From Mobula hypostoma (Eukaryota): a DNA stretch of 64,000 bases. Both the position numbers and the translations under genes were made by a program. Location: assembly GCF_963921235.1 (NCBI RefSeq), contig NC_086097.1:85934001-85998000 (forward strand), given 5' to 3'. Under the pieces are notes generated by a model. The model had not been told where the DNA came from and searched no databases. It saw only the letters and a list, made by a program, of their open reading frames with translations. Shown here piece after piece: positions 1 to 64,000 of this stretch. Within the stretch, counting starts at the first letter, position 1. The number at the start of each line of letters is the position of its first letter.

Positions 1-1549
1 TTGTGCCGAACATGTCCCTACCTTAGAAATTACAAGGCTTACCCATAGCCCTCTATTTTTCTAAGCTCCATGTACCTATCCAGGAGTCTCTTAAAAGACC
101 CTATTGTATCCGTCTCCACCACCGTTGCCGGCAGCCCATTCCACACACTCACCACTCTTTGCATAAAAAACTTACCCCTGACATCTCCTCTGTACCTACT
201 CCGCGGCACCTTAAATCTGTGTCCTCTTGTGGCAACCATTTCAGCCCTGGGAAAAAGCCTCTGACTATCCACACGATCAATGCCTCTCAACATCTTATAC
301 ACCTCTGTCAGGTCACCTCTCATCCTCCATCGCTCCAAGGAGAAAAGGCTGAGTTCACTCAACCTGCTTTCATAAGGCATGCTCCCCAATCCTGGCAACA
401 TCCTTGTAAATCTCCTCTGCACTCCTTCTATGGCTTCCACATCCTTCCTGTAGTGAGGCAACCATAACTGAGCACAGTACTCCAAGCGGGGTCTGACCTG
501 GGCCCTATATAGCTGCAACATTACCTCTCAGCTCCTAAATTCAATTCCACGATTAATAAAGGACAATACACCATATGCCTTCTTAACCACAGAGTCAACC
601 TGCGCAGCTGCTTTGAGCATCCTATGGACTCGGACCCCAAGATCCCTCTGATCTTCCACGCTGCCAGGAGTCTTACCATTAATACTATATTCTGCCATCA
701 TATTTGACCTACCAAAATGAACCACTTCACACATCTGGGATGAACTCCATCTGCCACTTCTTAGCCCAGTTTTGCATCCTATCGATGTCCTGCTGTAACC
801 TCTGACAGCCTTCCACACTATCCACAACACCTTCAACCTTTGTGACATCAGCTGACTTACTAACCCCACCCTCCACTTCCTCAAGAAGGTCATTTATAAA
901 AATCATGAAGAGTGAGGGTTCCAGAACGGATTCCTGAGGCACACCACTGGTCACCATCCTCTATGCAGAATATGGCCCGTCTACAACCACTCTTTGCCTT
1001 CTGTGGGCAAGCCAGTTCTGGATCCACAAAGCAATGTCCCCTTGGATCCCATGCCTCCTTACTTTCTCAGTAAGCCTTCGATGGGGTACCTTATCAAATG
1101 CCTTGCTGAAATCCATAGACTCTACATCTATGGCTCTGCCTTCATTAATGTGCTTAGTCACATCCTCAAAAAATTCTATCAGGCTCGTTATGCATGACCT
1201 TCCCTTGACAAAGCCATGCTGACTATTCCTAATCATGTTCTACCTCTCCAAATGTTCATAAATCCTGCCTCTCAGGATCTTCTCCATCAACTTATCAACC
1301 ACTGAAGTAAGACTCACTGGTCTATAATTTCCTGGGCTATTTCTACATCCTTTCTTGAATTAGAGAATAACATCTGCAACCCTCCAATCCTCCGGAACCT
1401 CTCCCGTCCCCACTGATGATGCAATCATCATCGCCAGAGGCTCAGCAATCTCCTCCCTCACCTCCCACAGTAGCCTGGGGTACATCTCATCTGGTCCCGG
1501 CGACTTATCCAACTTGATGCTTTCCAAAAGCTGCAGCACATCCTCTTTC
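1..1549 (-). mobile_element. CR1 LINE, decayed ORF2 (RT and C-terminal part), running off the window start
   Basis: Minus-strand ORFs 961-1236 (QHGFVKGRSC, DFSKAFDKVPH), 727-957 (SGVPQESVLEP, FINDL) and 39-521 (RPRLEYCAQLW, RGHRFK) are typical CR1 ORF2 segments broken by frameshifts. Confidence 0.93.
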
Positions 1550-1550
1550 C

Positions 1551-1649
1551 TGGTTTTGGAAGATGCTGTGTAGATTTGGTCACCTGCCTACAGGAAAGAT
1601 GTAAATAAGGTTGAAAGAGTAGAGAGAAAATTTGCAAGGATGTTGCTAG
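1551..1649 (+). mobile_element. Short CR1 ORF2 fragment, opposite orientation
   Basis: Translates as ...WSPAYRKDVNKVERVERKFARML, the CR1 C-terminal motif. Confidence 0.75.
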
Positions 1650-3438
1650 CAACACGCACAACACATTGGAGGAACTCAGCAGGTCGGGCAGCATCCATGG
1701 AAATGAACAGTCAACGTTTCGGGCTGGAACCCTTCGTCAGGACTGTAGGGGGAAGGGGCAGAGGCCCTATAAAGAAGGTGGGGGGAGGGTGGGAAGGAGA
1801 AGGTTGGTAGGTTCCAGGTGAAAAACCAGTAAGGGGAAAGATCAAGGGGTGGGGGAGGGGAAGCAGGGAGGTGATAGGCAGGAAAGGTGAAGAAGGAATA
1901 GGGGAAAGCACAATGGATAGTAGAAGGAGGCAGAACCATGAGGGAGGTGATAGGCAGCTGGAGGAGGGGGCAGAGTGAAACTAGGATGAGGAAGGGAGGA
2001 GGAGGGAATTACCGGAAGTTGGAGAATTCAATGTTCATGCCAAGGGGCTGGAGACTACCCAGACAGTATATGAGGTGTTGCTCCTCCAACCTGAGTTTAG
2101 CCTCATCATGGCAGTAGAGACGGCCATGTATGGACATATCCGAATGGGAATGTGAAGCAGAGTTGAAGTGGGTGGCAACCGTGAGACCCTGTCTGTTGTG
2201 GTGGATGGGGCGGAGGTGCTCGAAGAAGCGGTCCCCCAATCTGCGTCGGGTCTCACTGATGTAGAGGAGGCTGCACTGGGAGCACCGGATGCAATAGATG
2301 ACCCCAACAGACTCACAAGTGAAGTGTTGCCTCACCTGGAAGGACTGTTTGAGGCCCTGAATAGTGGCAAGAGAGGAGGTGTAGGGACAGGTGTAGCACT
2401 TATGCTTGCAGGGATAAGTGCCGGATTGGAGATCCGTGGAGAGGGACGTGTGGATCAGGGAGTCGCAGAGGGAACAATCCCTGCGGAAAGCAGAGAGGGG
2501 TAGAGTGGGAAAGATGTGTTTAGTTGTAGGGTCCTGTTGAGGGTGGCAGAAGTTGCGGAGGATAATGTGCTGGATCTGGAGGCTGGTGGGGTGGTTGGTG
2601 AGGACAAGGGGAACTCTGTCCCTGTTGTGGTGACGGGAGGACGGCGTGAGGGCGGAAGTGTGGGAAACGGAGGAGATGTGGGTGAGGGCATCATTGATGA
2701 CAGCAGAAGGGAAACTATGATCCTTAAAGAAAGAGGACATTTGAGATGTCCTGGAATGGAAAGCCTTATCCTGGGAGCAGATGCGGTGGAGATGGAGGAA
2801 CTGGGAATAGGGAATAGCATTTTTGCATGTGGCAGGGTGGGAAGCGGTTTAGTCGGGGTAGTTATGAGAGTCAGTGGGCTTATAGAAGATGTCAATGGAC
2901 AGTCTATCTCCAGAGATGGAGACCGAGAGATTGAGAAAGGGGAGAGAAGTGTCTGAGATGGACCAAGTGTATTTGAGGGCTGGGTGGAAGTTAGAAGCAA
3001 AGTTGATGAAATTGATGAGCTCAGCATGGGTGCAGGAAGCAGCACCAATGTAGTCATCAATGTAGCGAAGGAAAAGTTGGGGAGCAGTACTAGTATAGGT
3101 TTGGAGCATAGACTGTTCCACATAACCAACGAAGAGGCAGGCATAGTTGGGGACAATGTGAGTGCCCATAGCTACACCCTTGGTCTGAAGAAATTGGGAA
3201 GAGCCAAAAGAGAAGTTATTAAGTGTGAGTACCAGTTCCGCCAACAGGAGGAGGGTGGTGGTGGTGGGGAACTGGTGAGGTCTATTGTCCAGAAAGTAGC
3301 GGAGGGCTTTGAGGCCTTCTTGATGGGGAATGGAAGTGTATAAGGCACCACCTGCCTTCTCCTTCCCACCCTCCCATCATCTTCTTTATCGGGCCCCTGC
3401 CCCATCCCTCTTCAGTCCTGACCCGAAACGTTGACTGA
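1650..3438 (-). mobile_element. Penelope-like element (Neptune-type RT + Cys linker + GIY-YIG), 5'-truncated, with a short inverted terminal copy at ~3346-3438
   Basis: ORFs 2849-3244 (KGVAMGT, RYIDD) and 2009-2740 (YPCKHKCYTC linker; VIYCIRC..LLYISET GIY-YIG). 3346-3438 is a + strand copy of the terminus at ~1707-1810. Confidence 0.92.
1707..1746 (-). ncRNA. Minimal type I hammerhead ribozyme (PLE terminus)
   Basis: Reverse complement reads ACAGTC-CTGACGA-AGGGTTCCAGCCC-GAAA-CGTT-GACTGT: 6-bp stem I, CUGANGA and GAAA cores, palindromic ACGU stem III, GUU cleavage triplet. Confidence 0.85.
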
Positions 3439-3699
3439 TCAAATGATCTCCGTTTAGGTACTCAAATGATCTCCGTTTAGGTAGCAATTGAGATAACCCC
3501 AATAGCTTCTGTGGTACTGAACTTGAAAAAAAAGAGTATTAGTTATTCTTCATAGAATTGACTCCTGATCAATCTCCAGGGAAGCATATTTACCGACGCC
3601 AGTCAAGGACAGGATTAACTATTGTTTTCATCAATAAGCAGTTTTAAAACTATGCAGATCTTTATAAAATTAATAAACAAGGGTTAGAATAAGTAATTC

Positions 3700-4588
3700 A
3701 GGGGGTCAAGATGGTGCCAGCGAAGATTCCTCAGACGACATCTTCCAGATAGCAAATCTCTTCAATGATTTCACTGTTTCTATGCCTTCTGCTTGTTCTT
3801 TTTGTTTTGTCTGTGTTATACAAACTGTTGGAATCTGTGACATTCAGTTTGGAACTCAATCGAATGATCTCGTGCCCTGCTGCAAACGGGGAGCTGCCTT
3901 GCGGAGAAGATCAGAAATGGAGACCTGAAAATACGAGCTGACTCGTGGAAAAGACCAGAGATGGGGCATGGGGTCATGAATGATTCCATCTCTAAGTGGC
4001 GAGGAAGATTGAAGCATCGAGGTGAATGTAGAGGGGGTCAGCGATCGCTCCTAACGGAGGGCGCCAAGGCAGTGACGGTCAGCAGCCAGGTCAGCGGTTT
4101 TTGGACTTGGGTCGTCAACATTTAGACCTGGCATGGTGGTTTTTCTTCACGGAGGGATTGAGTTCATGCAGCTACTCTCCTTGTATGCTGACGGAAAGAT
4201 GTTTTCGATATTCTGAGACCTAGGTCTGTGATTTATACTGGTCTCCTTCAGTTTTATGGTGTTTTCTTTCTTGTGGCCGATGGCGGGTGAGTAATCAGTT
4301 GGATTTTTTGTGTGTGAGAGGGCGGTTGGGGGTTTTGATGTTGCTGCCACTGTTCTTTTCTGTGAGTGAGGGGGCGGGGATTGTTATTGTAGCTGTTTCT
4401 TTCTGCGGGGAGGGCATGGGATTTTGGGGTCTGCGGGTTTTGTTTCTTTTTTTTGTGCTGGGGGGTAGTTGATGTTTTTTCTTTCAACAACTCCCATGGT
4501 TATTCTGTATTTCATAGCTATCTGGAGAAGATGAATATCAGAGTTGTATTGTACATGCATACTTTGACAATAAAATGAACCTTTGAAG
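3700..4588 (+). mobile_element. Non-coding, probably non-autonomous LINE-derived element (CAAGATGG head, CAATAAA..TTTGAA tail)
   Basis: Begins GGGGTCAAGATGGTG and ends GACAATAAAATGAACCTTTGAA. Same architecture at 17781-18594, 47836-48879 and 54996-57486. Confidence 0.55.
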
Positions 4589-5204
4589 GCCAATACAGAT
4601 ACCGTATGTATTTTCAGAATGCTACTGTACCCTCCCCCCACCCATCCTTCATACTGCACTGTTATTGATGGTGATCATAGAGTGAGGAATAAGCAAAGCC
4701 CGCCCATACAATCCCTTCATGCTGGAAATGGCACTGCCATATACTCAGTTACGATTCTTGAGTCTGCACCTGAGACATGCACCTGCTATTTAAAAGGAGA
4801 CAAAAAATGTTATACATACCTTACACCAAGGCATAGCATCCGGCATGCATCCTTTTTTTTTGCAACTCAAAGAAGGTGACCATCATAAAAACACTCTCGC
4901 TCCCAATTCAAAAAATTATAGAGCAGAAAGAGATCTTTCTGTCTCATGCAACCATGCTGATGTTGGCTACTCACTGTAATTAACCAACTTAATCTCCCTT
5001 TCTTTAAAGATCATCCCTTTAAAATAATTATCCAGTACCACTTCAAATAAGAATGCAGTCTCCACCTCAGTACCCTCTTGTGGTGAAGTGCTGCAAAAAT
5101 ATTCTTCCTGCTTTGTTCCTGTTTGCTTTTGTCCTTCACGTTTACGGCATGATTATATGCTGACCTTAAGTGCTCTATGTTGCTTTGTCTCTACACTGCT
5201 TTAA

Positions 5205-5657
5205 ATAATAAATGGACCATGAAGCAGCAGAGAAACTCATTGATGAGTTTGCCAGGAACATTGTTGATGAAAATCTAGCACACAGATTGGTTGCATCAGT
5301 ACATATGCGTGAGGAAGAAGTGTAAGACAAAACTGCACGTAAATTCAGAGTTGGGAATGATGACGATGCCAAACAGCCACTGACTGTCCACCTGGGTGTC
5401 CAAGGTATTGATAGCGTACCTTCCTGGTGGTTCAATGTACACATTATTGTTTCATGTACAAAATTATTACAAGTAATATATAAAACTACCTTCATGTATA
5501 ACCTGTATACATAATGTAAATCGATTTCATGTTTACACTTGGATCCCATGCTCAAGGTATCTCATTATACAGATGTGATTATTCCAAAATATCAAAAAAA
5601 TCCAAAATCCAAAACACTTCTGGCCCTAAGCATTTCAGGTAAGGGGTGCTCAACCTG
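5205..5657 (+). mobile_element. Tigger/pogo-type DNA transposon remnant with one TIR
   Basis: DHEAAEKLIDEFARNIVDENL transposase remnant. Terminal AAGCATTTCAGGTAAGGGGTGCTCAACCTG followed by TA is the inverse of the TIR at 17701. Confidence 0.75.
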
Positions 5658-6587
5658 TATTAATAAAATATAATGTCAAACTTTGTATACCTAGCACTTT
5701 GAGGTGTGCAGCATTTTTCTCTACTGACACTACTAAGGCAGATACATTCACATTGCTCTCTGTGGGACACAGATTAGTCCAGCTTTCTGTCCAGGCCCTC
5801 TGCATAACAGCAACAGCTTTTACCGGAAATAAATTAATTGTATATGAAACACGTTGCAATGTTTCTGGAAAACAATGTTTCATAACAAAAGTTCCTCTCC
5901 TCAGCAACAACAGGAAGAAAGTTATATTAAATTACCAAACTGACATGAACAAAAATGAGGATTCAACCTACACAATGTCTTCCACTTAGGAAAGCCCACA
6001 CAGTACATTGATCACAGAATCATGTTCTTAAACAGTGCTTTGATTCTTGGATTCACTACTTTTGAATACTGTCACTGTGAAAGTTTTCCAGATCTTGGGT
6101 CTATGAATCTACATTTACTAGTTTGATGCCTTGAGAAACAATAGATCAGAAAGGAGAAGTACATGGAACATCAAAACAGACCAGCAGCAAAGTATAAAAA
6201 AGTCATTTGATAATACTGTACTGAGGTTATTTTAGTAGACAACTTTTAACAATGAAATGCACACATTACCTTTTGAAATAATCAAAATAACAGCACTTAA
6301 ATTGTGGTATTCGGTGTCACTACTATATTTGTGAAAGGTCGAAGCAAGTAATTTCTCCAAAGACATTTAGAGGTAGATAATTACCACATCATATTCCACT
6401 ATGTTTAAACATTGTTAGACATTTGCAAATTAGATTTAGGAATCTGAACATTACCACACCTTCTTCCAAGACCGAAAGACATCATAAGGTACATGATGTC
6501 GTATTAGCTGAACAATACTTAACACGTTCGGATGAAACTATCTAACCTGATAATTTAATTGACTGCTAATCTTTATTTTGAATATAT

Positions 6588-9529
6588 TGTTATGTATTTA
6601 ACATTTCAGTAATATTGATTAATATTGTAAATATATGGTTTGATTAAGCATTCTTGTTCATTTAAATAATTCATTATGGGTTATATGTAAACTACGTGAT
6701 TTGCATACATCATGACGCTACTACGTGATAAGTACATGCCTTGCTTAAAGTAAAAATTGAAGTACATATGTTTATCTCCTGGCTCCCCATTTTCCTTTTT
6801 TGGAGTTACAAAACATAGCAGTGATGATGAGGTATCTTAAAACCGAACCCAAGATGACTACCTACCCATTGAAGCACAGTGAGACATGCAAGTAAAAAAA
6901 ATGCAGCGGAGAAAAAAAACAGTGCAGAATGTGCTTTTTTTTAAAGAAAAGGAGACGTTTGACTTAAAAAAAAGGCAGAGGGCGGAGAAATTCACCTGTT
7001 CATAAACAGTGAGCACCAGGTGATAATAATCATAAAAAAGAGCAGGAATTACTGGCTACATCGGAAAGATAGACATGTTCGATTGCACAAGGGATACCTG
7101 GATATTGTATATTGAGTGAATTGAACAGCATTTTAAAGTGAATGGCTAGCCAGTGAGAAGCGAGTGCCAATTTTGCAGAGCACATTGGATTTAAAAGCAT
7201 ACAATTTGCTTAAAGGTTTAACTGCTCCAACCAAACCAGCTGAAATGAGCTTTGCCTATATCATGACTGTTAATGCAGGAATATTTAGAACCAAAGCCAT
7301 TGCTTATTACAGAATACTTTAGGTTTCATAAGTGGAATCAAAAGGAAGGGAAGTCCATTTCAAAGTTGTTGGCTGAATTGAAACAGTTGTCTGAGCATTG
7401 TCAATTCAGTGATGGGTTTAATGATGTATTGAGAGATTGTTTTGTTTATGGAATTTTACAAGAAAGCATTCAAAAATGGCTCTTAACTGAAGCACAACTT
7501 GCATTTAAAAGACCAGTTGAAATACCTATATCGATGGAAACAGCAGACAGAGCCGTAAATGAATTGCAGTCAGGAAATAAAGTGAGTGTGAACAAAATTG
7601 CAATGTCTAAGTGGAAACCTGTCTGGCCAAACAATTTGTACTACTGTTGTGGCAGGGGCTCACATACACCAGATGAATGCAGTTTCAAAGGCAAAATCTG
7701 CAGAAAATGCAACAAAGTAGGACAAAGAGCATGCTTGGCAGACAAAAATTAATGGACTACACAGGGAAGAAAAAAAAGCTAAAAATTCAAGTTACAGTTT
7801 CAAAAGAGCACTATTCTGCACGCTGTTGATGAAAAATCTGATAGTGTTAAGGGTGACACAGGACTGTGTAGTCTTGAAATTTATAATATGAAAATAAACA
7901 ATAAACAAACAGTATGGTTTACACCAGAAGTGAAATATAAATTAATTAAAATGGAAGTGGACATTGTCTTGGCTATTTCAGTTGTTCCACAAAAAGTATT
8001 GAATGGCATTTCAAAGATACTGAACTGAAGCCTGCAGATATCCAATTAAGAATTTGTACTGGCAAAAAGATAACTCCTGTGAGAATGGCATTTGTGACAG
8101 TGAAATACAATAACCAACCCCACATATTGGGCTTGTATATGGTAAAAACAGGAGGGCCAACATTGTGGGGATATGAGTGACTGAGACACTCAGTCCCTCT
8201 CTCTCATTGGAAACTAACAGGTGTCTCTTAGTCCTTCTTTCTCAGGGAGAGATGTGTACCCTGCCCGGTGTCTCTCAGTCCCTCTCTCTCAGTCCCTCTC
8301 TCTCAGGGGGAGAACTATCATATCTCCTACAATAGAGTCAACAGAAAGCAAATTAACAAAGTTACTGGATGATGGTGCAACTGTTTCCATACTGTACACT
8401 ATGAACCATTGCTCAACCAAAGACAAATAGGTATTGGTGCCAACCTCCGTGCCTCTGATTAGAGAGCATATTGGACCAAAGGAAAACCTGTTGCTTAGAG
8501 GAATTGTGAAACTGACAAAAGCAGTGGTCCGACTAAAACAGTTTTTGTAGGCAGCCTATCTGAGAAAGCCTCTGATATGTTAATCAGGCAATGACTTGTG
8601 AAATGTGGCTATGTTTTAAGCTGCAAGAGAGTTTGATAAGCTTCAGGAAAGTTGCAAGCATGCGACTTTTGTGAGTATAAAGAACCAGAATCTACTCTGT
8701 GTGCATTAAGGCTATTGCATGAACATCAATTGGGAGGTGAAAAGCTGAAAGTAAAAGTGGATGCAAATACCAAAGCTCAGCTGAATGAATGGAAGGCCAA
8801 AAAGAGTGAATGGAGATAGAAAAACAGAGGATTTGTCAGATGATGTTGATGTGGGGAAACCAAGAGGAGCGATCAGATCGTAAAGGGAGCAACAGAAGGA
8901 TTAATAAGAGAATGATCCACGGTACTAAATGTGCCTTCCCAAGATCAAGATGCATAAACTAGAAGAAAAGGAAAGAGAAGAAACGTGCCCAGAGCTTTCA
9001 GAAACACTTCCCACAATCCCAGAGTCAACTCCTACAACCACAATGGACCTGAGATTTTTTTCACAGTCATAAGTCTCACCTGCAAAGCAGAGTGACCTCC
9101 TTGTCAGGAAAGACGTTATTCTATAGGAGTAAGAACTCCTCCATGGTAGTTGCATCTTTAGGCCTGAATGGGACAGTTTAAATTTACTATGCTGTGGATG
9201 TGTATAGTAGTTCTATTATATAGTATACTGTGTATATAGTTGAGATGCTTTCTCTTTTGAGTTGGAATTTATAGCTAATCGGGGAAGGGTGTTGTGTATA
9301 TAATATTTCAGTAATATTGTAAATATATTCTTCGATTAAGCATTCTTGTTTGTTTAAATAATTCATTATGGGTTATGTGTAAGAATACGTGAATTGCATA
9401 CGTCATCACGCTATCACATGATACATACTCACCTTGCTTAAAGTAAAAATGGAGTATACACATTGATCTCCCGGGCCCCTTGTTTCCCTTTCAATTAGTT
9501 TTTATGTTTTGGAGTTAAAAAACTTTACA
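6588..9529 (+). mobile_element. Non-autonomous Gypsy (Mag/K02A2.6-like) LTR retrotransposon carrying a captured host gene fragment
   Basis: Similar TG..CA LTRs at 6588-6820 and 9290-9529. Degenerate PBS after 6820, PPT GGGGAAGGG at 9281-9289. Gag ORF 7273-7752 (EPKPLLITEYFRFHKWNQKEG, zinc-knuckle remnants), protease remnant ~7950 and pol C-terminal remnant ~8985-9170. Confidence 0.88.
8431..8980 (+). pseudogene. RBM25: Intronless, decayed RBM25 fragment (RRM and flanks) inside the Gypsy element
   Basis: Reads VLVPTSV...SGPTKTVFVGSLSEKASDMLIRQ*LVKCGYVLSCKRV**ASGKLQACDFCEYKEPESTLCALRLLHEHQLGGEKLKVKVDANTKAQLNEWKAKK...ETKRSDQIVKGATEGLIRE*STVLNVPSQ. This is collinear with vertebrate RBM25 as I recall it (GPTTTVFVGNISEKASDMLIRQLLAKCG...KVDAKTKAQLDEWKAKK...ETKRRDQMIKGAIEVLIREYSSELNAPSQ). 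Contains stops and frameshifts. Confidence 0.92.
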
Positions 9530-10069
9530 TTAATCTTTAAAGTAAAAGATGTAACAGCTGTTAAAATCATAAATGGATTAATTGTATATGAATGAACCAC
9601 GAATTTCTGCACTGAGTAGTATAATTTTAAGACGAATGATTAGAATCATTCAACAGATATTCGTAAAGTATCAATATAGAACAATGTCGGAAGTTACTAG
9701 TCTTATCACGGGAATCCATTCCAAAAATATATATTTAGGTATGTATGGTCTAACAGGTCACTAGGAATGAATGAGACACAATGAGGAGAAAAGAAATAAA
9801 TTGGAAACAGGACTAGTGGCAATATTCTGAGAAATGGCTTTGACCTCCAAATGGTCTCCTTCAATAACATGGAAGTACAAAAGGAAGACCTTATTTTTTC
9901 ATTAGCCAGCTACAGACAAAAGGACATGTCCAAAAGTAATTTTCCAAAGGAGAGCAGGAAGGTCAATCTAGTCAGGCAGAATCTGTGGAAAGAGAAACAG
10001 AGATAAGTTGCCATTCCGATCGAAGATCCTGATCTAGAACAGCTCTAGAAAATGGAGTAATTTGCTGTC

Positions 10070-10228
10070 CGTCGGGAGGTTGGACATTCTCTGTGTGACT
10101 GCTTGGGTTCCCTCAAGGTGCTCCAATTTCTCCCCACATGTGAAAGATACACAGCTGGGTAGTTTTACTGGCCACTGAACTGCCCATAGTTTGTGGGAGA
10201 GAGTGTGTGAGTGTGTGTGCGTGTGCGC

Positions 10229-10265
<37 letters not shown>

Positions 10266-10345
10266 GGGGAGGGGGATGTGGAAAGAATAAAATAGGATTA
10301 GTTTGATTCTATGCTTGGCGGTTAACTCTGTCTCACTTGGCTAGA
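10070..10345 (+). mobile_element. HE1-like V-SINE remnant containing a (GT)n tract
   Basis: V-domain-like GGGTTCCCTCAAGGTGCTCCAATTTCTCCCCACATGTGAAAGA; (GT)n at ~10203-10263. Confidence 0.6.
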
Positions 10346-10852
10346 AAGCCTGTTTTGAAGCTCTGATACCTGGTTTTATTTCAGATTTCCAGCTAGCACA
10401 AGATTCAGGTTTTGGCAAGTGAAATTGTTTGAGATTAACACCTCCCTAAAACTATCAATGAAATGCACCAATGAATAGTGCAAACAAGTGAGATCTGGTG
10501 ATTTATCATTGGATTTGTTGCTCTTACTCATCCCTCAGGAATGAGAGTGCTTGAATAATTGGATTTGCCTTCTTCAAGAAGAAGTGGTTTGGGGAGGGTC
10601 GGTTGCGTGTTCCCACCCGGTACAATACCTAAGCATCATAGGTGGCAATAGAACAGGGAGGGGAAGGGGCCGGATGATAGTGGAGGACCAAATCCATTAC
10701 TGAGTCTTTGACCAAACTCATCCATTGTTTGGACAACAGCCCTCAACAGAGAACACCTACACTCTTTGAAGGATGAAAGAGGGAAGCTGAAGGTTAACAT
10801 TTTGAGTCTTATGCATCAGAGACAATTACTTTTTATGTTGATTTTGCGAAGC

Positions 10853-10950
10853 AAAATACACAAAATGCTGGAAGAACTCAGCTGGTCAGGCAGCATCTAC
10901 GGAAATGGATAAAAAGTCGACGTGACGGGCCGAGACCCTTCCTCAAGATT
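10853..10950 (-). mobile_element. Solo PLE terminus with degenerate hammerhead
   Basis: ACACAAAATGCTGGAAGAACTCAGC...GTCGACGTGACGGGCCGAGACCCTTCCTCAAGA matches the PLE terminus; core bases are mutated. Confidence 0.7.
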
Positions 10951-11336
10951 GATTTTTCAACATAAGTAATGGATTGCCCTTTGTATACCCGCCCGGCTGG
11001 GTACGCGTATATTATGTACAGAATCCCTGAATGCAGCGACGAGGTTAGATGTCCAGGTCTTGGCTGACCACATCTTCAAACCAGTGGCCCTCGTACTTCT
11101 TTCGATCCTGCATCAGGTTGGATTACGTGTAGATTGCTCCAGCTCTTCCGGGTCAGGAAAACAGGGAAAACCTAAGCAACTGCCCCCACCTCTCGTCCCC
11201 AAAAAAAATCACAGCGGCGGAGCTCGTGGTGCATCCGTCGGACAAGTCCAGTCAGCGGAGTAAGGCAAACGCGAGCACACCCCACACGCCACCACACACC
11301 CAACAGGCGGCTTGTTTGTTTGCAGCTGCCAGCACC

Positions 11337-11378
11337 ATGAAACAGTTCGGCGGCGGCAGCGGCAGCGGCAGCAGCTAA
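11337..11378 (+). promoter_or_regulatory. Upstream ORF (MKQFGGGSGSGSS*) in frame with TTC9
   Basis: GCACCATGA at 11337, TAA at 11376-11378, one GAG codon, then the TTC9 ATG at 11382 (45 nt offset, same frame). Confidence 0.6.
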
Positions 11379-11855
<477 letters not shown>

Positions 11856-14314
11856 TAAGGGAGAGTTCGTTTTTTTTTTACTTTCGAAAGAGAAGAAGGG
11901 GTTAACACCATTCGCTGTCTCTTAGCAGAATGTTTTGGCTTTCTCAAGCTAGAAGCAGCGAACATGGAAATCACAATCGAAGACAGTTAAGCGAACGCAG
12001 TGAGATGAGAGACGAACCGAACTGCACATTTTTGTTGGTATCTCGCTCCACCTGTTCCTTTACCCTTTGATCATCCATACTGTCTTGGGTGTTAACATTT
12101 GCAAATGGGATTTGCTGAGATCTTATATTATGGAAATAGTGACATCACAGTGTAGATTAGTGCAAGGTTTAGTGATACAGACCATTACAAATGATCCACC
12201 AGGATGTTATTCAGTGAAATATTCCTCACCACGTGAACGTCCTTATCAAATACTGATAAATGCATCAATGTCAGAGGAAACAGCAATTTCTCTGTCAAGA
12301 GCAAACACGTTATTATAAATTTATGAATCAAGCACAAGTTTGAGTTTGGACTGCTTGGCTCAGTATTTAAGTTCTATCATTTCATCATGAATGTTTTTGA
12401 AGGGTGCCTGTTGAAGGGTCCCTGTTGACTTGTGGTACCAGCATCAACTAGTGATATGGACCCTAAAACAATTTACAACACCCAGAGCTTAAGCAGGACA
12501 GGCGACCCATGCAGCAGGCATAAGGGAACGGTTGTCAAGATCTCACTGCTTTTAAGCACAGGGCTTAAAGCCTTTGCCCATCCATAATGTTTTTGCATAT
12601 CTTTTGGGTAAGGGAAAGGTTTGCTGCAGTATGATATGTATGAGGCCTACATTCTGAGCCATTGCTATTCACTAAACACAGTCTGTATTTTCTATGTTAT
12701 GAATATTTCAGAAGAATATATTAATGAAAGACCTAAAGGTCTTTGAAGAAAGTGGAAAAATCTGAAAGATATATTAGATCAAAAAGCTGGTAGCTTTTAG
12801 CATTTAATGTGTTTATGACTCAATATCAACATTTAAAATAAGCAGTTAATGGTTGCATATAAATTCACATGATGTCAAGCGGAGATCATGAATTAATCGG
12901 TGTCATAGTTTGCATACAAAATAAATACATTAGCACAGTGCAGGGAAGCTTCAGCCTGATCACACGAAGCTCTGAAACATAATTGGAAAAATTGTCTCAA
13001 TTTTCTGTAGTGATAGTAATAATTATACATGAGACCATTAGGAGTGTGAAAGGTAGTTGTGAGGTGGCCAGCCATTCATTCATCCATCAAAGAAATGGTT
13101 GACCTATAAATTAGGCACTGCATGAAGGTTTCAAGCCAGCTTGTGCACATCAGAGATTTTCTTCTTCTAGCTGCCGCAGTTTTGTACTAAAAGCTGTTTC
13201 AAGTACATATTTCATGTAAGGCTTGGGGCATTCTGCACTATAATGCAATTTGAAGAAAAAGCCTTATTGATCTCCAACATTATGCAAAATGTGTGGCCAC
13301 TTTACCTTGTTTTGCTGTAAGGCGATGAAGCAAGGTAAAGAAATTTTCCAAGTCTGCAAATGGAGGAGTGCATGATGGTCTACAGTATTTAGTAAAATGG
13401 GAATGTCATCAGCTGATGCCTTTCTGCTACAACATGCAAAAGGTGAAGTGACATGAAATTGTTAAGAATGCCTTGTAATCGCAGTCGGTTCTGAAAGACG
13501 TCATGAGAAGTTGGAGAATTCCAAAATTGGTCTGCTTTTCTATATGCAGTAAAGCACCATAAATTAAAATATAATAGTTAATAATAGAATATTATTGGAA
13601 CTAATTTAACATTATGATGCTATATCTTAGTGTGCACTGCATGTAAATCTATTATAGTAAACTGCATGTTGTGATATTTAACTGACTCATGTTCTTTCTG
13701 TGTGTAGAAGTGCTTAGAATGGAGACAAGATAGCTAATGCAGTTATTCGTTATTTCTTGAGGTCATTTAAAAAGACTCCGGACTGTTCTAAATTTAGAAC
13801 AGCCCTGCCTTGTGAGGTCAAGGGACTACAAATTGAAAGAGGTGTATCTCAAATGGCAGAACTAACATTAGTTCTTTTGTAGTTTTCCTGAAATTTAATT
13901 GGAAAGATTGTGAGGCCAACTTTGGGTGGAGGTTTGGATCTGCTGAAGGCTAGTGTGGTTTCTCCATCTGCACCATTTCATGACTTTGATATATACTTGC
14001 ATTTGTAACTTTGATTGATTTTTCCGAGAGGATGTTGATGATATTATTGGGGCAAATAGTCATCAGGGATTTTGCTCTGACCTCTGTTGGAAGTGTTGTG
14101 TGTAGTGATTGAGTAATCAGAAGAGATATCAAGCTTTTGTGATCCAGCAGACATTGTGTGCCCTTGAAAGGTAAACTGTGCTTTACAATTAACAGCTGGT
14201 AAATTGATTTATTATTGTCATATATACAGTGAAGACTTTGTTTTGCATGCCATCCATAGAGATTATTTAATCACATCAGTGCAAGGGAATAGTACAAAGT
14301 AGTACAATAGCAGA

Positions 14315-14883
14315 ATGCCGGAGCACCGCAAAAAGCAGAATTTCCTAGTGGCCAACCATTTTAATTCCAATCTCCATTCCCATTCCGGGATGTCAGTCCA
14401 CGGCCTCCTCTCCGGCCACGATGAGGCCATTCTCAGGGTGGAGGAGCAGCACTCCATATTCTGTCTGAGTAGCCTCCAACCTGATGATATGAACATCATT
14501 TTCACCAACTTTTAGTAATTTTAGCCCCTCTCCCTTCTCTCCTTCAGTTCCTTGCTCTGATTCCCCCCCCCCTTTACCTCTTCTTGCTGCCTATCACCTT
14601 TTCTGGTGCTCCTTCTTTCCTTTCTCCAAGTCCACTCTTCTCTCCCTATCAGATTCCTTCTTCTCCAGCATTCTGCCTTTTCCACCTGTCACCTTACTTC
14701 TCACTTAATCCCCCCCTCCTTCACCCGCCTGGCTCCACCTTCAAGCTTGTTTTCATTTTCGGGATTCTTCCCCCTTCCTTCCTAGTCCTGATGAAGGGTC
14801 TCGGCCCGAAATACTGACTGTTTATTCCTCTCCATAGATCCTGCCTGACCTTCTGAATTCCTCCAGCATATTGTGTGTGTTGC
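14315..14883 (+). mobile_element. PLE 3' fragment with hammerhead-like motif at 14784-14819 (cleavage-site region mutated)
   Basis: ORF VANHFNS...EEQHSIFCLSSLQP; AGTC-CTGATGA-AGGGTCTCGGCCC-GAAA-TACT-GACT. Confidence 0.85.
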
Positions 14884-16212
14884 TGAGAATGCAGAATAAA
14901 GTGTTACAGTTACAGAGTACACTGAAGACAGGCAAGAAGATGCAAGGCCTTAATGAGGTGGATTGTGAGAGCAAGAGACCATCTTACCATACTAGGGAAA
15001 CATTCAATAGTCTTATATTTGCAAATAAACTAAAATTTGATCACGGAAATTAAGCTGTTTGGAAAATGGAAGAACTGAATTGCTTTATAACACATTAATA
15101 TTTCTTCGATATTGATTTTCCCTTGTAAGAAATTATCACCTTTTAAAATACCTTGCTTCCATTTCATTTGCTCATTGTTATTTTCTTTCAATATAACTTG
15201 ATTTCTATTTACCCTGATTCTCAATTCATTTCTTTGCCTGCACTCTGTAAACTCACCTCATGTTTTTCATTGTGGCTTAATATCCATCGCAATTCACTCC
15301 AAATATTTATTGGCCGGCATCATGGGAGAACAGTCAGAGATAATGTGATATGTTTAGCATGAGAGCATCAGCAGAAATAAAAACTGGCTCTGTTGGCCAC
15401 TGAATGATAGTGCAGTTCATTTGCCAGATATTCATACTGAAATGCTGTGATCTGAAATCTCTATAAGAGTCTAATAGGTTGCACGTGCCTGTGGTGTTGG
15501 GTCAGAATGGAAACAGGATTTGGTGAAGTTAGAAAAAAAATCATACATTAGAGGACTTTCTAATGCCATAGCAAAGTTACTAGTTGATGTGGTCAGCAAG
15601 ATTTCACTAGATGGGGCTCTTGTGTCAGACAGTTCTTTCCATATAATGCTGCAGACATCTGGCAGCCTGATGTCTCCATAGACATTAGCAGAGTGAAAGA
15701 GGCTGCTGGTTTTTGTACCCTGAGGGTTGGTTTATCAGTACACCATTGATATTAGGCGCTCTTGCTATTACACTGTTATTTTCTCGCTGCAAGGCCCACC
15801 TCATGATCACTCAAAGTGGCGATACAGTTTAAAGCACAAATCGTTACAAATATTGAAACAACATCAATAGCTGGCTTTTTCATGCCATCTTCACCATGGG
15901 AAGATCTCCCAAAGCACTTCCCAGGAGAATTCTCAAACAATGTTTGATACTGAACTATACAGAGTAATCTTAGGACAGGTAGCAAAACGCTTAGTCAAAG
16001 TAATATGTACTGTAGTTTTAGTTTAGAGGTACCTGAGAGGAGATTTAAAAATGCAGACACATGAACTTAGGACACCTTAAGTGCCAATGGAGGAATAGTT
16101 TAAATTTGAGCTTGTGCAAGCAGCCAGAACCGGTGCAGCATGATTATGTGGCGTGTCAGCCGAGGTGGGGACGGGCAAGACCAGGTAAGGATTTGAAAAC
16201 GAGTGTGAATAT

Positions 16213-16640
16213 TCACGCCCATCATGGGCACTAGCCTCCGTAGTGTCCAGGACATCTTTAAGGTGCGATGCCTCAAAAAGGCAGCGTCCATCATTAAAGA
16301 CCCCTATCACCCAGGTCATGCCTTGTTCTCTTTGCTACCATCAGGGAGGAGGTGCGGAAGCCTGAAGGCACACTCAGTGACACAGGAACCGCTTCTTCCC
16401 CTTTGCCATCCGATTTCTGAATGGACATTGAACCTGTCAATATGACCTCGCTACTTTTATATTTCTGTTTTTGCACTACTTATTTAACTATTTACTATAT
16501 ATACGCACACACTGTAATTCACACCTTTTTTTTTGCTTTTTCCTATTATTATGTATTGCATTGTGCTACTGCCACAAAGACAATAAATTTCACGACATAT
16601 GCTAGTGATATTAAACTGGCAAATTCTGATTCTGATCCTG
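16213..16640 (+). mobile_element. Rex1/Babar LINE 3' fragment
   Basis: RCLKKAASIIKDPYHPGHALFSLLPSGRR; tail TCTGATTCTGAT. Confidence 0.85.
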
Positions 16641-16852
16641 ATATTTAAATGTTTTGGATTAGGACCCTGATGTCTGTCACAGAGTTCAAGTTCAAGTTTA
16701 TCTTCACCGGTATACACATCCAGGTTATAAACACCATGAAAACTAGTTTTACTGCAACAGCAAAGTACATTTCAAACATAACAGACATAAATTTCACAAA
16801 CTTAAATTAACAAATTATAGATAACTTATATGACACAACAAAGCAAAAGTAA

Positions 16853-16906
16853 CTATATATACATACACACACACACACACATATATATATGTATATATAT
16901 ATATAA

Positions 16907-16948
<42 letters not shown>
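16853..16948. repeat. (TA)n/(CA)n microsatellite
   Basis: Directly visible. Confidence 0.95.
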
Positions 16949-16951
<3 letters not shown>

Positions 16952-17700
16952 AACAAGTGCTCAGGGTGCTATGTCAGGAAAGAACGAATCAAGACATTGG
17001 AATCAGTGGACTGAATTTTTCCCCTTGGAGAGAAAGCCAGATAGGAAGGTGGGCAGTTCACCCAGGAAGGGCTATCCCACGCAGGAAGACTGACCAGTCA
17101 TACCCTTTCAACATTTAAAAATGTTACGTTCTAATGTAGTGTGAAGGTCATTTACCCTAACCCTAATGCCTTCATCTTAGAAATATTTTTGCTGTGTTTT
17201 ATTAAGACAAATTGTTTAAGTTGCTGGGTGTGTGCAGTAAGAAACAACGAAATAGGTTTGCTTTCTTGTTGGTACACTCATGTTTCCATGGTGACTGGCT
17301 ATCAGTCAAAGTTGTGACAAAGCTACTATTTTGTAGGATTTTATCATTATAGATTTGGAGGTTTCCAATTAATTCTGGGCGGTAGAAGATTCAAGTTTTC
17401 AAGCTGTCACATTCAAGTAACAACGTGTGAGATTCTGAGCATCATTGCTTTAATACCTGACCAGATTAATGAAGCGCTGAAGCTTTACTATATGTCATAG
17501 CCATCGTCTTTGAAATATTGGGCAACCAGTTCGAAAATACCTTGACAAGATGCTGTAAAATATGATGTTTTTAGGTCTTTAATGAAAGCTTTACTTTCAA
17601 TTTAGTTGAAACTCCAGTCACATGTATTTAAACAATTACTGATGCATTGCAATTTTGATCAAAGGAACCAGTGGCATCAAAGAACTGAGCAGACAGAATA

Positions 17701-19181
17701 CAGGTTGAGTAGCCCTTCTCCTAAATGCTTCCAGCCAGATGTGTTTTGGATTTCCAATTTTTTCAGATTTTGGAATACGTAAGTTCAAGTTGAAGTTTAA
17801 TTGTCATTCAACCATATGTGAATACAGTACTCATGAATACAGCCAAACAAAACAGCATTGTTCTGGGGCCAAGGTGCAAAACACAATGCCGACAATTATA
17901 CACAGCGCAAAGCACATATAGCACACATAAGACAGCAAGCACATATAAATATCAGTAACATACAGTTGCACAAAAAAAAATATAGTCCATTATCCTGTGT
18001 CCCATGAAAGTTGTGGCAGTCTGCAGTTGAACACAATACAGCTTGTCTTCTGTCAAATGGACACTGGGGGCAGCACTGACTCCAGCTTGGATGCCATGCC
18101 ACACCGCCTGCGATGGAGTGCACTGTCTCCGATGCCTCTCTCCTGGGTGTCTGTAAACAGGCATCACTGCTGCTCGGGGCCTGGTCCTTGCATTGACCAA
18201 GGCCACACAGTTCCCTCACCATCTGCCCCTGCAGTCCACCAATAAGTTAGTGAATTGGACTTTCAGCATTTCATATTAACAATGTCCAACAGGGTGTTGC
18301 GATCACAGGAGAAGCAACTATGATGATCACACTATTAAACTGCACACTGCCTTCACGCACCAACTTCTCCAACGCCCCTCTGGCACAGACAGAAGTACAA
18401 TCCACACCAAGTCCAGCTCCTTCGGTTTCTCTGCCAACGAGCTACTCACTCGCGTGGTAGACCCGCAGTACTTTAAATTTTTAATTTCTAGCAAGGTCTT
18501 GCAATCATAAAAACATATTTTAAAAGGACAATAACACTCTTGGTTGGCCCCGTAGAAGCCACTGCAATCAAATGCACCGCCGTCTTATCGGAAGCTAATG
18601 AGATCTAATGAGATAGCTTGGGATCGCCATCATTCCCGACTCTGAATTTACGTACTACCGATACGCAGTGTTTGTTTTACACTAGTTTATCACGTATGCA
18701 CTGATGCAGCCATATAGTGCATTAGATTTTCATCAGCGATGATCTTGGGAAACACATCAATAAATTCCTCTGCTGTTTCGTGATCAGCGGATGTTTTATC
18801 ACCATATTTCTTTAACAATTTAATGTTGTATTTCTGCAACCAGCCTGCTTAATCTTCACAATTGCCTTCAATTTTCGGCTTGTCATGATATATCTTTGTT
18901 TGTTTCATGATCAGCATACCATTAAGTTGCATATGTTCACTCCAATGCTGATGAATCCACTCTTTCAATGCACAGTCGAGATCTTTTTTCGCTTTATGCA
19001 GTGTTTTTTCTTCACTTCTGTTCATTGCATACGTGAGGTCACTTCTCAGAACTGTCTGTGATGCGCAGAGACCTGTGCATCGTCTGGGAACCTTCCCAGT
19101 GCCTTGTGGAATTTTCCATTTGTGACGTCATGTCTGCGCTCAACAGAATTTTGGATTTTGGAATTTTGGATTAGGGATACT
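17701..19181 (-). mobile_element. Tigger/pogo DNA transposon, interrupted at 17781-18594
   Basis: TA|CAGGTTGAGTAGCCCTT TIR at 17701. Minus-strand jerky/Tigger-like remnant (GDKTSADHETAEEFID) at ~18740-19000. Degenerate opposite end near 19150-19181. Confidence 0.75.
17781..18594 (-). mobile_element. Non-coding LINE-derived element inserted in the Tigger copy
   Basis: On the minus strand it starts CTTCCGATAAGACGGCGG and ends GACAATTAAACTTCAACTTGAACTT; Tigger sequence resumes on both sides. Confidence 0.6.
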
Positions 19182-19199
19182 AAAAGAGAAACAGCTGAG

Positions 19200-21970
19200 A
19201 GATGATCTGTTGGTTGATACCACCTCTGATCACCTGGCTGTACTTCTACTCCCAGCAGAGAATAAAGAACACAGTACTAGTAGTGAGAAGCAAAAAGATA
19301 TGGTCAAGGGAGGTGGAGGAACACTTACAAGACTGGACAATATTCATGGACTCATCAACTCATCATTGTCACCAATTTCATCAATACCTATGTGGATGTG
19401 TGTGTGCCTTCAAGAACATACTGGACATACTCAAATGAGCTGTGGATGAACCAGAAGATTTGTAGTCTGCTGAGGACGAGACCTGTGGTATTCAACACCA
19501 GTGATCAGAATTGTACAAGGTCTCCAGGTATGACCAATAGAAGACTACTTTAAGGGCTAGAAAACAATTCCAATTGAAGTTAGAGATTGAATTGGATGTA
19601 TATCAGCTCTTTCAGAGTTTGCAGGCCATTACTTCCTACAAAGTGAAACTTAACATCATGAATGACTGTAATGCTTCACTCCCAGATGAGCTCAAAACCT
19701 TTTATGCACACTTTGATAGGAAGAATAAAACAACACCAATGTTAATCCCTGCAGCATCTCTGTCTCAGAGGCTGATGTCAGAACATCTTTCAAGAAGGTG
19801 ATCTCTCACAAGACGTCAGGCCCTGCTGATGTATCTGGTAGGGCTCTGAAAAACTGTGCCAATCATCTGGTTCAAGGACATCTTCAGTCTCTCACTGCTG
19901 TAGTCGGAGGTTCCCACCTGCTTGAAAAGGGTGACAATCATACAGTGCCCAAGAAGACCAGGGTGAGCACCCTCAAGGACTGTTGCCCAGTGGCACACAC
20001 ATCTACTGAATCTGCTGCCATTTGCCTATTGTCACAACAGGGCTACAGCAGATGCAACCTCACCGGCTTTCCACTTGGCCTTGGGTCACCTGGACAATAC
20101 TAGTACCTACATCAGGCTGCTGTTTACTGATTACTGCTCAGCGTTCAACACAGTCATACCCTCAGTTCTAGTTAACAAGCTCCAAAACCTGGGCCTCTGT
20201 ACCTCCCTCTGTGACTGGATCATTGACTTCCTCACCTGGAGACCACAGACTGTGCAGTTTGGAAAGACCATCTCCTCCTATGCTGACAATCAACACTGCG
20301 CACCTGAAAGATTCGTGTTTAGCCCATTGCTCTACCCTCTCTGCAGACACAATTGTGTGGCTAGGCAGAGCTCAAATGAAATTTGTAAATGTGCTGAAAC
20401 AACTATTGTTGGCGGAATTTCAGGTGGCGACGAGGAGGAGTACAGGAGCGAGATAGGTCAGCTAGTTGGGAGGTGTGACACATCAACCTTGCACTCAACA
20501 TCGGTAAGACCAAGGAATTGATTGTGGACTTCAGGAAGGGGAAGTCGAGGGAGCACGCACCAGTCCTCACTGGGGGATCAGAAATGGAAAAGGAGAGCAG
20601 GGTTGTTCCTGGGTGTCAGTATTTCTGATGATCTGTTCCAGGTGTGTATTTCATTAGGGGTTTGAGGAGAATTGGTATGTCATCAAAGACACTCACACAT
20701 TTTTGCAGATGATTTCTACAGTGGAGAGCATCCTAACTGGTTGCATCACCGTCTTGTATGGAGGTGACACTGCACAGGTTTGGAAAAAGCTGCAGAAAGT
20801 TTTAAACTCAGCCAGCTCCATCATGGGCACTAGTCTCCCCAGCACCAGGACACTTCCCAATTGCACGACCCAATTTACATCAGTGGTGCGCAAGTAGAAC
20901 AGGTCAAAAGCTTTAAGTTCCTCGGGGTCAATATCACAAGTGACCTGACTTGGTCCAACCAAGCAGAGTTCGCTGCCAAGAAGGCCACCCAGTGCCTTTA
21001 CTTCCTCAGAAGACTAAAGAAATTTGGCCTGTCCCCTAAAATCCTCACTAATTTTTATAGATGCACTGCAAAAAGCATTCTTCTAGGGTGCATCACAACC
21101 TGGTATGGAAGTTGTCCTGTCCAAGACTGAAAGAAGCTGCAGAAGATCGTGAACACGGTGCAGCACATCACACAAACCAATCTTCCGTCCTTTGACTCAC
21201 TTTACACCGCACGCTGTCGGAGCAGTGCTGCCAGGATAATCAAGGACACGACCCACCCAGCCAACACACTTTTTGTCCCTTTTCCCTCCGGGAGAAGGTT
21301 CAGGAGCTTGAAGACTCGTACGGCCAGATTTGGGAACAGCTTCTTTCCAACTGTGATAAGACTGCTGAACGGATCCTGACCCGGATCTGGGCCGTATCCT
21401 CCAAATATCCGGACCTGCCTCTCGGTTTTTTTGCACTACCTTACTTTCCATTTTCTATTTTCTATTTATGATTTATAATTTAAATTTTTAATATTTACTA
21501 ATTTTTACTATTTCTAATATTTAATATTTGTAATCCAGGGAGCGGGAAGCGCAGAATCAAATATCGCTGTGATGATTGTACATTCTAGTATCAATGGTTT
21601 GGTGACAATAAAGTATAAAGTACTTCCAAAAGGTGATGTCTCACACGGCAGCATCCATCATTAAGGACCCCATCACCCGGGACATACACTCTTCTCATTG
21701 CTACCATCAAGGAAGAGGTACAGGAGCCTGAAAGCACACATTCAACAATTGAGGAACAGCTTCTTCCCCTCTGCCATCAGATTTCTGAATGGACTATGAA
21801 CCTATGTACAATGCCTCATTATTTTCCCACTCTTTTTGCATTGCTTATTTAATTAAATTTTCTTTTTTATATATACTTATTGTAATTTATAGTTTTTATT
21901 ATTATGTATTGAAAAATACTGCAAATTTCATGACATATGCCAGGGACATTAAATCTGAATCTGATTCTAA
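19200..21970 (+). mobile_element. Rex1/Babar LINE, decayed ORF2 to 3' tail
   Basis: HLDNTSTYIRLLFTDYCSAFNTVIPSVLVNKLQNLGLCTSLCDWIIDFL; tail AATCTGAATCTGATTCT. Confidence 0.88.
20861..21621 (+). mobile_element. Younger Rex1-type 3' fragment nested in the older Rex1
   Basis: ORFs 20861-21130 and 21149-21379 (FKFLGVNITSDLTWS, PSGRRFRSLKTRTARFGNSFFP). Flanked by ACTTCCCAA (20852-20860) and ACTTCCAAA (21622-21630). Confidence 0.85.
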
Positions 21971-24085
21971 TTGAAGGGAGAGGAGGAAATCGGAATTTTC
22001 TTTTGATTATGTCTTGGGAGTCAAACGGTGTTGCAGGTTCAAATAACTCAGGGAGGAAAAGTTTTAGGGTTAATATTAAAGAATTATTCATGTAACAATA
22101 TTTCCTCTATTGAATAGATTTTCAGGCTGATTTATTGGGGAGAGGATTCTGAAAAGATTTAGATAACGATTGAAGGCTGCAATAAAGAGTATTTAGGATC
22201 TTTCTTGATGAATGGATTCAGATGCTTGGGATGACCTTCACTCATAATGATCTTACATGGAAGTATATGATTAGGCCACACGTTGGAACTGTGAGAGGTA
22301 ATAGTTGGAACAGGTGGTGGTTCGCAGTCTCTAGTGTGGAATGGTTATGGAGAGAAAAGAAGAAACAAGCCGGGATGAACAGAAAGAGAAACCAAGAGAA
22401 GGGAAGCTGTATCATGAAATTGTTGGATTTTTAAAAAACTCTTTCTCTTTCACTTCAGTCCCTGAGGGAACGAGTTAGCCATGTTTTACCCCGTCTGGGC
22501 TATATATGATTCGAGGCCTCCGGAGAGGGTGAGCATGGAGCCTGAATGTACTGGAGCTGCTGAAGCACAATGTTTGGACTGGGATGTGGGAGTGGGCAGT
22601 ATCTGCTTGCTGAACCCAGAGCCACTCACATCCCAGAAATGAATAAATGAGAAAAAATATTCCAAAAATGAAATAGCTGAGAATCAAGAAAGGGTAGAGT
22701 TAACATTTTGTTTATTAAACTGAATTGCAGCAATCAGTGGGAAATGGTAGCAACAGCAGCAGCAGTCACAGCTTGGCATCAGCGATTTTTGTCCACAGCA
22801 CATGCCATGGGGAAGATGTTAGCCAGCTCCTCAGTCCGTTCTGTGAAGATGGGGGCATGGCTGCAGTTTACAGCCTCAAGTTACTTTCTCCTGATTGCTC
22901 CTTCATATCAGCCGTGCAGCTGTATCTCGGAGTTTCACTACTGAGTCGCTTGTCACTTCCTGGAATCCAGCCTATTCCACTTAAAAGGGCACCTGTTCAG
23001 TGCATGTCTCATTAATTTTGGCAGAATGCTGATCTTGTTAAGTGGATAATGTTCCTTCATGAAGTGAGAACCATTTGCAGCACATTAAACCAATGCGGCA
23101 ATATTGAAAGCTTCTCTTGTTTCCTTTTGAAAATTCCTCTTTTTATCACTCTTCTAAAGCTGTCATTTTAACCGCTGTAAGTTATTGTCATTTTAATTGC
23201 CTGTTTAAAGCACTTGTAGAAATCCAAGTTGTCAACAACGCCGACTTTAGTGACAGAGCAGGAGAGCTGAAGGACGAAAGAGTTTTAGTTATAAACACAA
23301 GATATTCTGCAGGTGCTGGAGAAGCTCAGGGAGTCAGGCATTTCCCATGAAGGGGAATAAACAGTTGACCAAGGCCCTTCATCAGCGTTCTTGAATTTAC
23401 CTGAATTCTCCCCTACCTCAACAGCAGATTTTCTTGGTGTGAAAGGAAGCCACATGGATCAAGATGGTTGCCATATTTTTATCCCATTCTGATCTCCTGA
23501 ATTAGACAATCTCACCAGTTCAACATTTATAGCTGGTCACAGAAATGGACAAGGTAATTTTGTTGGGATGCCTGCTGTTAATCATTATGGATTAATCCTG
23601 ATTGGAAGAGTACAAGTACGCAGTGGGCTGTCATCCATTACCCAGGCTCACTTGTCTGGTTTGCAGGAAGATCGGTGCTTTCTATGTGGCTGCGTTTGAC
23701 TAGATATGGATGTGGAACCAGGTGGGTATTGAGCCAGTCAGTACTTCTGGATTCCAATACACCAATTTGTTAGATTATTCCCTAGTGAGGAAAGAAAGAT
23801 CATTTATAGATCCATTTATCTGGAGTCAAGAAAAGTCTGAAAGTAAATATAGCAAATGGGAAATGACCAACGAAAGACAGGAGAGAGGAAAGAAAAGTGG
23901 AACAAAATAAGTTCACTTTTGAAGGAGAAACAAGACTTGGCTGCCAGAGTTTAGATTAGCAATACACAACTATACATCAGATTATGTAAACAACAGGAAT
24001 TCAGCAGATGCTGGAAATTCAAGCAACACACATCAAAGTTGCTGGTGAACGCAGCAGGCCAGGCAGCATCTGTAGGAAGAGGTGC

Positions 24086-24121
24086 AGTCAACGTTTCAGG
24101 CCGAGACCCTTCGTCAAGACT
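24086..24121 (-). ncRNA. Hammerhead ribozyme copy with a core C3-to-U change (probably inactive)
   Basis: Reverse complement AGTC-TTGACGA-AGGGTCTCGGCCT-GAAA-CGTT-GACT. Confidence 0.7.
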
Positions 24122-26541
24122 AACTGAAGGAAGAGTGAGTAAGGGATTTGAAAGTTGGAGGGGGAGGGGGAGATCCAAAATGATAGGAGAAGACAGGAGG
24201 GGGAGGGATAGAGCCAAGAGCTGGACAGGTGATTGGCAAAAGGGGATACGAGAGGATCATGGGACAGGAGGTCCAGGAAGAAAGACAAGGGGGGGGGACC
24301 CAGAGGATGGGCAAGAGGTATATTCAGAGGGACAGAGGGAGAAAAAGGAGAGTGAGAGAAAGAATGTGTGCATAAAAATAAGTAACAGATGGGGTACGAG
24401 GGGGAGGTGGGGCCTTAGCGGAAGTTAGGGAAGTCGATGTTCATGCCATCAGGTTGGAGGCTACCCAGACAGAATATAAGGTGTTGTTCCTCCAACCTGA
24501 GTGTGGCTTCATCTTTACAGTAGAGGAGGCCGTGGATAGACATGTCAGAATGGGAATGGGATGTGGAATTAAAATGTGTGGCCACTGGGAGATCCTGCTT
24601 TCTCTGGCGGACAGAGCGTAGATGTTCAGCAAAGCGGTCTCCCAGTCTGCGTCGGGTCTCGCCAATATATAAAAGGCCACATCGGGAGCACCGGACGCAG
24701 TATATCACCCCAGTCGACTCACAGGTGAAGTGTTGCCTCACCTGGAAGGACTGTTTGGGGCCCTGAATGGTGGTAAGGGAGGAAGTGTAAGGGCATGTGT
24801 AGCACTTGTTCCGCTTACACGGATAAGTGCCAGGAGGGAGATCAGTGGGGAGGGATGGGGGGGATGAATGGACAAGGGAGTTGCGTAGGGAGCGATCCCT
24901 GCGGAATGCAGAGAGGGGGGGAAGGGAAAGATGTGCTTAGTGGTGGGATCCCGTTGGAGGTGGCGGAAGTTATGGAGAATAATATGTTTTGCTCCGTCTA
25001 GCGGAATTAGTCCTTACTCTTAATAATTTCTCCTTTGGCTCCTCCCACTTCCTCCAAACTAAAGGTGTAGCTATGGGCACCCGTATGGGTCCTAGCTATG
25101 CCTGCCTTTTTGTTGGGTTTGTGGAATAATCTATGTTCCGTGCCTATTCTGGTATCTGTCCCCCACTTTTCCTTTGCTACATCGACGACTGCATTGGCGC
25201 TGCTTCCTGCACGCATGCAGAACTCGTTGACTTTATTAACTTTGCCTCCAGCTTTCACCCTGCCCTCAAGTTTACCTGGTCCATTTCCGACACCTCCCTC
25301 CCCTTTCTAGATCTTTCTGTCTCTGTCTCTGGAGACAGCTTATCCACTGATGTCTACTATAAGTCTACTGACTCTCACAGCTATCTGGACTATTCCTCTT
25401 CTCACCCTGTCTCTTGCAAAAACGCCATCCCCTTCTCGCAATTCCTCCGTCTCCGCCGCATCTGCTCTCAGGATGAGGCTTTTCATTCTAGGACGAGGGA
25501 GATGTCTTCCTTTTCTAAAGAAAGGGGCTTCCCTTCCTCCACTATCAACTCTGCTCTTAAACGCATCTCCCCCATTTCACGTACATCTGCTCTCACTCCA
25601 TCCTCCCGCCACCCCACTAGGAATAGGGTTCCCCTGGTCCTCACCTACCACCCCACCAGCCTCCGGGTCCAACATATTATTCTCCGTAACTTCCGCCACC
25701 TCCAACGGTATCACACCACTAAGCACATTTTTCCCTCCCCCCCTCTCTCTGCATTCCGCAGGGATCGCTCCCTACGCAACTCCCTTGTCCATTCGTCCCC
25801 CCCATCCCTCCCCACTGATCTCCCTCCTGGCACTTATCCATGTAAGCGGAACAAGTGCTACACATGCCCTTACACTTCCTCCCTTACCACCATTCAGGGC
25901 CCCAAACAGTCCTTCCAGGTGAGGCAACACTTCACCTGTGAGTCGACTGGGGTGATATACTGCGTCCGGTGCTCCCGATGTGGCCTTTTATATATTGGCG
26001 AGACCTGACGCAGACTGGGAGACCGCTTTGCTGAACATCTACGCTCTGTCTGCCAGAGAAAGCAGGATCTCCCAGTGGCCACACATTTTAATTCCACATC
26101 CCATTCCCATTCTGACATGTCTATCCACGGCCTCCTCTACTGTAAAGATGAAGCCACACTCAGGTTGGAGGAACAACACCTTATATTCTGTCTGGGTAGC
26201 CTCCAACCTGATGGCATGAACATCGACTTCCCTAACTCCCGCTAAGGCCCCACCTCCCCCTCGTACCCCATCTGTTACTTATTTTTATGCACACATTCTT
26301 TCTCTCACTCTTCTTTTTCTCCCTCTGTCCCTCTGAATATACCTCTTGCCCATCCTCTGGGTCCCCCCCCCCGCCTTGTCTTTCTTCCCGGACCTCCTGT
26401 CCCATGAACCTCTCGTATCCCTTTTGCCTATCACCTGTCCAGCTCTTGGCTCCATCCCTCCCCCTCCTGTCTTCTCTTATCATTCTGGATCTCCCCCTCC
26501 CCCTCCAACTTTCAAATCCCTTACTCACTCTTCCTTCAGTA

Positions 26542-26577
26542 AGTCCTGACGAAGGGTCTCGGCCTGAAACGTTGACT
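26542..26577 (+). ncRNA. Minimal type I hammerhead ribozyme, intact core
   Basis: AGTC-CTGACGA-AGGGTCTCGGCCT-GAAA-CGTT-GACT. Confidence 0.85.
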
Positions 26578-26770
26578 GCACCTCTTCCTACAGATGCTGC
26601 CTGGCCTGCTGCGTTCAACAGCAACTTTGATGTGCGTTGCATCAGATTATGTTCCTGTTTGGATAGCGGCAGTCCAGTTCAGTACTATATCCAGGTCGCC
26701 GTGATTTTCCTTGCATTTGATCTCTATTCTTGATCAGTACTAATGTGTCTAGGCATTGCAGCGAGGACTT

Positions 26771-28199
26771 CTTTTTTTTTTCAAATCTTTTTATTATTAT
26801 TATCCAAAATTAACATGAGTACATCGAAATAAGCAACACTTACAATGTCTCAAGAAAAAGAACATTATTTTAAAGATTGAAAAAATTTTGGTGATTTAAA
26901 AAAAACCTGCTAAGCGAGAAAAATGGGCGAAAACCCCATTAGGTATTCAACCCTGGAGCCATGCATCCTACAAAAAGCTTCTAAAGATAAACATCAAACT
27001 GCCAGCAAGAAAAAATGTACCAAAAATTTGCAATTAGATCGTGGAGGAAATCTATCATTTAACTCAAATGATAATAATGAGCAAATGAACCCCACCTTTT
27101 CTCAAAATCAAACATAGGTTCAAAGGTTCGACTCCTAATTTTCTCCAAACTAAGACATAGCATCACTTGAGAGAACCATTGTGACAAAGTGGGAGCTGAT
27201 GTATCCTTCCAGTTCAACAAAATGGCCCTCCTAGCTATCAACGTAACAAATGCAATAACATGTTGGTTAGACACAGAGATTCCACGGATAGTTTGAGGAA
27301 TTATTCTAAAAAGCACAGTTAATTTGTTAGGTTGTAAATTAATTTTAAGTGCTTTAGAAATTGTTGAAAAGCTGACTTCCAGAACTGTTCCAGTATAGAA
27401 CAAGACCAAAACATATGCGTCAGTGTAGCTGTCTCAGTTTTACATCTATCACAATGACTATCAACATTAGGAAATATTTTAGATAGTTTCTCCTTCGTCA
27501 AATGGTAACGATGTACAATTTAAAATTGAATCAGTGAATGACTAACACAGATCGAAGAAGAGTTAACCAGCTTCATAATCCATGTCCAATCCTCCGTTAT
27601 AAAAGTAAAATTGAGTTCCTTTTCCCAATCTTGTTTAATCTTAAATAAAGGACGCTTAACCCATTGTAATAATAAATTAAAAATTCTTCCAATAGAACCC
27701 TTCATGGAAGGGTTCATACTCATAATAGTATCTAACAGGTCACCATCCAATATGTAAGGAAAATTACTTAAATATTTTTGTAAAGAATATCTAACTTGAA
27801 GGTATTGTAAAAAGTGTGAGTATGAAAGATAATACTTATCAACTAATTGTTCAAAAGACATCAATCTATCTTTAAATAAATCCAAAAAGGAATTAATACC
27901 TTTATTTTTCCAAAGTAAAAAAAATTGGATCACTCAAAGAAGGCTTAAAAAAGTAATTTCGACAAATTAAACTACAAAGTTTAAATTTTTTGAGATTAAA
28001 AAAATTGTGGAACTGGAGCCAAATTTGTAAAGAATGCTTAATCACAGGGTATAGGTTTAAATTAGCAACTTTAGCTAATTGTATAGGTAAAGCAGCTCCC
28101 AATAACGAGGTTAAATAAAACTGTTTCACGGCTTTCAATTCCAGTTGTACCCAAATTGGCCGATTGTTCTTAGCAATCCAATATAACCAAAAGGACATA
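26771..28199 (-). mobile_element. L1-clade LINE, 5'-truncated, with poly(A) tail and TSD
   Basis: C-terminal Cys motif HCDRCKTETATLTHMFWSC and IARRAILLNWK. AATAAA and poly(A) read as the T-run at 26772-26781. TSD CAGC(G/A)AGGACTT at 26759-26770 and 28200-28211. Confidence 0.9.
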
Positions 28200-29199
28200 C
28201 AGCAAGGACTTTCAATTCAGTTTTTATACCTGGCTCCAGGTCAAGTAGAGAAAACACTTTGCCTTAGATTGGGTTTTAATTTTCAACCCAAGAGATGTTA
28301 CTCTGAATTCTGGGAGTTAACACTGACCTCTAATGAAGGTTTTGCTAGTGCACAAACATTAACTCATTGGTGAAGCACTTGATTAGGCAAATATTGTGGA
28401 TACAATTTTAACTCGGGTCCCATTTCTATCAAGCCTTTCCCTTCTATGCTACTATTCATTTTAGCTACTCCAAACCTTGGCACTAGACTCATTCTGCCTT
28501 TTTCACTCACTGTCTTCCTTTAAAACATAATCTTCCCAAGGAAATATCAAGCAAAAACTTGAAGTGGCAAATGGCACTATGGGAACAAAATGGAGGTACG
28601 TATGATCGGTTGTCAGCCCTGACAAATCACTCACCCTGTTCATTGGTGTCTTGACAAGAAATTTCAGCGGTGAAAAGCAGGGAAGGAAATAAACTCATTA
28701 AAGCTTTGCTGAGAAATGTTTGACAGACAACAGAAACGCATGGGTGAGTCTGAGCAGGTATGCTCTTACCTGCCAATCTAATGTGATCTTTGACACAACG
28801 TTTAAAGATACCTTCCCACATTGACAGCTAAGTGTTTCTTGTTAATCTTTAAGGGGGACCTGCTGCTATTTGTGCATAAAATATAAGTGGCAGAGTATTA
28901 ACTTAAAGCTGAACAGCTCCTAGATATGTCCATTTGTGCCAATTTAAAATAGATGCCGATAATCTCTGTAGACATCTGTTGTTGGAGACTGATGATTAAA
29001 AAGAATTTTGCAAATCCATGTTCTCCCAAAGCACTTCCCCGCCAATTAACTATCCTGAAGGCTGGTCATTGTACCAATGTGTAAAGCACCAGTTTACACA
29101 CAGCAGCAATCCCCGAAGCAAAACACTGTTCTTTTTGAAGGGTATGATTGCACTGGACAGGATTCAGAGATGATTGACACCAGACTGTGGGCTGGGTTG

Positions 29200-29560
29200 G
29201 AACTCTTCAGTACTGAGATGACACTGGGTTTGTTTCCATTCGAGCAGAGGAGACTGAGTGGAGATCTGATTGAGCGAAGCAAAATTACAAGGAGGTGTAG
29301 ACGGTAACAAACTTTTCCTCATAGGAAAGACCGAGGGCATAGGTAAAAGGCAGGAAGTTTGAAGGCGATCTAAAGAAGAACCTTTTCACCAAGAGAGTGG
29401 TTGGAATCTAGGAGGCAGTCTCCCACAATGTTTAGGAAACACTTAGGTGATCACTTAAATTTCCAAAGCACAAAGCACAATGGATCAAGTGCTGGAAAAT
29501 GCGATGAGTTTACATGGTAATCAAAGGTCTGCATGAACTCAGCCTGTTTCCGTGCTCTCT
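29200..29560 (+). mobile_element. Old CR1 3' fragment
   Basis: LGLFPFEQRRLSGDLIE and TTTTCACCAAGAGAGTGGTTGGAATCT motifs. Confidence 0.75.
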
Positions 29561-32473
29561 GACAATGTGCAGAGAGCATCCATTCTTAGTTTTGTCATCT
29601 GAAGATAATTGTTCCTTAGCGTACCCTGGAAATTTCCTCAATTCTATTAATGCAGTGGGACTTCAATTTCCAACCAAAGAGGGCAAATGAAGCCTCACTT
29701 TTATTAGCTTATCCGAGAGGCTACATCTTTGGCAGCACCAAACACATTCATGCTCCGTACTTCAGCCTCAGAAGGGGTATATGAGCGTGTGCCATGTTGA
29801 CTCACAAGAGCTATCACTGCACCATAGTGCAGCGGTAATTGTTTCAGGCCTTCGCGAGCAAACGACCAATGTGGCTACTCCTCCGATTCTGAGTGCGGTG
29901 CTGTATTTGGTGTATTACCAAATTCCAGCCTCTCACTTGATTTGAGAAAACATTATTCCTGGGGACTCCACCAGGCATTTCAAGTTAGAATAGAATTTGA
30001 GCCATGATTCCTTGCAGCAACCACACAGTTAATTATTTCTCTCTGGGCAAGTGCCTGTGGAATCCAAATTATCCAGATTTCTAAAGCATTATAGGAACAG
30101 CTGATGTAATCACTGCCTCCCATAGGAATGGATAATTTATTAAACAATTTTGTGTTTAAGTTATTGAATAAATATTTGGTGCAGTTCATAGAATTATAGA
30201 TGCACTGAAACAGGTCTCTCAACCAACCAGTGTAGGACTAGTATAAGTGGGTGCATACTGACTGTCACATCTATTTATATTAAGCCTTTACTAATCCCAT
30301 TCACCCACACGATGTCTGGGGGTGTAATCAGGCTATTGCCTGTGAAAGGAGAAGAGATGCAATAGTGCTGTGTCCATCTGTTATTCGTGAACACTTGTGT
30401 TTTTGTTGTAGTGGCAATAAAGAGTGGGATCTAAGCTTTATTTTGTACTCCTCACCTTCCCATTTGACCCCACCCACCATGTGCATTGTAATTAAGGGCC
30501 AAGTTAGCTCAGAACAGGAATTAAATAGGAGGCCTTCCATTCCGTGTGATTACCTCAGGCAGTCTTTTAAAAATCCACTGCAAATGCTCGTGGACCAGCT
30601 GGCAACGCACAAGTGTTTTGTTATCGAGACAATTCCCTAGAGTCTGCTGTTGAGTAACTGAACAATTTAGCACAGGTGTCTGAAGGTCTGGTTCTGGAAA
30701 GAAACTCCATGATTATCTAAAGGGTTTGTTTCACTCTCTTCTGCAGAAACCCATCTATACACAGAGCAATCTTTCCAAAAGCAGCCTCCCAGCACCTGCC
30801 TAAAGTCTCTTTTCACAGAGAAACAGGTGCAGTGGACTGCAGAGTGATGCTTTTCTTTTAGAAGTCCGTACACTGGGAGAAGCTGAGTACATTAGTCTTC
30901 TCCTTTGCAGCGATGTAAACATCTCATGGGGCACACAAAAGCCCTAGGTCACATGTGCAGAGCTCTGCTTGGCATTGCATGTGACCAATAGCTAAACTCC
31001 CACTGCAAGACATGAGGTAAGAATTCTTGAAATGCAGAAGTATGAAATCGCAGGGGTAAAACTGTGTACTACAATGGCACATGGGATGCCATTTACCAAG
31101 ATGACCTTTGTGAAAGGGCAAATCATACCTCCAATATTTCTGTCAGTATATCAGATTCTTGTACCGTCTCTTTAATTATTCTTTGTGAATTTCATTAATT
31201 GAATTTGAGGGTAGCGCAAGCAGAGTGTTGCTGGTGTAAGTGGCGATAGAAGAGGAGTTTTTCTGTGCTGTGATGTAAGGAGGAATACAAGATCTCAAGG
31301 TTACAGTCACTGAAGCATAATTTGTGTATTTCTTCCACTATAAACACAACTGACAACTATTTCTAGAGCCATTATTTCCCATCAAAAAGCTGAGCTTTTA
31401 AATGATAATCCAGGTGTTGATGTAAATAGTTCATGTAACTTCCTGGGACATCTACCCAATTCCTCCCTCCCCCTCCCCACTGAGCTGTGGACATAACACT
31501 TTTTGCTCATTTGTGACCTTGTGCAAGTATGGCTGCTTACTGTGTTGATATCATAAACCTGGCATATTTGCCTCTTTGATAACTCCTACTTGGTAGTACT
31601 TGAAATCCTGAGCAGCCTCCTTAACGGCTGTGCACCGTGTAACTCTGTGCTTAACAGCTACTCCTCGTGTCTGCCATCAATGCCATGAGTCTTCATTGGA
31701 CCTGTCTTGGAGTGCTCTCCTTCCTGTAGCAGAAGCTTAGGAATTCCGGAGAGGATTCCACTCTGTTGTGGAATCTTAGGAATGTATAAATCCTTCATAT
31801 ATTTACTGTGGTTGGATCAGTGTTGCAGTGATGAAATAAACATAGATTTAAGGTCGGTGATGTTGTGGCAACTAGAGTTTATGGAGATTCTGCAGATGCT
31901 GGAAATCTTGAGCAACTCACACAAAATATTGGAGGATTTCAAAAGATCAGGCAACATCTATGGAGGGAAATTAACAATTGATGTTTCTAGCCTAGGCTGT
32001 TCATTTGGACTCTTGAAACATCATCAGGACGTGGAATTTTGTCCTACCATGCTATTTTCGAAAGGCAGTCCAGACTGTGGCTACCATGTTTCACGACGTA
32101 TAAGCATGCATGTCACAGTTATGTAATAGTGCTGTCACTGAGACAAACTTGTAGATGTTTAACTCTGTCTTCAAAAGTATGCTCAATGCATAGATAGTTG
32201 ACCAAATCCACAAAATCCACACTGACTTTAGAAAGGTGTGCTGCAATATTGATATCAATAATGGCACTATTATGCGGGATGCTTCCTTGATGGAAGACCT
32301 TGTCCAATTGTATTTGAAGATCATAAATCAGGTGGCACCTAGAACTGCAGTGAATGTGACTGAAAGATTACTTCAGTTTTCTTTAGACAGTTACTTAACT
32401 TAGACTGTTATTTGATGAGAGATTCTGATCCAAAATATTAAATGTCCTTTTCTCCCCATCCCACCACCTTTCT

Positions 32474-32475
<2 letters not shown>

Positions 32476-32512
<37 letters not shown>

Positions 32513-32530
32513 CACTCTCTCTCTCTCTCT
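32476..32530. repeat. (CA)n(CT)n microsatellite
   Basis: Directly visible. Confidence 0.9.
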
Positions 32531-33070
32531 TAAGTTAAGGAAACAGATATATAATTTTTTACATAAAAACTTTGTTCACTTCCTTAATTATCTGCATCAG
32601 TTCCAATTATAATTTGCTTAAACACCATTAACAAATGCTCTAATCCTGTTGAAGACCAGACAATGCAGGAGTTAAGATTATACAACCAGATTATTAAATC
32701 AAGGCTTTGATCAACTTGAAACCAATGTGAGGAGAGTGATAATGGATGAGTAGGTTCAGGGTTGGAATTAGCATGTGGGAAAGGTAGTTATGATGAATTT
32801 GGATCCAAGTTGGATGACTTGCTAGAAGATTCTTGGAACAAGGTGGAAGGTTATGTTGAGAGGTAATAAGAGGATGAGGTTTTCTGCAGCGGATGACTAC
32901 AGTGACTGGTCTGGGTGAGGGAGAGTAGGTGCTTGTGGTATGGAACAGATGTCAAACTGAATATTTAAACGCAAACAACAGGAATTCTGCAGATGCTGGG
33001 AATTCAAGCAACACACATCAAAGTTGCTGGTGAACGCAGCAGGCCAAGCAGCATCTGTAGGAAGAGGTGC

Positions 33071-33106
33071 AGTCGACGTTTCAGGCCGAGACCCTTCGTC
33101 AGGACT
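33071..33106 (-). ncRNA. Minimal type I hammerhead ribozyme, intact core, GUC site
   Basis: Reverse complement AGTC-CTGACGA-AGGGTCTCGGCCT-GAAA-CGTC-GACT. Confidence 0.87.
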
Positions 33107-34074
33107 AACTGAAGGAGGAGTGAGTAAGGGATTTGAAAGTTGGAGGGGGAGGGGGAGATCCAAAATGATAGGAGAAGACAGGAGGGGGAGGGATGGAGCC
33201 AAGAGCTGGACAGGTGATAGGCAAAAGGGGATACGAGAGGATCATGGGACAGGAGGTCCAGGAAGAAAGACGGGGGGGGTGACCGAGAGGATGGGCAAGG
33301 GGTATATTCAGAGGGACAGAGGGAGAAAAAGGAGAGTGAGAGAAAGAATATGTGCATAAAAATGAGTAACAGATGGGGTACGAGGGGGAGGTGGGGCCTT
33401 AGCGGAAGTTAGAGAAGTCGATGTTCATGCCATCAGGTTGGAGGCTACCCAGACGGAATATAAGGCGTTGTTCCTCCAACCTGAGTGTGGCTTCATCTTT
33501 ACAGTAGAGGAGGCCGTGGATAGACATGTCAGAATGGGAACGGGATGTGGAATTAAAATGTGTGGCCACTGGGAGATCCTGCTTTCTCTGGCGGACAGAG
33601 CGTAGATGTTCAGCAAAGCGGTCTCCCAGTCTGCGTCGGGTCTCGCCAATATATAAAAGGCCACATCGGGAGCACCGGACGCAGTATATCACCCCAGTCG
33701 ACTCACAGGTGAAGTGTTGCCTCACCTGGAAGGACTGTTTGGGGCCCTGAATGGTGGTAAGGGAGGAAGTGTAAGGGCATGTGTAACACTTGTTCCGCTT
33801 ACACGGATAAGTGCCAGGAGGGAGATCAGTGGGGAGGGATGGGGGGGATGAATGGACAAGGGAGTTGCGTAGGGAGCGATCCCTGCGGAATGCAGAGAGA
33901 GGCGGGGAGGGAAAGATGTGCTTAGTGGCCCCCCCATGATCCTCTCGTATCCCCTTTTGCCTATCACCTGTCCAGTTCTTGGCTCTATCCCTCCCCCACC
34001 TGTCTTCTCCTATCATTTTGGATCTCCCCCTCCCCCTCCAACTTTCAAATCCCTTACTCACTCTTCCTTCAGTT

Positions 34075-34110
34075 AGTCCTGACGAAGGGTCTCGGCCTGA
34101 AACGTCGACT
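34075..34110 (+). ncRNA. Minimal type I hammerhead ribozyme, intact core, GUC site
   Basis: AGTC-CTGACGA-AGGGTCTCGGCCT-GAAA-CGTC-GACT. Confidence 0.87.
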
Positions 34111-34679
34111 GCACCTCTTCCTACAGATGCTGCTTGGCCTGCTGCGTTCACCAGCAACTTTGATGTATGTTGCTCAAACTGGATACTTGCCTTGGAGGTA
34201 AATGTAACAGCACTGATTCTTGGAACAAGTTGATGGGTCAAGTTGAGAGGTAATGGAGAATGACATTTTCTGCAGCAGATGACTACAATGACTGATCTGG
34301 GCAAAGTAATGGAGGAAGTAGTAGGTGTTAGTGGCATTGGAGCAGGTGTCAAATTGGATGCAGGTAAATGGAACAGCACTGATCAAAACAGTTTGAGCAT
34401 TTGGTCGAGGGAAAGATATTCAGATGAGTAGCTAATGTACAGAGTTTGAGGTGGAGACTAAAGACAATGCCTGCATTTGTCCTGAAATTTATTTGGAAGA
34501 TATTTCTGCTAATTTAATACAAATCCCCAGATAAAATGGAGTAAGAGTTAAAGATAGTGAAGTTGTGGAAGGAAGTGGTAGTGAGTTGGAGCTGAAATAA
34601 AAATGGAAAATACTCAAAAGATTCAAAGGTTCATTTCATTGTCAAAGTCTGCATGTACAATACAACTCTGATATTTGTC

Positions 34680-35270
34680 TCAGGATCAGCAAGTGTCTGT
34701 GGAGAATCCAAATTAATATTTTAAGGTGATGAATTTTCATCAAACTGAAAAGGGTTTTAACGAGGTTTCACACCAAATGCCGGAGGTTCCTCAGGTAGAG
34801 GAACAAGATTTAATATATAGAGAAGGAGACAGTGAGGGGATGGTTAGGAAGTACAACTGGAAAAATCTGTGATTGGCTATAAAAATAGGAGAAATGAAAC
34901 AGCAACAAGGGTGATGCTACAATGTGAAAGTTGGTGACAGTGCGAGATAGGTGCAAATGTGAAGTAAAAGCACGGGGATGAGTGGTTTATTAAAGAAACA
35001 ATTTGGATGTCCGACAAGTTTATTTTTTGTCTCATTAGAAGAGTGTAAGAAACTGAGGATGAGAAGCAGTGTGGGAGTGGGTCAGAGAAGTAAAATGGCA
35101 GACACCTGGGAGCTTGTCATCACACGAGTGGACTGAATGGAAATGTTCCACACGTGGCTCACCCAATTTGCATGTGATCACTCCATTGTCGGGGGGGGGG
35201 GGCTACACTGTAAGCAACAAAGACTTTGTGTGAAGTTGAAAGGAATCTAATTTAATTGATCTTTTATTTG
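34680..35270 (-). mobile_element. Old, highly decayed PLE 3' fragment
   Basis: Patchy similarity to the PLE terminus and GIY-YIG end (GTGGGAGTGGG...ACCCAATTTGCATGTGATCACTCCATTGT). Confidence 0.5.
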
Positions 35271-35289
35271 TGAAATCAAATATCTTTTT

Positions 35290-35745
35290 CAAGAATAGTC
35301 ACCACATTATAGGAAGAATGTGACTGAGCTGGTAAGAGCATGGAGCAGATTCACCAGGAGGTTGCCTGAACTGGGAGACTTTAGTTATGTAGAGACATTC
35401 AGTGGGCTGGAGTGAAGGGGAGTGAAGGATGACTTGACAGAGGCATAGATAGGATTGACAGAATCTTTTTCCCATGGTAGGGACATTAAAAGCAAGAGGA
35501 TATTGGTTTAAGATGAGAGAAATGTTTATTTACATGGAGTGTGGTTGTTATCTGGAATATTCTGTCAGAGGGGATGATAAAATCAGATAACTGATATATT
35601 TAAGAGGCATTTAGTCGAACACATAAATAAGCGCAGCAGAGATGGATACAGTCCTAAGGTAGATATGTGGGATTAGTATAGATGGGCAAAAAGATTGACC
35701 TAGATGCGGTGGGCTAACGGAACTGTCACGGTCTCTAGTAACTCT
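35290..35745 (+). mobile_element. Old CR1 3' fragment
   Basis: TCACCACATTATAGGAAGAATGTG...AGATTCACCAGG...TTTAAGAGGCATTTAG. Confidence 0.75.
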
Positions 35746-36334
35746 GAAGTGAGTGTAAGTGAAAGTAGGGAGGGGGCTAATGATAAACCTCAGGGACACC
35801 ACCACTAGGTAATCTGCTTTGATCAGCCACTTAGTGATGACTGTTTTCACCCTCCCCAGTGGGCGAGACATATAGAAGGAGAATAGTATGGCTAAAACTG
35901 GAAACAGGTTTAGCATAACAAAAAAAAAGTTATATCAGATGCCATTTGTGACTTTGATATGTTCTATTACTATTGTAAGATAGAAACATATTTAAAGGGA
36001 TTTAGACCTGGAGATCTAGGAATAGTAAGTGTGATGAAAGCGTGCTCAAAGACTTTGAAAAGGAATTGGAAGAAGGAGATAAGGTGTCTGCTTGGAATGA
36101 TAGATGAGTCAAGGTATCACAGGTTATTGCTCAATGTTAATATAACTGTCAAATGTCTGGTGCAGAATGTAGTTAAATAAAATGCAGACACTTGCCTGAC
36201 AATAGGATCTAAAAATATCTTTACTGGAAATTGTAAACAGATAGCAAATCCTTAAAGAATCTGCCAGTATTTTATTGTGAGAAGGAACTGTGCACATGCA
36301 CTGGAAGAGGAAAATTCAAATGGTCTGTAAGAGT

Positions 36335-36830
36335 GGCCAGGCTCCCAGTGTTAACTCTCTGCTCCCAATCTCACCTCTTTGACCACGGCCTTCCTCCTCT
36401 CACAACAATCTTCAAAGTAAGCTCAAGATGCAATATCTCATCTTTGAATTACGCTCATTACAGATTACATATTTTATTTTGTTTAGTAGTTTTACATAGT
36501 AAGTATTTCCAGCATCCATATTACAGTTTTCAAGCATTCTTTTCACATCCCTTTCATAATTTAACATTACGCCCCCTAGACTAATGTAATTTAGTGTTAT
36601 TGCCCTTTACTCGTTTAATCTCTCCTGCCTTATATCACATTGCAAATCTTCCCATTTGTTCTATTTTTTTTCTCCACTTATTCTTCCTCTTGAAACCATC
36701 TTATCTATTCATTCCCAGTTCTGTTGCAAAGTTGTTGCCCTGAAGCATTCCCGCTCTTTCCTCCTCCCCAGATGCTGCCCAGCCAGCTGATTATTTTCAG
36801 TAGTTTTTGTTTGTATTTCAGATTTCTGGT
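36335..36830 (+). mobile_element. Old PLE 3' fragment
   Basis: Pyrimidine-rich tail ending CAGATGCTGCCCAGCCAGCTGATTATTTTCAG, as in other PLE termini. Confidence 0.5.
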
Positions 36831-37139
36831 ACTAAACTATGAATAACGTGACAATTCTCCAAAATGTGGTTTTTCCTATTAAGTACCACTTGTATCTTAA
36901 ACCACAACAAAACATCACAGCTGCACTCAAATCTGCCGTCTCTGACATCCACATTGATTATAGTAATCAAGAGGCAGAACTGTATCAGATTTCCTTTCTC
37001 TTCTGTGGTTCAAGGAACTGAAGCTATACTTAGCTTCTGCGCTGTGCCAGCTAAGACCAGTTCAGTCCATGTAAAGACCAGGAGAATCTGAGATTGTTCT
37101 GGTATACAGAGCTATGAAGGCTAAAACCAGTGTATCAAT

Positions 37140-37510
37140 AGGATTCGTTCATTCGTTATGTGCCATGTCCTATGATGTGGGCGATCATGGTGTTTCCAGG
37201 ATCATGATTGTTCTGGGAAAATTTTTTGCAGAAGTGGTTTGCCATTGCCTTCTTCTGGGCAGTGTCTTTACAAATGTGTTGACCCCAGCCGTTATCTATA
37301 CTCTTCAGAGATTGGCTGCCTGGTGTCAGTGGTCTCATAACCAGGACTTGTGATGTGCACCAGCTACTCATACAACCATCCACCATCTGCTCCCTTGACT
37401 TCACTTGATCCTGATCAAGGAGGTTAAGCAGGTGCTACACCTTGCCCAAGGATGGTTGCAGGCTAGAAGAGTGCCTTGCACCTCCTTTGGAAGAGATGTA
37501 TCTCTATCCT
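37140..37510 (-). mobile_element. RTE-related short non-autonomous element
   Basis: Minus strand carries GAAGGCAATGGCAAACCACTTC, an RTE/BovB-family motif, and an AACGAATGAACGAAT tail. Confidence 0.55.
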
Positions 37511-38719
37511 GCATCCATACCAAGAGAATTACTGCTTATAAAATTGGGAAGATGGTGGAGTGTGCAGAATAGCTGAGGGGGAGCTAGAGGTGAAGTTTTG
37601 ATTGATTTTGGAGTGAGGATTGCAAGGGTAAGAGTTTTATACCAACAAAGCCTTTCCTGTCCTGCATGCTGAGTTCTGGTGTTATATGAGCCTGATCGGC
37701 AACATCTGGCACAAGCTCACAGAAAATGATCTAATACAGCCATTTGCCAGATTGAGAATGGAGACAAGAAAGACAGGTAATGAGGATGATAGAGAGTGAG
37801 AGTGTCCTTTGTCCATTGCCCACTGGTTTCCTGTCCAAGAATATAGGGAGATGATAGGGATGCCACAAAAAAAAACACACACACATTTCATGATATGCGT
37901 GAGTGATGATAAACCTGATTCTTATCTGGGTTTCTATTGTGCACTAAGAGTGGGAAGGGAGCTGAGAAGAAGTTATTAAACTGACCTGTAAATCCCAACA
38001 CTACTTTGGACTGTATTTCTTTTATCTCTCTCAACTTGCAGAAGTGTTGCTATGTTTATTTTGTTGTGTAAAGGAGGTTAATTTAAGTTTGTTAATTTGT
38101 TTGCCATGTTAGTAATGTGTTGTTGCAAAAAGTTATTTTTTGTGGCATTTATACCTTGAGTACATAGGCACACGATGATAAGCTCAAACTTGATAAACCG
38201 GTAGGAGCAAAGTCAAGGGGTTGACATATGCTGATACTGAAACAGGAATTACCCTAGGAAAATTAGTTTGTGTAAACTACATTTTTTTCATGATGGAAGC
38301 ACAATGCTAAAATATAACTTGTTTGGTTTGCTTCATTTTAATTTGGGCACTTCACCCTTGCCTCTCCCAAAGCTACTTCCATACTGGCATCCTTGGGATG
38401 AGGTTATTCCTAGTGCAGCTCTCCTTTTATGAGAAGAGGGTCTTGGGCCATGGGATGTTTTTCATGGAAGTTTCTGGGACACTAACCTTTGAATTCTGAC
38501 GCAAACAAAATAGTCCCTAAGTACTATGCCCCTTTCCATCTAATATCCCACATTCCCAGCCTCCCCTACTCCCTCCATTTGTAACCCCTATGAGCCTTTG
38601 GTCGACCTCTTGAGTTCAGTCTGGGTGAGAGACTGGAAATAGCATCTTCAGAACATAAATTGTTACAGATTGTTGTGGTATAGAAATAGGCCCTTTGGCC
38701 CTGAACATCTATTCTGACC

Positions 38720-39145
38720 TTGAAGTACCTATCGGAGCAGCACCACATCTTCCAACCTGATAGCGCGAACAGTGATTTCTCTAACCTCTACTATTTTCTT
38801 CTCCTCCCTCCTCTCTTTTACTATTCCCCATTCTGGTTACTCTCTCAGCCCTTCTCTTCTCACCTAGCTGGCACTTACCCCTGGTTTCCCACCTCCTTCT
38901 CTTTCTTCCATTATCCACTGTCCTCTCTGATTAGATTCATTCTTCAGCCCTTGACATCTACCACCTATCACCTCCCAACCTCACTTCATCCGTCCTCCCC
39001 CATCCATGCGTGGCCCCACTCACCTGGTCTCACCTATCACCTGCCAGCTTGTACTCCTTCCTCTCCCACAATCTTTTTTGTTTTGGCTTCTGCTCCCTTC
39101 CTTTCCAATCCTGTCGAAGAGTCCAGGCCAAAACTGTTGACTGTC
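38720..39145 (+). mobile_element. PLE 3' fragment with degenerate hammerhead
   Basis: GAGCAGCACCACATCTTCCAACCTGAT...AATCCTGTCGAAGAGTCCAGGCCAAAACTGTTGACTG. Confidence 0.7.
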
Positions 39146-40200
39146 GAAATCAGAATCAGAATATAACATACACTACCCCATTTGGGGTGCAGCAACTGAG
39201 GGATATTGCTAAGAATATCAGGACATATATGCCCAGAAATGATCCTACGGAGCTGTTCCAGGCAATTGGTTACCAGAGAACAATACACAGTCCAGATGAT
39301 GCCAAGGAAAAGAGATTGGTTATAGTGTGCTTGCATCCGAACATACACTCCACTTTGCTAGAAGCACAGCTAGGGGAACAAATGAGGAGTTAAAGAATGT
39401 GATACTCACTGTTGGGTAATAACAGCAGTGACCCAATAGTTGAGGTAATTAAATGTTACCAAAGGAAAGGAGAATACCAGACTACATTTACACCTCGTCT
39501 ATGGATGGTGTTCCAAGGGGTGTACGGATTAAAATTAAATTGAGATCATTTAGAACCAGAAGCTGGTTACGAACATTAATATCTCATAGTACTGACAAGT
39601 CTAGAAAGATGTGGAACTGGGTTCTTAGGAAAATGGTTAGAGCATTGAAGACGGAAGTGCAGGAGTTAGATTTTAAGTTTAGGAATACTTCAGAGGGAGC
39701 TAGAGTGTCTCCACTTCAAGAAAGTAGATGGGCCATTGTGTGGAGAAATGCAAGTCAGGGGAGAAGCCAGCAGAGTTGATTGCAGAAAAGAAGTAACATA
39801 GTGCTGGAGTGCACCTTCACCCAATCAGGAGAACTTGAGGGGCGCAAACATCCCAGTGCAGTGCTCAGATCTGCTATTTCAACTGTGGTAATGTGGGTCA
39901 TTATGCCCAGAACTGTACAGCAAACAGTTCATATAATCTACATCCTAACATACCAGAGATTGGTGTTACAGAAATATCAGAAGGTGATGGAAATTTTGTT
40001 GAAGTGGGGATGCCATGCTTTAAATTTGTTGAATGCTTACTTTTGCATGATGAATAACTTCCAACATTTTTTTTGTTTTAAAGTCGTAAAGTAATATATT
40101 CCCTCAGTTTTTTTGTGATTATAACTTAATATTTTGGTGTTAGTGATTTTCTGCTTTAAACTATGGATGATTGTATGTTTGAAATGTTATGTGAGGTGTG

Positions 40201-40202
<2 letters not shown>

Positions 40203-40253
<51 letters not shown>
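40203..40253. repeat. (TG)n(AG)n microsatellite
   Basis: Directly visible. Confidence 0.9.
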
Positions 40254-41080
40254 ATGAGAATCTTTTTGTTTATTCTTTCAAAAGTTTGTTCAAGTATTTC
40301 ACAGTGGGATCAGTGGGATTTAGCTGTTTATTCTAAGTCTTACAGTTACTTGTGAACGTTTTGAAGGAATAAAAATACAAGCGTGGATATTTGTTTTATA
40401 TTATCTATGTCTTTGGTTTGTGTTTCTTTGTTTTCCATCGAATTGGTTTTAGAGGGAGACCCGGATTTTACCCTGGCCATATAGAATCCAGGTTAAGGGG
40501 ATGGAAATCTATGTTTCTGTATGCCCATATTTCAGAGCGAAATGAGCATTTGGGGAAATCGCTCATTGGTGGACAGTTAAATTGGGAATTTGAAATTGAT
40601 ATTTTGGAAGAGTGGAATATTTGGGAACAATTCTTGAAGTTGTTTTCACTAACAAGACTGTTTTCTTTTTACAGAACATAAAAGATGTTGTTCAACACTT
40701 TTGAGATATTGATTTTGAGTTTGAGTTTATTTGGAAATTAGTTTTGATGCAGTCGTAGTGTAAGTCATGTAAATTACAAATGAAAACACCTATTTATCCA
40801 GCTGCTGCTGTATGGTCAAATTAAAATTACTTAGTCAGTCAGTCCTGACACTGCAGGGTTGAAATGCAGTTGTAAAGGATATTAAAGTTTCTGCCTTCCT
40901 TGCAGATATTCTTCAGTGTACTGGAGAACAGCACAGATGTCAAGATATGATAGTAAATGATCCCAGGGATCATATGTATCGAAACAAAAGGTGGGAGCGG
41001 GGAAGTGGAAAGAGATCAGATAAAACAATTACCCAAACACAAAGACACAAACAAAGGAAAAACTCTATTTTTTTCTTGTA

Positions 41081-41240
41081 AACACAAGGAAATCTGCAGA
41101 TGCTGGAATTTCAAGCAACACACATAAAAAATGCTGGTGAACGCAGCAGGCCAGGCAGCATCTATAGGAAGAGATACAGTTGACGTTTCGGCCAAGACCC
41201 TTCGTCAGGACTAACTGAAAGAAGAGATAGTAAGAGATAG
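41081..41240 (-). mobile_element. Solo PLE terminus (~160 bp) with hammerhead at 41178-41212
   Basis: Reverse complement AGTC-CTGACGA-AGGGTCTTGGCC-GAAA-CGTC-AACT (core intact, one stem I mismatch). Flanked by similar TATTT..TTGTA tracts. Confidence 0.82.
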
Positions 41241-44200
41241 TATTTCTTTTTGTAGGTGGGTTCCTCACGAAAGAAGAACCAACTATGGGATATACATATG
41301 GGAGAGTATAAGAACACAAAGATGAAAATTCACTCAAGATTATCCAGGGGGAATAAGAAGGGTGACAAGTTTTCAAAACAAAATTTTTGCAGACGGACAG
41401 GGCAGTTGCAGATTGTGGAAACTGGAAGACAGAAGAAGCAACGGGTTAAGGTTATGGATTTCAGAGGAGTAAAATAAAAACAGAATTACAATAACTGAAA
41501 GGGAGAGCAGGGTCAGAAATATACAAAAAGCACAAGGGTGTGCTTACTAAAGTCTGAGCGGTCTTACATGAAACTTGTGGTTCCAGATTGGGGGAATGGA
41601 ACCAAATAAACCGCTGATATGCATGACCTATGAGGATACCAGGGAGATGAAAGTGCCCAGGAAGGGCTAAAGCAAAGTGTCAAACTTTAAACGCAAGATT
41701 TCATTTAACTCAAGATGAGGGGAAAATGTATTTTTTTGCAGTGGAATTAACTATGTCTGGGATCATGGTATGTCTTACCCAGAGCCATTGCAGTGGACAA
41801 ACATGTCAGCAGTGATGTCGTTACCTGGCGAGCCCTCAGAGATCAAAAACAACTTTTCTCAATGGATTTGGGTAACGCAGGGCTAACAAAGGATGTATAG
41901 AGATTCTAATTTGTATTGTGCTGGGGTGAATGGTTTGATGGGTATGGGCAAAATCTTAGGTTCCCAAAGAATACAATCGTATAGTTCTTGTGTTAGATTC
42001 TAGACGTGACACTATCATGTATCCCAGAGGGAATAATAGTCAGTTTTTTAGATCCAGTTACTAAGCAGCCCACAGGTATTGTTGGCCTTGGTAAATTTAC
42101 AGTTCTTTGGGATCACACACATGTGAATACTGAGAGGAGTGGTGATTCACATGAGATATTTCTTTTGCGACAGTTACAACCAAGAATTTTCCAAAGGTAG
42201 CTTCGATCATTATTGACTGTACACAGGAGAATGCTGTACAGGGAGGAAAGAGTGAAAAGGTTCACAGTGTGCCCAAGTATTATGAGAATACTTGTGGTTT
42301 CAGTACTGATGAAAATTGTTCATTATCTATTCTGCCTATGAATAATCTGTCTTTCTTGCTAAAATGCACTGGTGGGACAAACATATAGTGACAGTGGCAC
42401 TAGCTATACCAAGGAATGGAAATAATGCCATTTGGAAAGTGACAACGTAGCCACTGGAAATGTAACTTTATGCCTGGCTATTGGAGGACAAACTTTGCCT
42501 CAGCCAGCAGTAGATGTGGTAATGAAGGTGAACTTCAAGATCCAACACACTGATATGGAACATATTTCTGGGACTATGTTGTTACCAATTTGCCACCTTA
42601 CTTGACTGCAAACTGTACATTGAATTATTCAGATTTTTGGAGTAAGTTTTGGAATTGGTCATTCAAATGCATACATGGGTAACAGTAGTATCACATGCTG
42701 CTGCAATACTCATTTTATGTACGTTGATCATTGTAATGCTTAATGTATATCAATTTAGAAGTGGAAGGCTGAAGTTATGCAAAAGTTATAGGATGATGCT
42801 CTTATAAAACAGAAGAAATGATTGTATAAAGAATGTGTGAATTTGGTAAGTAAATGTTATCTGTAACTTTATACGATGTAACTGTGGTACACCTACTGGG
42901 GGTTCATGGCAGTCCTACAGGCAGTCAACAGAATGAGAGGAGGATAATAACTCTAAGATAATATCTTTGGATTAAGAGGAGGGAGATGTTGGTCAGAAAG
43001 AACTACAATCTACAAATCAGTGAACAGAAATGAGGCAAGTGCGGTGGAAGCAGACAGAACCAGAAGTCTTTGTTACTGCTATGTGGTGGCAGGAATGGAG
43101 GTGGCCATTTTGTGAGCCTGTCCTTGCAGCCGTCTTTTTGTGAACAGCTTGGTGAACTGATTCTTGCTGTGGGGTAACAATCAGAGCAGTTGAATGAGGA
43201 CACAATGAGTTTCTGCTAATGATCTGCTAAACGTGAGACCATTCTCAGGTAAGTCTTGAAGAAGGATCTCAAAATGTTGACTGTTTATTCATTTTCACAT
43301 ATGTTGCCTGATCTGCTGAGTTCCTCCAGCATTTTGTCTGTGTTCTCTCAGGTAAGGAGCTGTTTATTACATAAAATGGCAGGTTTGCAGGAACAGCCTG
43401 TGATCTGGGTCCAGCGTTTGGCTGACTTGGTTGGACTGGTTTGGACCTGTCAAAGTTGGACAGAGTAAAAGATATTACCTAGATAACAAAGCTGAAGGGA
43501 GAGCCATAAAGCAAAACTGCTTGTAGCCTTGGGCCACATCCAATGAGAAGCTGACACAGGTCAGTCAGATGACCTTGAGCCAGTGAAATTGGAACATCGT
43601 AGACTGATCTAATGAAGAAAGGAATAAGAATGCAGGATTTTAGGAGTACAAGCAGTGACAACACTCCGGAGGCCAACTGTCATGTATGTGGGTGACTCCT
43701 TGTCGGATATTCGGAGATCACATCAGGACCACAAGGAATGCCTGGCCAGCTTAAACTTTTTTTCCTGGGTAATACCTTTTATCTTCTTTGACTGTTCATG
43801 GAGGATCTGGGAAACCTAGTGGGTGTACATGCAAGTACTCAGTTGCGTAAATTCACGTGCTTGTGAACTGGGCTGATTAAGGTATTGTCGATAAATAAAG
43901 ATTTTCTGTGTGCCTAACTAGTCAATATTATTGAGGGGTGCTCCTTGTAAATGCATCTGTGCAAATATGCATTGCCCATTTAGAATTTACCAAAATGTCA
44001 TTGGCTATTGCACCTGGACTATGCAAGTACACTTGTCAGGGTGCACTATAATTTCTAGGCACCTGTCTTTGCCGAAACAGTTGTCTTTTCCAGGAAAGCT
44101 GTCTTCAGAACCGAGGGCGATTTAAGACACAAAATATGTCTGCTGTACATAACTTCAAATGACAAGATTAATGAGGGGAAACATTATAGCACAGTACTGG

Positions 44201-44399
44201 ATAATAGGCAGCCTTTTAACAGACAGTTATGTTTCAGGCAATCTCTTGTTCCATTCCTTTCTGCTGACAGAAGGTAGTTAAAAATAACTCTTTTCTGCCA
44301 GACCTTCTGTACCTTTGCATTATATCACTTAGCAAAATGAATGGTGGTTGAAAAACACCAGAAAAATAAAAAAATTTCTCAGAAGACACCGGTGAACCA

Positions 44400-46497
44400 C
44401 ATCGCCATGGCTGTAGGAGAGATGGTGGGAAGTGGGGGGGGGGGGTCGAAGGATGACTCCAAACCAGACTGAAACACAGATGGATGAGGCCCCCTCTATT
44501 CAGCATCCTGTTAGGAAATGTGCAGTTGCTGGAGAACAAAATTGAGGATTTAAGGGCAAGGTTGCTGTATTGGAGGGAAATGAGGAATTGTTGTGTTCTA
44601 TGTTTTACTGAGACGTGGCATACTTAGAACGCACCGGACATGGCAATCAGATCTGAAGGCTTCTCGATACACAGGATGGACCGAACTGCTGACTCAGAAA
44701 GGGTAAAAGGTGGAGATGTGCCTTTCTTGATAAACTCTCTGTGGTGCTCTGATATGACAATTTTGTTGTACTCATGTTCTCCCAACCATTCTATTTGCTA
44801 AGAGAGTTCCCCACGTGATCCTGACAGCTTGATCACTTGGCTATTCTTCTCCTCTCTGCACACATGCAGGGGCCAAAGGGCAAGGCCCCAGAGATGAACG
44901 AAGAGTCTATTGCAGGACACAAGGAGCACCTACTGGATTGCTTTGAGTTGATGGACTGGGCTGTGTTCATGGACAAGTCTGTGCATCTGAATGAATACAC
45001 CATGGTAGTCACAGACATTATAAAAACAGTCGTAGACTATTGTATCCATACAAAATCATTCAGAGTCTTCCCCAAACAGAAGCCCAGGATGAACCATGGG
45101 ATCTGCAATCTGTTGAGGGCCAAATCCATGGCATTCAAGTCTGTCGAACAATAAGGTTAGAAGAAGGCCAGGTACCATATCCGGAAAGCCATCTCACAAG
45201 CCATGTAACTATTCTAGACTAAACTTGAATCAATGAAGGCTGCTGAATAGTTATGGCAGGGCTTGAATGCTGACACCTCTTACAAAGTGAAATCAACCAA
45301 TGGGTGACAATAGGTCAGCCTGAGGTACCCTCCTGCCTCAGGCAGGCGTCAATTATACCAATGCCTAAGAAGAACACAGTACCCTGCCTCAATGACTGTC
45401 ATCTAGTAGCACTTACATCCACTCTGATGAAGTGTTTTGAGAAGTTGATGATGAAACAAATCAACTTATGTCTGAGAAGTGACTTAAATCTGCTCCAATT
45501 TGCCTATTGGCACAACAGCAAATGACATTTCATTGGCTTGTCACTCAAACCTGGAACATGTGGACAGCAAAGATCCATACAGCAGGATGCTCTTTATCAC
45601 CACGGCTCAACATTCAATGTTATCATCCCCTCAAAACTAATAAATAAGCTTCAACACCTTGGCCTCAATACCTCCTTGATTTCCTCACTTGCAGACCCTA
45701 GTCACTTTGAATTGACGATAAAATCTCCTCCACAATCTCCAACAGCACAGGTACACCTCAAGGCTGTGTGCTTCGCCCCCTGTTCTACTTGATTTACACT
45801 TATGACTGTGTGGCTAAGCATAGATCCAATACCATATTTAAGTTTGCTGTTGATATCTCTGTTGTGGGTCAAATTAAAGGTGGTGACAAATCAGCATTTA
45901 GGAGGGAGATTGGGAATCTGGCTGAGTGGACCCACAACAAAAATTTCTCACTCAATGTCAGCAAGAGCAAGGAACTGATTATTGAGTTCAGGAGGAGGAA
46001 ACCCAAGGTCCATGAGCCAGTCCTCATCAGGGGATCAGGGATGGAGAATGTCAGCAACTTTAAAGTTCTCGGTGTTATCATTTCAGAGGACCTGTTCTGG
46101 GCCCAGCACATAAATACAATTATGAAGAAAGCACAGCAGCACCTCTACTTCCTCAGAAGTTTGTGAAGATTTAGCATGACATCTAAAACGTTGACAAACT
46201 CCTATAGATGTGTAGTCTATACATTGTGGAGATTACATTGACTGACTGCATCACAGCCTGGAATGGAAACACCAATGCCCTTGAACAGAAAATCCTACAA
46301 AAAGTAGTGGATACAGCCCAGGCTGTCATGAGTAAAGCCCTCCCCATCACTGAGCACATCTACACGGAGCGTTGTCACAGGCAAGCAGCATCCATCGTCA
46401 GGGACCTTTACTGCTTGTGTCATGCTCTCTTCTCACTGCTGCCATCAGGAACATGATACAGCAGCCTCAGGACTCACATCACAGGGTTCAGGAACAA
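44400..46497 (+). mobile_element. Rex1/Babar LINE, decayed EN through RT
   Basis: PPLFSILLGNVQLLENKIEDLRARLLYWREMRNCCVLCFTETW; CLNDCHLVALTSTLMKCFEKL; FKVLGVIISEDL. Confidence 0.88.
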
Positions 46498-47420
46498 GTC
46501 GAGGTTGTCGGGACAATATGTGCACCGCATTTCCCTTGGAAACATTGGATCGTGTAACGGGAGGGAGAGTTTAAAAAATCGAGCTGGGGCAGCCGGGACA
46601 TTCTGACCACAACAGTTCCTTTGGAGACTTTGGAATGTGCAGCAGGAAAGAGTGTTCAAAAGAAGTGACCAGGGTTAGTTGAGACATTCCGCTCATCACA
46701 GTTCACTTGGAGACATTGGATTTTCTGATTAGGCAATAAAAAAAAATATCACTGTTAAGCAGAAAGTCCATTGTTTGAGCAGCCATTATGAGTGGGCCCC
46801 TGTTAGAGTGGGGAATTCAGGCTTTGCTCATAGAGGATTCAGCGAGGACAGGCAGAGGCTGCAGATGGATTTTTTTTGTTGCACAGTTAGAGATGTGGGG
46901 ATGCCATGCAGGATAGTGGAATGCTCCTCTAGCAGGATGGGAGAAGGCAGAGACCTCCAGTGCCTTTGTTGACTACACCAGCAAGAAGTGCATCCAGCTG
47001 CAGACCATGTTAAGGAATTGGAGCTGGGTGAATTCTGGATCATGTGGGAGGCTGAGAAGTTGATTGACAGGCATACAGAGAGGTAGTTACACCCAAGGTG
47101 CAGGACACAGGTAACTGGGTGACCATCAGGAAGGGGAAAGGGGATGGACAGTCAGTGCAGAATATCCCTCAATAACAGGGATACCGCTTTAGAGACTGAT
47201 GGGGAGGGGGATGACCTCACAGAGGAAAGCCACAGCTGTCAGTTAGACTGCATTTATTTCAATGCACATTGATTCATGGGTAAGGGGGTGAAGTCAGAGC
47301 ATGGCTTGGCTCTGAGGATTGAGATGTTATAGATATAACAGAAACGTGGCTTAGAGAAGGGTAGGACTTGCAGGTCAATATTCCAGGTGTGATAGAAGTA
47401 CAAGTAAACAAGAGGGGGTA

Positions 47421-48996
47421 ACGCACACAAAATGCTGGAGGAACTCAGCAGGTCAGGCAGCATCTATGGAAATGAATAAACAGTCGACGTTAACACCGGA
47501 AAGGTAGGGGGAAGATGCCAGAATAAAAAGGTAAGGGGGAGGGGAAGGAGGATAGGTAGAAAGTGATAGGTGAAGCAAGTTGTGTGGGAAGGGTAAGAGG
47601 ATGGAGGAGAAGGAATCTGATAGGAGAGGAGAGTGGACTATGGGAGAAAGTGAAGAAAGAGGGCCACCGGGGGAGGTGAGGAGAAGAGGTAAAAGGCCAG
47701 AGTAGAGAATAGAAAAAGAGACAAGGGGAGGGGAATAAAGAAATTACTGGAAGTTGGAGAAATCGAAGTTAATGCCAGCAGGTTGGAGGCTGCCTGGATA
47801 GAATACAAGGGATTTCTTCTCCTCCCTGAGAGTGGTTAATGTGCTACCGAAGATGAGCGACAACTTACTGGTGGTTCCCAAAGCAAGAAATACAACTAAA
47901 TGCTTTATTAATAACACTTTTTCTGCAAAATATTATGGTAATCGATCACCGCAGATGATGAAGAGGCAAGTGAAGGCGAGGCTTACTCGAGGGTCAAAGT
48001 TGGATTGAGGTCAAGGCATGTTTGAAGCGCATGGTCAGAGGGAGGCTATGAGATGGAGTCAGGGTGTGTGAAGTGGAGAAAAGTCAGAGTGGAAGAGTTT
48101 TGGAACTTGTCCACCTAAACTGAGAGCAAGGTCTGATCAATCTAAGTGCCTGGCCGATTTGAAATGGTCGGATATGGGCCGAAACGTGGCAGCCAGAGCA
48201 TGTCATTGCTACAGGGCCTGGGTCTTGGGCCGAGGAACGACTCAATGTTTGGACAATTTAAACACTCGGCAGGATGGATTGAAAAGGCAGGGAGTCAGGA
48301 CCAGGGGTGAGGGTCGGGTGAGGTGAGGGAACGTTTGCTCTGCGCTTCACTGCACTGAGACTGAGGCTGTGGGCCTGCTCAGGGATTCATGTCTGAGGGC
48401 TCTGTGACACTTTGCTCCGCAGTGTGATAAACAGAGCCTGAGGCTGTAGGCCTACTCTGGATGCTTCGGGCCTCATTTCTATGAACTTACTTTCATTTTG
48501 AATGCTGTTGCTAGGTTTTATTGTTTTTCTCTCTCTGCGCTTTGGGTATTTGTTGGTCTTTTATTTTAATGGGCTTATCTTTTTTTAATTTATTGTGATA
48601 CAACACAGAATAGGCCTTTCCTGCCCTTCAAACCACACCACCCAGCAATCCCCTGATTTAATCCTAGCCTAATCATGGGACAATTTACAATGACCAATTG
48701 ATCTACTAACCGGTGTGCCTTTGGACTGTGGGAGGAAAGTGGAGCACTCAGAGGAAACCCAGAGGTCACAGGGAGAACAGGCAGTGGTGGTTCTTTTGTG
48801 TTTCTTGTTTTGTGGCTGTCAGTAAGGAGTCGCATCTCAAGGTTGTATAATGCACTTTGACAATAAATGTACTTTGAATCATCATGGCAGAAGAGAAGGC
48901 CATGGATTGACATGTCGGAATTGGAATGGGGATAGGAATTAAAATGGTTGGCCACCGGGATCTGCTTTTGGTGGATCGAGTGGAGGTTTCAGAGGA
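47421..48996 (-). mobile_element. PLE 3' fragment inserted in the CR1, itself interrupted
   Basis: TSD AGAGGGGGTA at 47411-47420 and 49000-49009. PLE sequence CCTGAGAGTGG (~47835) resumes as CATCATGGCAG (~48880). Confidence 0.82.
47836..48879 (+). mobile_element. Non-coding LINE-derived element containing a minus-strand V-SINE (~48590-48785)
   Basis: Tail GACAATAAATGTACTTTGAA; internal TTTGGACTGTGGGAGGAAAGTGGAGCACTCAGAGGAAACCC is an inverted V-domain. Confidence 0.6.
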
Positions 48997-49180
48997 ACGA
49001 GAGGGGGTATTGCCTTCTTGATGAGGGAGGGTGTGATAACAGTACTTAGAAATGATATTGTTGGAGATCGTGCATTGAAGCTAAGTGGGTAGAACTTAGG
49101 AACAGTAGGGCAAGTGTCACTATAATGGGATTGTATTATAAAATCCCCTAATAGCTATCAAGAAGATGAGTAGCAGGTGG

Positions 49181-52100
49181 TGTTACGTACCCCGTAACTG
49201 GGTTGCCAAACCAGCAGAAATGGATTACTCAGTTGGAGTCTGGATTACTGGAACTAAGAAAGTTTTATTAAAGAAACAAGCAACACAGTACTCTAATCAA
49301 AAGGATAATAAATGCAACAGTTCAGCAGTGATAAACACACATGTACACAGAATTAAGATAACAGGATCAATCAAGCTCTATCGTTGCCTAGGGGTAAATG
49401 ACCAGTTTCAAAGTGACGCAAAGTTCAGTTCAATTTAGTTCAGTTCAGTTCGCAGTAATCGCTGCCGTGGCGATGGACAGTGGGGGGAAGGAGAGAGAGA
49501 GCAAAACGAAAGAATATTCAAACGGCTTCCACACAGACCTTCGCAGTCAGCTTTCGTGCGAGTCCTTTGTGATGTCATCTGAGGTCACCGACCGTGACCC
49601 CTCCGTTTCCAGATACGATCGTTTCCCTGTGGTGAACCTGGCACCCAGGCAAGGGTGGACACACACCAGGTTCCCGCCGATCGTGCCTTTCCACCCTGTG
49701 CGTCTATGGCCTGGTCCCGCAACCGGCCTTCCAAAACTTCCCACCGACTTGTGAGAGATGCACTGCTTCCAGGGTCTTGTTACCTCGGGTGTCGTGTGTG
49801 TCCTGCCTTAGCGAACCTGTCCCTTTTTATCCCCCTGCTGGGGTATCGCCTGTCCATCACTTCAAACAGTTCAGGGTTCAAAGGGGGAGCCGATCTTGAC
49901 AGCTCTCTCCTTCTGTTACTCTCTCCCGTCCCTTCATTACACATCTCCAAATGCTGCTCCATTGTTTTCCTTATCTCTCTGTCTCCTGAAGACAGGTGGC
50001 AGACCAACTGCTGATCCCACTGGTGCCAGCCCAAGACAGCTAACATCTTTATCTATTGGTATTCTTGTCACACTTCCCCCCTTTAAGGATTTTTACCGGG
50101 GTAAAAACTACAAACATGAATACATTATTTGATACACACAAATACACATCTTTATCAGCTGTTTGGCTTATACAGCGAATTTGAAGTTGTCAGCACCTTG
50201 ACAGACAGTCAGTAATCACATTTTCCGTTCCTTTTATATGTGTTATTAGTAATCCCTTAGACCAGGCTCCAACTTAGCATACTTCATAGTGGCCAAAAAC
50301 ACTGATGAATTGCGATCAATGTAACCTCTCATTGGGTTTCATCCCGGACCACAATAACAAGGGTCGTCCCATTCCGACTTAGTTTTCTCTCGCAAGGGCT
50401 TAGTAGAGGGGGAGGGGTAATAACCGCAGAGTTATTGCAAAACTTACTACAGTACCCCACCATCTCCAAGAGCCTTCTGAGGGCCCTCTTGTCTGTCGGG
50501 GTTGGGATGTCAGAGATAGCCCGCACTTTAGCTTGCAACGCTGCCAGCTGCCCCTGTGTCACCACAATTCCCAGGTAAGTGACCTTCGTGTGGCCGAACT
50601 CATTTTTTTCAGGGTTCACTATCAAGCTGGCTTCAGACAGTCGTATTACATTGCCAATACACACCTTTGTGTTCGTCAGCCCTTTTGTCACTGAATTACT
50701 CATTCTATATGGAATGTTGCTCGCTAGACCACCCAACGTCCCAGTTCTTTGCATCGCCTCGGGAGAATCAAACACACGTGTGCGAGTTGTTTAATTACTT
50801 CTCCTAAAGAGTCGCTTTGTTCAGGGATTAAGGGAGAGACCTTATCAGCAGCGCTGGCCAAAACAATAGCCTTCTCCCATCTGGTCGATACCATACTCAT
50901 CTTTTCAAAATGGTTTTTTTCTCTTATCAGGGGGACCCTAGCTTCATTGATTTCCGCGCTAACACCGACTAGGTTTATTAGCATATCAAAAGCCTGTGAC
51001 CATCTCAGTTCGCGTCGGCCATAATCAATAACATCCTTCCTCCGGTGCAGCTGGGAAACCTCTTTCATGATTCCACCAATTGTTCCCTCCAGTACCGCAA
51101 AATGTCCACCGGGGGGTACCTTGTGGGCCAGGTTAAAAACCTCATCCCCATAACTCTTTTGCACCACCCCCTATTCCTCATCTGCGGGTACGGTACTTGG
51201 TCTCCCTTTCTTCCTTAGCACTTCTTTCTCCACACAATAGCCTACTAGTTCCCTTGTTAAGTCTGTGTCAGAGAGAGCTGTCTCCGCCCAAACCATCAGC
51301 CCCTCATCTCGCTCCCGCGCCTACACAAATTCTTTCCTGGCTAATGCTAAGTCTGTCTCAGCTCCCTCACTACCTCTTGTTTCACTACACTCCTTCTTTT
51401 CACTTTCTACCCCCTTCTCGTACAAGGTTGGCAGAAACGTCTCAGCTAAATTTACTACCGCAATCCCGTGATGAACCTGTGAGCCCATGGGCGGGGCCTC
51501 AATGCTGGCAGGCTGACCTGTCAATCTCACGGCTGGGAACACGATTCCCCCGGCGAGGTCATTACCGAGCAAGACTTCCACGCCTTTCATGGGTAATTTG
51601 GACCTCACCCCGATCGTGACTAGTCCAGAGACCAGGTTGCTTTGTAAGTGTATCTGGTGCAAAGGGACGGCCTCTGTCCCTTCCCCAATACCTTTGACCT
51701 TGACCTCCCCAGTCTGGGTCTCTGAGCTAAACGCTAATACACTCTTCAGTATTAGTGACTGACACGCTCCCGTGTCTCTCCAGATCCGCACTGGAACTGG
51801 TTTTAACCCCTCTTCACTGACACCAATCCGGCCGAGATAAACCTCTCACGCCCTTCCTGAACTTTGGCAGACCTTTCCTCTCCTAGCAGTTCGTTTACCA
51901 GTCAAAATCGCCATTTTTCCTTTTCCCGTCTCCTTCTTTGGGGCAAAGCACCTGGACGCAAAGTGTCCGACTTTCCCGCAATTATACCAGACGACCCCAG
52001 GAGACTTCCTACCAGACTGCTCCCGGTCTACCTTATCCTTCTCACTAGTCCCCGGCTTACTTACTGACTTTTCTGGCGGACTCTCCTCGCCTCCCTGACT

Positions 52101-54093
52101 ACCCTTCTGGTAGTCTTTACTCGGGGCAAACTTCATTTTATGTGTCAACGCATACTCATCCGCTAACTTAGCAGTTGCGGCTAACGTGGCTGCCTCTTTC
52201 TCATCTAGGTAGGGTCTCATACCCTCAGGGACACAACCTTTAAACTGCTCAATCAGGATCAGCTGTAGCAGTCTGTCATAATCCCCCTCTACCCCCTTCG
52301 AGGCGCACCAACGCTCACAATATGTCTGCATCTCAGGGGCAAACTCTAAATACGTGCGGTCCCACTGCTTCCTCGCATTCCGGAACCTCTGCCGGTATGC
52401 CTCCGGGACCAACTCATAAATCCTGAGGATGGCCTCTTTCACTACCTCGTACCTCTGGGCATCTTCCGCGGACAAAGCTGAGTAAGCTTGTTGGGCTTTC
52501 CCTTTCAGTACACTCTGAAGCAAAACAGCCCACTTATCCCTCGGCCAGTCCTGACTTGTAGCAACTTTTTCGAAATGGAGAAAGTACCGATCCACGTCGG
52601 TATCGTCAAATGGGGGAACCAGCCTAACCTCCTGGGTCACCCGGAACCCTCCACCTTGGTTCGGCACGGGCTCCTGCTCGGCCCTTATCTTTAACTTCTC
52701 CAGCTCAAATTCCCTTTCCCTCTGCCTCTCTCTCTCTTCTCACTCCCATTGCCTCTCTTTCTCTTCTCTCTCCAACTGTTTCTCTCTCTCTCTCTCTCTC
52801 TCCTGCCTTTCTAACTCTCTCTCTTTCTCCCGTCTTTCTAACTGCTTCTCTTCGTGTTCTAACTGCCGTACCCGGAACTCGTGCTCGAGTCTCAGTTTTT
52901 CAAGCTGCACCTGTACCGTGTCTCCAGCAGGTTTTTCAATAGACACCACCTCCAGCTCGCCTTGGGGAAACACACCTTTAGATACATAGTGCTCTATGAT
53001 AGCTCTGTGTATCTCCTCTCTCCTCATTGTCGACTTCCCCTTAGCAAGATTCAACCGTTTGGCCACAGCTACCAATTCCGATTTCCTGGCATCCTCGAAT
53101 GCCTCCAAGGTCGGCGCCTTTATAATTTCCTCAGCCTCCATTTCTGCTGTTTGTCTTTTCTTTCTTTCGGGAATTTTGACCCAATCAATTTACTCCGTCC
53201 CAAATTTAGCATTCAAAATCGCGGACGAGAACCCACTTATGTTACGTACCCCATAACTGGGTTGCCAAACCAGCAGAAATGGATCACTCAGTTGGAGTCT
53301 GGATTACTGGAACTAAGAAAGTTTTATTAAAGAAACAAGCAACAGAGTACTCTAATCAAAAGGATAATAAATGCAACAATTCAGCAGTGATAAACACACA
53401 TGTACACAGAATTAAGATAACAGGATCAATCAAGCTCTATCGTTGTCTAGGGGTAAATGACCAGTTTCAAAGTGACGCAAAGTTCAGCTCAATTTAGTTC
53501 AGTTCAGTTCGCAGTAATCGCTGCCATGGCGATGGACAGTGGGGGGAAGGAGAGAGAGAGTAAAACGAATGAATATTCAAAACGGCTTCCACACAGACCT
53601 TCGCAGTCAGCTTTTGGGCGAGTCCTTTGTGATGTCATCTGAGGTCACCGACCGTGACCCCTCCGTTTCCAGATACGATCGTTTCCCTGCGGTGAACCTG
53701 GCGCCCAGGCAAGGGTGGACACACACCAGGTTCCCGCCAATCATGCCTTTCAAAACTTCCCACCGACTTGTGAGAGACGCACCGCTTCCAGGGTCTCGTT
53801 ACCTCGGGTGTCGTGTGTGTCCTGCCTTAGCGAACCTGTCCCTTTTTATCCCCCTGCTGGGGTATCGCCTGTCCATCACTTCAAACAGTTCAGGATTCAA
53901 AGGGGGAGCCGATCTTGACAGCTCTCTCCTTCTGTTACTCTCTCTCCCGTCCCTTCATTACACATCTCCAAATGCTGCTCCATTGTTTTCCTTATCTCTG
54001 TGTCTCCTGAAGACAGGTGGCAGACCAACTGCTGATCACACTGGTGCCAGCCCAAGACAGCTAACATCTTTATCTATGTGTATTCTTATCACA
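49181..54093 (-). mobile_element. Gmr1-like Gypsy LTR retrotransposon with SCAN-related Gag and internally deleted pol
   Basis: LTRs 53240-54093 (5') and 49181-50072 (3'), TG..CA, GTGG TSD. PBS TGGGTTCTCGTCCGCGAT (tRNA-Pro-like) at 53218-53235; PPT at 50073-50084. Gag (ELVPEAYRQRFR..LILIEQF, CGKVGHFASRC), protease RDTGA, integrase His remnant (AHKVPPGGHF) upstream of the RT remnant (VTYLGIVV..IPTPTDKRALRRLLEMVGY). Confidence 0.95.
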
Positions 54094-55709
54094 GTGGGTA
54101 CAGAAATTGCTCATAATTTTAAGAACGATAGGGTTGTATTTGCAGGAGATTTCAACTTTGTAGTCATTGATTGGGCCAGACAGTATTATGATGGACTGGA
54201 ATTTGTGAAATACGTCTTAGAAAGTTTCCTGCAGCAATATATAGACTCTGGAGGGTGCAATACTGGTCTTTCTCCTGAGGAGCGAGGCAGGGCAAGTAAC
54301 TGACATATCAGTCAGTGAGCTTTGTGTCTAATAAGCACTCTTCTGTTAATTTTAGGATGGCGATGGAAAAGGTTAGGACAGATCCACAGGTCAGGACCTT
54401 AAACTGGAGCAGGGCCAATGTTAGGGAAATTAGGCAGGAGGTTCATTCAGTGAGCCTGTGTGAAGGGAAAGGAATGGCAATGAGAGGCTTTTTTAAGAGG
54501 GATAATATGAGTCCAGTGGCAGCAAGTTCCTATAAGGGTGAAGGGTAAACCTGGCAAGTTTAGGGAATCCTGGCTAACGAGGGATATTGAGGTTTTAGTT
54601 AACAAAAAATAGGAAGTGTACATTAGGAGGTTGGGGTTGAAATGGTGACTATAAAAAATTTAAGAATGCTCTTAGGAGGGAATCAGGAGGGCAAAGAGAG
54701 AGTATAAGATAGATCTGGCAGGGAAGGTTAAGGAAAATTCCAAGAGGTTATGTAGATTAAGAGTAAAAGGATTGCTGGTGGACAGAGCAGTTAGAATTAA
54801 CAGGGCCACCTATGTCTCAGAACACAGGAGAGGAGTGGGATATATAAAAAATATTTCTCCTTGGTGTTTACTGAGTATTAAGGTTGATAAATCCCTTTGG
54901 TCTGACAGAATGCGTCCTTGGACTCTGTGGGAGGCCAGAGAACAAATTGTAGAGGACCTTGTGAAGATGCTTGCTTCCTTGTTAGCCCGGTGAAGCACAA
55001 TGACGACTTGCGGGTAACAATCAAAAAATTACTCTATTAATCACACACTTTCAAGAATACGATCACTGCAGTCATTAGCCGGTAACTCCTCTTTTGGAGT
55101 TGAGCTTTTGAACCGCCTGTTTGAACTGGCATTTTTGTGGTGTGACCCGAAGCCTCAAAGGTGCAGGATGGTTGTGGCATGGCGTGTACGGGCCAGATTG
55201 ATGGTGCTTGGCCTGGGCCCGTGAGTGGGGAATATGCCAATGTTTGGCTGTTGCTGGAGTAGACTTGGAGATGATTCATTGTGGTAGAACCAAGGCAAGA
55301 CGAATGGAGCCAATGCAGAGTTCAGGCAGCAAGGGCTAGGCCCGAGAGTGAGGAAAGACCCAGGGTTTGTTTGATTTAGGAACCAGGCTGAATTGGAAAG
55401 GTCAGCTATGGGCCGAATTGAGGCGGTGGAGCGTGGACCCGAGAGCATATCGAAGTGGCTGGGCCCAGGCCAGATAGTGAAGAAGGATTTAAGGTTTGAT
55501 TGATTTAAGCGCCGGGCCAGATTGAAAAGGTCAGGGTGTCGGGGCCAGAGGCAAAGTATAGGACGGGTGTTCGGCTTGCTGCTCTACAAGATTTACTCAT
55601 CTCTGTGCTGAACTGAGGCTATGGCCTGAAAATAAAGGGCTTCTGGATCAGCCGCAGTGATGGCTGGCTTTGTGGCTGTGGACTCACTTTCGTGAACTTC
55701 AGTTCTGAA

Positions 55710-57321
55710 CTAGACAATGGGGTGACCCGTTGGGGCACCCTTTGAGAGAAGGGTAGTGCAGTCTGATGTGACCAGAATAAACGTTAGTCCTGACGAAGGG
55801 TCTCAGCCTGAAACGTCGACTGTACCTCTTCCTAGAGATGCTGCCTGGCCTGCTGCGTTCACCAGCAACTCTGATGTGTGTTGGTTAAATTTTCCTGAAT
55901 GCTATTGCTATCTCTTTGATTTGGAAATTAAAGAAGAAAAACTCAGATTATTAAAGAAGAAAGACGCATAGCAAGACAAATATGTGACCAGAATGAACAT
56001 TAAATATCCATGAAGTAAATTTGAAGGAATCGAGCTTGCTGGGTTGGGTCTGGAATTAAATGTCCGATGTAATAATGGATTTGGCCTTGAATAATCACAG
56101 AAGGATTCCATCGATTCCTAGTTGGAATGACTTCTTTGGCACCAAAGGATGTCATTTGGAAGAGGCAATTATATTGTCTGATGTTCTTCCTGAACTCGTT
56201 TGCAATAGGTTCATCATTGCTGTACAAATTGAGGAGTTCGTTAGGTAGAGGCTGCAAATTGCCTATCCTGACCATTCCCTTCATACAGCAGAAATGTGTG
56301 GTTTCTCCGGTGAATAGGAAGGCACGACAGAGAGGGCATACTCTCGTCATCCAACCAACATCAGCAGAAATGTGATGGCATGTGAGTTGTGCATCTTGCT
56401 TTGCTCTTTCTCTGTCGAAGTACTGTCGTCGAAAGCGGCCGTTGTCATCTTCAGCAACTCACGCAATAATTACTCTGTGCCACATATTCTCGAGTTGATC
56501 TTTCCTTTTCTCCTCTGTCTCTTCCTCTCTCCTCCTTCTCTGCCTGTTTTTGTTTTTCTGGAGACGTGCAGCCCTTTCATCCTTCGTCTCTTCATCTCTT
56601 CATCTCTTCTACCATTTGTTCTTTCTCTCTGATCCTAGAGTCGTGCAGCCCTGGTCTGATCGGATTCTTGTTCTCTCCTCAGTCTGTGCCTATTGTTGTC
56701 ATTTTGGAGACATGCATGCCTGTCCTCCTCTGTCTCGTCTTCTTTCATCTTTTTTGTCCTGACTCTTTGATCCTGGAGCCATGCAGCCCTGGCCTCATCC
56801 GATTGTTGTTCTCTCCCTCTCCTTGCCACTTCCCGACAGCATTTGGCATCATCTCTTGACCATAATGCCCCTCTTCTCTTTCCACGCGGCATAATTAGGC
56901 TATCCATATATTTTTACCCTAATGCTTGATAGAAGATAGGAAGCAATAACACCAAAGCCTCCAAGCTGCTGAGGCTGGCCGTGCGCATGCATCGTGGTGT
57001 GGCATCGCGGTCTCCATGGAAGGTGGAAGCGGCTCTGTGAGCATCGTGAGGCATTGCTGAGGCTGACCGCGCGCATGCGTCGGGCTGTGGCGTCGTGGTC
57101 TCCGTGATAGCCGATCGGGTCTCGGGTGAAAGGCAGCCTGTTGATTTTTGGCGAATGAGCAACTTTATACGGATATATAGCCCTGAACTTTGCCTGCATT
57201 CTGTAAGTTGGCACATTTTAATTCGATTTAGCCAAAAAAAGTGCCGCTGTAATGCACCGTTTGCGCTAATTGGATGTCACAAACAGACAGACAAAGCATG
57301 AGAGTTTTGGTAGTATATAGA
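55710..57321 (-). mobile_element. Non-autonomous Helitron with both termini and a RepHel N-terminal remnant
   Basis: Minus strand: A|TCTATATACTA 5' end; GGGTGCCCCAACGGGTCACCC hairpin then CTAG|T 3' end. ORF 56000-56350 (CPLCRAFLFTGET..CCMKG..FRKNIRQYNCLFQMTSFGA..IQGQIHYYIG..FLQIYF) is a typical Helitron Rep N-terminal region. Confidence 0.92.
55786..55821 (+). ncRNA. Minimal type I hammerhead ribozyme inside the Helitron
   Basis: AGTC-CTGACGA-AGGGTCTCAGCCT-GAAA-CGTC-GACT, followed by PLE terminal sequence to ~55885. Confidence 0.85.
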
Positions 57322-59419
57322 TGGTATTTGCCTAATTTTGTTGTTGGCATGATTTGTTTTTTTTCTGCATATTGGGTGTTTGATGGCTTTTTTAATGGGT
57401 TCTACTGGGTTTCTTTGTTTTGTGGCCATTTGTAAAGAGATGAATCTCAAGGTGGTATTTGGTATGTATACTTTGAACTTTTGAATTTGGGGCAGCTCCC
57501 CAAGACTGGAATCTGCTAACATAGTTCCTTTGTTTAAGTAGGGTAACAAGGACAAGCTAGGAAACCACAGGGCTCTCAGCCTGCTATTAATGCTAGTTAT
57601 TAGAGGATTTACCAGTATTGTATAGAACATCTGATTAGGAGGAGTGAGCAGGGCTTGGCATATGGGAAGTTATATTTGATATGTCTTCAAAGATGCAGCA
57701 AGAAGGATAGATGAGGGTAGGTCAGTGGATATTGCCGTTTTGGAGTTTGAAAGGGTTTGACAAGGTTCAACATAGTAGGGTGGTCTGGAAGGTTAGGTCC
57801 CATGGAATCCAGGGAGAGCTGGTTAGAGAGATTCTAAATGGGTTCAGAGCTAGGAAGCTGAGGGTTGTGGTTGAAGATCATTTCAGAATGGAGGATGGTG
57901 TGCTGTGGGGTTTGGTGTTGTGACCCTTGTTATTCATTATTTCTATGATTCAATGTGAGTGCACAAAGCTTTGTCAGTAAGTTTGCAGATGACACCTAAG
58001 TTGGAGGTGGTGTTGATGGTGAAGACGGTTATTGTAGATTACATTAGTATTTTGATAATGTAGGGAGGTGGGCCAAGGAGTAGCAAATGGATTTCAGTAC
58101 AGATAAGTATGAGGTGATACATTTTGAAAAATCAAACCGGGTTAGGCATTATACTCTGAATGTTCGGATACTAGGGAGTGTAATGAAAAAAAAAGGAGTG
58201 TAGAAGTACAAATGCAGAGTTAATTGAAAACAGCATTACAGGTGGACAGGGTGGTTTAAAAGGCATTTAGCAAGCAGGCCTCCATTGGTCAGGGTATTGA
58301 GTATAGGAGCTGGGACATTAATCTGCAATTGTATGTTGTTGGTGAAGCTGCAGTTGGAATACTATGTACCGTGTTGGTGACCATGTTTTAGGAAAGATGT
58401 GGTTAAGCTGAAAAGAGTGCAGAAAATATTTATGAAGATGCTGTCAGGACCTAGGGTTGGAGAGTCCAAAACTTGATTCAGGGTGAGAGGGAAAGATTTA
58501 AAAGTGACCTGAGGGGCCTATTTTCATCCAAAGGATGCTGACTATATGGGATAACTTGCCAAAGGAAGTGATTGAGACATGCACTGTGGTATCATTTAAG
58601 AGGTACTTAGAGAGGCACATTAAGGGGAGAGGCCTGGAGGGATATGAGTCAAGCATAGAAAATTGGAATAGCTAGATGGACAATATGGTCAGCCCGGACT
58701 CATTGGACCGAAGGGCCTGTATCCTTCCTGTGTTGCTCTGTGACTCTTATGGGGACATGGATAGTAAGTGAAAATATAGCCCTTATATATAACATCTTTT
58801 GTGTAAATGAATAGAAAATGTACCGATGGACTGGTGAGGAATGTTCATTACCTTTGTAAATTCTCTGCACAGTCATCATCACTGAAGTCATTTTCTTGGC
58901 AAATTGCTGAATTGTAGATCTCAAAAGCTGCAAGGAATATTTTAGTAAATGGTTTGCTGGCTGCTCTCATTACGGAGAAGAGCTGATGGTAGCTCTTTAC
59001 AAAGAGACAGTGCTTCACACAAGGTAGAATCAATTTGAATAATGTACTTCTTCCAATGGTTATTCTCTTCCAACAGTTACTCATGCCTGCTGTAGCTTCC
59101 TTGCATTTATATGATGACTTTAACCAAATGACACATCCCAAGATGCATAATCACACACACACAACTGCTAGAGAAAGAGGTGTGAACACAGGCGACCACA
59201 AACTTGATCAAAGCGGTTGACTTTGAGGAGAGAGGTTTAGGAAGAAAATCCCAGAGCTTTGAGTGTGGCCTGTTAATGGACAGCTGCATATTGTAGGATT
59301 GAAAAAGTCAGGCCCAAGTTGGAGGAGTGGAAAACTGGTGGATTGTGGAGCCAAGGAAAAGCTACAGAATTATGAGTGAAATGATAGAAACCTTTGCAAA
59401 GATAATTTTAAATTTGTTT

Positions 59420-59825
59420 CAGTGACTCAGGAGCCAGCAAAGATGCGACAAGGTATGAACATTGAATTTTCCAATTTCAGGTAACTCATAACCCAGCATT
59501 TTCCTTCCATGCGCACTCACTGAGTTTCATTTGCTCTGGTTGTTCACCTTTGCATCCCCCTCCACCTCCAACTTCTCACCTGCTTCCATCCGTCCATCAT
59601 CCCATCTGCATCTGGTGCCTCCTCTCACCTACCAGTCCCCATCCCAGCCCTAACCCCCATCCACCTCGTACCACTCTATGCAGCTGTTCCTTCCTCTTCC
59701 CTCACACTTCTGATGCGAGGTCTGGAACTCGAAAATGGACTTGCACCTTTTTCCTGCACAGACGCTGCTTGACCATCTGACTTCTCTCAGTATTCTCTTT
59801 GCTCCATGTTCTAGCATCTGCACCT
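59420..59825 (+). mobile_element. Old PLE 3' fragment
   Basis: GGTATGAACATTGAATTTTCCAATTTCAGGTAA (MNIEFSNFR*), pyrimidine tail, degenerate CTGATG..GAAA. Confidence 0.7.
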
Positions 59826-60119
59826 TGCCCATCAGCCTGGGCTTATACCTGATGAAAGTAGGATGGCAAAACTCAGGGATCCAAAGGACAATCATTGTCA
59901 GTCTCAGAAATTGTATGCAAAGTTATTCTGGCCGAATAGGGTTGTACTTTAATACAAAAGCAGCCAATCTGATATTGTTAGTCTGTGATATCAACAGCAA
60001 AATGTTAGTTCACTGCAAGCTACTTAAGGATGTTAGAAATGGAAGCAGAAGGATGCCATTTGACCTTTGTGCCTGCTGCATCATTTAATCTGTTGATTGA
60101 ATGATGCAGAATCAGTTGC

Positions 60120-60580
60120 CCTTTTACCTCAGTGCTGCCTACCTGCATTAATCCCATATCTCTATTCGTCCTTCTCTTCTGAGGCTATGCCCTCTGGTCC
60201 TAGACTTCCCCATTTTAAGAAACATTCTCTCCACATACACTGAGACTTTCAATATTCCATACGTTTCAATGAGCGCTCCTCACAAATTAACCCTTTCATT
60301 CACCGGATCGTTCTCGTGAATTTCCTCAATGCCCATAAATCTGTTGATCCGTCTTAAACACATTCAGTGGCTGAAACTCCACAGCTCCAGAGGGTAAATT
60401 CCAAATGACTGCAACCATCTGGGTGAAGAAATAGCTGACCTCATATTTTGAGTCTGCGATCCTGGGTACCAGTCACACCGGCCATGGAAACCCTCACTTC
60501 CACATCCTCTGTCTCAAGTTCCACAAGAATTCTGTGATTTCAGTAAGATTGCCTTCGTTCCTCTGAAGTCAGGAGAATAT
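60120..60580 (-). mobile_element. CR1 3' fragments
   Basis: CTGAGGCTATGCCCTCTGGTCCTAGACT and CAACCATCTGGGTGAAGAAAT are inverse CR1 3' motifs. Confidence 0.6.
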
Positions 60581-62039
60581 CAACTTAATTTCTTTAAAAG
60601 ACAAATCGTTAACTGAGGAATTAAGCGCTGTGGGGGAAAAATGGTGGGGGGTGGGATTAAAGAAGAACCGGCAAAAGAGTGAGATACAAATGCAAAGTGT
60701 GGAGACTGATAGAAGCAGGAAGAGGAGAGTGCAGGCAGAAATAGAAGTAAACCAGAAAGGTAATTTAGTGGCAAGAAAGAGGTAGCTAGAATTGAGGTGA
60801 AATGAAATTAGATAACTTCATGCAGAAAGAATGTTCACACTTGCCAGGATTTTACCAAACTACTTGATCGGCATATAGTTTGCAAATTATACCTACGTCA
60901 CATCTGATAAGTAAACTGGCATTGATAAAGGATGATGGTTCTTAAGTTCCAGATGACAAGAGAGCAATAAAGAACAGGGGCTTGATGACTGGGGCACTGA
61001 AGGGACAAAGCTATTCACAATCCCGATGATTACAATGAGGGGCTGAGTGTGGTATGACTGAGTTTGTTATTGATACTGACCCAGGTGACTATGTACTTTG
61101 AAGCAACACACAGAATGCTGGAGGAGTTCAGCCGGACAGGCGGCATCTATGGAGATGAAAGAAACAGTCGATATTTAGGGCTAAGACCCTTGAAGTCTGT
61201 CTGCGTCCTCACAAGGAGATGTGGCCAGGCTAATCGGATGGACAAGGAGAGGGCAGATCGAATATAATGTGGATAGAGACAAAATAGAAAGGTAGAATTT
61301 TACTTTTTAATGGTAAGAAAATGAAACAGTATATTGGTCCTTGTTTTAAAAGGATTTGAATACAGAAGAATTTGCCTTGGCCAGGATTAATACTGGCATT
61401 TTTAATGCCATGGACTAATACTACTAAGGAATGGTCTGGAGATCCCAGGTCGCTGACCCCTGACTGAGGGGGTTTCTTACCCTCTATGGTTTGAAGACAT
61501 CTCATCCCATCTTTGCCTCCAAATTCCAGGTCAGTGATGGAAAATCTTCAGTCTCGTTCCCATGCAATACCATTATTTTCCAAGCTGGCATCTGCTATCT
61601 TGTAGTCGGAGTCCACCTCCCCTTTGAATAGAGCAGTTTGACTTTAAGTAATAAGAACTTCCATTCGCATCATCTTCCCTCTGCTTCAGCCTCCTGCTGA
61701 GGAATCAGCCACTGGACAGTGAGGCAAGCTCTGACTGCTCACTTAAAGCAGCAAGCAGCTCAAAGTTGCTGCATTGCCTGCAACAGGGCAACAGGGCAAC
61801 AGGCATTTATTAACCAAGCTCTGTGCTCTCAACTAGGGCCATCTACTTTAGACTTCACTGTATCTAAACTTCTCCAGTTTCTTCAAATCACTCCTAATCC
61901 CCTTGTGTCCCACTTTTCAATGTTACCTGTCAATACTCCTTTGAAGTATTAAAAGATTGTGTTAAGGTGTTTGATCGCTCTTCCGTGTATATGAAATCAA
62001 GGCTTGGGAGCTACAAGCTCAGCGACACTCTGCCTTCCG

Positions 62040-62830
62040 CTGCTGTTTGTTTTCCTCAGGCAGCCCCTCAATAGTGAAGGGGATCGCTTCCACTCTGCTT
62101 CTGTGGTTCTCAGACTGACGAATGAGGGCAGTGTGGTGACCACACACCATGGGTGGGACTGCAGGTGCTTGATGGGTTGTTTGGGAGCTGGTGCACCCTT
62201 CCACTGTTTACACAGGATTCTCTGTACTCCCAGAGAACGGATGGAAGGAATGCACCATCCCCGAAACAACCTATGCCACCTGCCCCTTAGATGCTCCTCT
62301 GTCTTGAGTGACCAGGGGATGATGTCCCAAAAGTTGGTGGGAATGTTACACCCTTTCAAGGAGGTCTTCAATGCCATTGAATCGTTTTGTCTGTGAAGCT
62401 GGTCATCTCTTGCCAGTCAGTACGACGTAGCCTGCACAGTGGATCTGCCTAGGTACCCAGAGCTTTAGTATAACGACAATGTGAATGATGGGTGTGTGGG
62501 CCTGAGAAAGGACGCTGATGTTAGTCTGCTTATCTATCTGGTGGATTTATAGTGCTTGGTGTAAAAGTCTCTGTGGTATCTGCTCAAAGTTCTAGGTTCC
62601 TATGGTAGGTAGTCCACGACTCCAAAGTGTGCAACAGGGCAGGGTTCACTACTACCTAGTAGTCCATGAGCTTTAGGCTCTTAATCTTTAGTTACACTTT
62701 TCTTCAGTCAGCCAAAGACTATGATGAAGCACCAAAGGCAATAATGCATTTCATCACTAATGTCTAGCCATTGACAGATGGTTCCTAAGATAAAAGAAGT
62801 GGTCCATGTTTTCCAGGAGGTTTTATTTGG
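62040..62830 (-). mobile_element. RTE-clade LINE 3' fragment
   Basis: ALKTSLKGCNIPTNFWD resembles the RTE C-terminal LKASLKKCNIPTDTWE motif. Confidence 0.65.
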
Positions 62831-63160
62831 GGTGGGGAGGGTGTTGTATTGTAGGATCAGGTTGGTAAAAGACAGATGTTACCTGTAAGATCCTCTCAAA
62901 TGCTTGTGGCTTCCTCCCATCTTCCTTCAGTCCCCCTCCCTTCAACCTTTAATCTTGGCCAAACAGCAGGATGCAAGAGGGAGGGGGGAGATAAAGGACT
63001 TAGATGGTGGGGGGGAGGGTGGAATGTGATTGAGGCATTGAGGGGTAAGAGACTTGAGAGCAAGCAGAATTGAGCCAAAAAAGTGTTAAGGTGATGATAG
63101 ATGGGTGGGGCAAGGAGGAGGCAGTGGGAGAGGGCGTGAGGGCATCTCCATTCAAATCCA

Positions 63161-63162
<2 letters not shown>

Positions 63163-63192
<30 letters not shown>
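63163..63192. repeat. (TG)n microsatellite
   Basis: Directly visible. Confidence 0.95.
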
Positions 63193-63196
<4 letters not shown>

Positions 63197-63235
63197 GCTG
63201 TGTCCATGCAGCAGAACTTGGTCTGCAATTGAATT

Positions 63236-64000
63236 GGGGTCAAGATGGCGTCGAGTTGTGGTTTCCATCGAGGTTGCAGCTCAGATTTATCTTAAATTTG
63301 TTTTCGTGTTCTTAGTTCATAGGGATTGTTTTGGAGGCTGAGATGGGTGTTAGGGGTCAAGTTAGGTCTTCGGGGTCTGTGGGGTATTAGGGGACAGGTC
63401 AGAGACTAAGCCTCCTCTCCGTGTCTGACAGTGACAACATGGTCCTGGTCAAATGCTGGGTTAGTAGACCAGTGAGGATGAGGGATTATAGCACCAGCAC
63501 ACCCCCCACTCCTGCTCCCGCCCCAGGTCAATGAGTTGTTGGTGTGACCTGTGATTGGAGTTCCCTGCGAGCAGGAGATGTGAGTGCTGGTGAACCTCTA
63601 GGTATATACGCAAGGCAGCAAGACTAGAGGTGGAGGGCCCGTCACTGGTGAGCCTGGAGATTGGGTCCTCACTTGCTGTCACTGGCAAAACCTAGGTTGA
63701 TACTGAAGATCAAAGCCCGAAGGTCGTTTGGAAGTCCAGATCGAAACCTGAAGTTCAATCAGAAGTCCAGAAGTCGAGGCCCAATTATTGGAGTTGAGTT
63801 TGCAGACCCCTGCAAGTCCAATGGGGAAATTGAAGGCCCAGTGTTTGTGAATCCATGAGTCCTCTAGAGGCTGGATACTAAAGACAGCCTGTCTTGGGGG
63901 TTAGAGGACTCTTGTATGTGCATGGGCGGTTGGGTGGGTGGGAGTGAGGTAGGAATGGGGCTTGTTTTGCTGTTGTTGCTTTGTCACATGGTAGGTGTTG
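63236..64000 (+). mobile_element. Non-coding LINE-derived element starting CAAGATGGCG, running off the window end
   Basis: GGGGTCAAGATGGCG head as at 3700; G/T-rich body end resembling 4300-4480. Confidence 0.45.

Follow-up and report, generated by a model that had tools for sequence, protein, structure and literature searches.

The hammerhead motifs scattered over the 64-kb window, by which we mean the complete stretch of 64,000 nucleotides of Mobula hypostoma DNA that was analysed, belong, to judge from their sequence context, to the 3' pseudo-LTR (pLTR) of a Neptune-type Penelope-like element (PLE) with RT and GIY-YIG domains, and the copies are 5'-truncated or inverted head-to-head. We assign a probability of roughly 80% to the reading that they are such PLE 3' end-repeats, for which cleavage is predicted only in a double hammerhead or with the element protein, and that the scattered copies are likely inert.

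Motif copies and their architecture

A pattern of the 36-nt motif gave 7 matches at ≤3 mismatches in the window and 0 in 100 shuffles. With an nhmmer profile made from nine window copies (26 rows at E≤10; top match of the reversed-window control at E 4.3), 19 copies were found at E<0.05. All 14 coordinates listed in the initial annotation are among them, and copies at 10030(-), 31950(-), 36764(+), 59700(+), and 61150(-) were added (Table 1). A pairing descriptor is passed by five of the 19 (1709-, 26542+, 33071-, 34075+, and 55786+) and by nothing in 10 shuffles, and in these five the core CUGANGA...GAAA...UH as well as stems I and II are complete. Six intact cores had been counted initially; the sixth, 41178(-), keeps the core letters but fails the descriptor because a base is lost at 11.1 and G1.1 is changed to A, which damages both stems. 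The variants that had been pointed out before, C3U at 24086 and GAAATACT at 14784, are both present, C3U occurs at 10915 and 43253 as well, and position 17 is U (GUU) at 1709 and 26542, not C17. No hammerhead family was matched at E≤1 in an Rfam scan of the window, and the exact pattern of the ray motif had 0 matches in metagenome contigs. The copies are of the ordinary kind, mostly truncated or mutated.

Stem III is a bare ACGU palindrome without a loop in 5/5 intact copies, just as had been described, and stem II has 4 bp. All five also have an unpaired A between positions 9 and 10.1, and this register beats the A-U register by 1.4-4 kcal/mol; for the young subfamily, an A10.1-U11.1 register was rejected, being 1.4 kcal/mol worse than G-U. 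The initial annotation had singled out this extra A as worth testing. It is no novelty, as it is a published hallmark (PMC4209133) and is found in 43 of 47 core-only matches in related elements. Published precedents likewise exist for the palindromic ACGU stem III, for the inverted layout, and for the optional tail. Neither the tail nor five motifs of 35-36 nt stand out in folding stability (z-scores of -0.1 to -1.6).

Two subfamilies can be distinguished by the 10.1-11.1 pair, which is G-C in the older one (1709, 10915, and 14784) and a G10.1-U11.1 wobble in the young one (5/5 window copies keeping the position). U11.1 accounts for ~76-81% of the sequencing-contig depth, the reference itself carrying U, and G-C is present in 19/20 palindromic motifs of related elements. 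The replacement of this conserved G-C pair in the young subfamily is a residual point of note. Between the subfamilies, motif identity is 0.83-0.86 with all catalytic core letters kept, as against ~0.5 in the upstream pLTR, and the stem I letters AGUC/GACU do not covary.

Table 1. Element copies, their TSDs, and the host exon in the window
Feature	Position	Strand	Description
Element A	1648..3437		head-to-head inverted; older-subfamily PLE; no TSD found
Element A long arm		-	RT C-terminus, zinc linker, GIY-YIG, pLTR, hammerhead, tail
Element A short arm	3355-3437	+	
Element A hammerhead	1709..1744	-	intact minimal; G10.1-C11.1, U17, 6-bp stem I
Element A hammerhead, short arm	3414..3436	+	stem II deleted
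Copy	9969..10030	-	very decayed hammerhead/tail; E 5.6e-4; added
Short copy	10846..10948	-	starts at stem I (TC/core); C3U; GAAA to GTCA
TSD of 10846..10948	10838-10845 and 10949-10956		8 bp
TTC9A exon 1 (host gene)	11382..11793	+	donor GT at 11794
Older copy	14332..14884	+	5'-truncated; EN end, pLTR, hammerhead 14784-14819, tail; broken stem III ATAC
Short copy	23290..23385	-	decayed; starts at C3; lacks GAAA and the 3' strand of stem II; long tail
Element B	23988..26640		head-to-head inverted; young subfamily; arms 23988-24988 (-), 24986-26640 (+)
Element B tails			long at left, short at right
Element B TSD	23975-23987 and 26640-26652		perfect 13 bp
Element B left hammerhead	24086..24121	-	C3U, U17, G10.1-U11.1
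Element B PLE ORF	25130..26240	+	5'-truncated; one in-frame stop
Element B right hammerhead	26542..26577	+	intact minimal; U17, G10.1-U11.1
Short copy	31884..32030	-	decayed; hammerhead 5' half partly duplicated; long tail; added
Element C	32967..34173		head-to-head inverted; young subfamily; left arm to 33928 (-), right 33933-34174 (+)
Element C TSD			probable; 15 bp with 2 mismatches; flank locally duplicated
Element C left hammerhead	33071..33106	-	intact minimal; C17, G10.1-U11.1; predicted cut after C17 (33075)
Element C right hammerhead	34075..34110	+	intact minimal; sequence identical to 33071
Tail fragment	36764..36810	+	very decayed; E 0.004; added
Older pLTR copy	38740..39144	+	ends just past decayed hammerhead (39107-39143)
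Short young-type copy	41081..41238	-	hammerhead 41178-41212: core letters kept, stems I and II damaged
Short copy	43254..43345	+	starts at stem I (AG/TC); C3U; stem II deletion
TSD of 43254..43345	43243-43253 and 43346-43356		perfect 11 bp
Older copy	47419..47835	-	EN end, pLTR, tail; hammerhead mostly deleted
Short young copy	55781..55884	+	starts 3 nt before stem I; intact hammerhead 55786-55821
pLTR copy	59452..59822	+	very old; hammerhead decayed; added
Short copy	61098..61191	-	decayed; starts within core; added

Insertions and the encoded element

Three insertions (A, B, and C in Table 1) bear two outward-facing 3' ends, their inverted arms being 96-99% identical to each other. The ORF of element B encodes, in this order, an RT motif (YIDD), a thumb, a CKRNKCYTC linker, and a GIY-YIG endonuclease, the latter matching PF01541 at 23.5 bits with a Pfam cut-off of 22.6. 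It has 568 relatives, which carry PF00078 and PF01541 and are led by a Mobula hypostoma protein of 94% identity, and the linker, of the zinc-finger-like CX2-5CxxC type, is conserved in their alignment. Long copies are organized as RT, zinc linker, GIY-YIG, ~300 nt of pyrimidine-rich pLTR, 36-nt motif, and tail, so that in all three elements the motif lies ~300 nt past the ORF end. The tail is either short (~65 nt) or long (~100 nt), a difference of ~35 nt. We tentatively prefer Neptune over Nematis because of the linker and the reported vertebrate distribution, a CX2-5CxxC linker being common to both. A TSD score of at least 8 was obtained at 4 of the 14 insertions tested, as compared to 2 of 400 random pairs; the other 10 have no convincing TSD. 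For element C, a likely empty site was found in a second organism. The 64-kb window contains no full-length element, and therefore a tandem ray element was not seen.

Related elements, decay, and host gene

Among 87 related loci, 47 core-only matches were found (2-7 in shuffles), 38 of them with a palindromic stem III (ACGU or AUAU). In 27 distinct motifs of these relatives, stem I pairs with its own partner in 16 cases (swapped partners: mean 2.3, maximum 9) and stem II in 21 (mean 7.9, maximum 13). As related marine elements share the architecture together with this strong covariation of stems I and II, the hammerhead fold is selected at the family level. Covariation, which had been named as a check, was thus seen across related families, but the window copies are not above shuffles (143/500; 9 distinct copies). 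In six young copies, five of the six motif substitutions are at CpG, and the motif changes at about the rate of the tail (6 in 36 positions and 15 in 64 positions, respectively). One related locus has two same-strand motifs that are 3152 nt apart and flank an ORF. In the window, we found no same-strand tandem motif pair within one element, no tandem array of the motif among 15 tandem-repeat rows, and no head-to-tail repeats whose units each carry a hammerhead, as would be expected of a retrozyme.

Exon 1 of the host gene TTC9A lies in the window and exons 2-3 do not, and therefore all later copies are probably in intron 1. Eight of them are sense and seven antisense, which is no strand bias. 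The intact sense copies 26542, 34075, and 55786 would be on the TTC9A pre-mRNA, 7.5-22 kb apart, and three intact copies on one pre-mRNA could in principle meet.

Discussion

The initial annotation proposed that minimal type I hammerheads of PLEs, which cleave as dimers, form an active self-processing module of a young PLE family. The class assignment is borne out by the descriptor and by the pLTR position after the RT-GIY-YIG ORF, and the family has been recently active, as indicated by the 96-98% arms, the perfect 13-bp TSD, and the one likely empty site. An active module in this window is unsupported because there are no tandem copies and sense and antisense copies are balanced in the TTC9A intron; the decay mostly at CpG and the covariation at shuffle level likewise speak against it. 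The copies are likely to be inactive remnants that no longer function as ribozymes. The minimum free energy (MFE) structure of the single motif is an inactive rod in which core positions G5-G8 pair with the stem III/cut-site strand. Folding energies also do not favour the dimer, since the double-hammerhead fold (-8.9 to -14.1 kcal/mol) is worse than the cofold MFE (-23 to -28) and than two monomers (-17 to -21), these ViennaRNA energies omitting the non-canonical contacts of the hammerhead core.

The end-repeat explanation builds on published work (PMC4209133, PMC3846280, PMC8557442, and PMC11167929). The element protein would nick both strands ~8-15 bp apart, reverse transcription would be primed downstream of the motif, at either of two sites, as reported for the anole element, and copying would run through the uncut motif and stop early. 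In the predicted active fold, two motifs would exchange strands of stem I and form a common 4-bp ACGU helix, and a pLTR-ORF-pLTR transcript could supply both. Inserted copies would then decay, chiefly at CpG. In the anole element, cleavage required the protein, and insertion did not require cleavage (PMC11167929); of nine natural Xenopus retrozyme dimers, eight did not cleave (bioRxiv 10.64898/2026.07.22.740005).

A second residual point, and the only unusual one, is that the shortest copies start at the outer edge of the motif and not at the cut site: of 17 copies, 6 have their start between -3 and +11 relative to the first stem I base, no copy starts at the cut site, and two of these shared boundaries abut TSDs. 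This suggests that the templates were uncleaved and that an RNA 5' end lies at that place. Tentatively, the element RNA may have its 5' end at this outer edge, starting with the A of an initiator-like YYAGUCC. The ~100-nt copies would then be run-off cDNAs, with priming at the internal RT start site in its 5'-proximal copy, and the ribozyme would lie within the first 36 nt of the mRNA. If this is true, cutting by the ribozyme would take off the cap and not release the template, the genome would preserve PLE RNA 5' ends from uncleaved templates as a fossil map of very large size, and one subfamily would have amplified after the loss of G10.1-C11.1. A TATA box upstream is a hint only, as TATAWA at -37 to -39 from C3 was found in 10 of 35 distinct upstream regions, all of one invertebrate family, while ray copies have a weak AT-rich patch and the other families no TATAWA. 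The ray sequence also fits a 3' splice site AG/UCCUGA, as in D. virilis, but this is not favoured because pyrimidines abound throughout the pLTR, an AG is missing at that place in most related families, and among 15 of the 74 sequencing-contig joints none is a splice-type joint in an RNA run. A motif-encoded peptide was found at the start of none of 40 full-length relatives of at least 790 aa.

It is unlikely that the ray lineage retains the motif chiefly as a landmark for protein binding or for a promoter or splice function, with catalysis now dispensable. The young-subfamily wobble at a pair that is G-C in nearly all palindromic motifs of relatives and the lack of stem I covariation between the ray subfamilies would fit such a role, as would the hammerhead mutants that had no effect on insertion in vitro (PMC11167929) and the Naiads that thrive without the motif (PMC8557442). 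However, every core letter was kept while the upstream pLTR diverged, the G-U still pairs, and even a U-U at 10.1-11.1 is found in natural hammerheads (PMC3088659). Somewhat more doubtful is a separate SINE-like or retrozyme-like family of ~100-nt copies with its own source loci. The shared 5' boundary with its abutting TSDs and a small number of sequencing contigs in which one motif is joined in tandem to the next (33106 back to 33072, in 3, 2, and 1 contigs) would agree with it, but short copies come from the old and the young subfamily, each matching its long counterparts, the window lacks a motif array, and there is no tRNA-like or other head upstream of the motif. That the intact copies themselves pair with one another (e.g. 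26542, 34075, and 55786) and thereby cleave RNA of the host or the element is very improbable: core letters and stems are kept in five copies, the family is so abundant (147,364 contigs in one sequencing run) that nuclear-RNA partners would be plentiful, and the motif was found in runs guessed to be RNA, but the intron shows no strand bias, sense copies are kilobases apart, a 96-98% complementary arm lies within 0.7-2.2 kb of two of these and would pair first, the decay is CpG-like, the dimer fold is not favoured, and even dimers of published minimal motifs show poor cleavage (PMC4209133). The summed contig depth, 1.4e7 on the motif and 20 on the flank, is no measure of copy number or expression, and the motif-to-pLTR depth ratio, higher in RNA-guessed runs, is no measure of expression.

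As the class is already known, the finding as such matters little. The role of the hammerhead in endonuclease-bearing PLEs is still described as unclear (PMC8557442), and the many-copy ray family is a natural data set in which copy starts and ends tell which RNA was copied, with the old (G-C) and young (G-U) subfamilies as a natural pair for asking if amplification needs cleavage.

Comparison with known systems

The closest description is that of the min-HHR of metazoan PLEs, known from fish Xena, Poseidon, and Neptune elements, from coelacanth, and from Xenopus (Cervera and de la Pena, 2014; PMC4209133). Shared are type I, a stem I of 4-5 bp, the unpaired base between 9 and 10.1, the palindromic 15.2-16.2 without loop III, the pLTR location, and mostly solo truncated copies with opposite-strand pairs nearby. 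Different are the host, a ray (shark and skate terms are absent from two of the three supplement files of PMC4209133), the 4-bp stem II as compared to 7-8 bp given for Schistosoma, the G10.1-U11.1 of the young subfamily, and the density of 19 per 64 kb. Non-LTR retrozymes (Cervera and de la Pena, 2020; Li et al., 2026, preprint) share a PLE-related type I hammerhead in non-coding copies but are head-to-tail arrays with one motif per unit, none of which occurs in the window. With Neptune-clade EN+ PLEs (Arkhipova, 2006, via PMC8557442), the ray element shares the C-terminal GIY-YIG, the CX2-5CxxC linker, 5' truncation, an adjoining inverted copy, an optional 30-40 bp tail, and a TSD of ~8-13 bp, whereas a full-length copy is absent from the window. 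The green anole Poseidon element PAc (Frangieh et al., 2024; PMC11167929) belongs to a different clade, but both have two 3' ends one tail length apart, ~90 and ~125 nt beyond stem II, both keep the uncut motif in insertions, and both strands can be extended, in the ray element as predicted from its sequence.

Results

A copy of the 36-nt minimal type I hammerhead motif was found by BLAST and alignment at all 14 coordinates of the initial annotation. Seven places match the 36-nt pattern at three mismatches or fewer (none in 100 shuffles), and an nhmmer profile, trained on nine window copies that match by construction, gave 26 rows at E≤10 and 19 at E<0.05 in the window, with no match below E 4.3 in the reversed window. 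Five window copies pass a structural descriptor requiring the core, stem I, stem II and A15.1/U16.1 (none in 10 shuffles); the supposedly intact 41178 is a motif copy but failed the descriptor, with the 11.1 base lost and G1.1 changed to A. The motif was caught by no Rfam model in the window. Three of the 19 copies (10915, 24086, 43253), belonging to two subfamilies, carry C3U; this position is not a CpG, and the G8A partner change is missing. The copies at 3414-3437 and 39107-39144 end 1-2 nt past the stem I 3' strand, the tail being absent.

Long copies of the Penelope-like element (PLE) have the order RT C-terminus, CKRNKCYTC linker, GIY-YIG domain (PF01541, above cut-off), pyrimidine-rich repeat of ~300 nt, motif and tail. 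Sequence derived from PLEs occupies about 8.4 kb, or 13%, of the window. The ORF has its closest relatives among the proteins of rays and sharks, one from Mobula hypostoma at 94%, which together with the TTC9A exon listed below shows the window to be ray DNA.

Features of the window
Feature	Position	Strand	Remark
PLE insertion A	1648..3437		older subfamily
PLE insertion B	23988..26640		young subfamily
PLE insertion C	32967..34173		young subfamily
TTC9A exon 1	11382-11793	+	98% to Mobula birostris
LTR retrotransposon-like unit	about 49180-54093	ORF pieces -	two ~900-bp repeats; SCAN and zinc-knuckle domains
152-aa ORF	56000-56458	-	no Pfam match
LINE-type ORF fragment	39-893	-	
LINE-type ORF fragment	19967-20521	+	
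LINE-type ORF fragment	27059-27933	-	
LINE-type ORF fragment	45711-46166	+	

The repeats of the LTR unit are 97-98% identical, lie 4.06 kb apart and start with TGTTAC; we take the unit to resemble SCAN-bearing Gypsy (Gmr1-like) elements. The 152-aa ORF has motifs presumably like those near the N-terminus of a Helitron Rep-helicase, and the LINE-type fragments are, as we assume from motifs, CR1/L2/Rex-like and L1/Tx1-like; three pieces of them had no match in a Pfam scan.

A, B and C are inverted head-to-head with 3' ends outward, and B has a long left tail, a short right tail and a perfect 13-bp target-site duplication (TSD). TSD scores of at least 8 were reached in 4 of 14 insertions tested (13 bp, 11 bp, 8 bp, and 15 bp with 2 mismatches, the last with a locally duplicated flank); among 400 random pairs, two reached 8 and none 10. 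No window element carries a same-strand motif pair. One contig of a second sequenced organism (depth 3.5) matches the left flank of C up to 32963 and continues with 488 letters unlike the element; we read it as a probable empty site, and the insertion of C therefore as recent.

The fold was examined in 87 loci carrying related ORFs, 80 of them taken from 535 confirmed metagenome stretches and 7 from genome contigs, using a core-only search chosen to test it without circularity. It gave 47 matches (shuffles 2-7), with a palindromic stem III in 38, the extra A in 43, all three stem II pairs in 40 and all four stem I pairs in 19. Among 27 distinct motifs, own-partner pairing (stem I 16, stem II 21) was unreached in 2000 partner swaps. 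A 13-sequence alignment has 51 both-side changes, matched by 0 of 500 shuffles, though its origin in descriptor matches biases it toward pairing. One locus, L026, is a complete pLTR-ORF-pLTR unit with two motifs on the same strand. Loci L081-L087 are eukaryotic PLEs inside contigs of two bacterial MAGs, most likely host contamination.

The nine distinct window copies have both-side changes in only 2 of 12 pairs, equalled by 143 of 500 shuffles. In six young copies, 5 of 6 motif substitutions are at CpG, GUU and AAC variants being among the CpG-type substitutions, and the motif changes at about the rate of the tail. Between the old and young subfamilies conservation peaks at the motif: the two old copies that preserve it best have 0.83-0.86 identity there, against 0.52-0.54 in the sequence upstream and about 0.7 in the tail and the endonuclease. 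The covariation in stems I and II that the initial annotation had proposed as a check is found across the related loci but does not exceed shuffles within the window. Selection hence acts on the fold in source elements, whereas the inserted copies decay.

G10.1-U11.1 is present in all five young window copies retaining the position, which lies at a CpG. U11.1 accounts for about 76-81% of sequencing-contig depth, the reference itself being U-bearing, and 19 of 20 palindromic motifs of relatives have G-C. Natural departures at this pair are on record (PMC3088659).

Discussion

A 5' end could be placed by TSD, BLAST and eye for 17 copies, two very decayed ones having been dropped; 6 of the 17 start within -3 to +11 of the first base of stem I, and no copy starts at the cut site (+33). 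With an exponential null the binomial tail is 7e-6, and with a uniform null spanning the last 200 nt it is 6e-5, after correction for 13 windows, the interval having been picked after looking. At the intact C copy, DNA-run contigs of two organisms depart from the reference at 33105 (221 and 225, into long, low-agreement AT-rich sequence) and at 33106 (590 and 548, into older-type pLTR), counts to be read knowing that the alignment of diverged copies often breaks off at the motif 5' edge as well; among the joints listed, the cut site is absent as a departure point. We prefer an RNA 5' end at the outer edge of the motif, with run-off copying; a tentative proposal, with a probability of roughly 0.3, is that the RNA of the element starts at this edge and that uncleaved templates are what the short copies record. 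The boundary may instead be a splice site, as an intron in D. virilis ends at helix I (PMC4209133; PMC2377424), or it may be a template-switch hot spot. We found no description of a boundary at the motif edge in the open-licence literature.

A few contigs with joints at 33102-33106 connect the 5' edge of the motif with its 3' end (a 35-nt step) or, at 33105, switch strand; at low depth, therefore, other places in the genome contain tandem motif pairs and inversions at the motif edge. One invertebrate Neptune-type family (L010, L022, L029, L030, L042, L054, L074, L075, L079) has CCAAT and, 37-39 nt upstream of C3, TATAWA, which would place a start site just before stem I. In locus L050 (310-400), a 5' hammerhead lies within the first codons of a long ORF, in the frame that is open across the ray motif and tail.

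The proposed active self-processing module is probably not realized in the window copies, given a predicted inactive monomer fold, unfavourable dimer energies and the intron strand balance. In the predicted MFE structure of the monomer, core G5-G8 is paired to the cut-site strand, and double hammerheads (stem I in trans, shared ACGU) reach -8.9 to -14.1 kcal/mol, the best cofold lying at -23 to -28; these energies, from a model that ignores core contacts, speak against easy dimer formation. TTC9A exons 2-3 are outside the window, and therefore intron 1, filled with repeats, exceeds 52 kb and contains 15 motif copies; 8 are sense and 7 antisense, no sign in this intron of selection against the cutting strand.

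The window element would be Neptune-type, assigned by linker and reported vertebrate range, because such a linker together with a C-terminal GIY-YIG is characteristic of two clades, Neptune and Nematis (PMC8557442), and vertebrate reports concern Neptune and Poseidon only (bioRxiv 10.64898/2026.07.22.740005). TSDs of 9-10 bp, inverted pLTRs and an optional 31-bp tail are on record (PMC3846280). In the anole the motif cleaves only with protein, insertion does not require cleavage, and two internal reverse-transcription start sites define the tail (PMC11167929). The motif was correctly recognized, and is itself already known: the extra A before stem II, singled out as worth testing, is a hallmark and not a novelty, because PMC4209133 lists a nucleotide between 9 and 10.1, together with G10.1-C11.1 and a palindromic 15.2-16.2. 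The same paper describes no activity for monomers and low activity for dimers, and mostly solo copies along with opposite-strand pairs; the ray motif thus shares with these motifs the extra nucleotide, the palindromic stem III, the solo copies and the opposite-strand pairs.

Follow-up and report, generated by a model that had tools for sequence, protein, structure and literature searches.

The window analysed here, a 64,000-nucleotide stretch of the Mobula hypostoma genome (NC_086097.1, positions 85,934,001 to 85,998,000), contains a Ty3/Gypsy LTR element in which part of the pol region is replaced by an intronless fragment of the host splicing-factor gene RBM25. Very probably, a Gypsy retrotransposon captured spliced RBM25 mRNA by a double template switch, the resulting derivative was copied in trans in one old burst, and its copies have decayed neutrally since. 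The source gene, the parent family, both switch points and a series of later deletions can all be read from the genome.

Anatomy of the element

Coordinates below are those of the window. P0122, the one relative returned by a gag query (56% identity), is a 1,250-aa Gypsy polyprotein from the sturgeon Acipenser sinensis with the domain order protease, reverse transcriptase (RT), RNase H, integrase.

6588..6820, plus strand: 5' LTR, 83.4% identical to the 3' LTR, with ends as in other family copies
6821..6832, plus strand: putative primer-binding site, assigned only by its position directly behind the 5' LTR
7043..7760, plus strand: gag remnant with zinc knuckle region, stops and frameshifts, from six-frame translation; start approximate
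from 7273, plus strand: part of gag matching P0122 at 49-56% identity
7910..8186, plus strand: frameshifted protease remnant, matching residues ~215-309 of P0122, whose residues 223-313 are an RVP/gag-asp protease
8189..8318, plus strand: CT-rich repetitive stretch, private to this copy and skipped by family alignments
8319..8372, plus strand: linker between protease and RT in the parent pol, reaching the 5' switch point; 77-90% match to RT-bearing parent loci up to ~8374
8373..8382, plus strand: 5' junction, the last 10 nt of RBM25 exon 3, with a 7-nt microhomology to the parent pol (eroded here)
8383..8430, plus strand: 48-nt in-frame RBM25 exon '3a' (source C1:99832633-99832586; 38/48 identical)
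8431..8955, plus strand: RBM25 exons 4, 5, 6 and most of 7, intronless, with the RRM, assigned by identity to the source exons; 3 indels
8956..8983, plus strand: remnants of RBM25 exons 9 and 10, from the deletion series across copies, assigned by eye from alignments
8976-8983, plus strand: 8-nt 3' microhomology, at the end of the exon 9/10 remnants
8984..9280, plus strand: C-terminal tail of the integrase, with the 3' untranslated part of the parent; window and parent loci match from 8976 onward
9281..9289, plus strand: polypurine tract, read from the sequence before the 3' LTR
9290..9529, plus strand: 3' LTR, aligned to the 5' LTR, with ends as in the family

The LTRs are direct repeats with TG...CA ends, as in Ty3/Gypsy elements, and are identical at 181 of 217 aligned sites (K2P 0.19). 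The gag and protease remnants match residues 1-345 of P0122 (E 1e-70), and nothing within the element matches residues 346-1190, which cover RT, RNase H and the integrase core; the replaced part of pol corresponds to about these residues, or roughly 2.5 kb. These comparisons bear out the original prediction of a Gypsy element with two LTRs, a polypurine tract and remnants of gag and protease, from which RT, RNase H and the integrase core are missing. The element resembles the fish element in its gag, its LTRs, its purine tract and its 5-bp target duplication; unlike P0122, it is without RT, RNase H and the integrase core, and by its coding content it is classed as a non-autonomous Ty3/Gypsy derivative. 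At the position of the CT-rich stretch, between protease and linker, four other copies have different, shorter sequence.

Two other features of the window were noted. On the same strand, 1.85 kb behind the 3' LTR, an open reading frame encoding a TPR-like protein (weak matches) starts at 11382. The element had been placed ~2 kb upstream of TTC9; of this claim the distance stands, and TTC9 is a tentative name for the neighbour. The nearness looks incidental, because with more than 1,000 copies in the genome a copy close to the start of a gene calls for no particular explanation. A 13-codon upstream open reading frame (11338-11379) ends two bases ahead of the start codon at 11382. Elsewhere, an unrelated RT remnant lies on the minus strand at 50410-50643 (33% identity to P0122).

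The RBM25 insert and its source gene

A profile search with the five stops read as X finds an RRM in the insert (PF00076, E 2e-6), and among the 120 protein matches listed of 221, all were named RBM25 or uninformatively named. The source gene, found with an RBM25 C-terminal query, lies at C1:99.79-99.84 Mb, on the same contig as the window and ~14 Mb away; over its N-terminal part it shares 96.6% identity with a protein of the shark Heptranchias perlo and 79-83% with those of bony vertebrates, which marks the host as a cartilaginous fish. Three Pfam PWI matches in the genome were also considered as the RBM25 gene and rejected, since they translate as other PWI proteins, presumably SRRM1-like and PRPF3-like.

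Exons are numbered here by what we take to be the numbering of the human gene. The insert is identical to source exons 4, 5, 6 and 7 at 145/170, 48/58, 132/156 and 120/140 positions (82-86%), without introns, and it crosses the junctions 3|3a, 3a|4, 4|5, 5|6 and 6|7. With a strong RBM25 match that spans five exon junctions rather than lying within a single exon, and an exon-by-exon intronless map to the host gene, the proposal that a spliced RBM25 mRNA was captured stands. Its details required revision: RBM25 had been placed at 8431-8980, correctly as to identity, whereas the first base of the insert is 8373, 58 nt before that position, and the insert includes an overlooked 48-nt exon; at the A/G-rich junction proposed at ~8975-8985, exon 7, short pieces of exons 9 and 10, and the true switch point come together. 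Neither a poly(A) tail nor a duplication flanking the insert was present at its junctions. On sequence grounds the insert has the characters of an LTR-mediated retrocopy, namely an intronless partial mRNA in place of internal reading frames, with microsimilarity at both ends.

Parent family and switch points

A query from the start of RT returned 30 loci, 26 of which match the gag or protease DNA of the element and none of which holds RBM25. These parent loci share a 7-mer, TGCCACA, with host exon 3, in the same codon phase, and run on from it into RT. The triplet that follows TGCCACA, just before exon 3a, is the host exon-3 triplet in 33 of 52 copies and the parent triplet in none; the crossover therefore lay inside exon 3, which excludes splicing from a donor in the element. 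The 5' junction is in frame because the microhomology covers the same pair of codons in parent and host. At the 3' end, the 8-nt sequence AGAAGAAA is common to the parent integrase tail and host exon 10, and is exact in two of three anchored parent loci. At random points, 7 or more bases would be shared by chance with a frequency of 0.0008 and 8 or more with a frequency of 0.0002, the latter figure being too low for the 3' end, where the sequence is low-complexity and purine-rich.

Large internal pol deletions without captured sequence were seen in eight parent-type copies (L074, L082, L087, L089, L094, L105, L108 and L115), so internal deletion is common in the family.

A series of deletions within the insert

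Longer copies of the insert reveal how much RBM25 was taken up. With a query spanning exon 8 there were 394 candidates and 39 further copies that were scored, and those with a readable 5' end share the same 5' junction; one copy (L028) still has exons 7 and 8 with a large part of exon 9, and its end lies in exon 10. The original capture is therefore placed at mRNA positions 147-1218, reaching exon 10, a length of about 1.07 kb. Most copies, including that in the window, have lost positions 737-855 (119 nt, frame-shifting) and more of the repetitive exon 9. In the window copy, the A/G-rich remnant is made up of exon 7 together with some 16 nt from exon 9 and some 12 nt from exon 10; this copy is a deletion derivative and belongs to the commonest sub-lineage.

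Copy number and spread

A 601-nt query gave 2,826 first-look candidates, and all 40 that were scored, the window itself aside, matched at 79-83%. The insert was found in the same context at 29 of 29 other top loci fetched, and a 17-mer across the junction has 271 exact matches genome-wide vs one for the control. It had been suggested that many copies sharing these junctions would represent an amplified non-autonomous family, and this is what the counts describe. An 18-mer common to parent and derivative occurs 804 times; among the first 30 of these sites, on contig 1, eight carry RBM25, 21 run on into parent pol and one does neither. Sampled copies were either best-scoring matches or first matches on one contig, and are a non-random set.

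We estimate that what was probably a single capture event was followed by multiplication to about 1,000-2,200 copies. Four calibrations gave 1,084-2,159; a fifth, from copies picked for their likeness to the window, gave 4,065; for the direct calibration, the interval was 517-3,712. The figure is a wide-range estimate, reaching 500-4,000 at its extremes, in which overlap counts of 3/8 and 9/44 were read by hand.

Copies occur on many contigs with differing flanks and with target duplications that differ from copy to copy. Among 20 extended copies and the window, eight elements had both ends; their 5-bp target duplications were exact in three (one of which, L053, depends on an LTR start set 2 nt by eye), matched at four of five bases in two and at three of five in two, and were absent in one. 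The duplication of the window copy is eroded to three of five bases. One copy (L008) carries a tandem duplication of most of its RBM25 insert. An exon 3a-4 peptide of a copy was compared with 1.84 billion protein representatives, and none of the six matches inspected among 61 was a gag-RBM25 fusion.

Divergence, decay and age

Of 63 aligned inserts, 58 (33 short and 25 long) were analysed, incomplete or short alignments being excluded. Their tree is star-shaped, with terminal branches of 0.099, internal branches of 0.007 and a stem to the host gene of 0.037. Rare changes have a pN/pS of 1.11. No copy among these 58, out of more than 1,000 in the genome, is free of both stops and frameshifts; no inactivating stop is common to all, the commonest being present in 8 of 58. 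The pattern is one of neutral decay, and these copies give no indication of the purifying selection that would mark a functional retrogene or a domesticated element. Differences from the host that are common to all copies number 21, of which 20 are synonymous, slightly above the expectation for neutral decay (P 0.02-0.10); these silent differences would fit substitutions that the host gene, under selection, has gained since the capture.

LTR pairs differ by K2P 0.17-0.24 in seven of eight elements and by 0.40 in one. Long copies have a pairwise divergence of 0.217 vs 0.178 for short copies, the two sets having been differently chosen. The longest intron contig of organism B differs at 13 of 1,109 bases, and the burst predates the split from that organism. 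Dating by LTR divergence, as originally proposed, yielded a distance for the window element, whereas its conversion to years was implausible: the rate of 7e-10 per generation given for the epaulette shark (PMC10587355) leads to an age of about 1.4e8 generations, which we rejected.

Exon 3a and the captured splice form

Exon 3a is a 48-nt stretch of intron 3 with a pyrimidine tract, an AG acceptor and a GT donor, which keeps the reading frame. It is a real exon: runs X4 and X6, which come from two studies and are guessed to be RNA, have contigs that join it to exon 4; it is present in shark proteins P0123 and P0127; two annotated Heptranchias isoforms start inside it; and exon 3 is joined directly to it in the assembled protein P0128. 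Among 188 fetched proteins it occurs in three, all from cartilaginous fish, and in a first round it was present in none of the 70 RBM25 proteins (of 121) whose exon-4 start could be scored. None of the 21 differences common to all copies falls within it, where 5-7 would be expected for neutral DNA (P below 0.01). A role as a poison exon was considered and rejected, the exon being 48 nt long, in frame and stop-free. Exon 3a (C1:99832586-99832633; L041) contains two in-frame ATGs. Some shark RBM25 isoforms have four extra residues, through use of another acceptor ahead of exon 4.

The host gene has a further in-frame exon of 30 nt between exons 3 and 3a, on the minus strand at C1:99837476-99837505 (L159:8777-8806). 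All four runs examined splice exon 3 to this exon and then to exon 3a or exon 4; the sequences are contigs, from which rare forms drop out, and three of the runs are guessed to be RNA, the fourth being of uncertain kind. A direct joint between exons 3 and 3a was not among the joints listed for the four runs, five further joints being unlisted. The 30-nt exon is present at none of 89 loci and in none of the 188 fetched proteins, and its last triplet precedes exon 3a in none of 52 copies. Its absence from the loci, together with the missing triplet, argues that the captured RNA was the exon 3-3a-4 splice form. Either the 30-nt exon arose after the capture or germ-line splicing skips it; a gain after capture is possible.

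Origin of the family and alternative explanations

We propose that a spliced RBM25 mRNA was packaged together with the RNA of an active Gypsy LTR retrotransposon in one particle. Reverse transcription would have switched templates at the 8-nt sequence shared by RBM25 exon 10 and the integrase tail, and again at the 7-nt sequence shared by the end of exon 3 and the protease-RT linker. The resulting element would have retained gag and protease between its two LTRs, together with the purine tract, and would have had about 1.07 kb of RBM25 in exchange for about 2.5 kb of pol. Because its own RT and integrase are missing, the derivative would have been copied in trans by the parent family, in one old burst, and later deletions in the purine-rich region of exons 7-10 may then have produced the shorter sub-lineages. 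No evidence contradicting the capture was found.

Capture may have happened in this way and the spread nonetheless have been driven by the captured piece, through a founder Gag-protease-RBM25 fusion or through shielding from small-RNA silencing; we regard this as unlikely. The in-frame 5' junction, the slight excess of synonymous common differences and the share of the derivative, about a quarter of the family sample (8/30), speak in its favour. Yet the frame is explained by a microhomology over the same two codons in both partners, and the commonest sub-lineage bears a 119-nt frame-shifting deletion. Variants of the sub-lineages, seven amino-acid-changing vs five silent outside CpG, are indistinguishable from neutral (P 0.11), and change on the host branch accounts equally well for the common silent differences. 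If the RBM25 piece did aid the spread, whether by making silencing costly to the host or as a Gag-protease-RRM fusion, silent sites of the host gene would have evolved faster specifically in the captured exons, escaping cross-silencing; this we consider doubtful.

It is very unlikely that the insert arose by oncogene-style transduction, in which the donor of an element residing in RBM25 was spliced to the exon-3a acceptor and template switching made the 3' junction alone. The visible match in the window copy does begin exactly at an exon start, and about 36 kb upstream of RBM25 exon 2 there is a solo LTR that belongs to the family. The triplet ahead of exon 3a, however, is that of host exon 3 in 33 of 52 copies and that of the parent in none, so exon 3 was part of the RNA; intron 3 yielded no family sequence, and the solo LTR (G000:C1:99876649-99876891) is on the strand opposite to the gene.

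LINE retrocopies are often spliced and sense-oriented, and so is the insert; a LINE-made RBM25 retrocopy that entered an existing Gypsy element later would account for these two properties. It is nevertheless highly improbable here, since the insert has no poly(A), no duplication at its ends and no 3' part of the mRNA, and since it replaced ~2.5 kb of pol instead of interrupting it, with microhomology at both ends. The LINE origin that the original prediction had set against capture is refuted by these features. Segmental duplication of one locus holds for a single near-identical pair (L008 and L011 on G000:C96, 1.2 Mb apart, the closest pair at a distance of 0.012) and can be dismissed for the family, given the differing flanks, the target duplications particular to each copy, the many contigs and the star-shaped tree.

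Relationship to known captures

Capture by double template switching, our preferred explanation, is a mechanism already known; the scale of the spread and the record of a splice form are unusual. Tan et al. 2016 (PMC5131818) describe LTR-mediated retrocopies of such anatomy in six animals, and propose further non-autonomous copying. As in those retrocopies, the element in the window has its internal reading frames partly replaced by a partial spliced mRNA, keeps both LTRs and is without poly(A); the microsimilarities at its switch points measure 7 and 8 bp vs a median of 6 bp there. The nine retrocopies that they report occupy 18 sites in all, two Drosophila retrocopies having more than one insertion site, whereas the RBM25 capture led to an estimated thousand copies or more and a deletion series. 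Maize Bs1, which joins pieces of three genes between its LTRs, and human HERV-K/FAM8A1, a single processed pseudogene case (both as cited in PMC5131818), likewise hold pieces of host mRNA between LTRs; unlike these, as they are described there, the present case involves one gene, one capture and a very large spread, with no sign of retained function. Transposons of gymnosperms also multiply captured exon fragments, conifers averaging about 39 elements per donor gene (PMC13477047). Those figures are averages over many genes and mixed mechanisms in plants; the RBM25 family, in contrast, stems from a single defined vertebrate event and has far more copies per donor. Our literature search, in which coverage of subscription journals was poor, found no paper on an LTR family carrying RBM25, nor any on LTR-derived retrocopies in Chondrichthyes or on non-autonomous elements that hold a cellular gene in hundreds of copies.

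The family is a very clear case of mRNA capture by a vertebrate LTR retrotransposon, in that source gene, parent family, switch points and deletion series are all readable, and it indicates that a single capture can seed a genome with upwards of 1,000 copies of a fragment of an essential splicing-factor gene. It also serves as a record of an old RBM25 splice form, with exon 3a in place at the time of capture and the 30-nt exon absent or skipped. The copies may confuse read mapping and gene annotation of RBM25 in this lineage, and they offer a test case of whether captured host sequence can shield an element from silencing.
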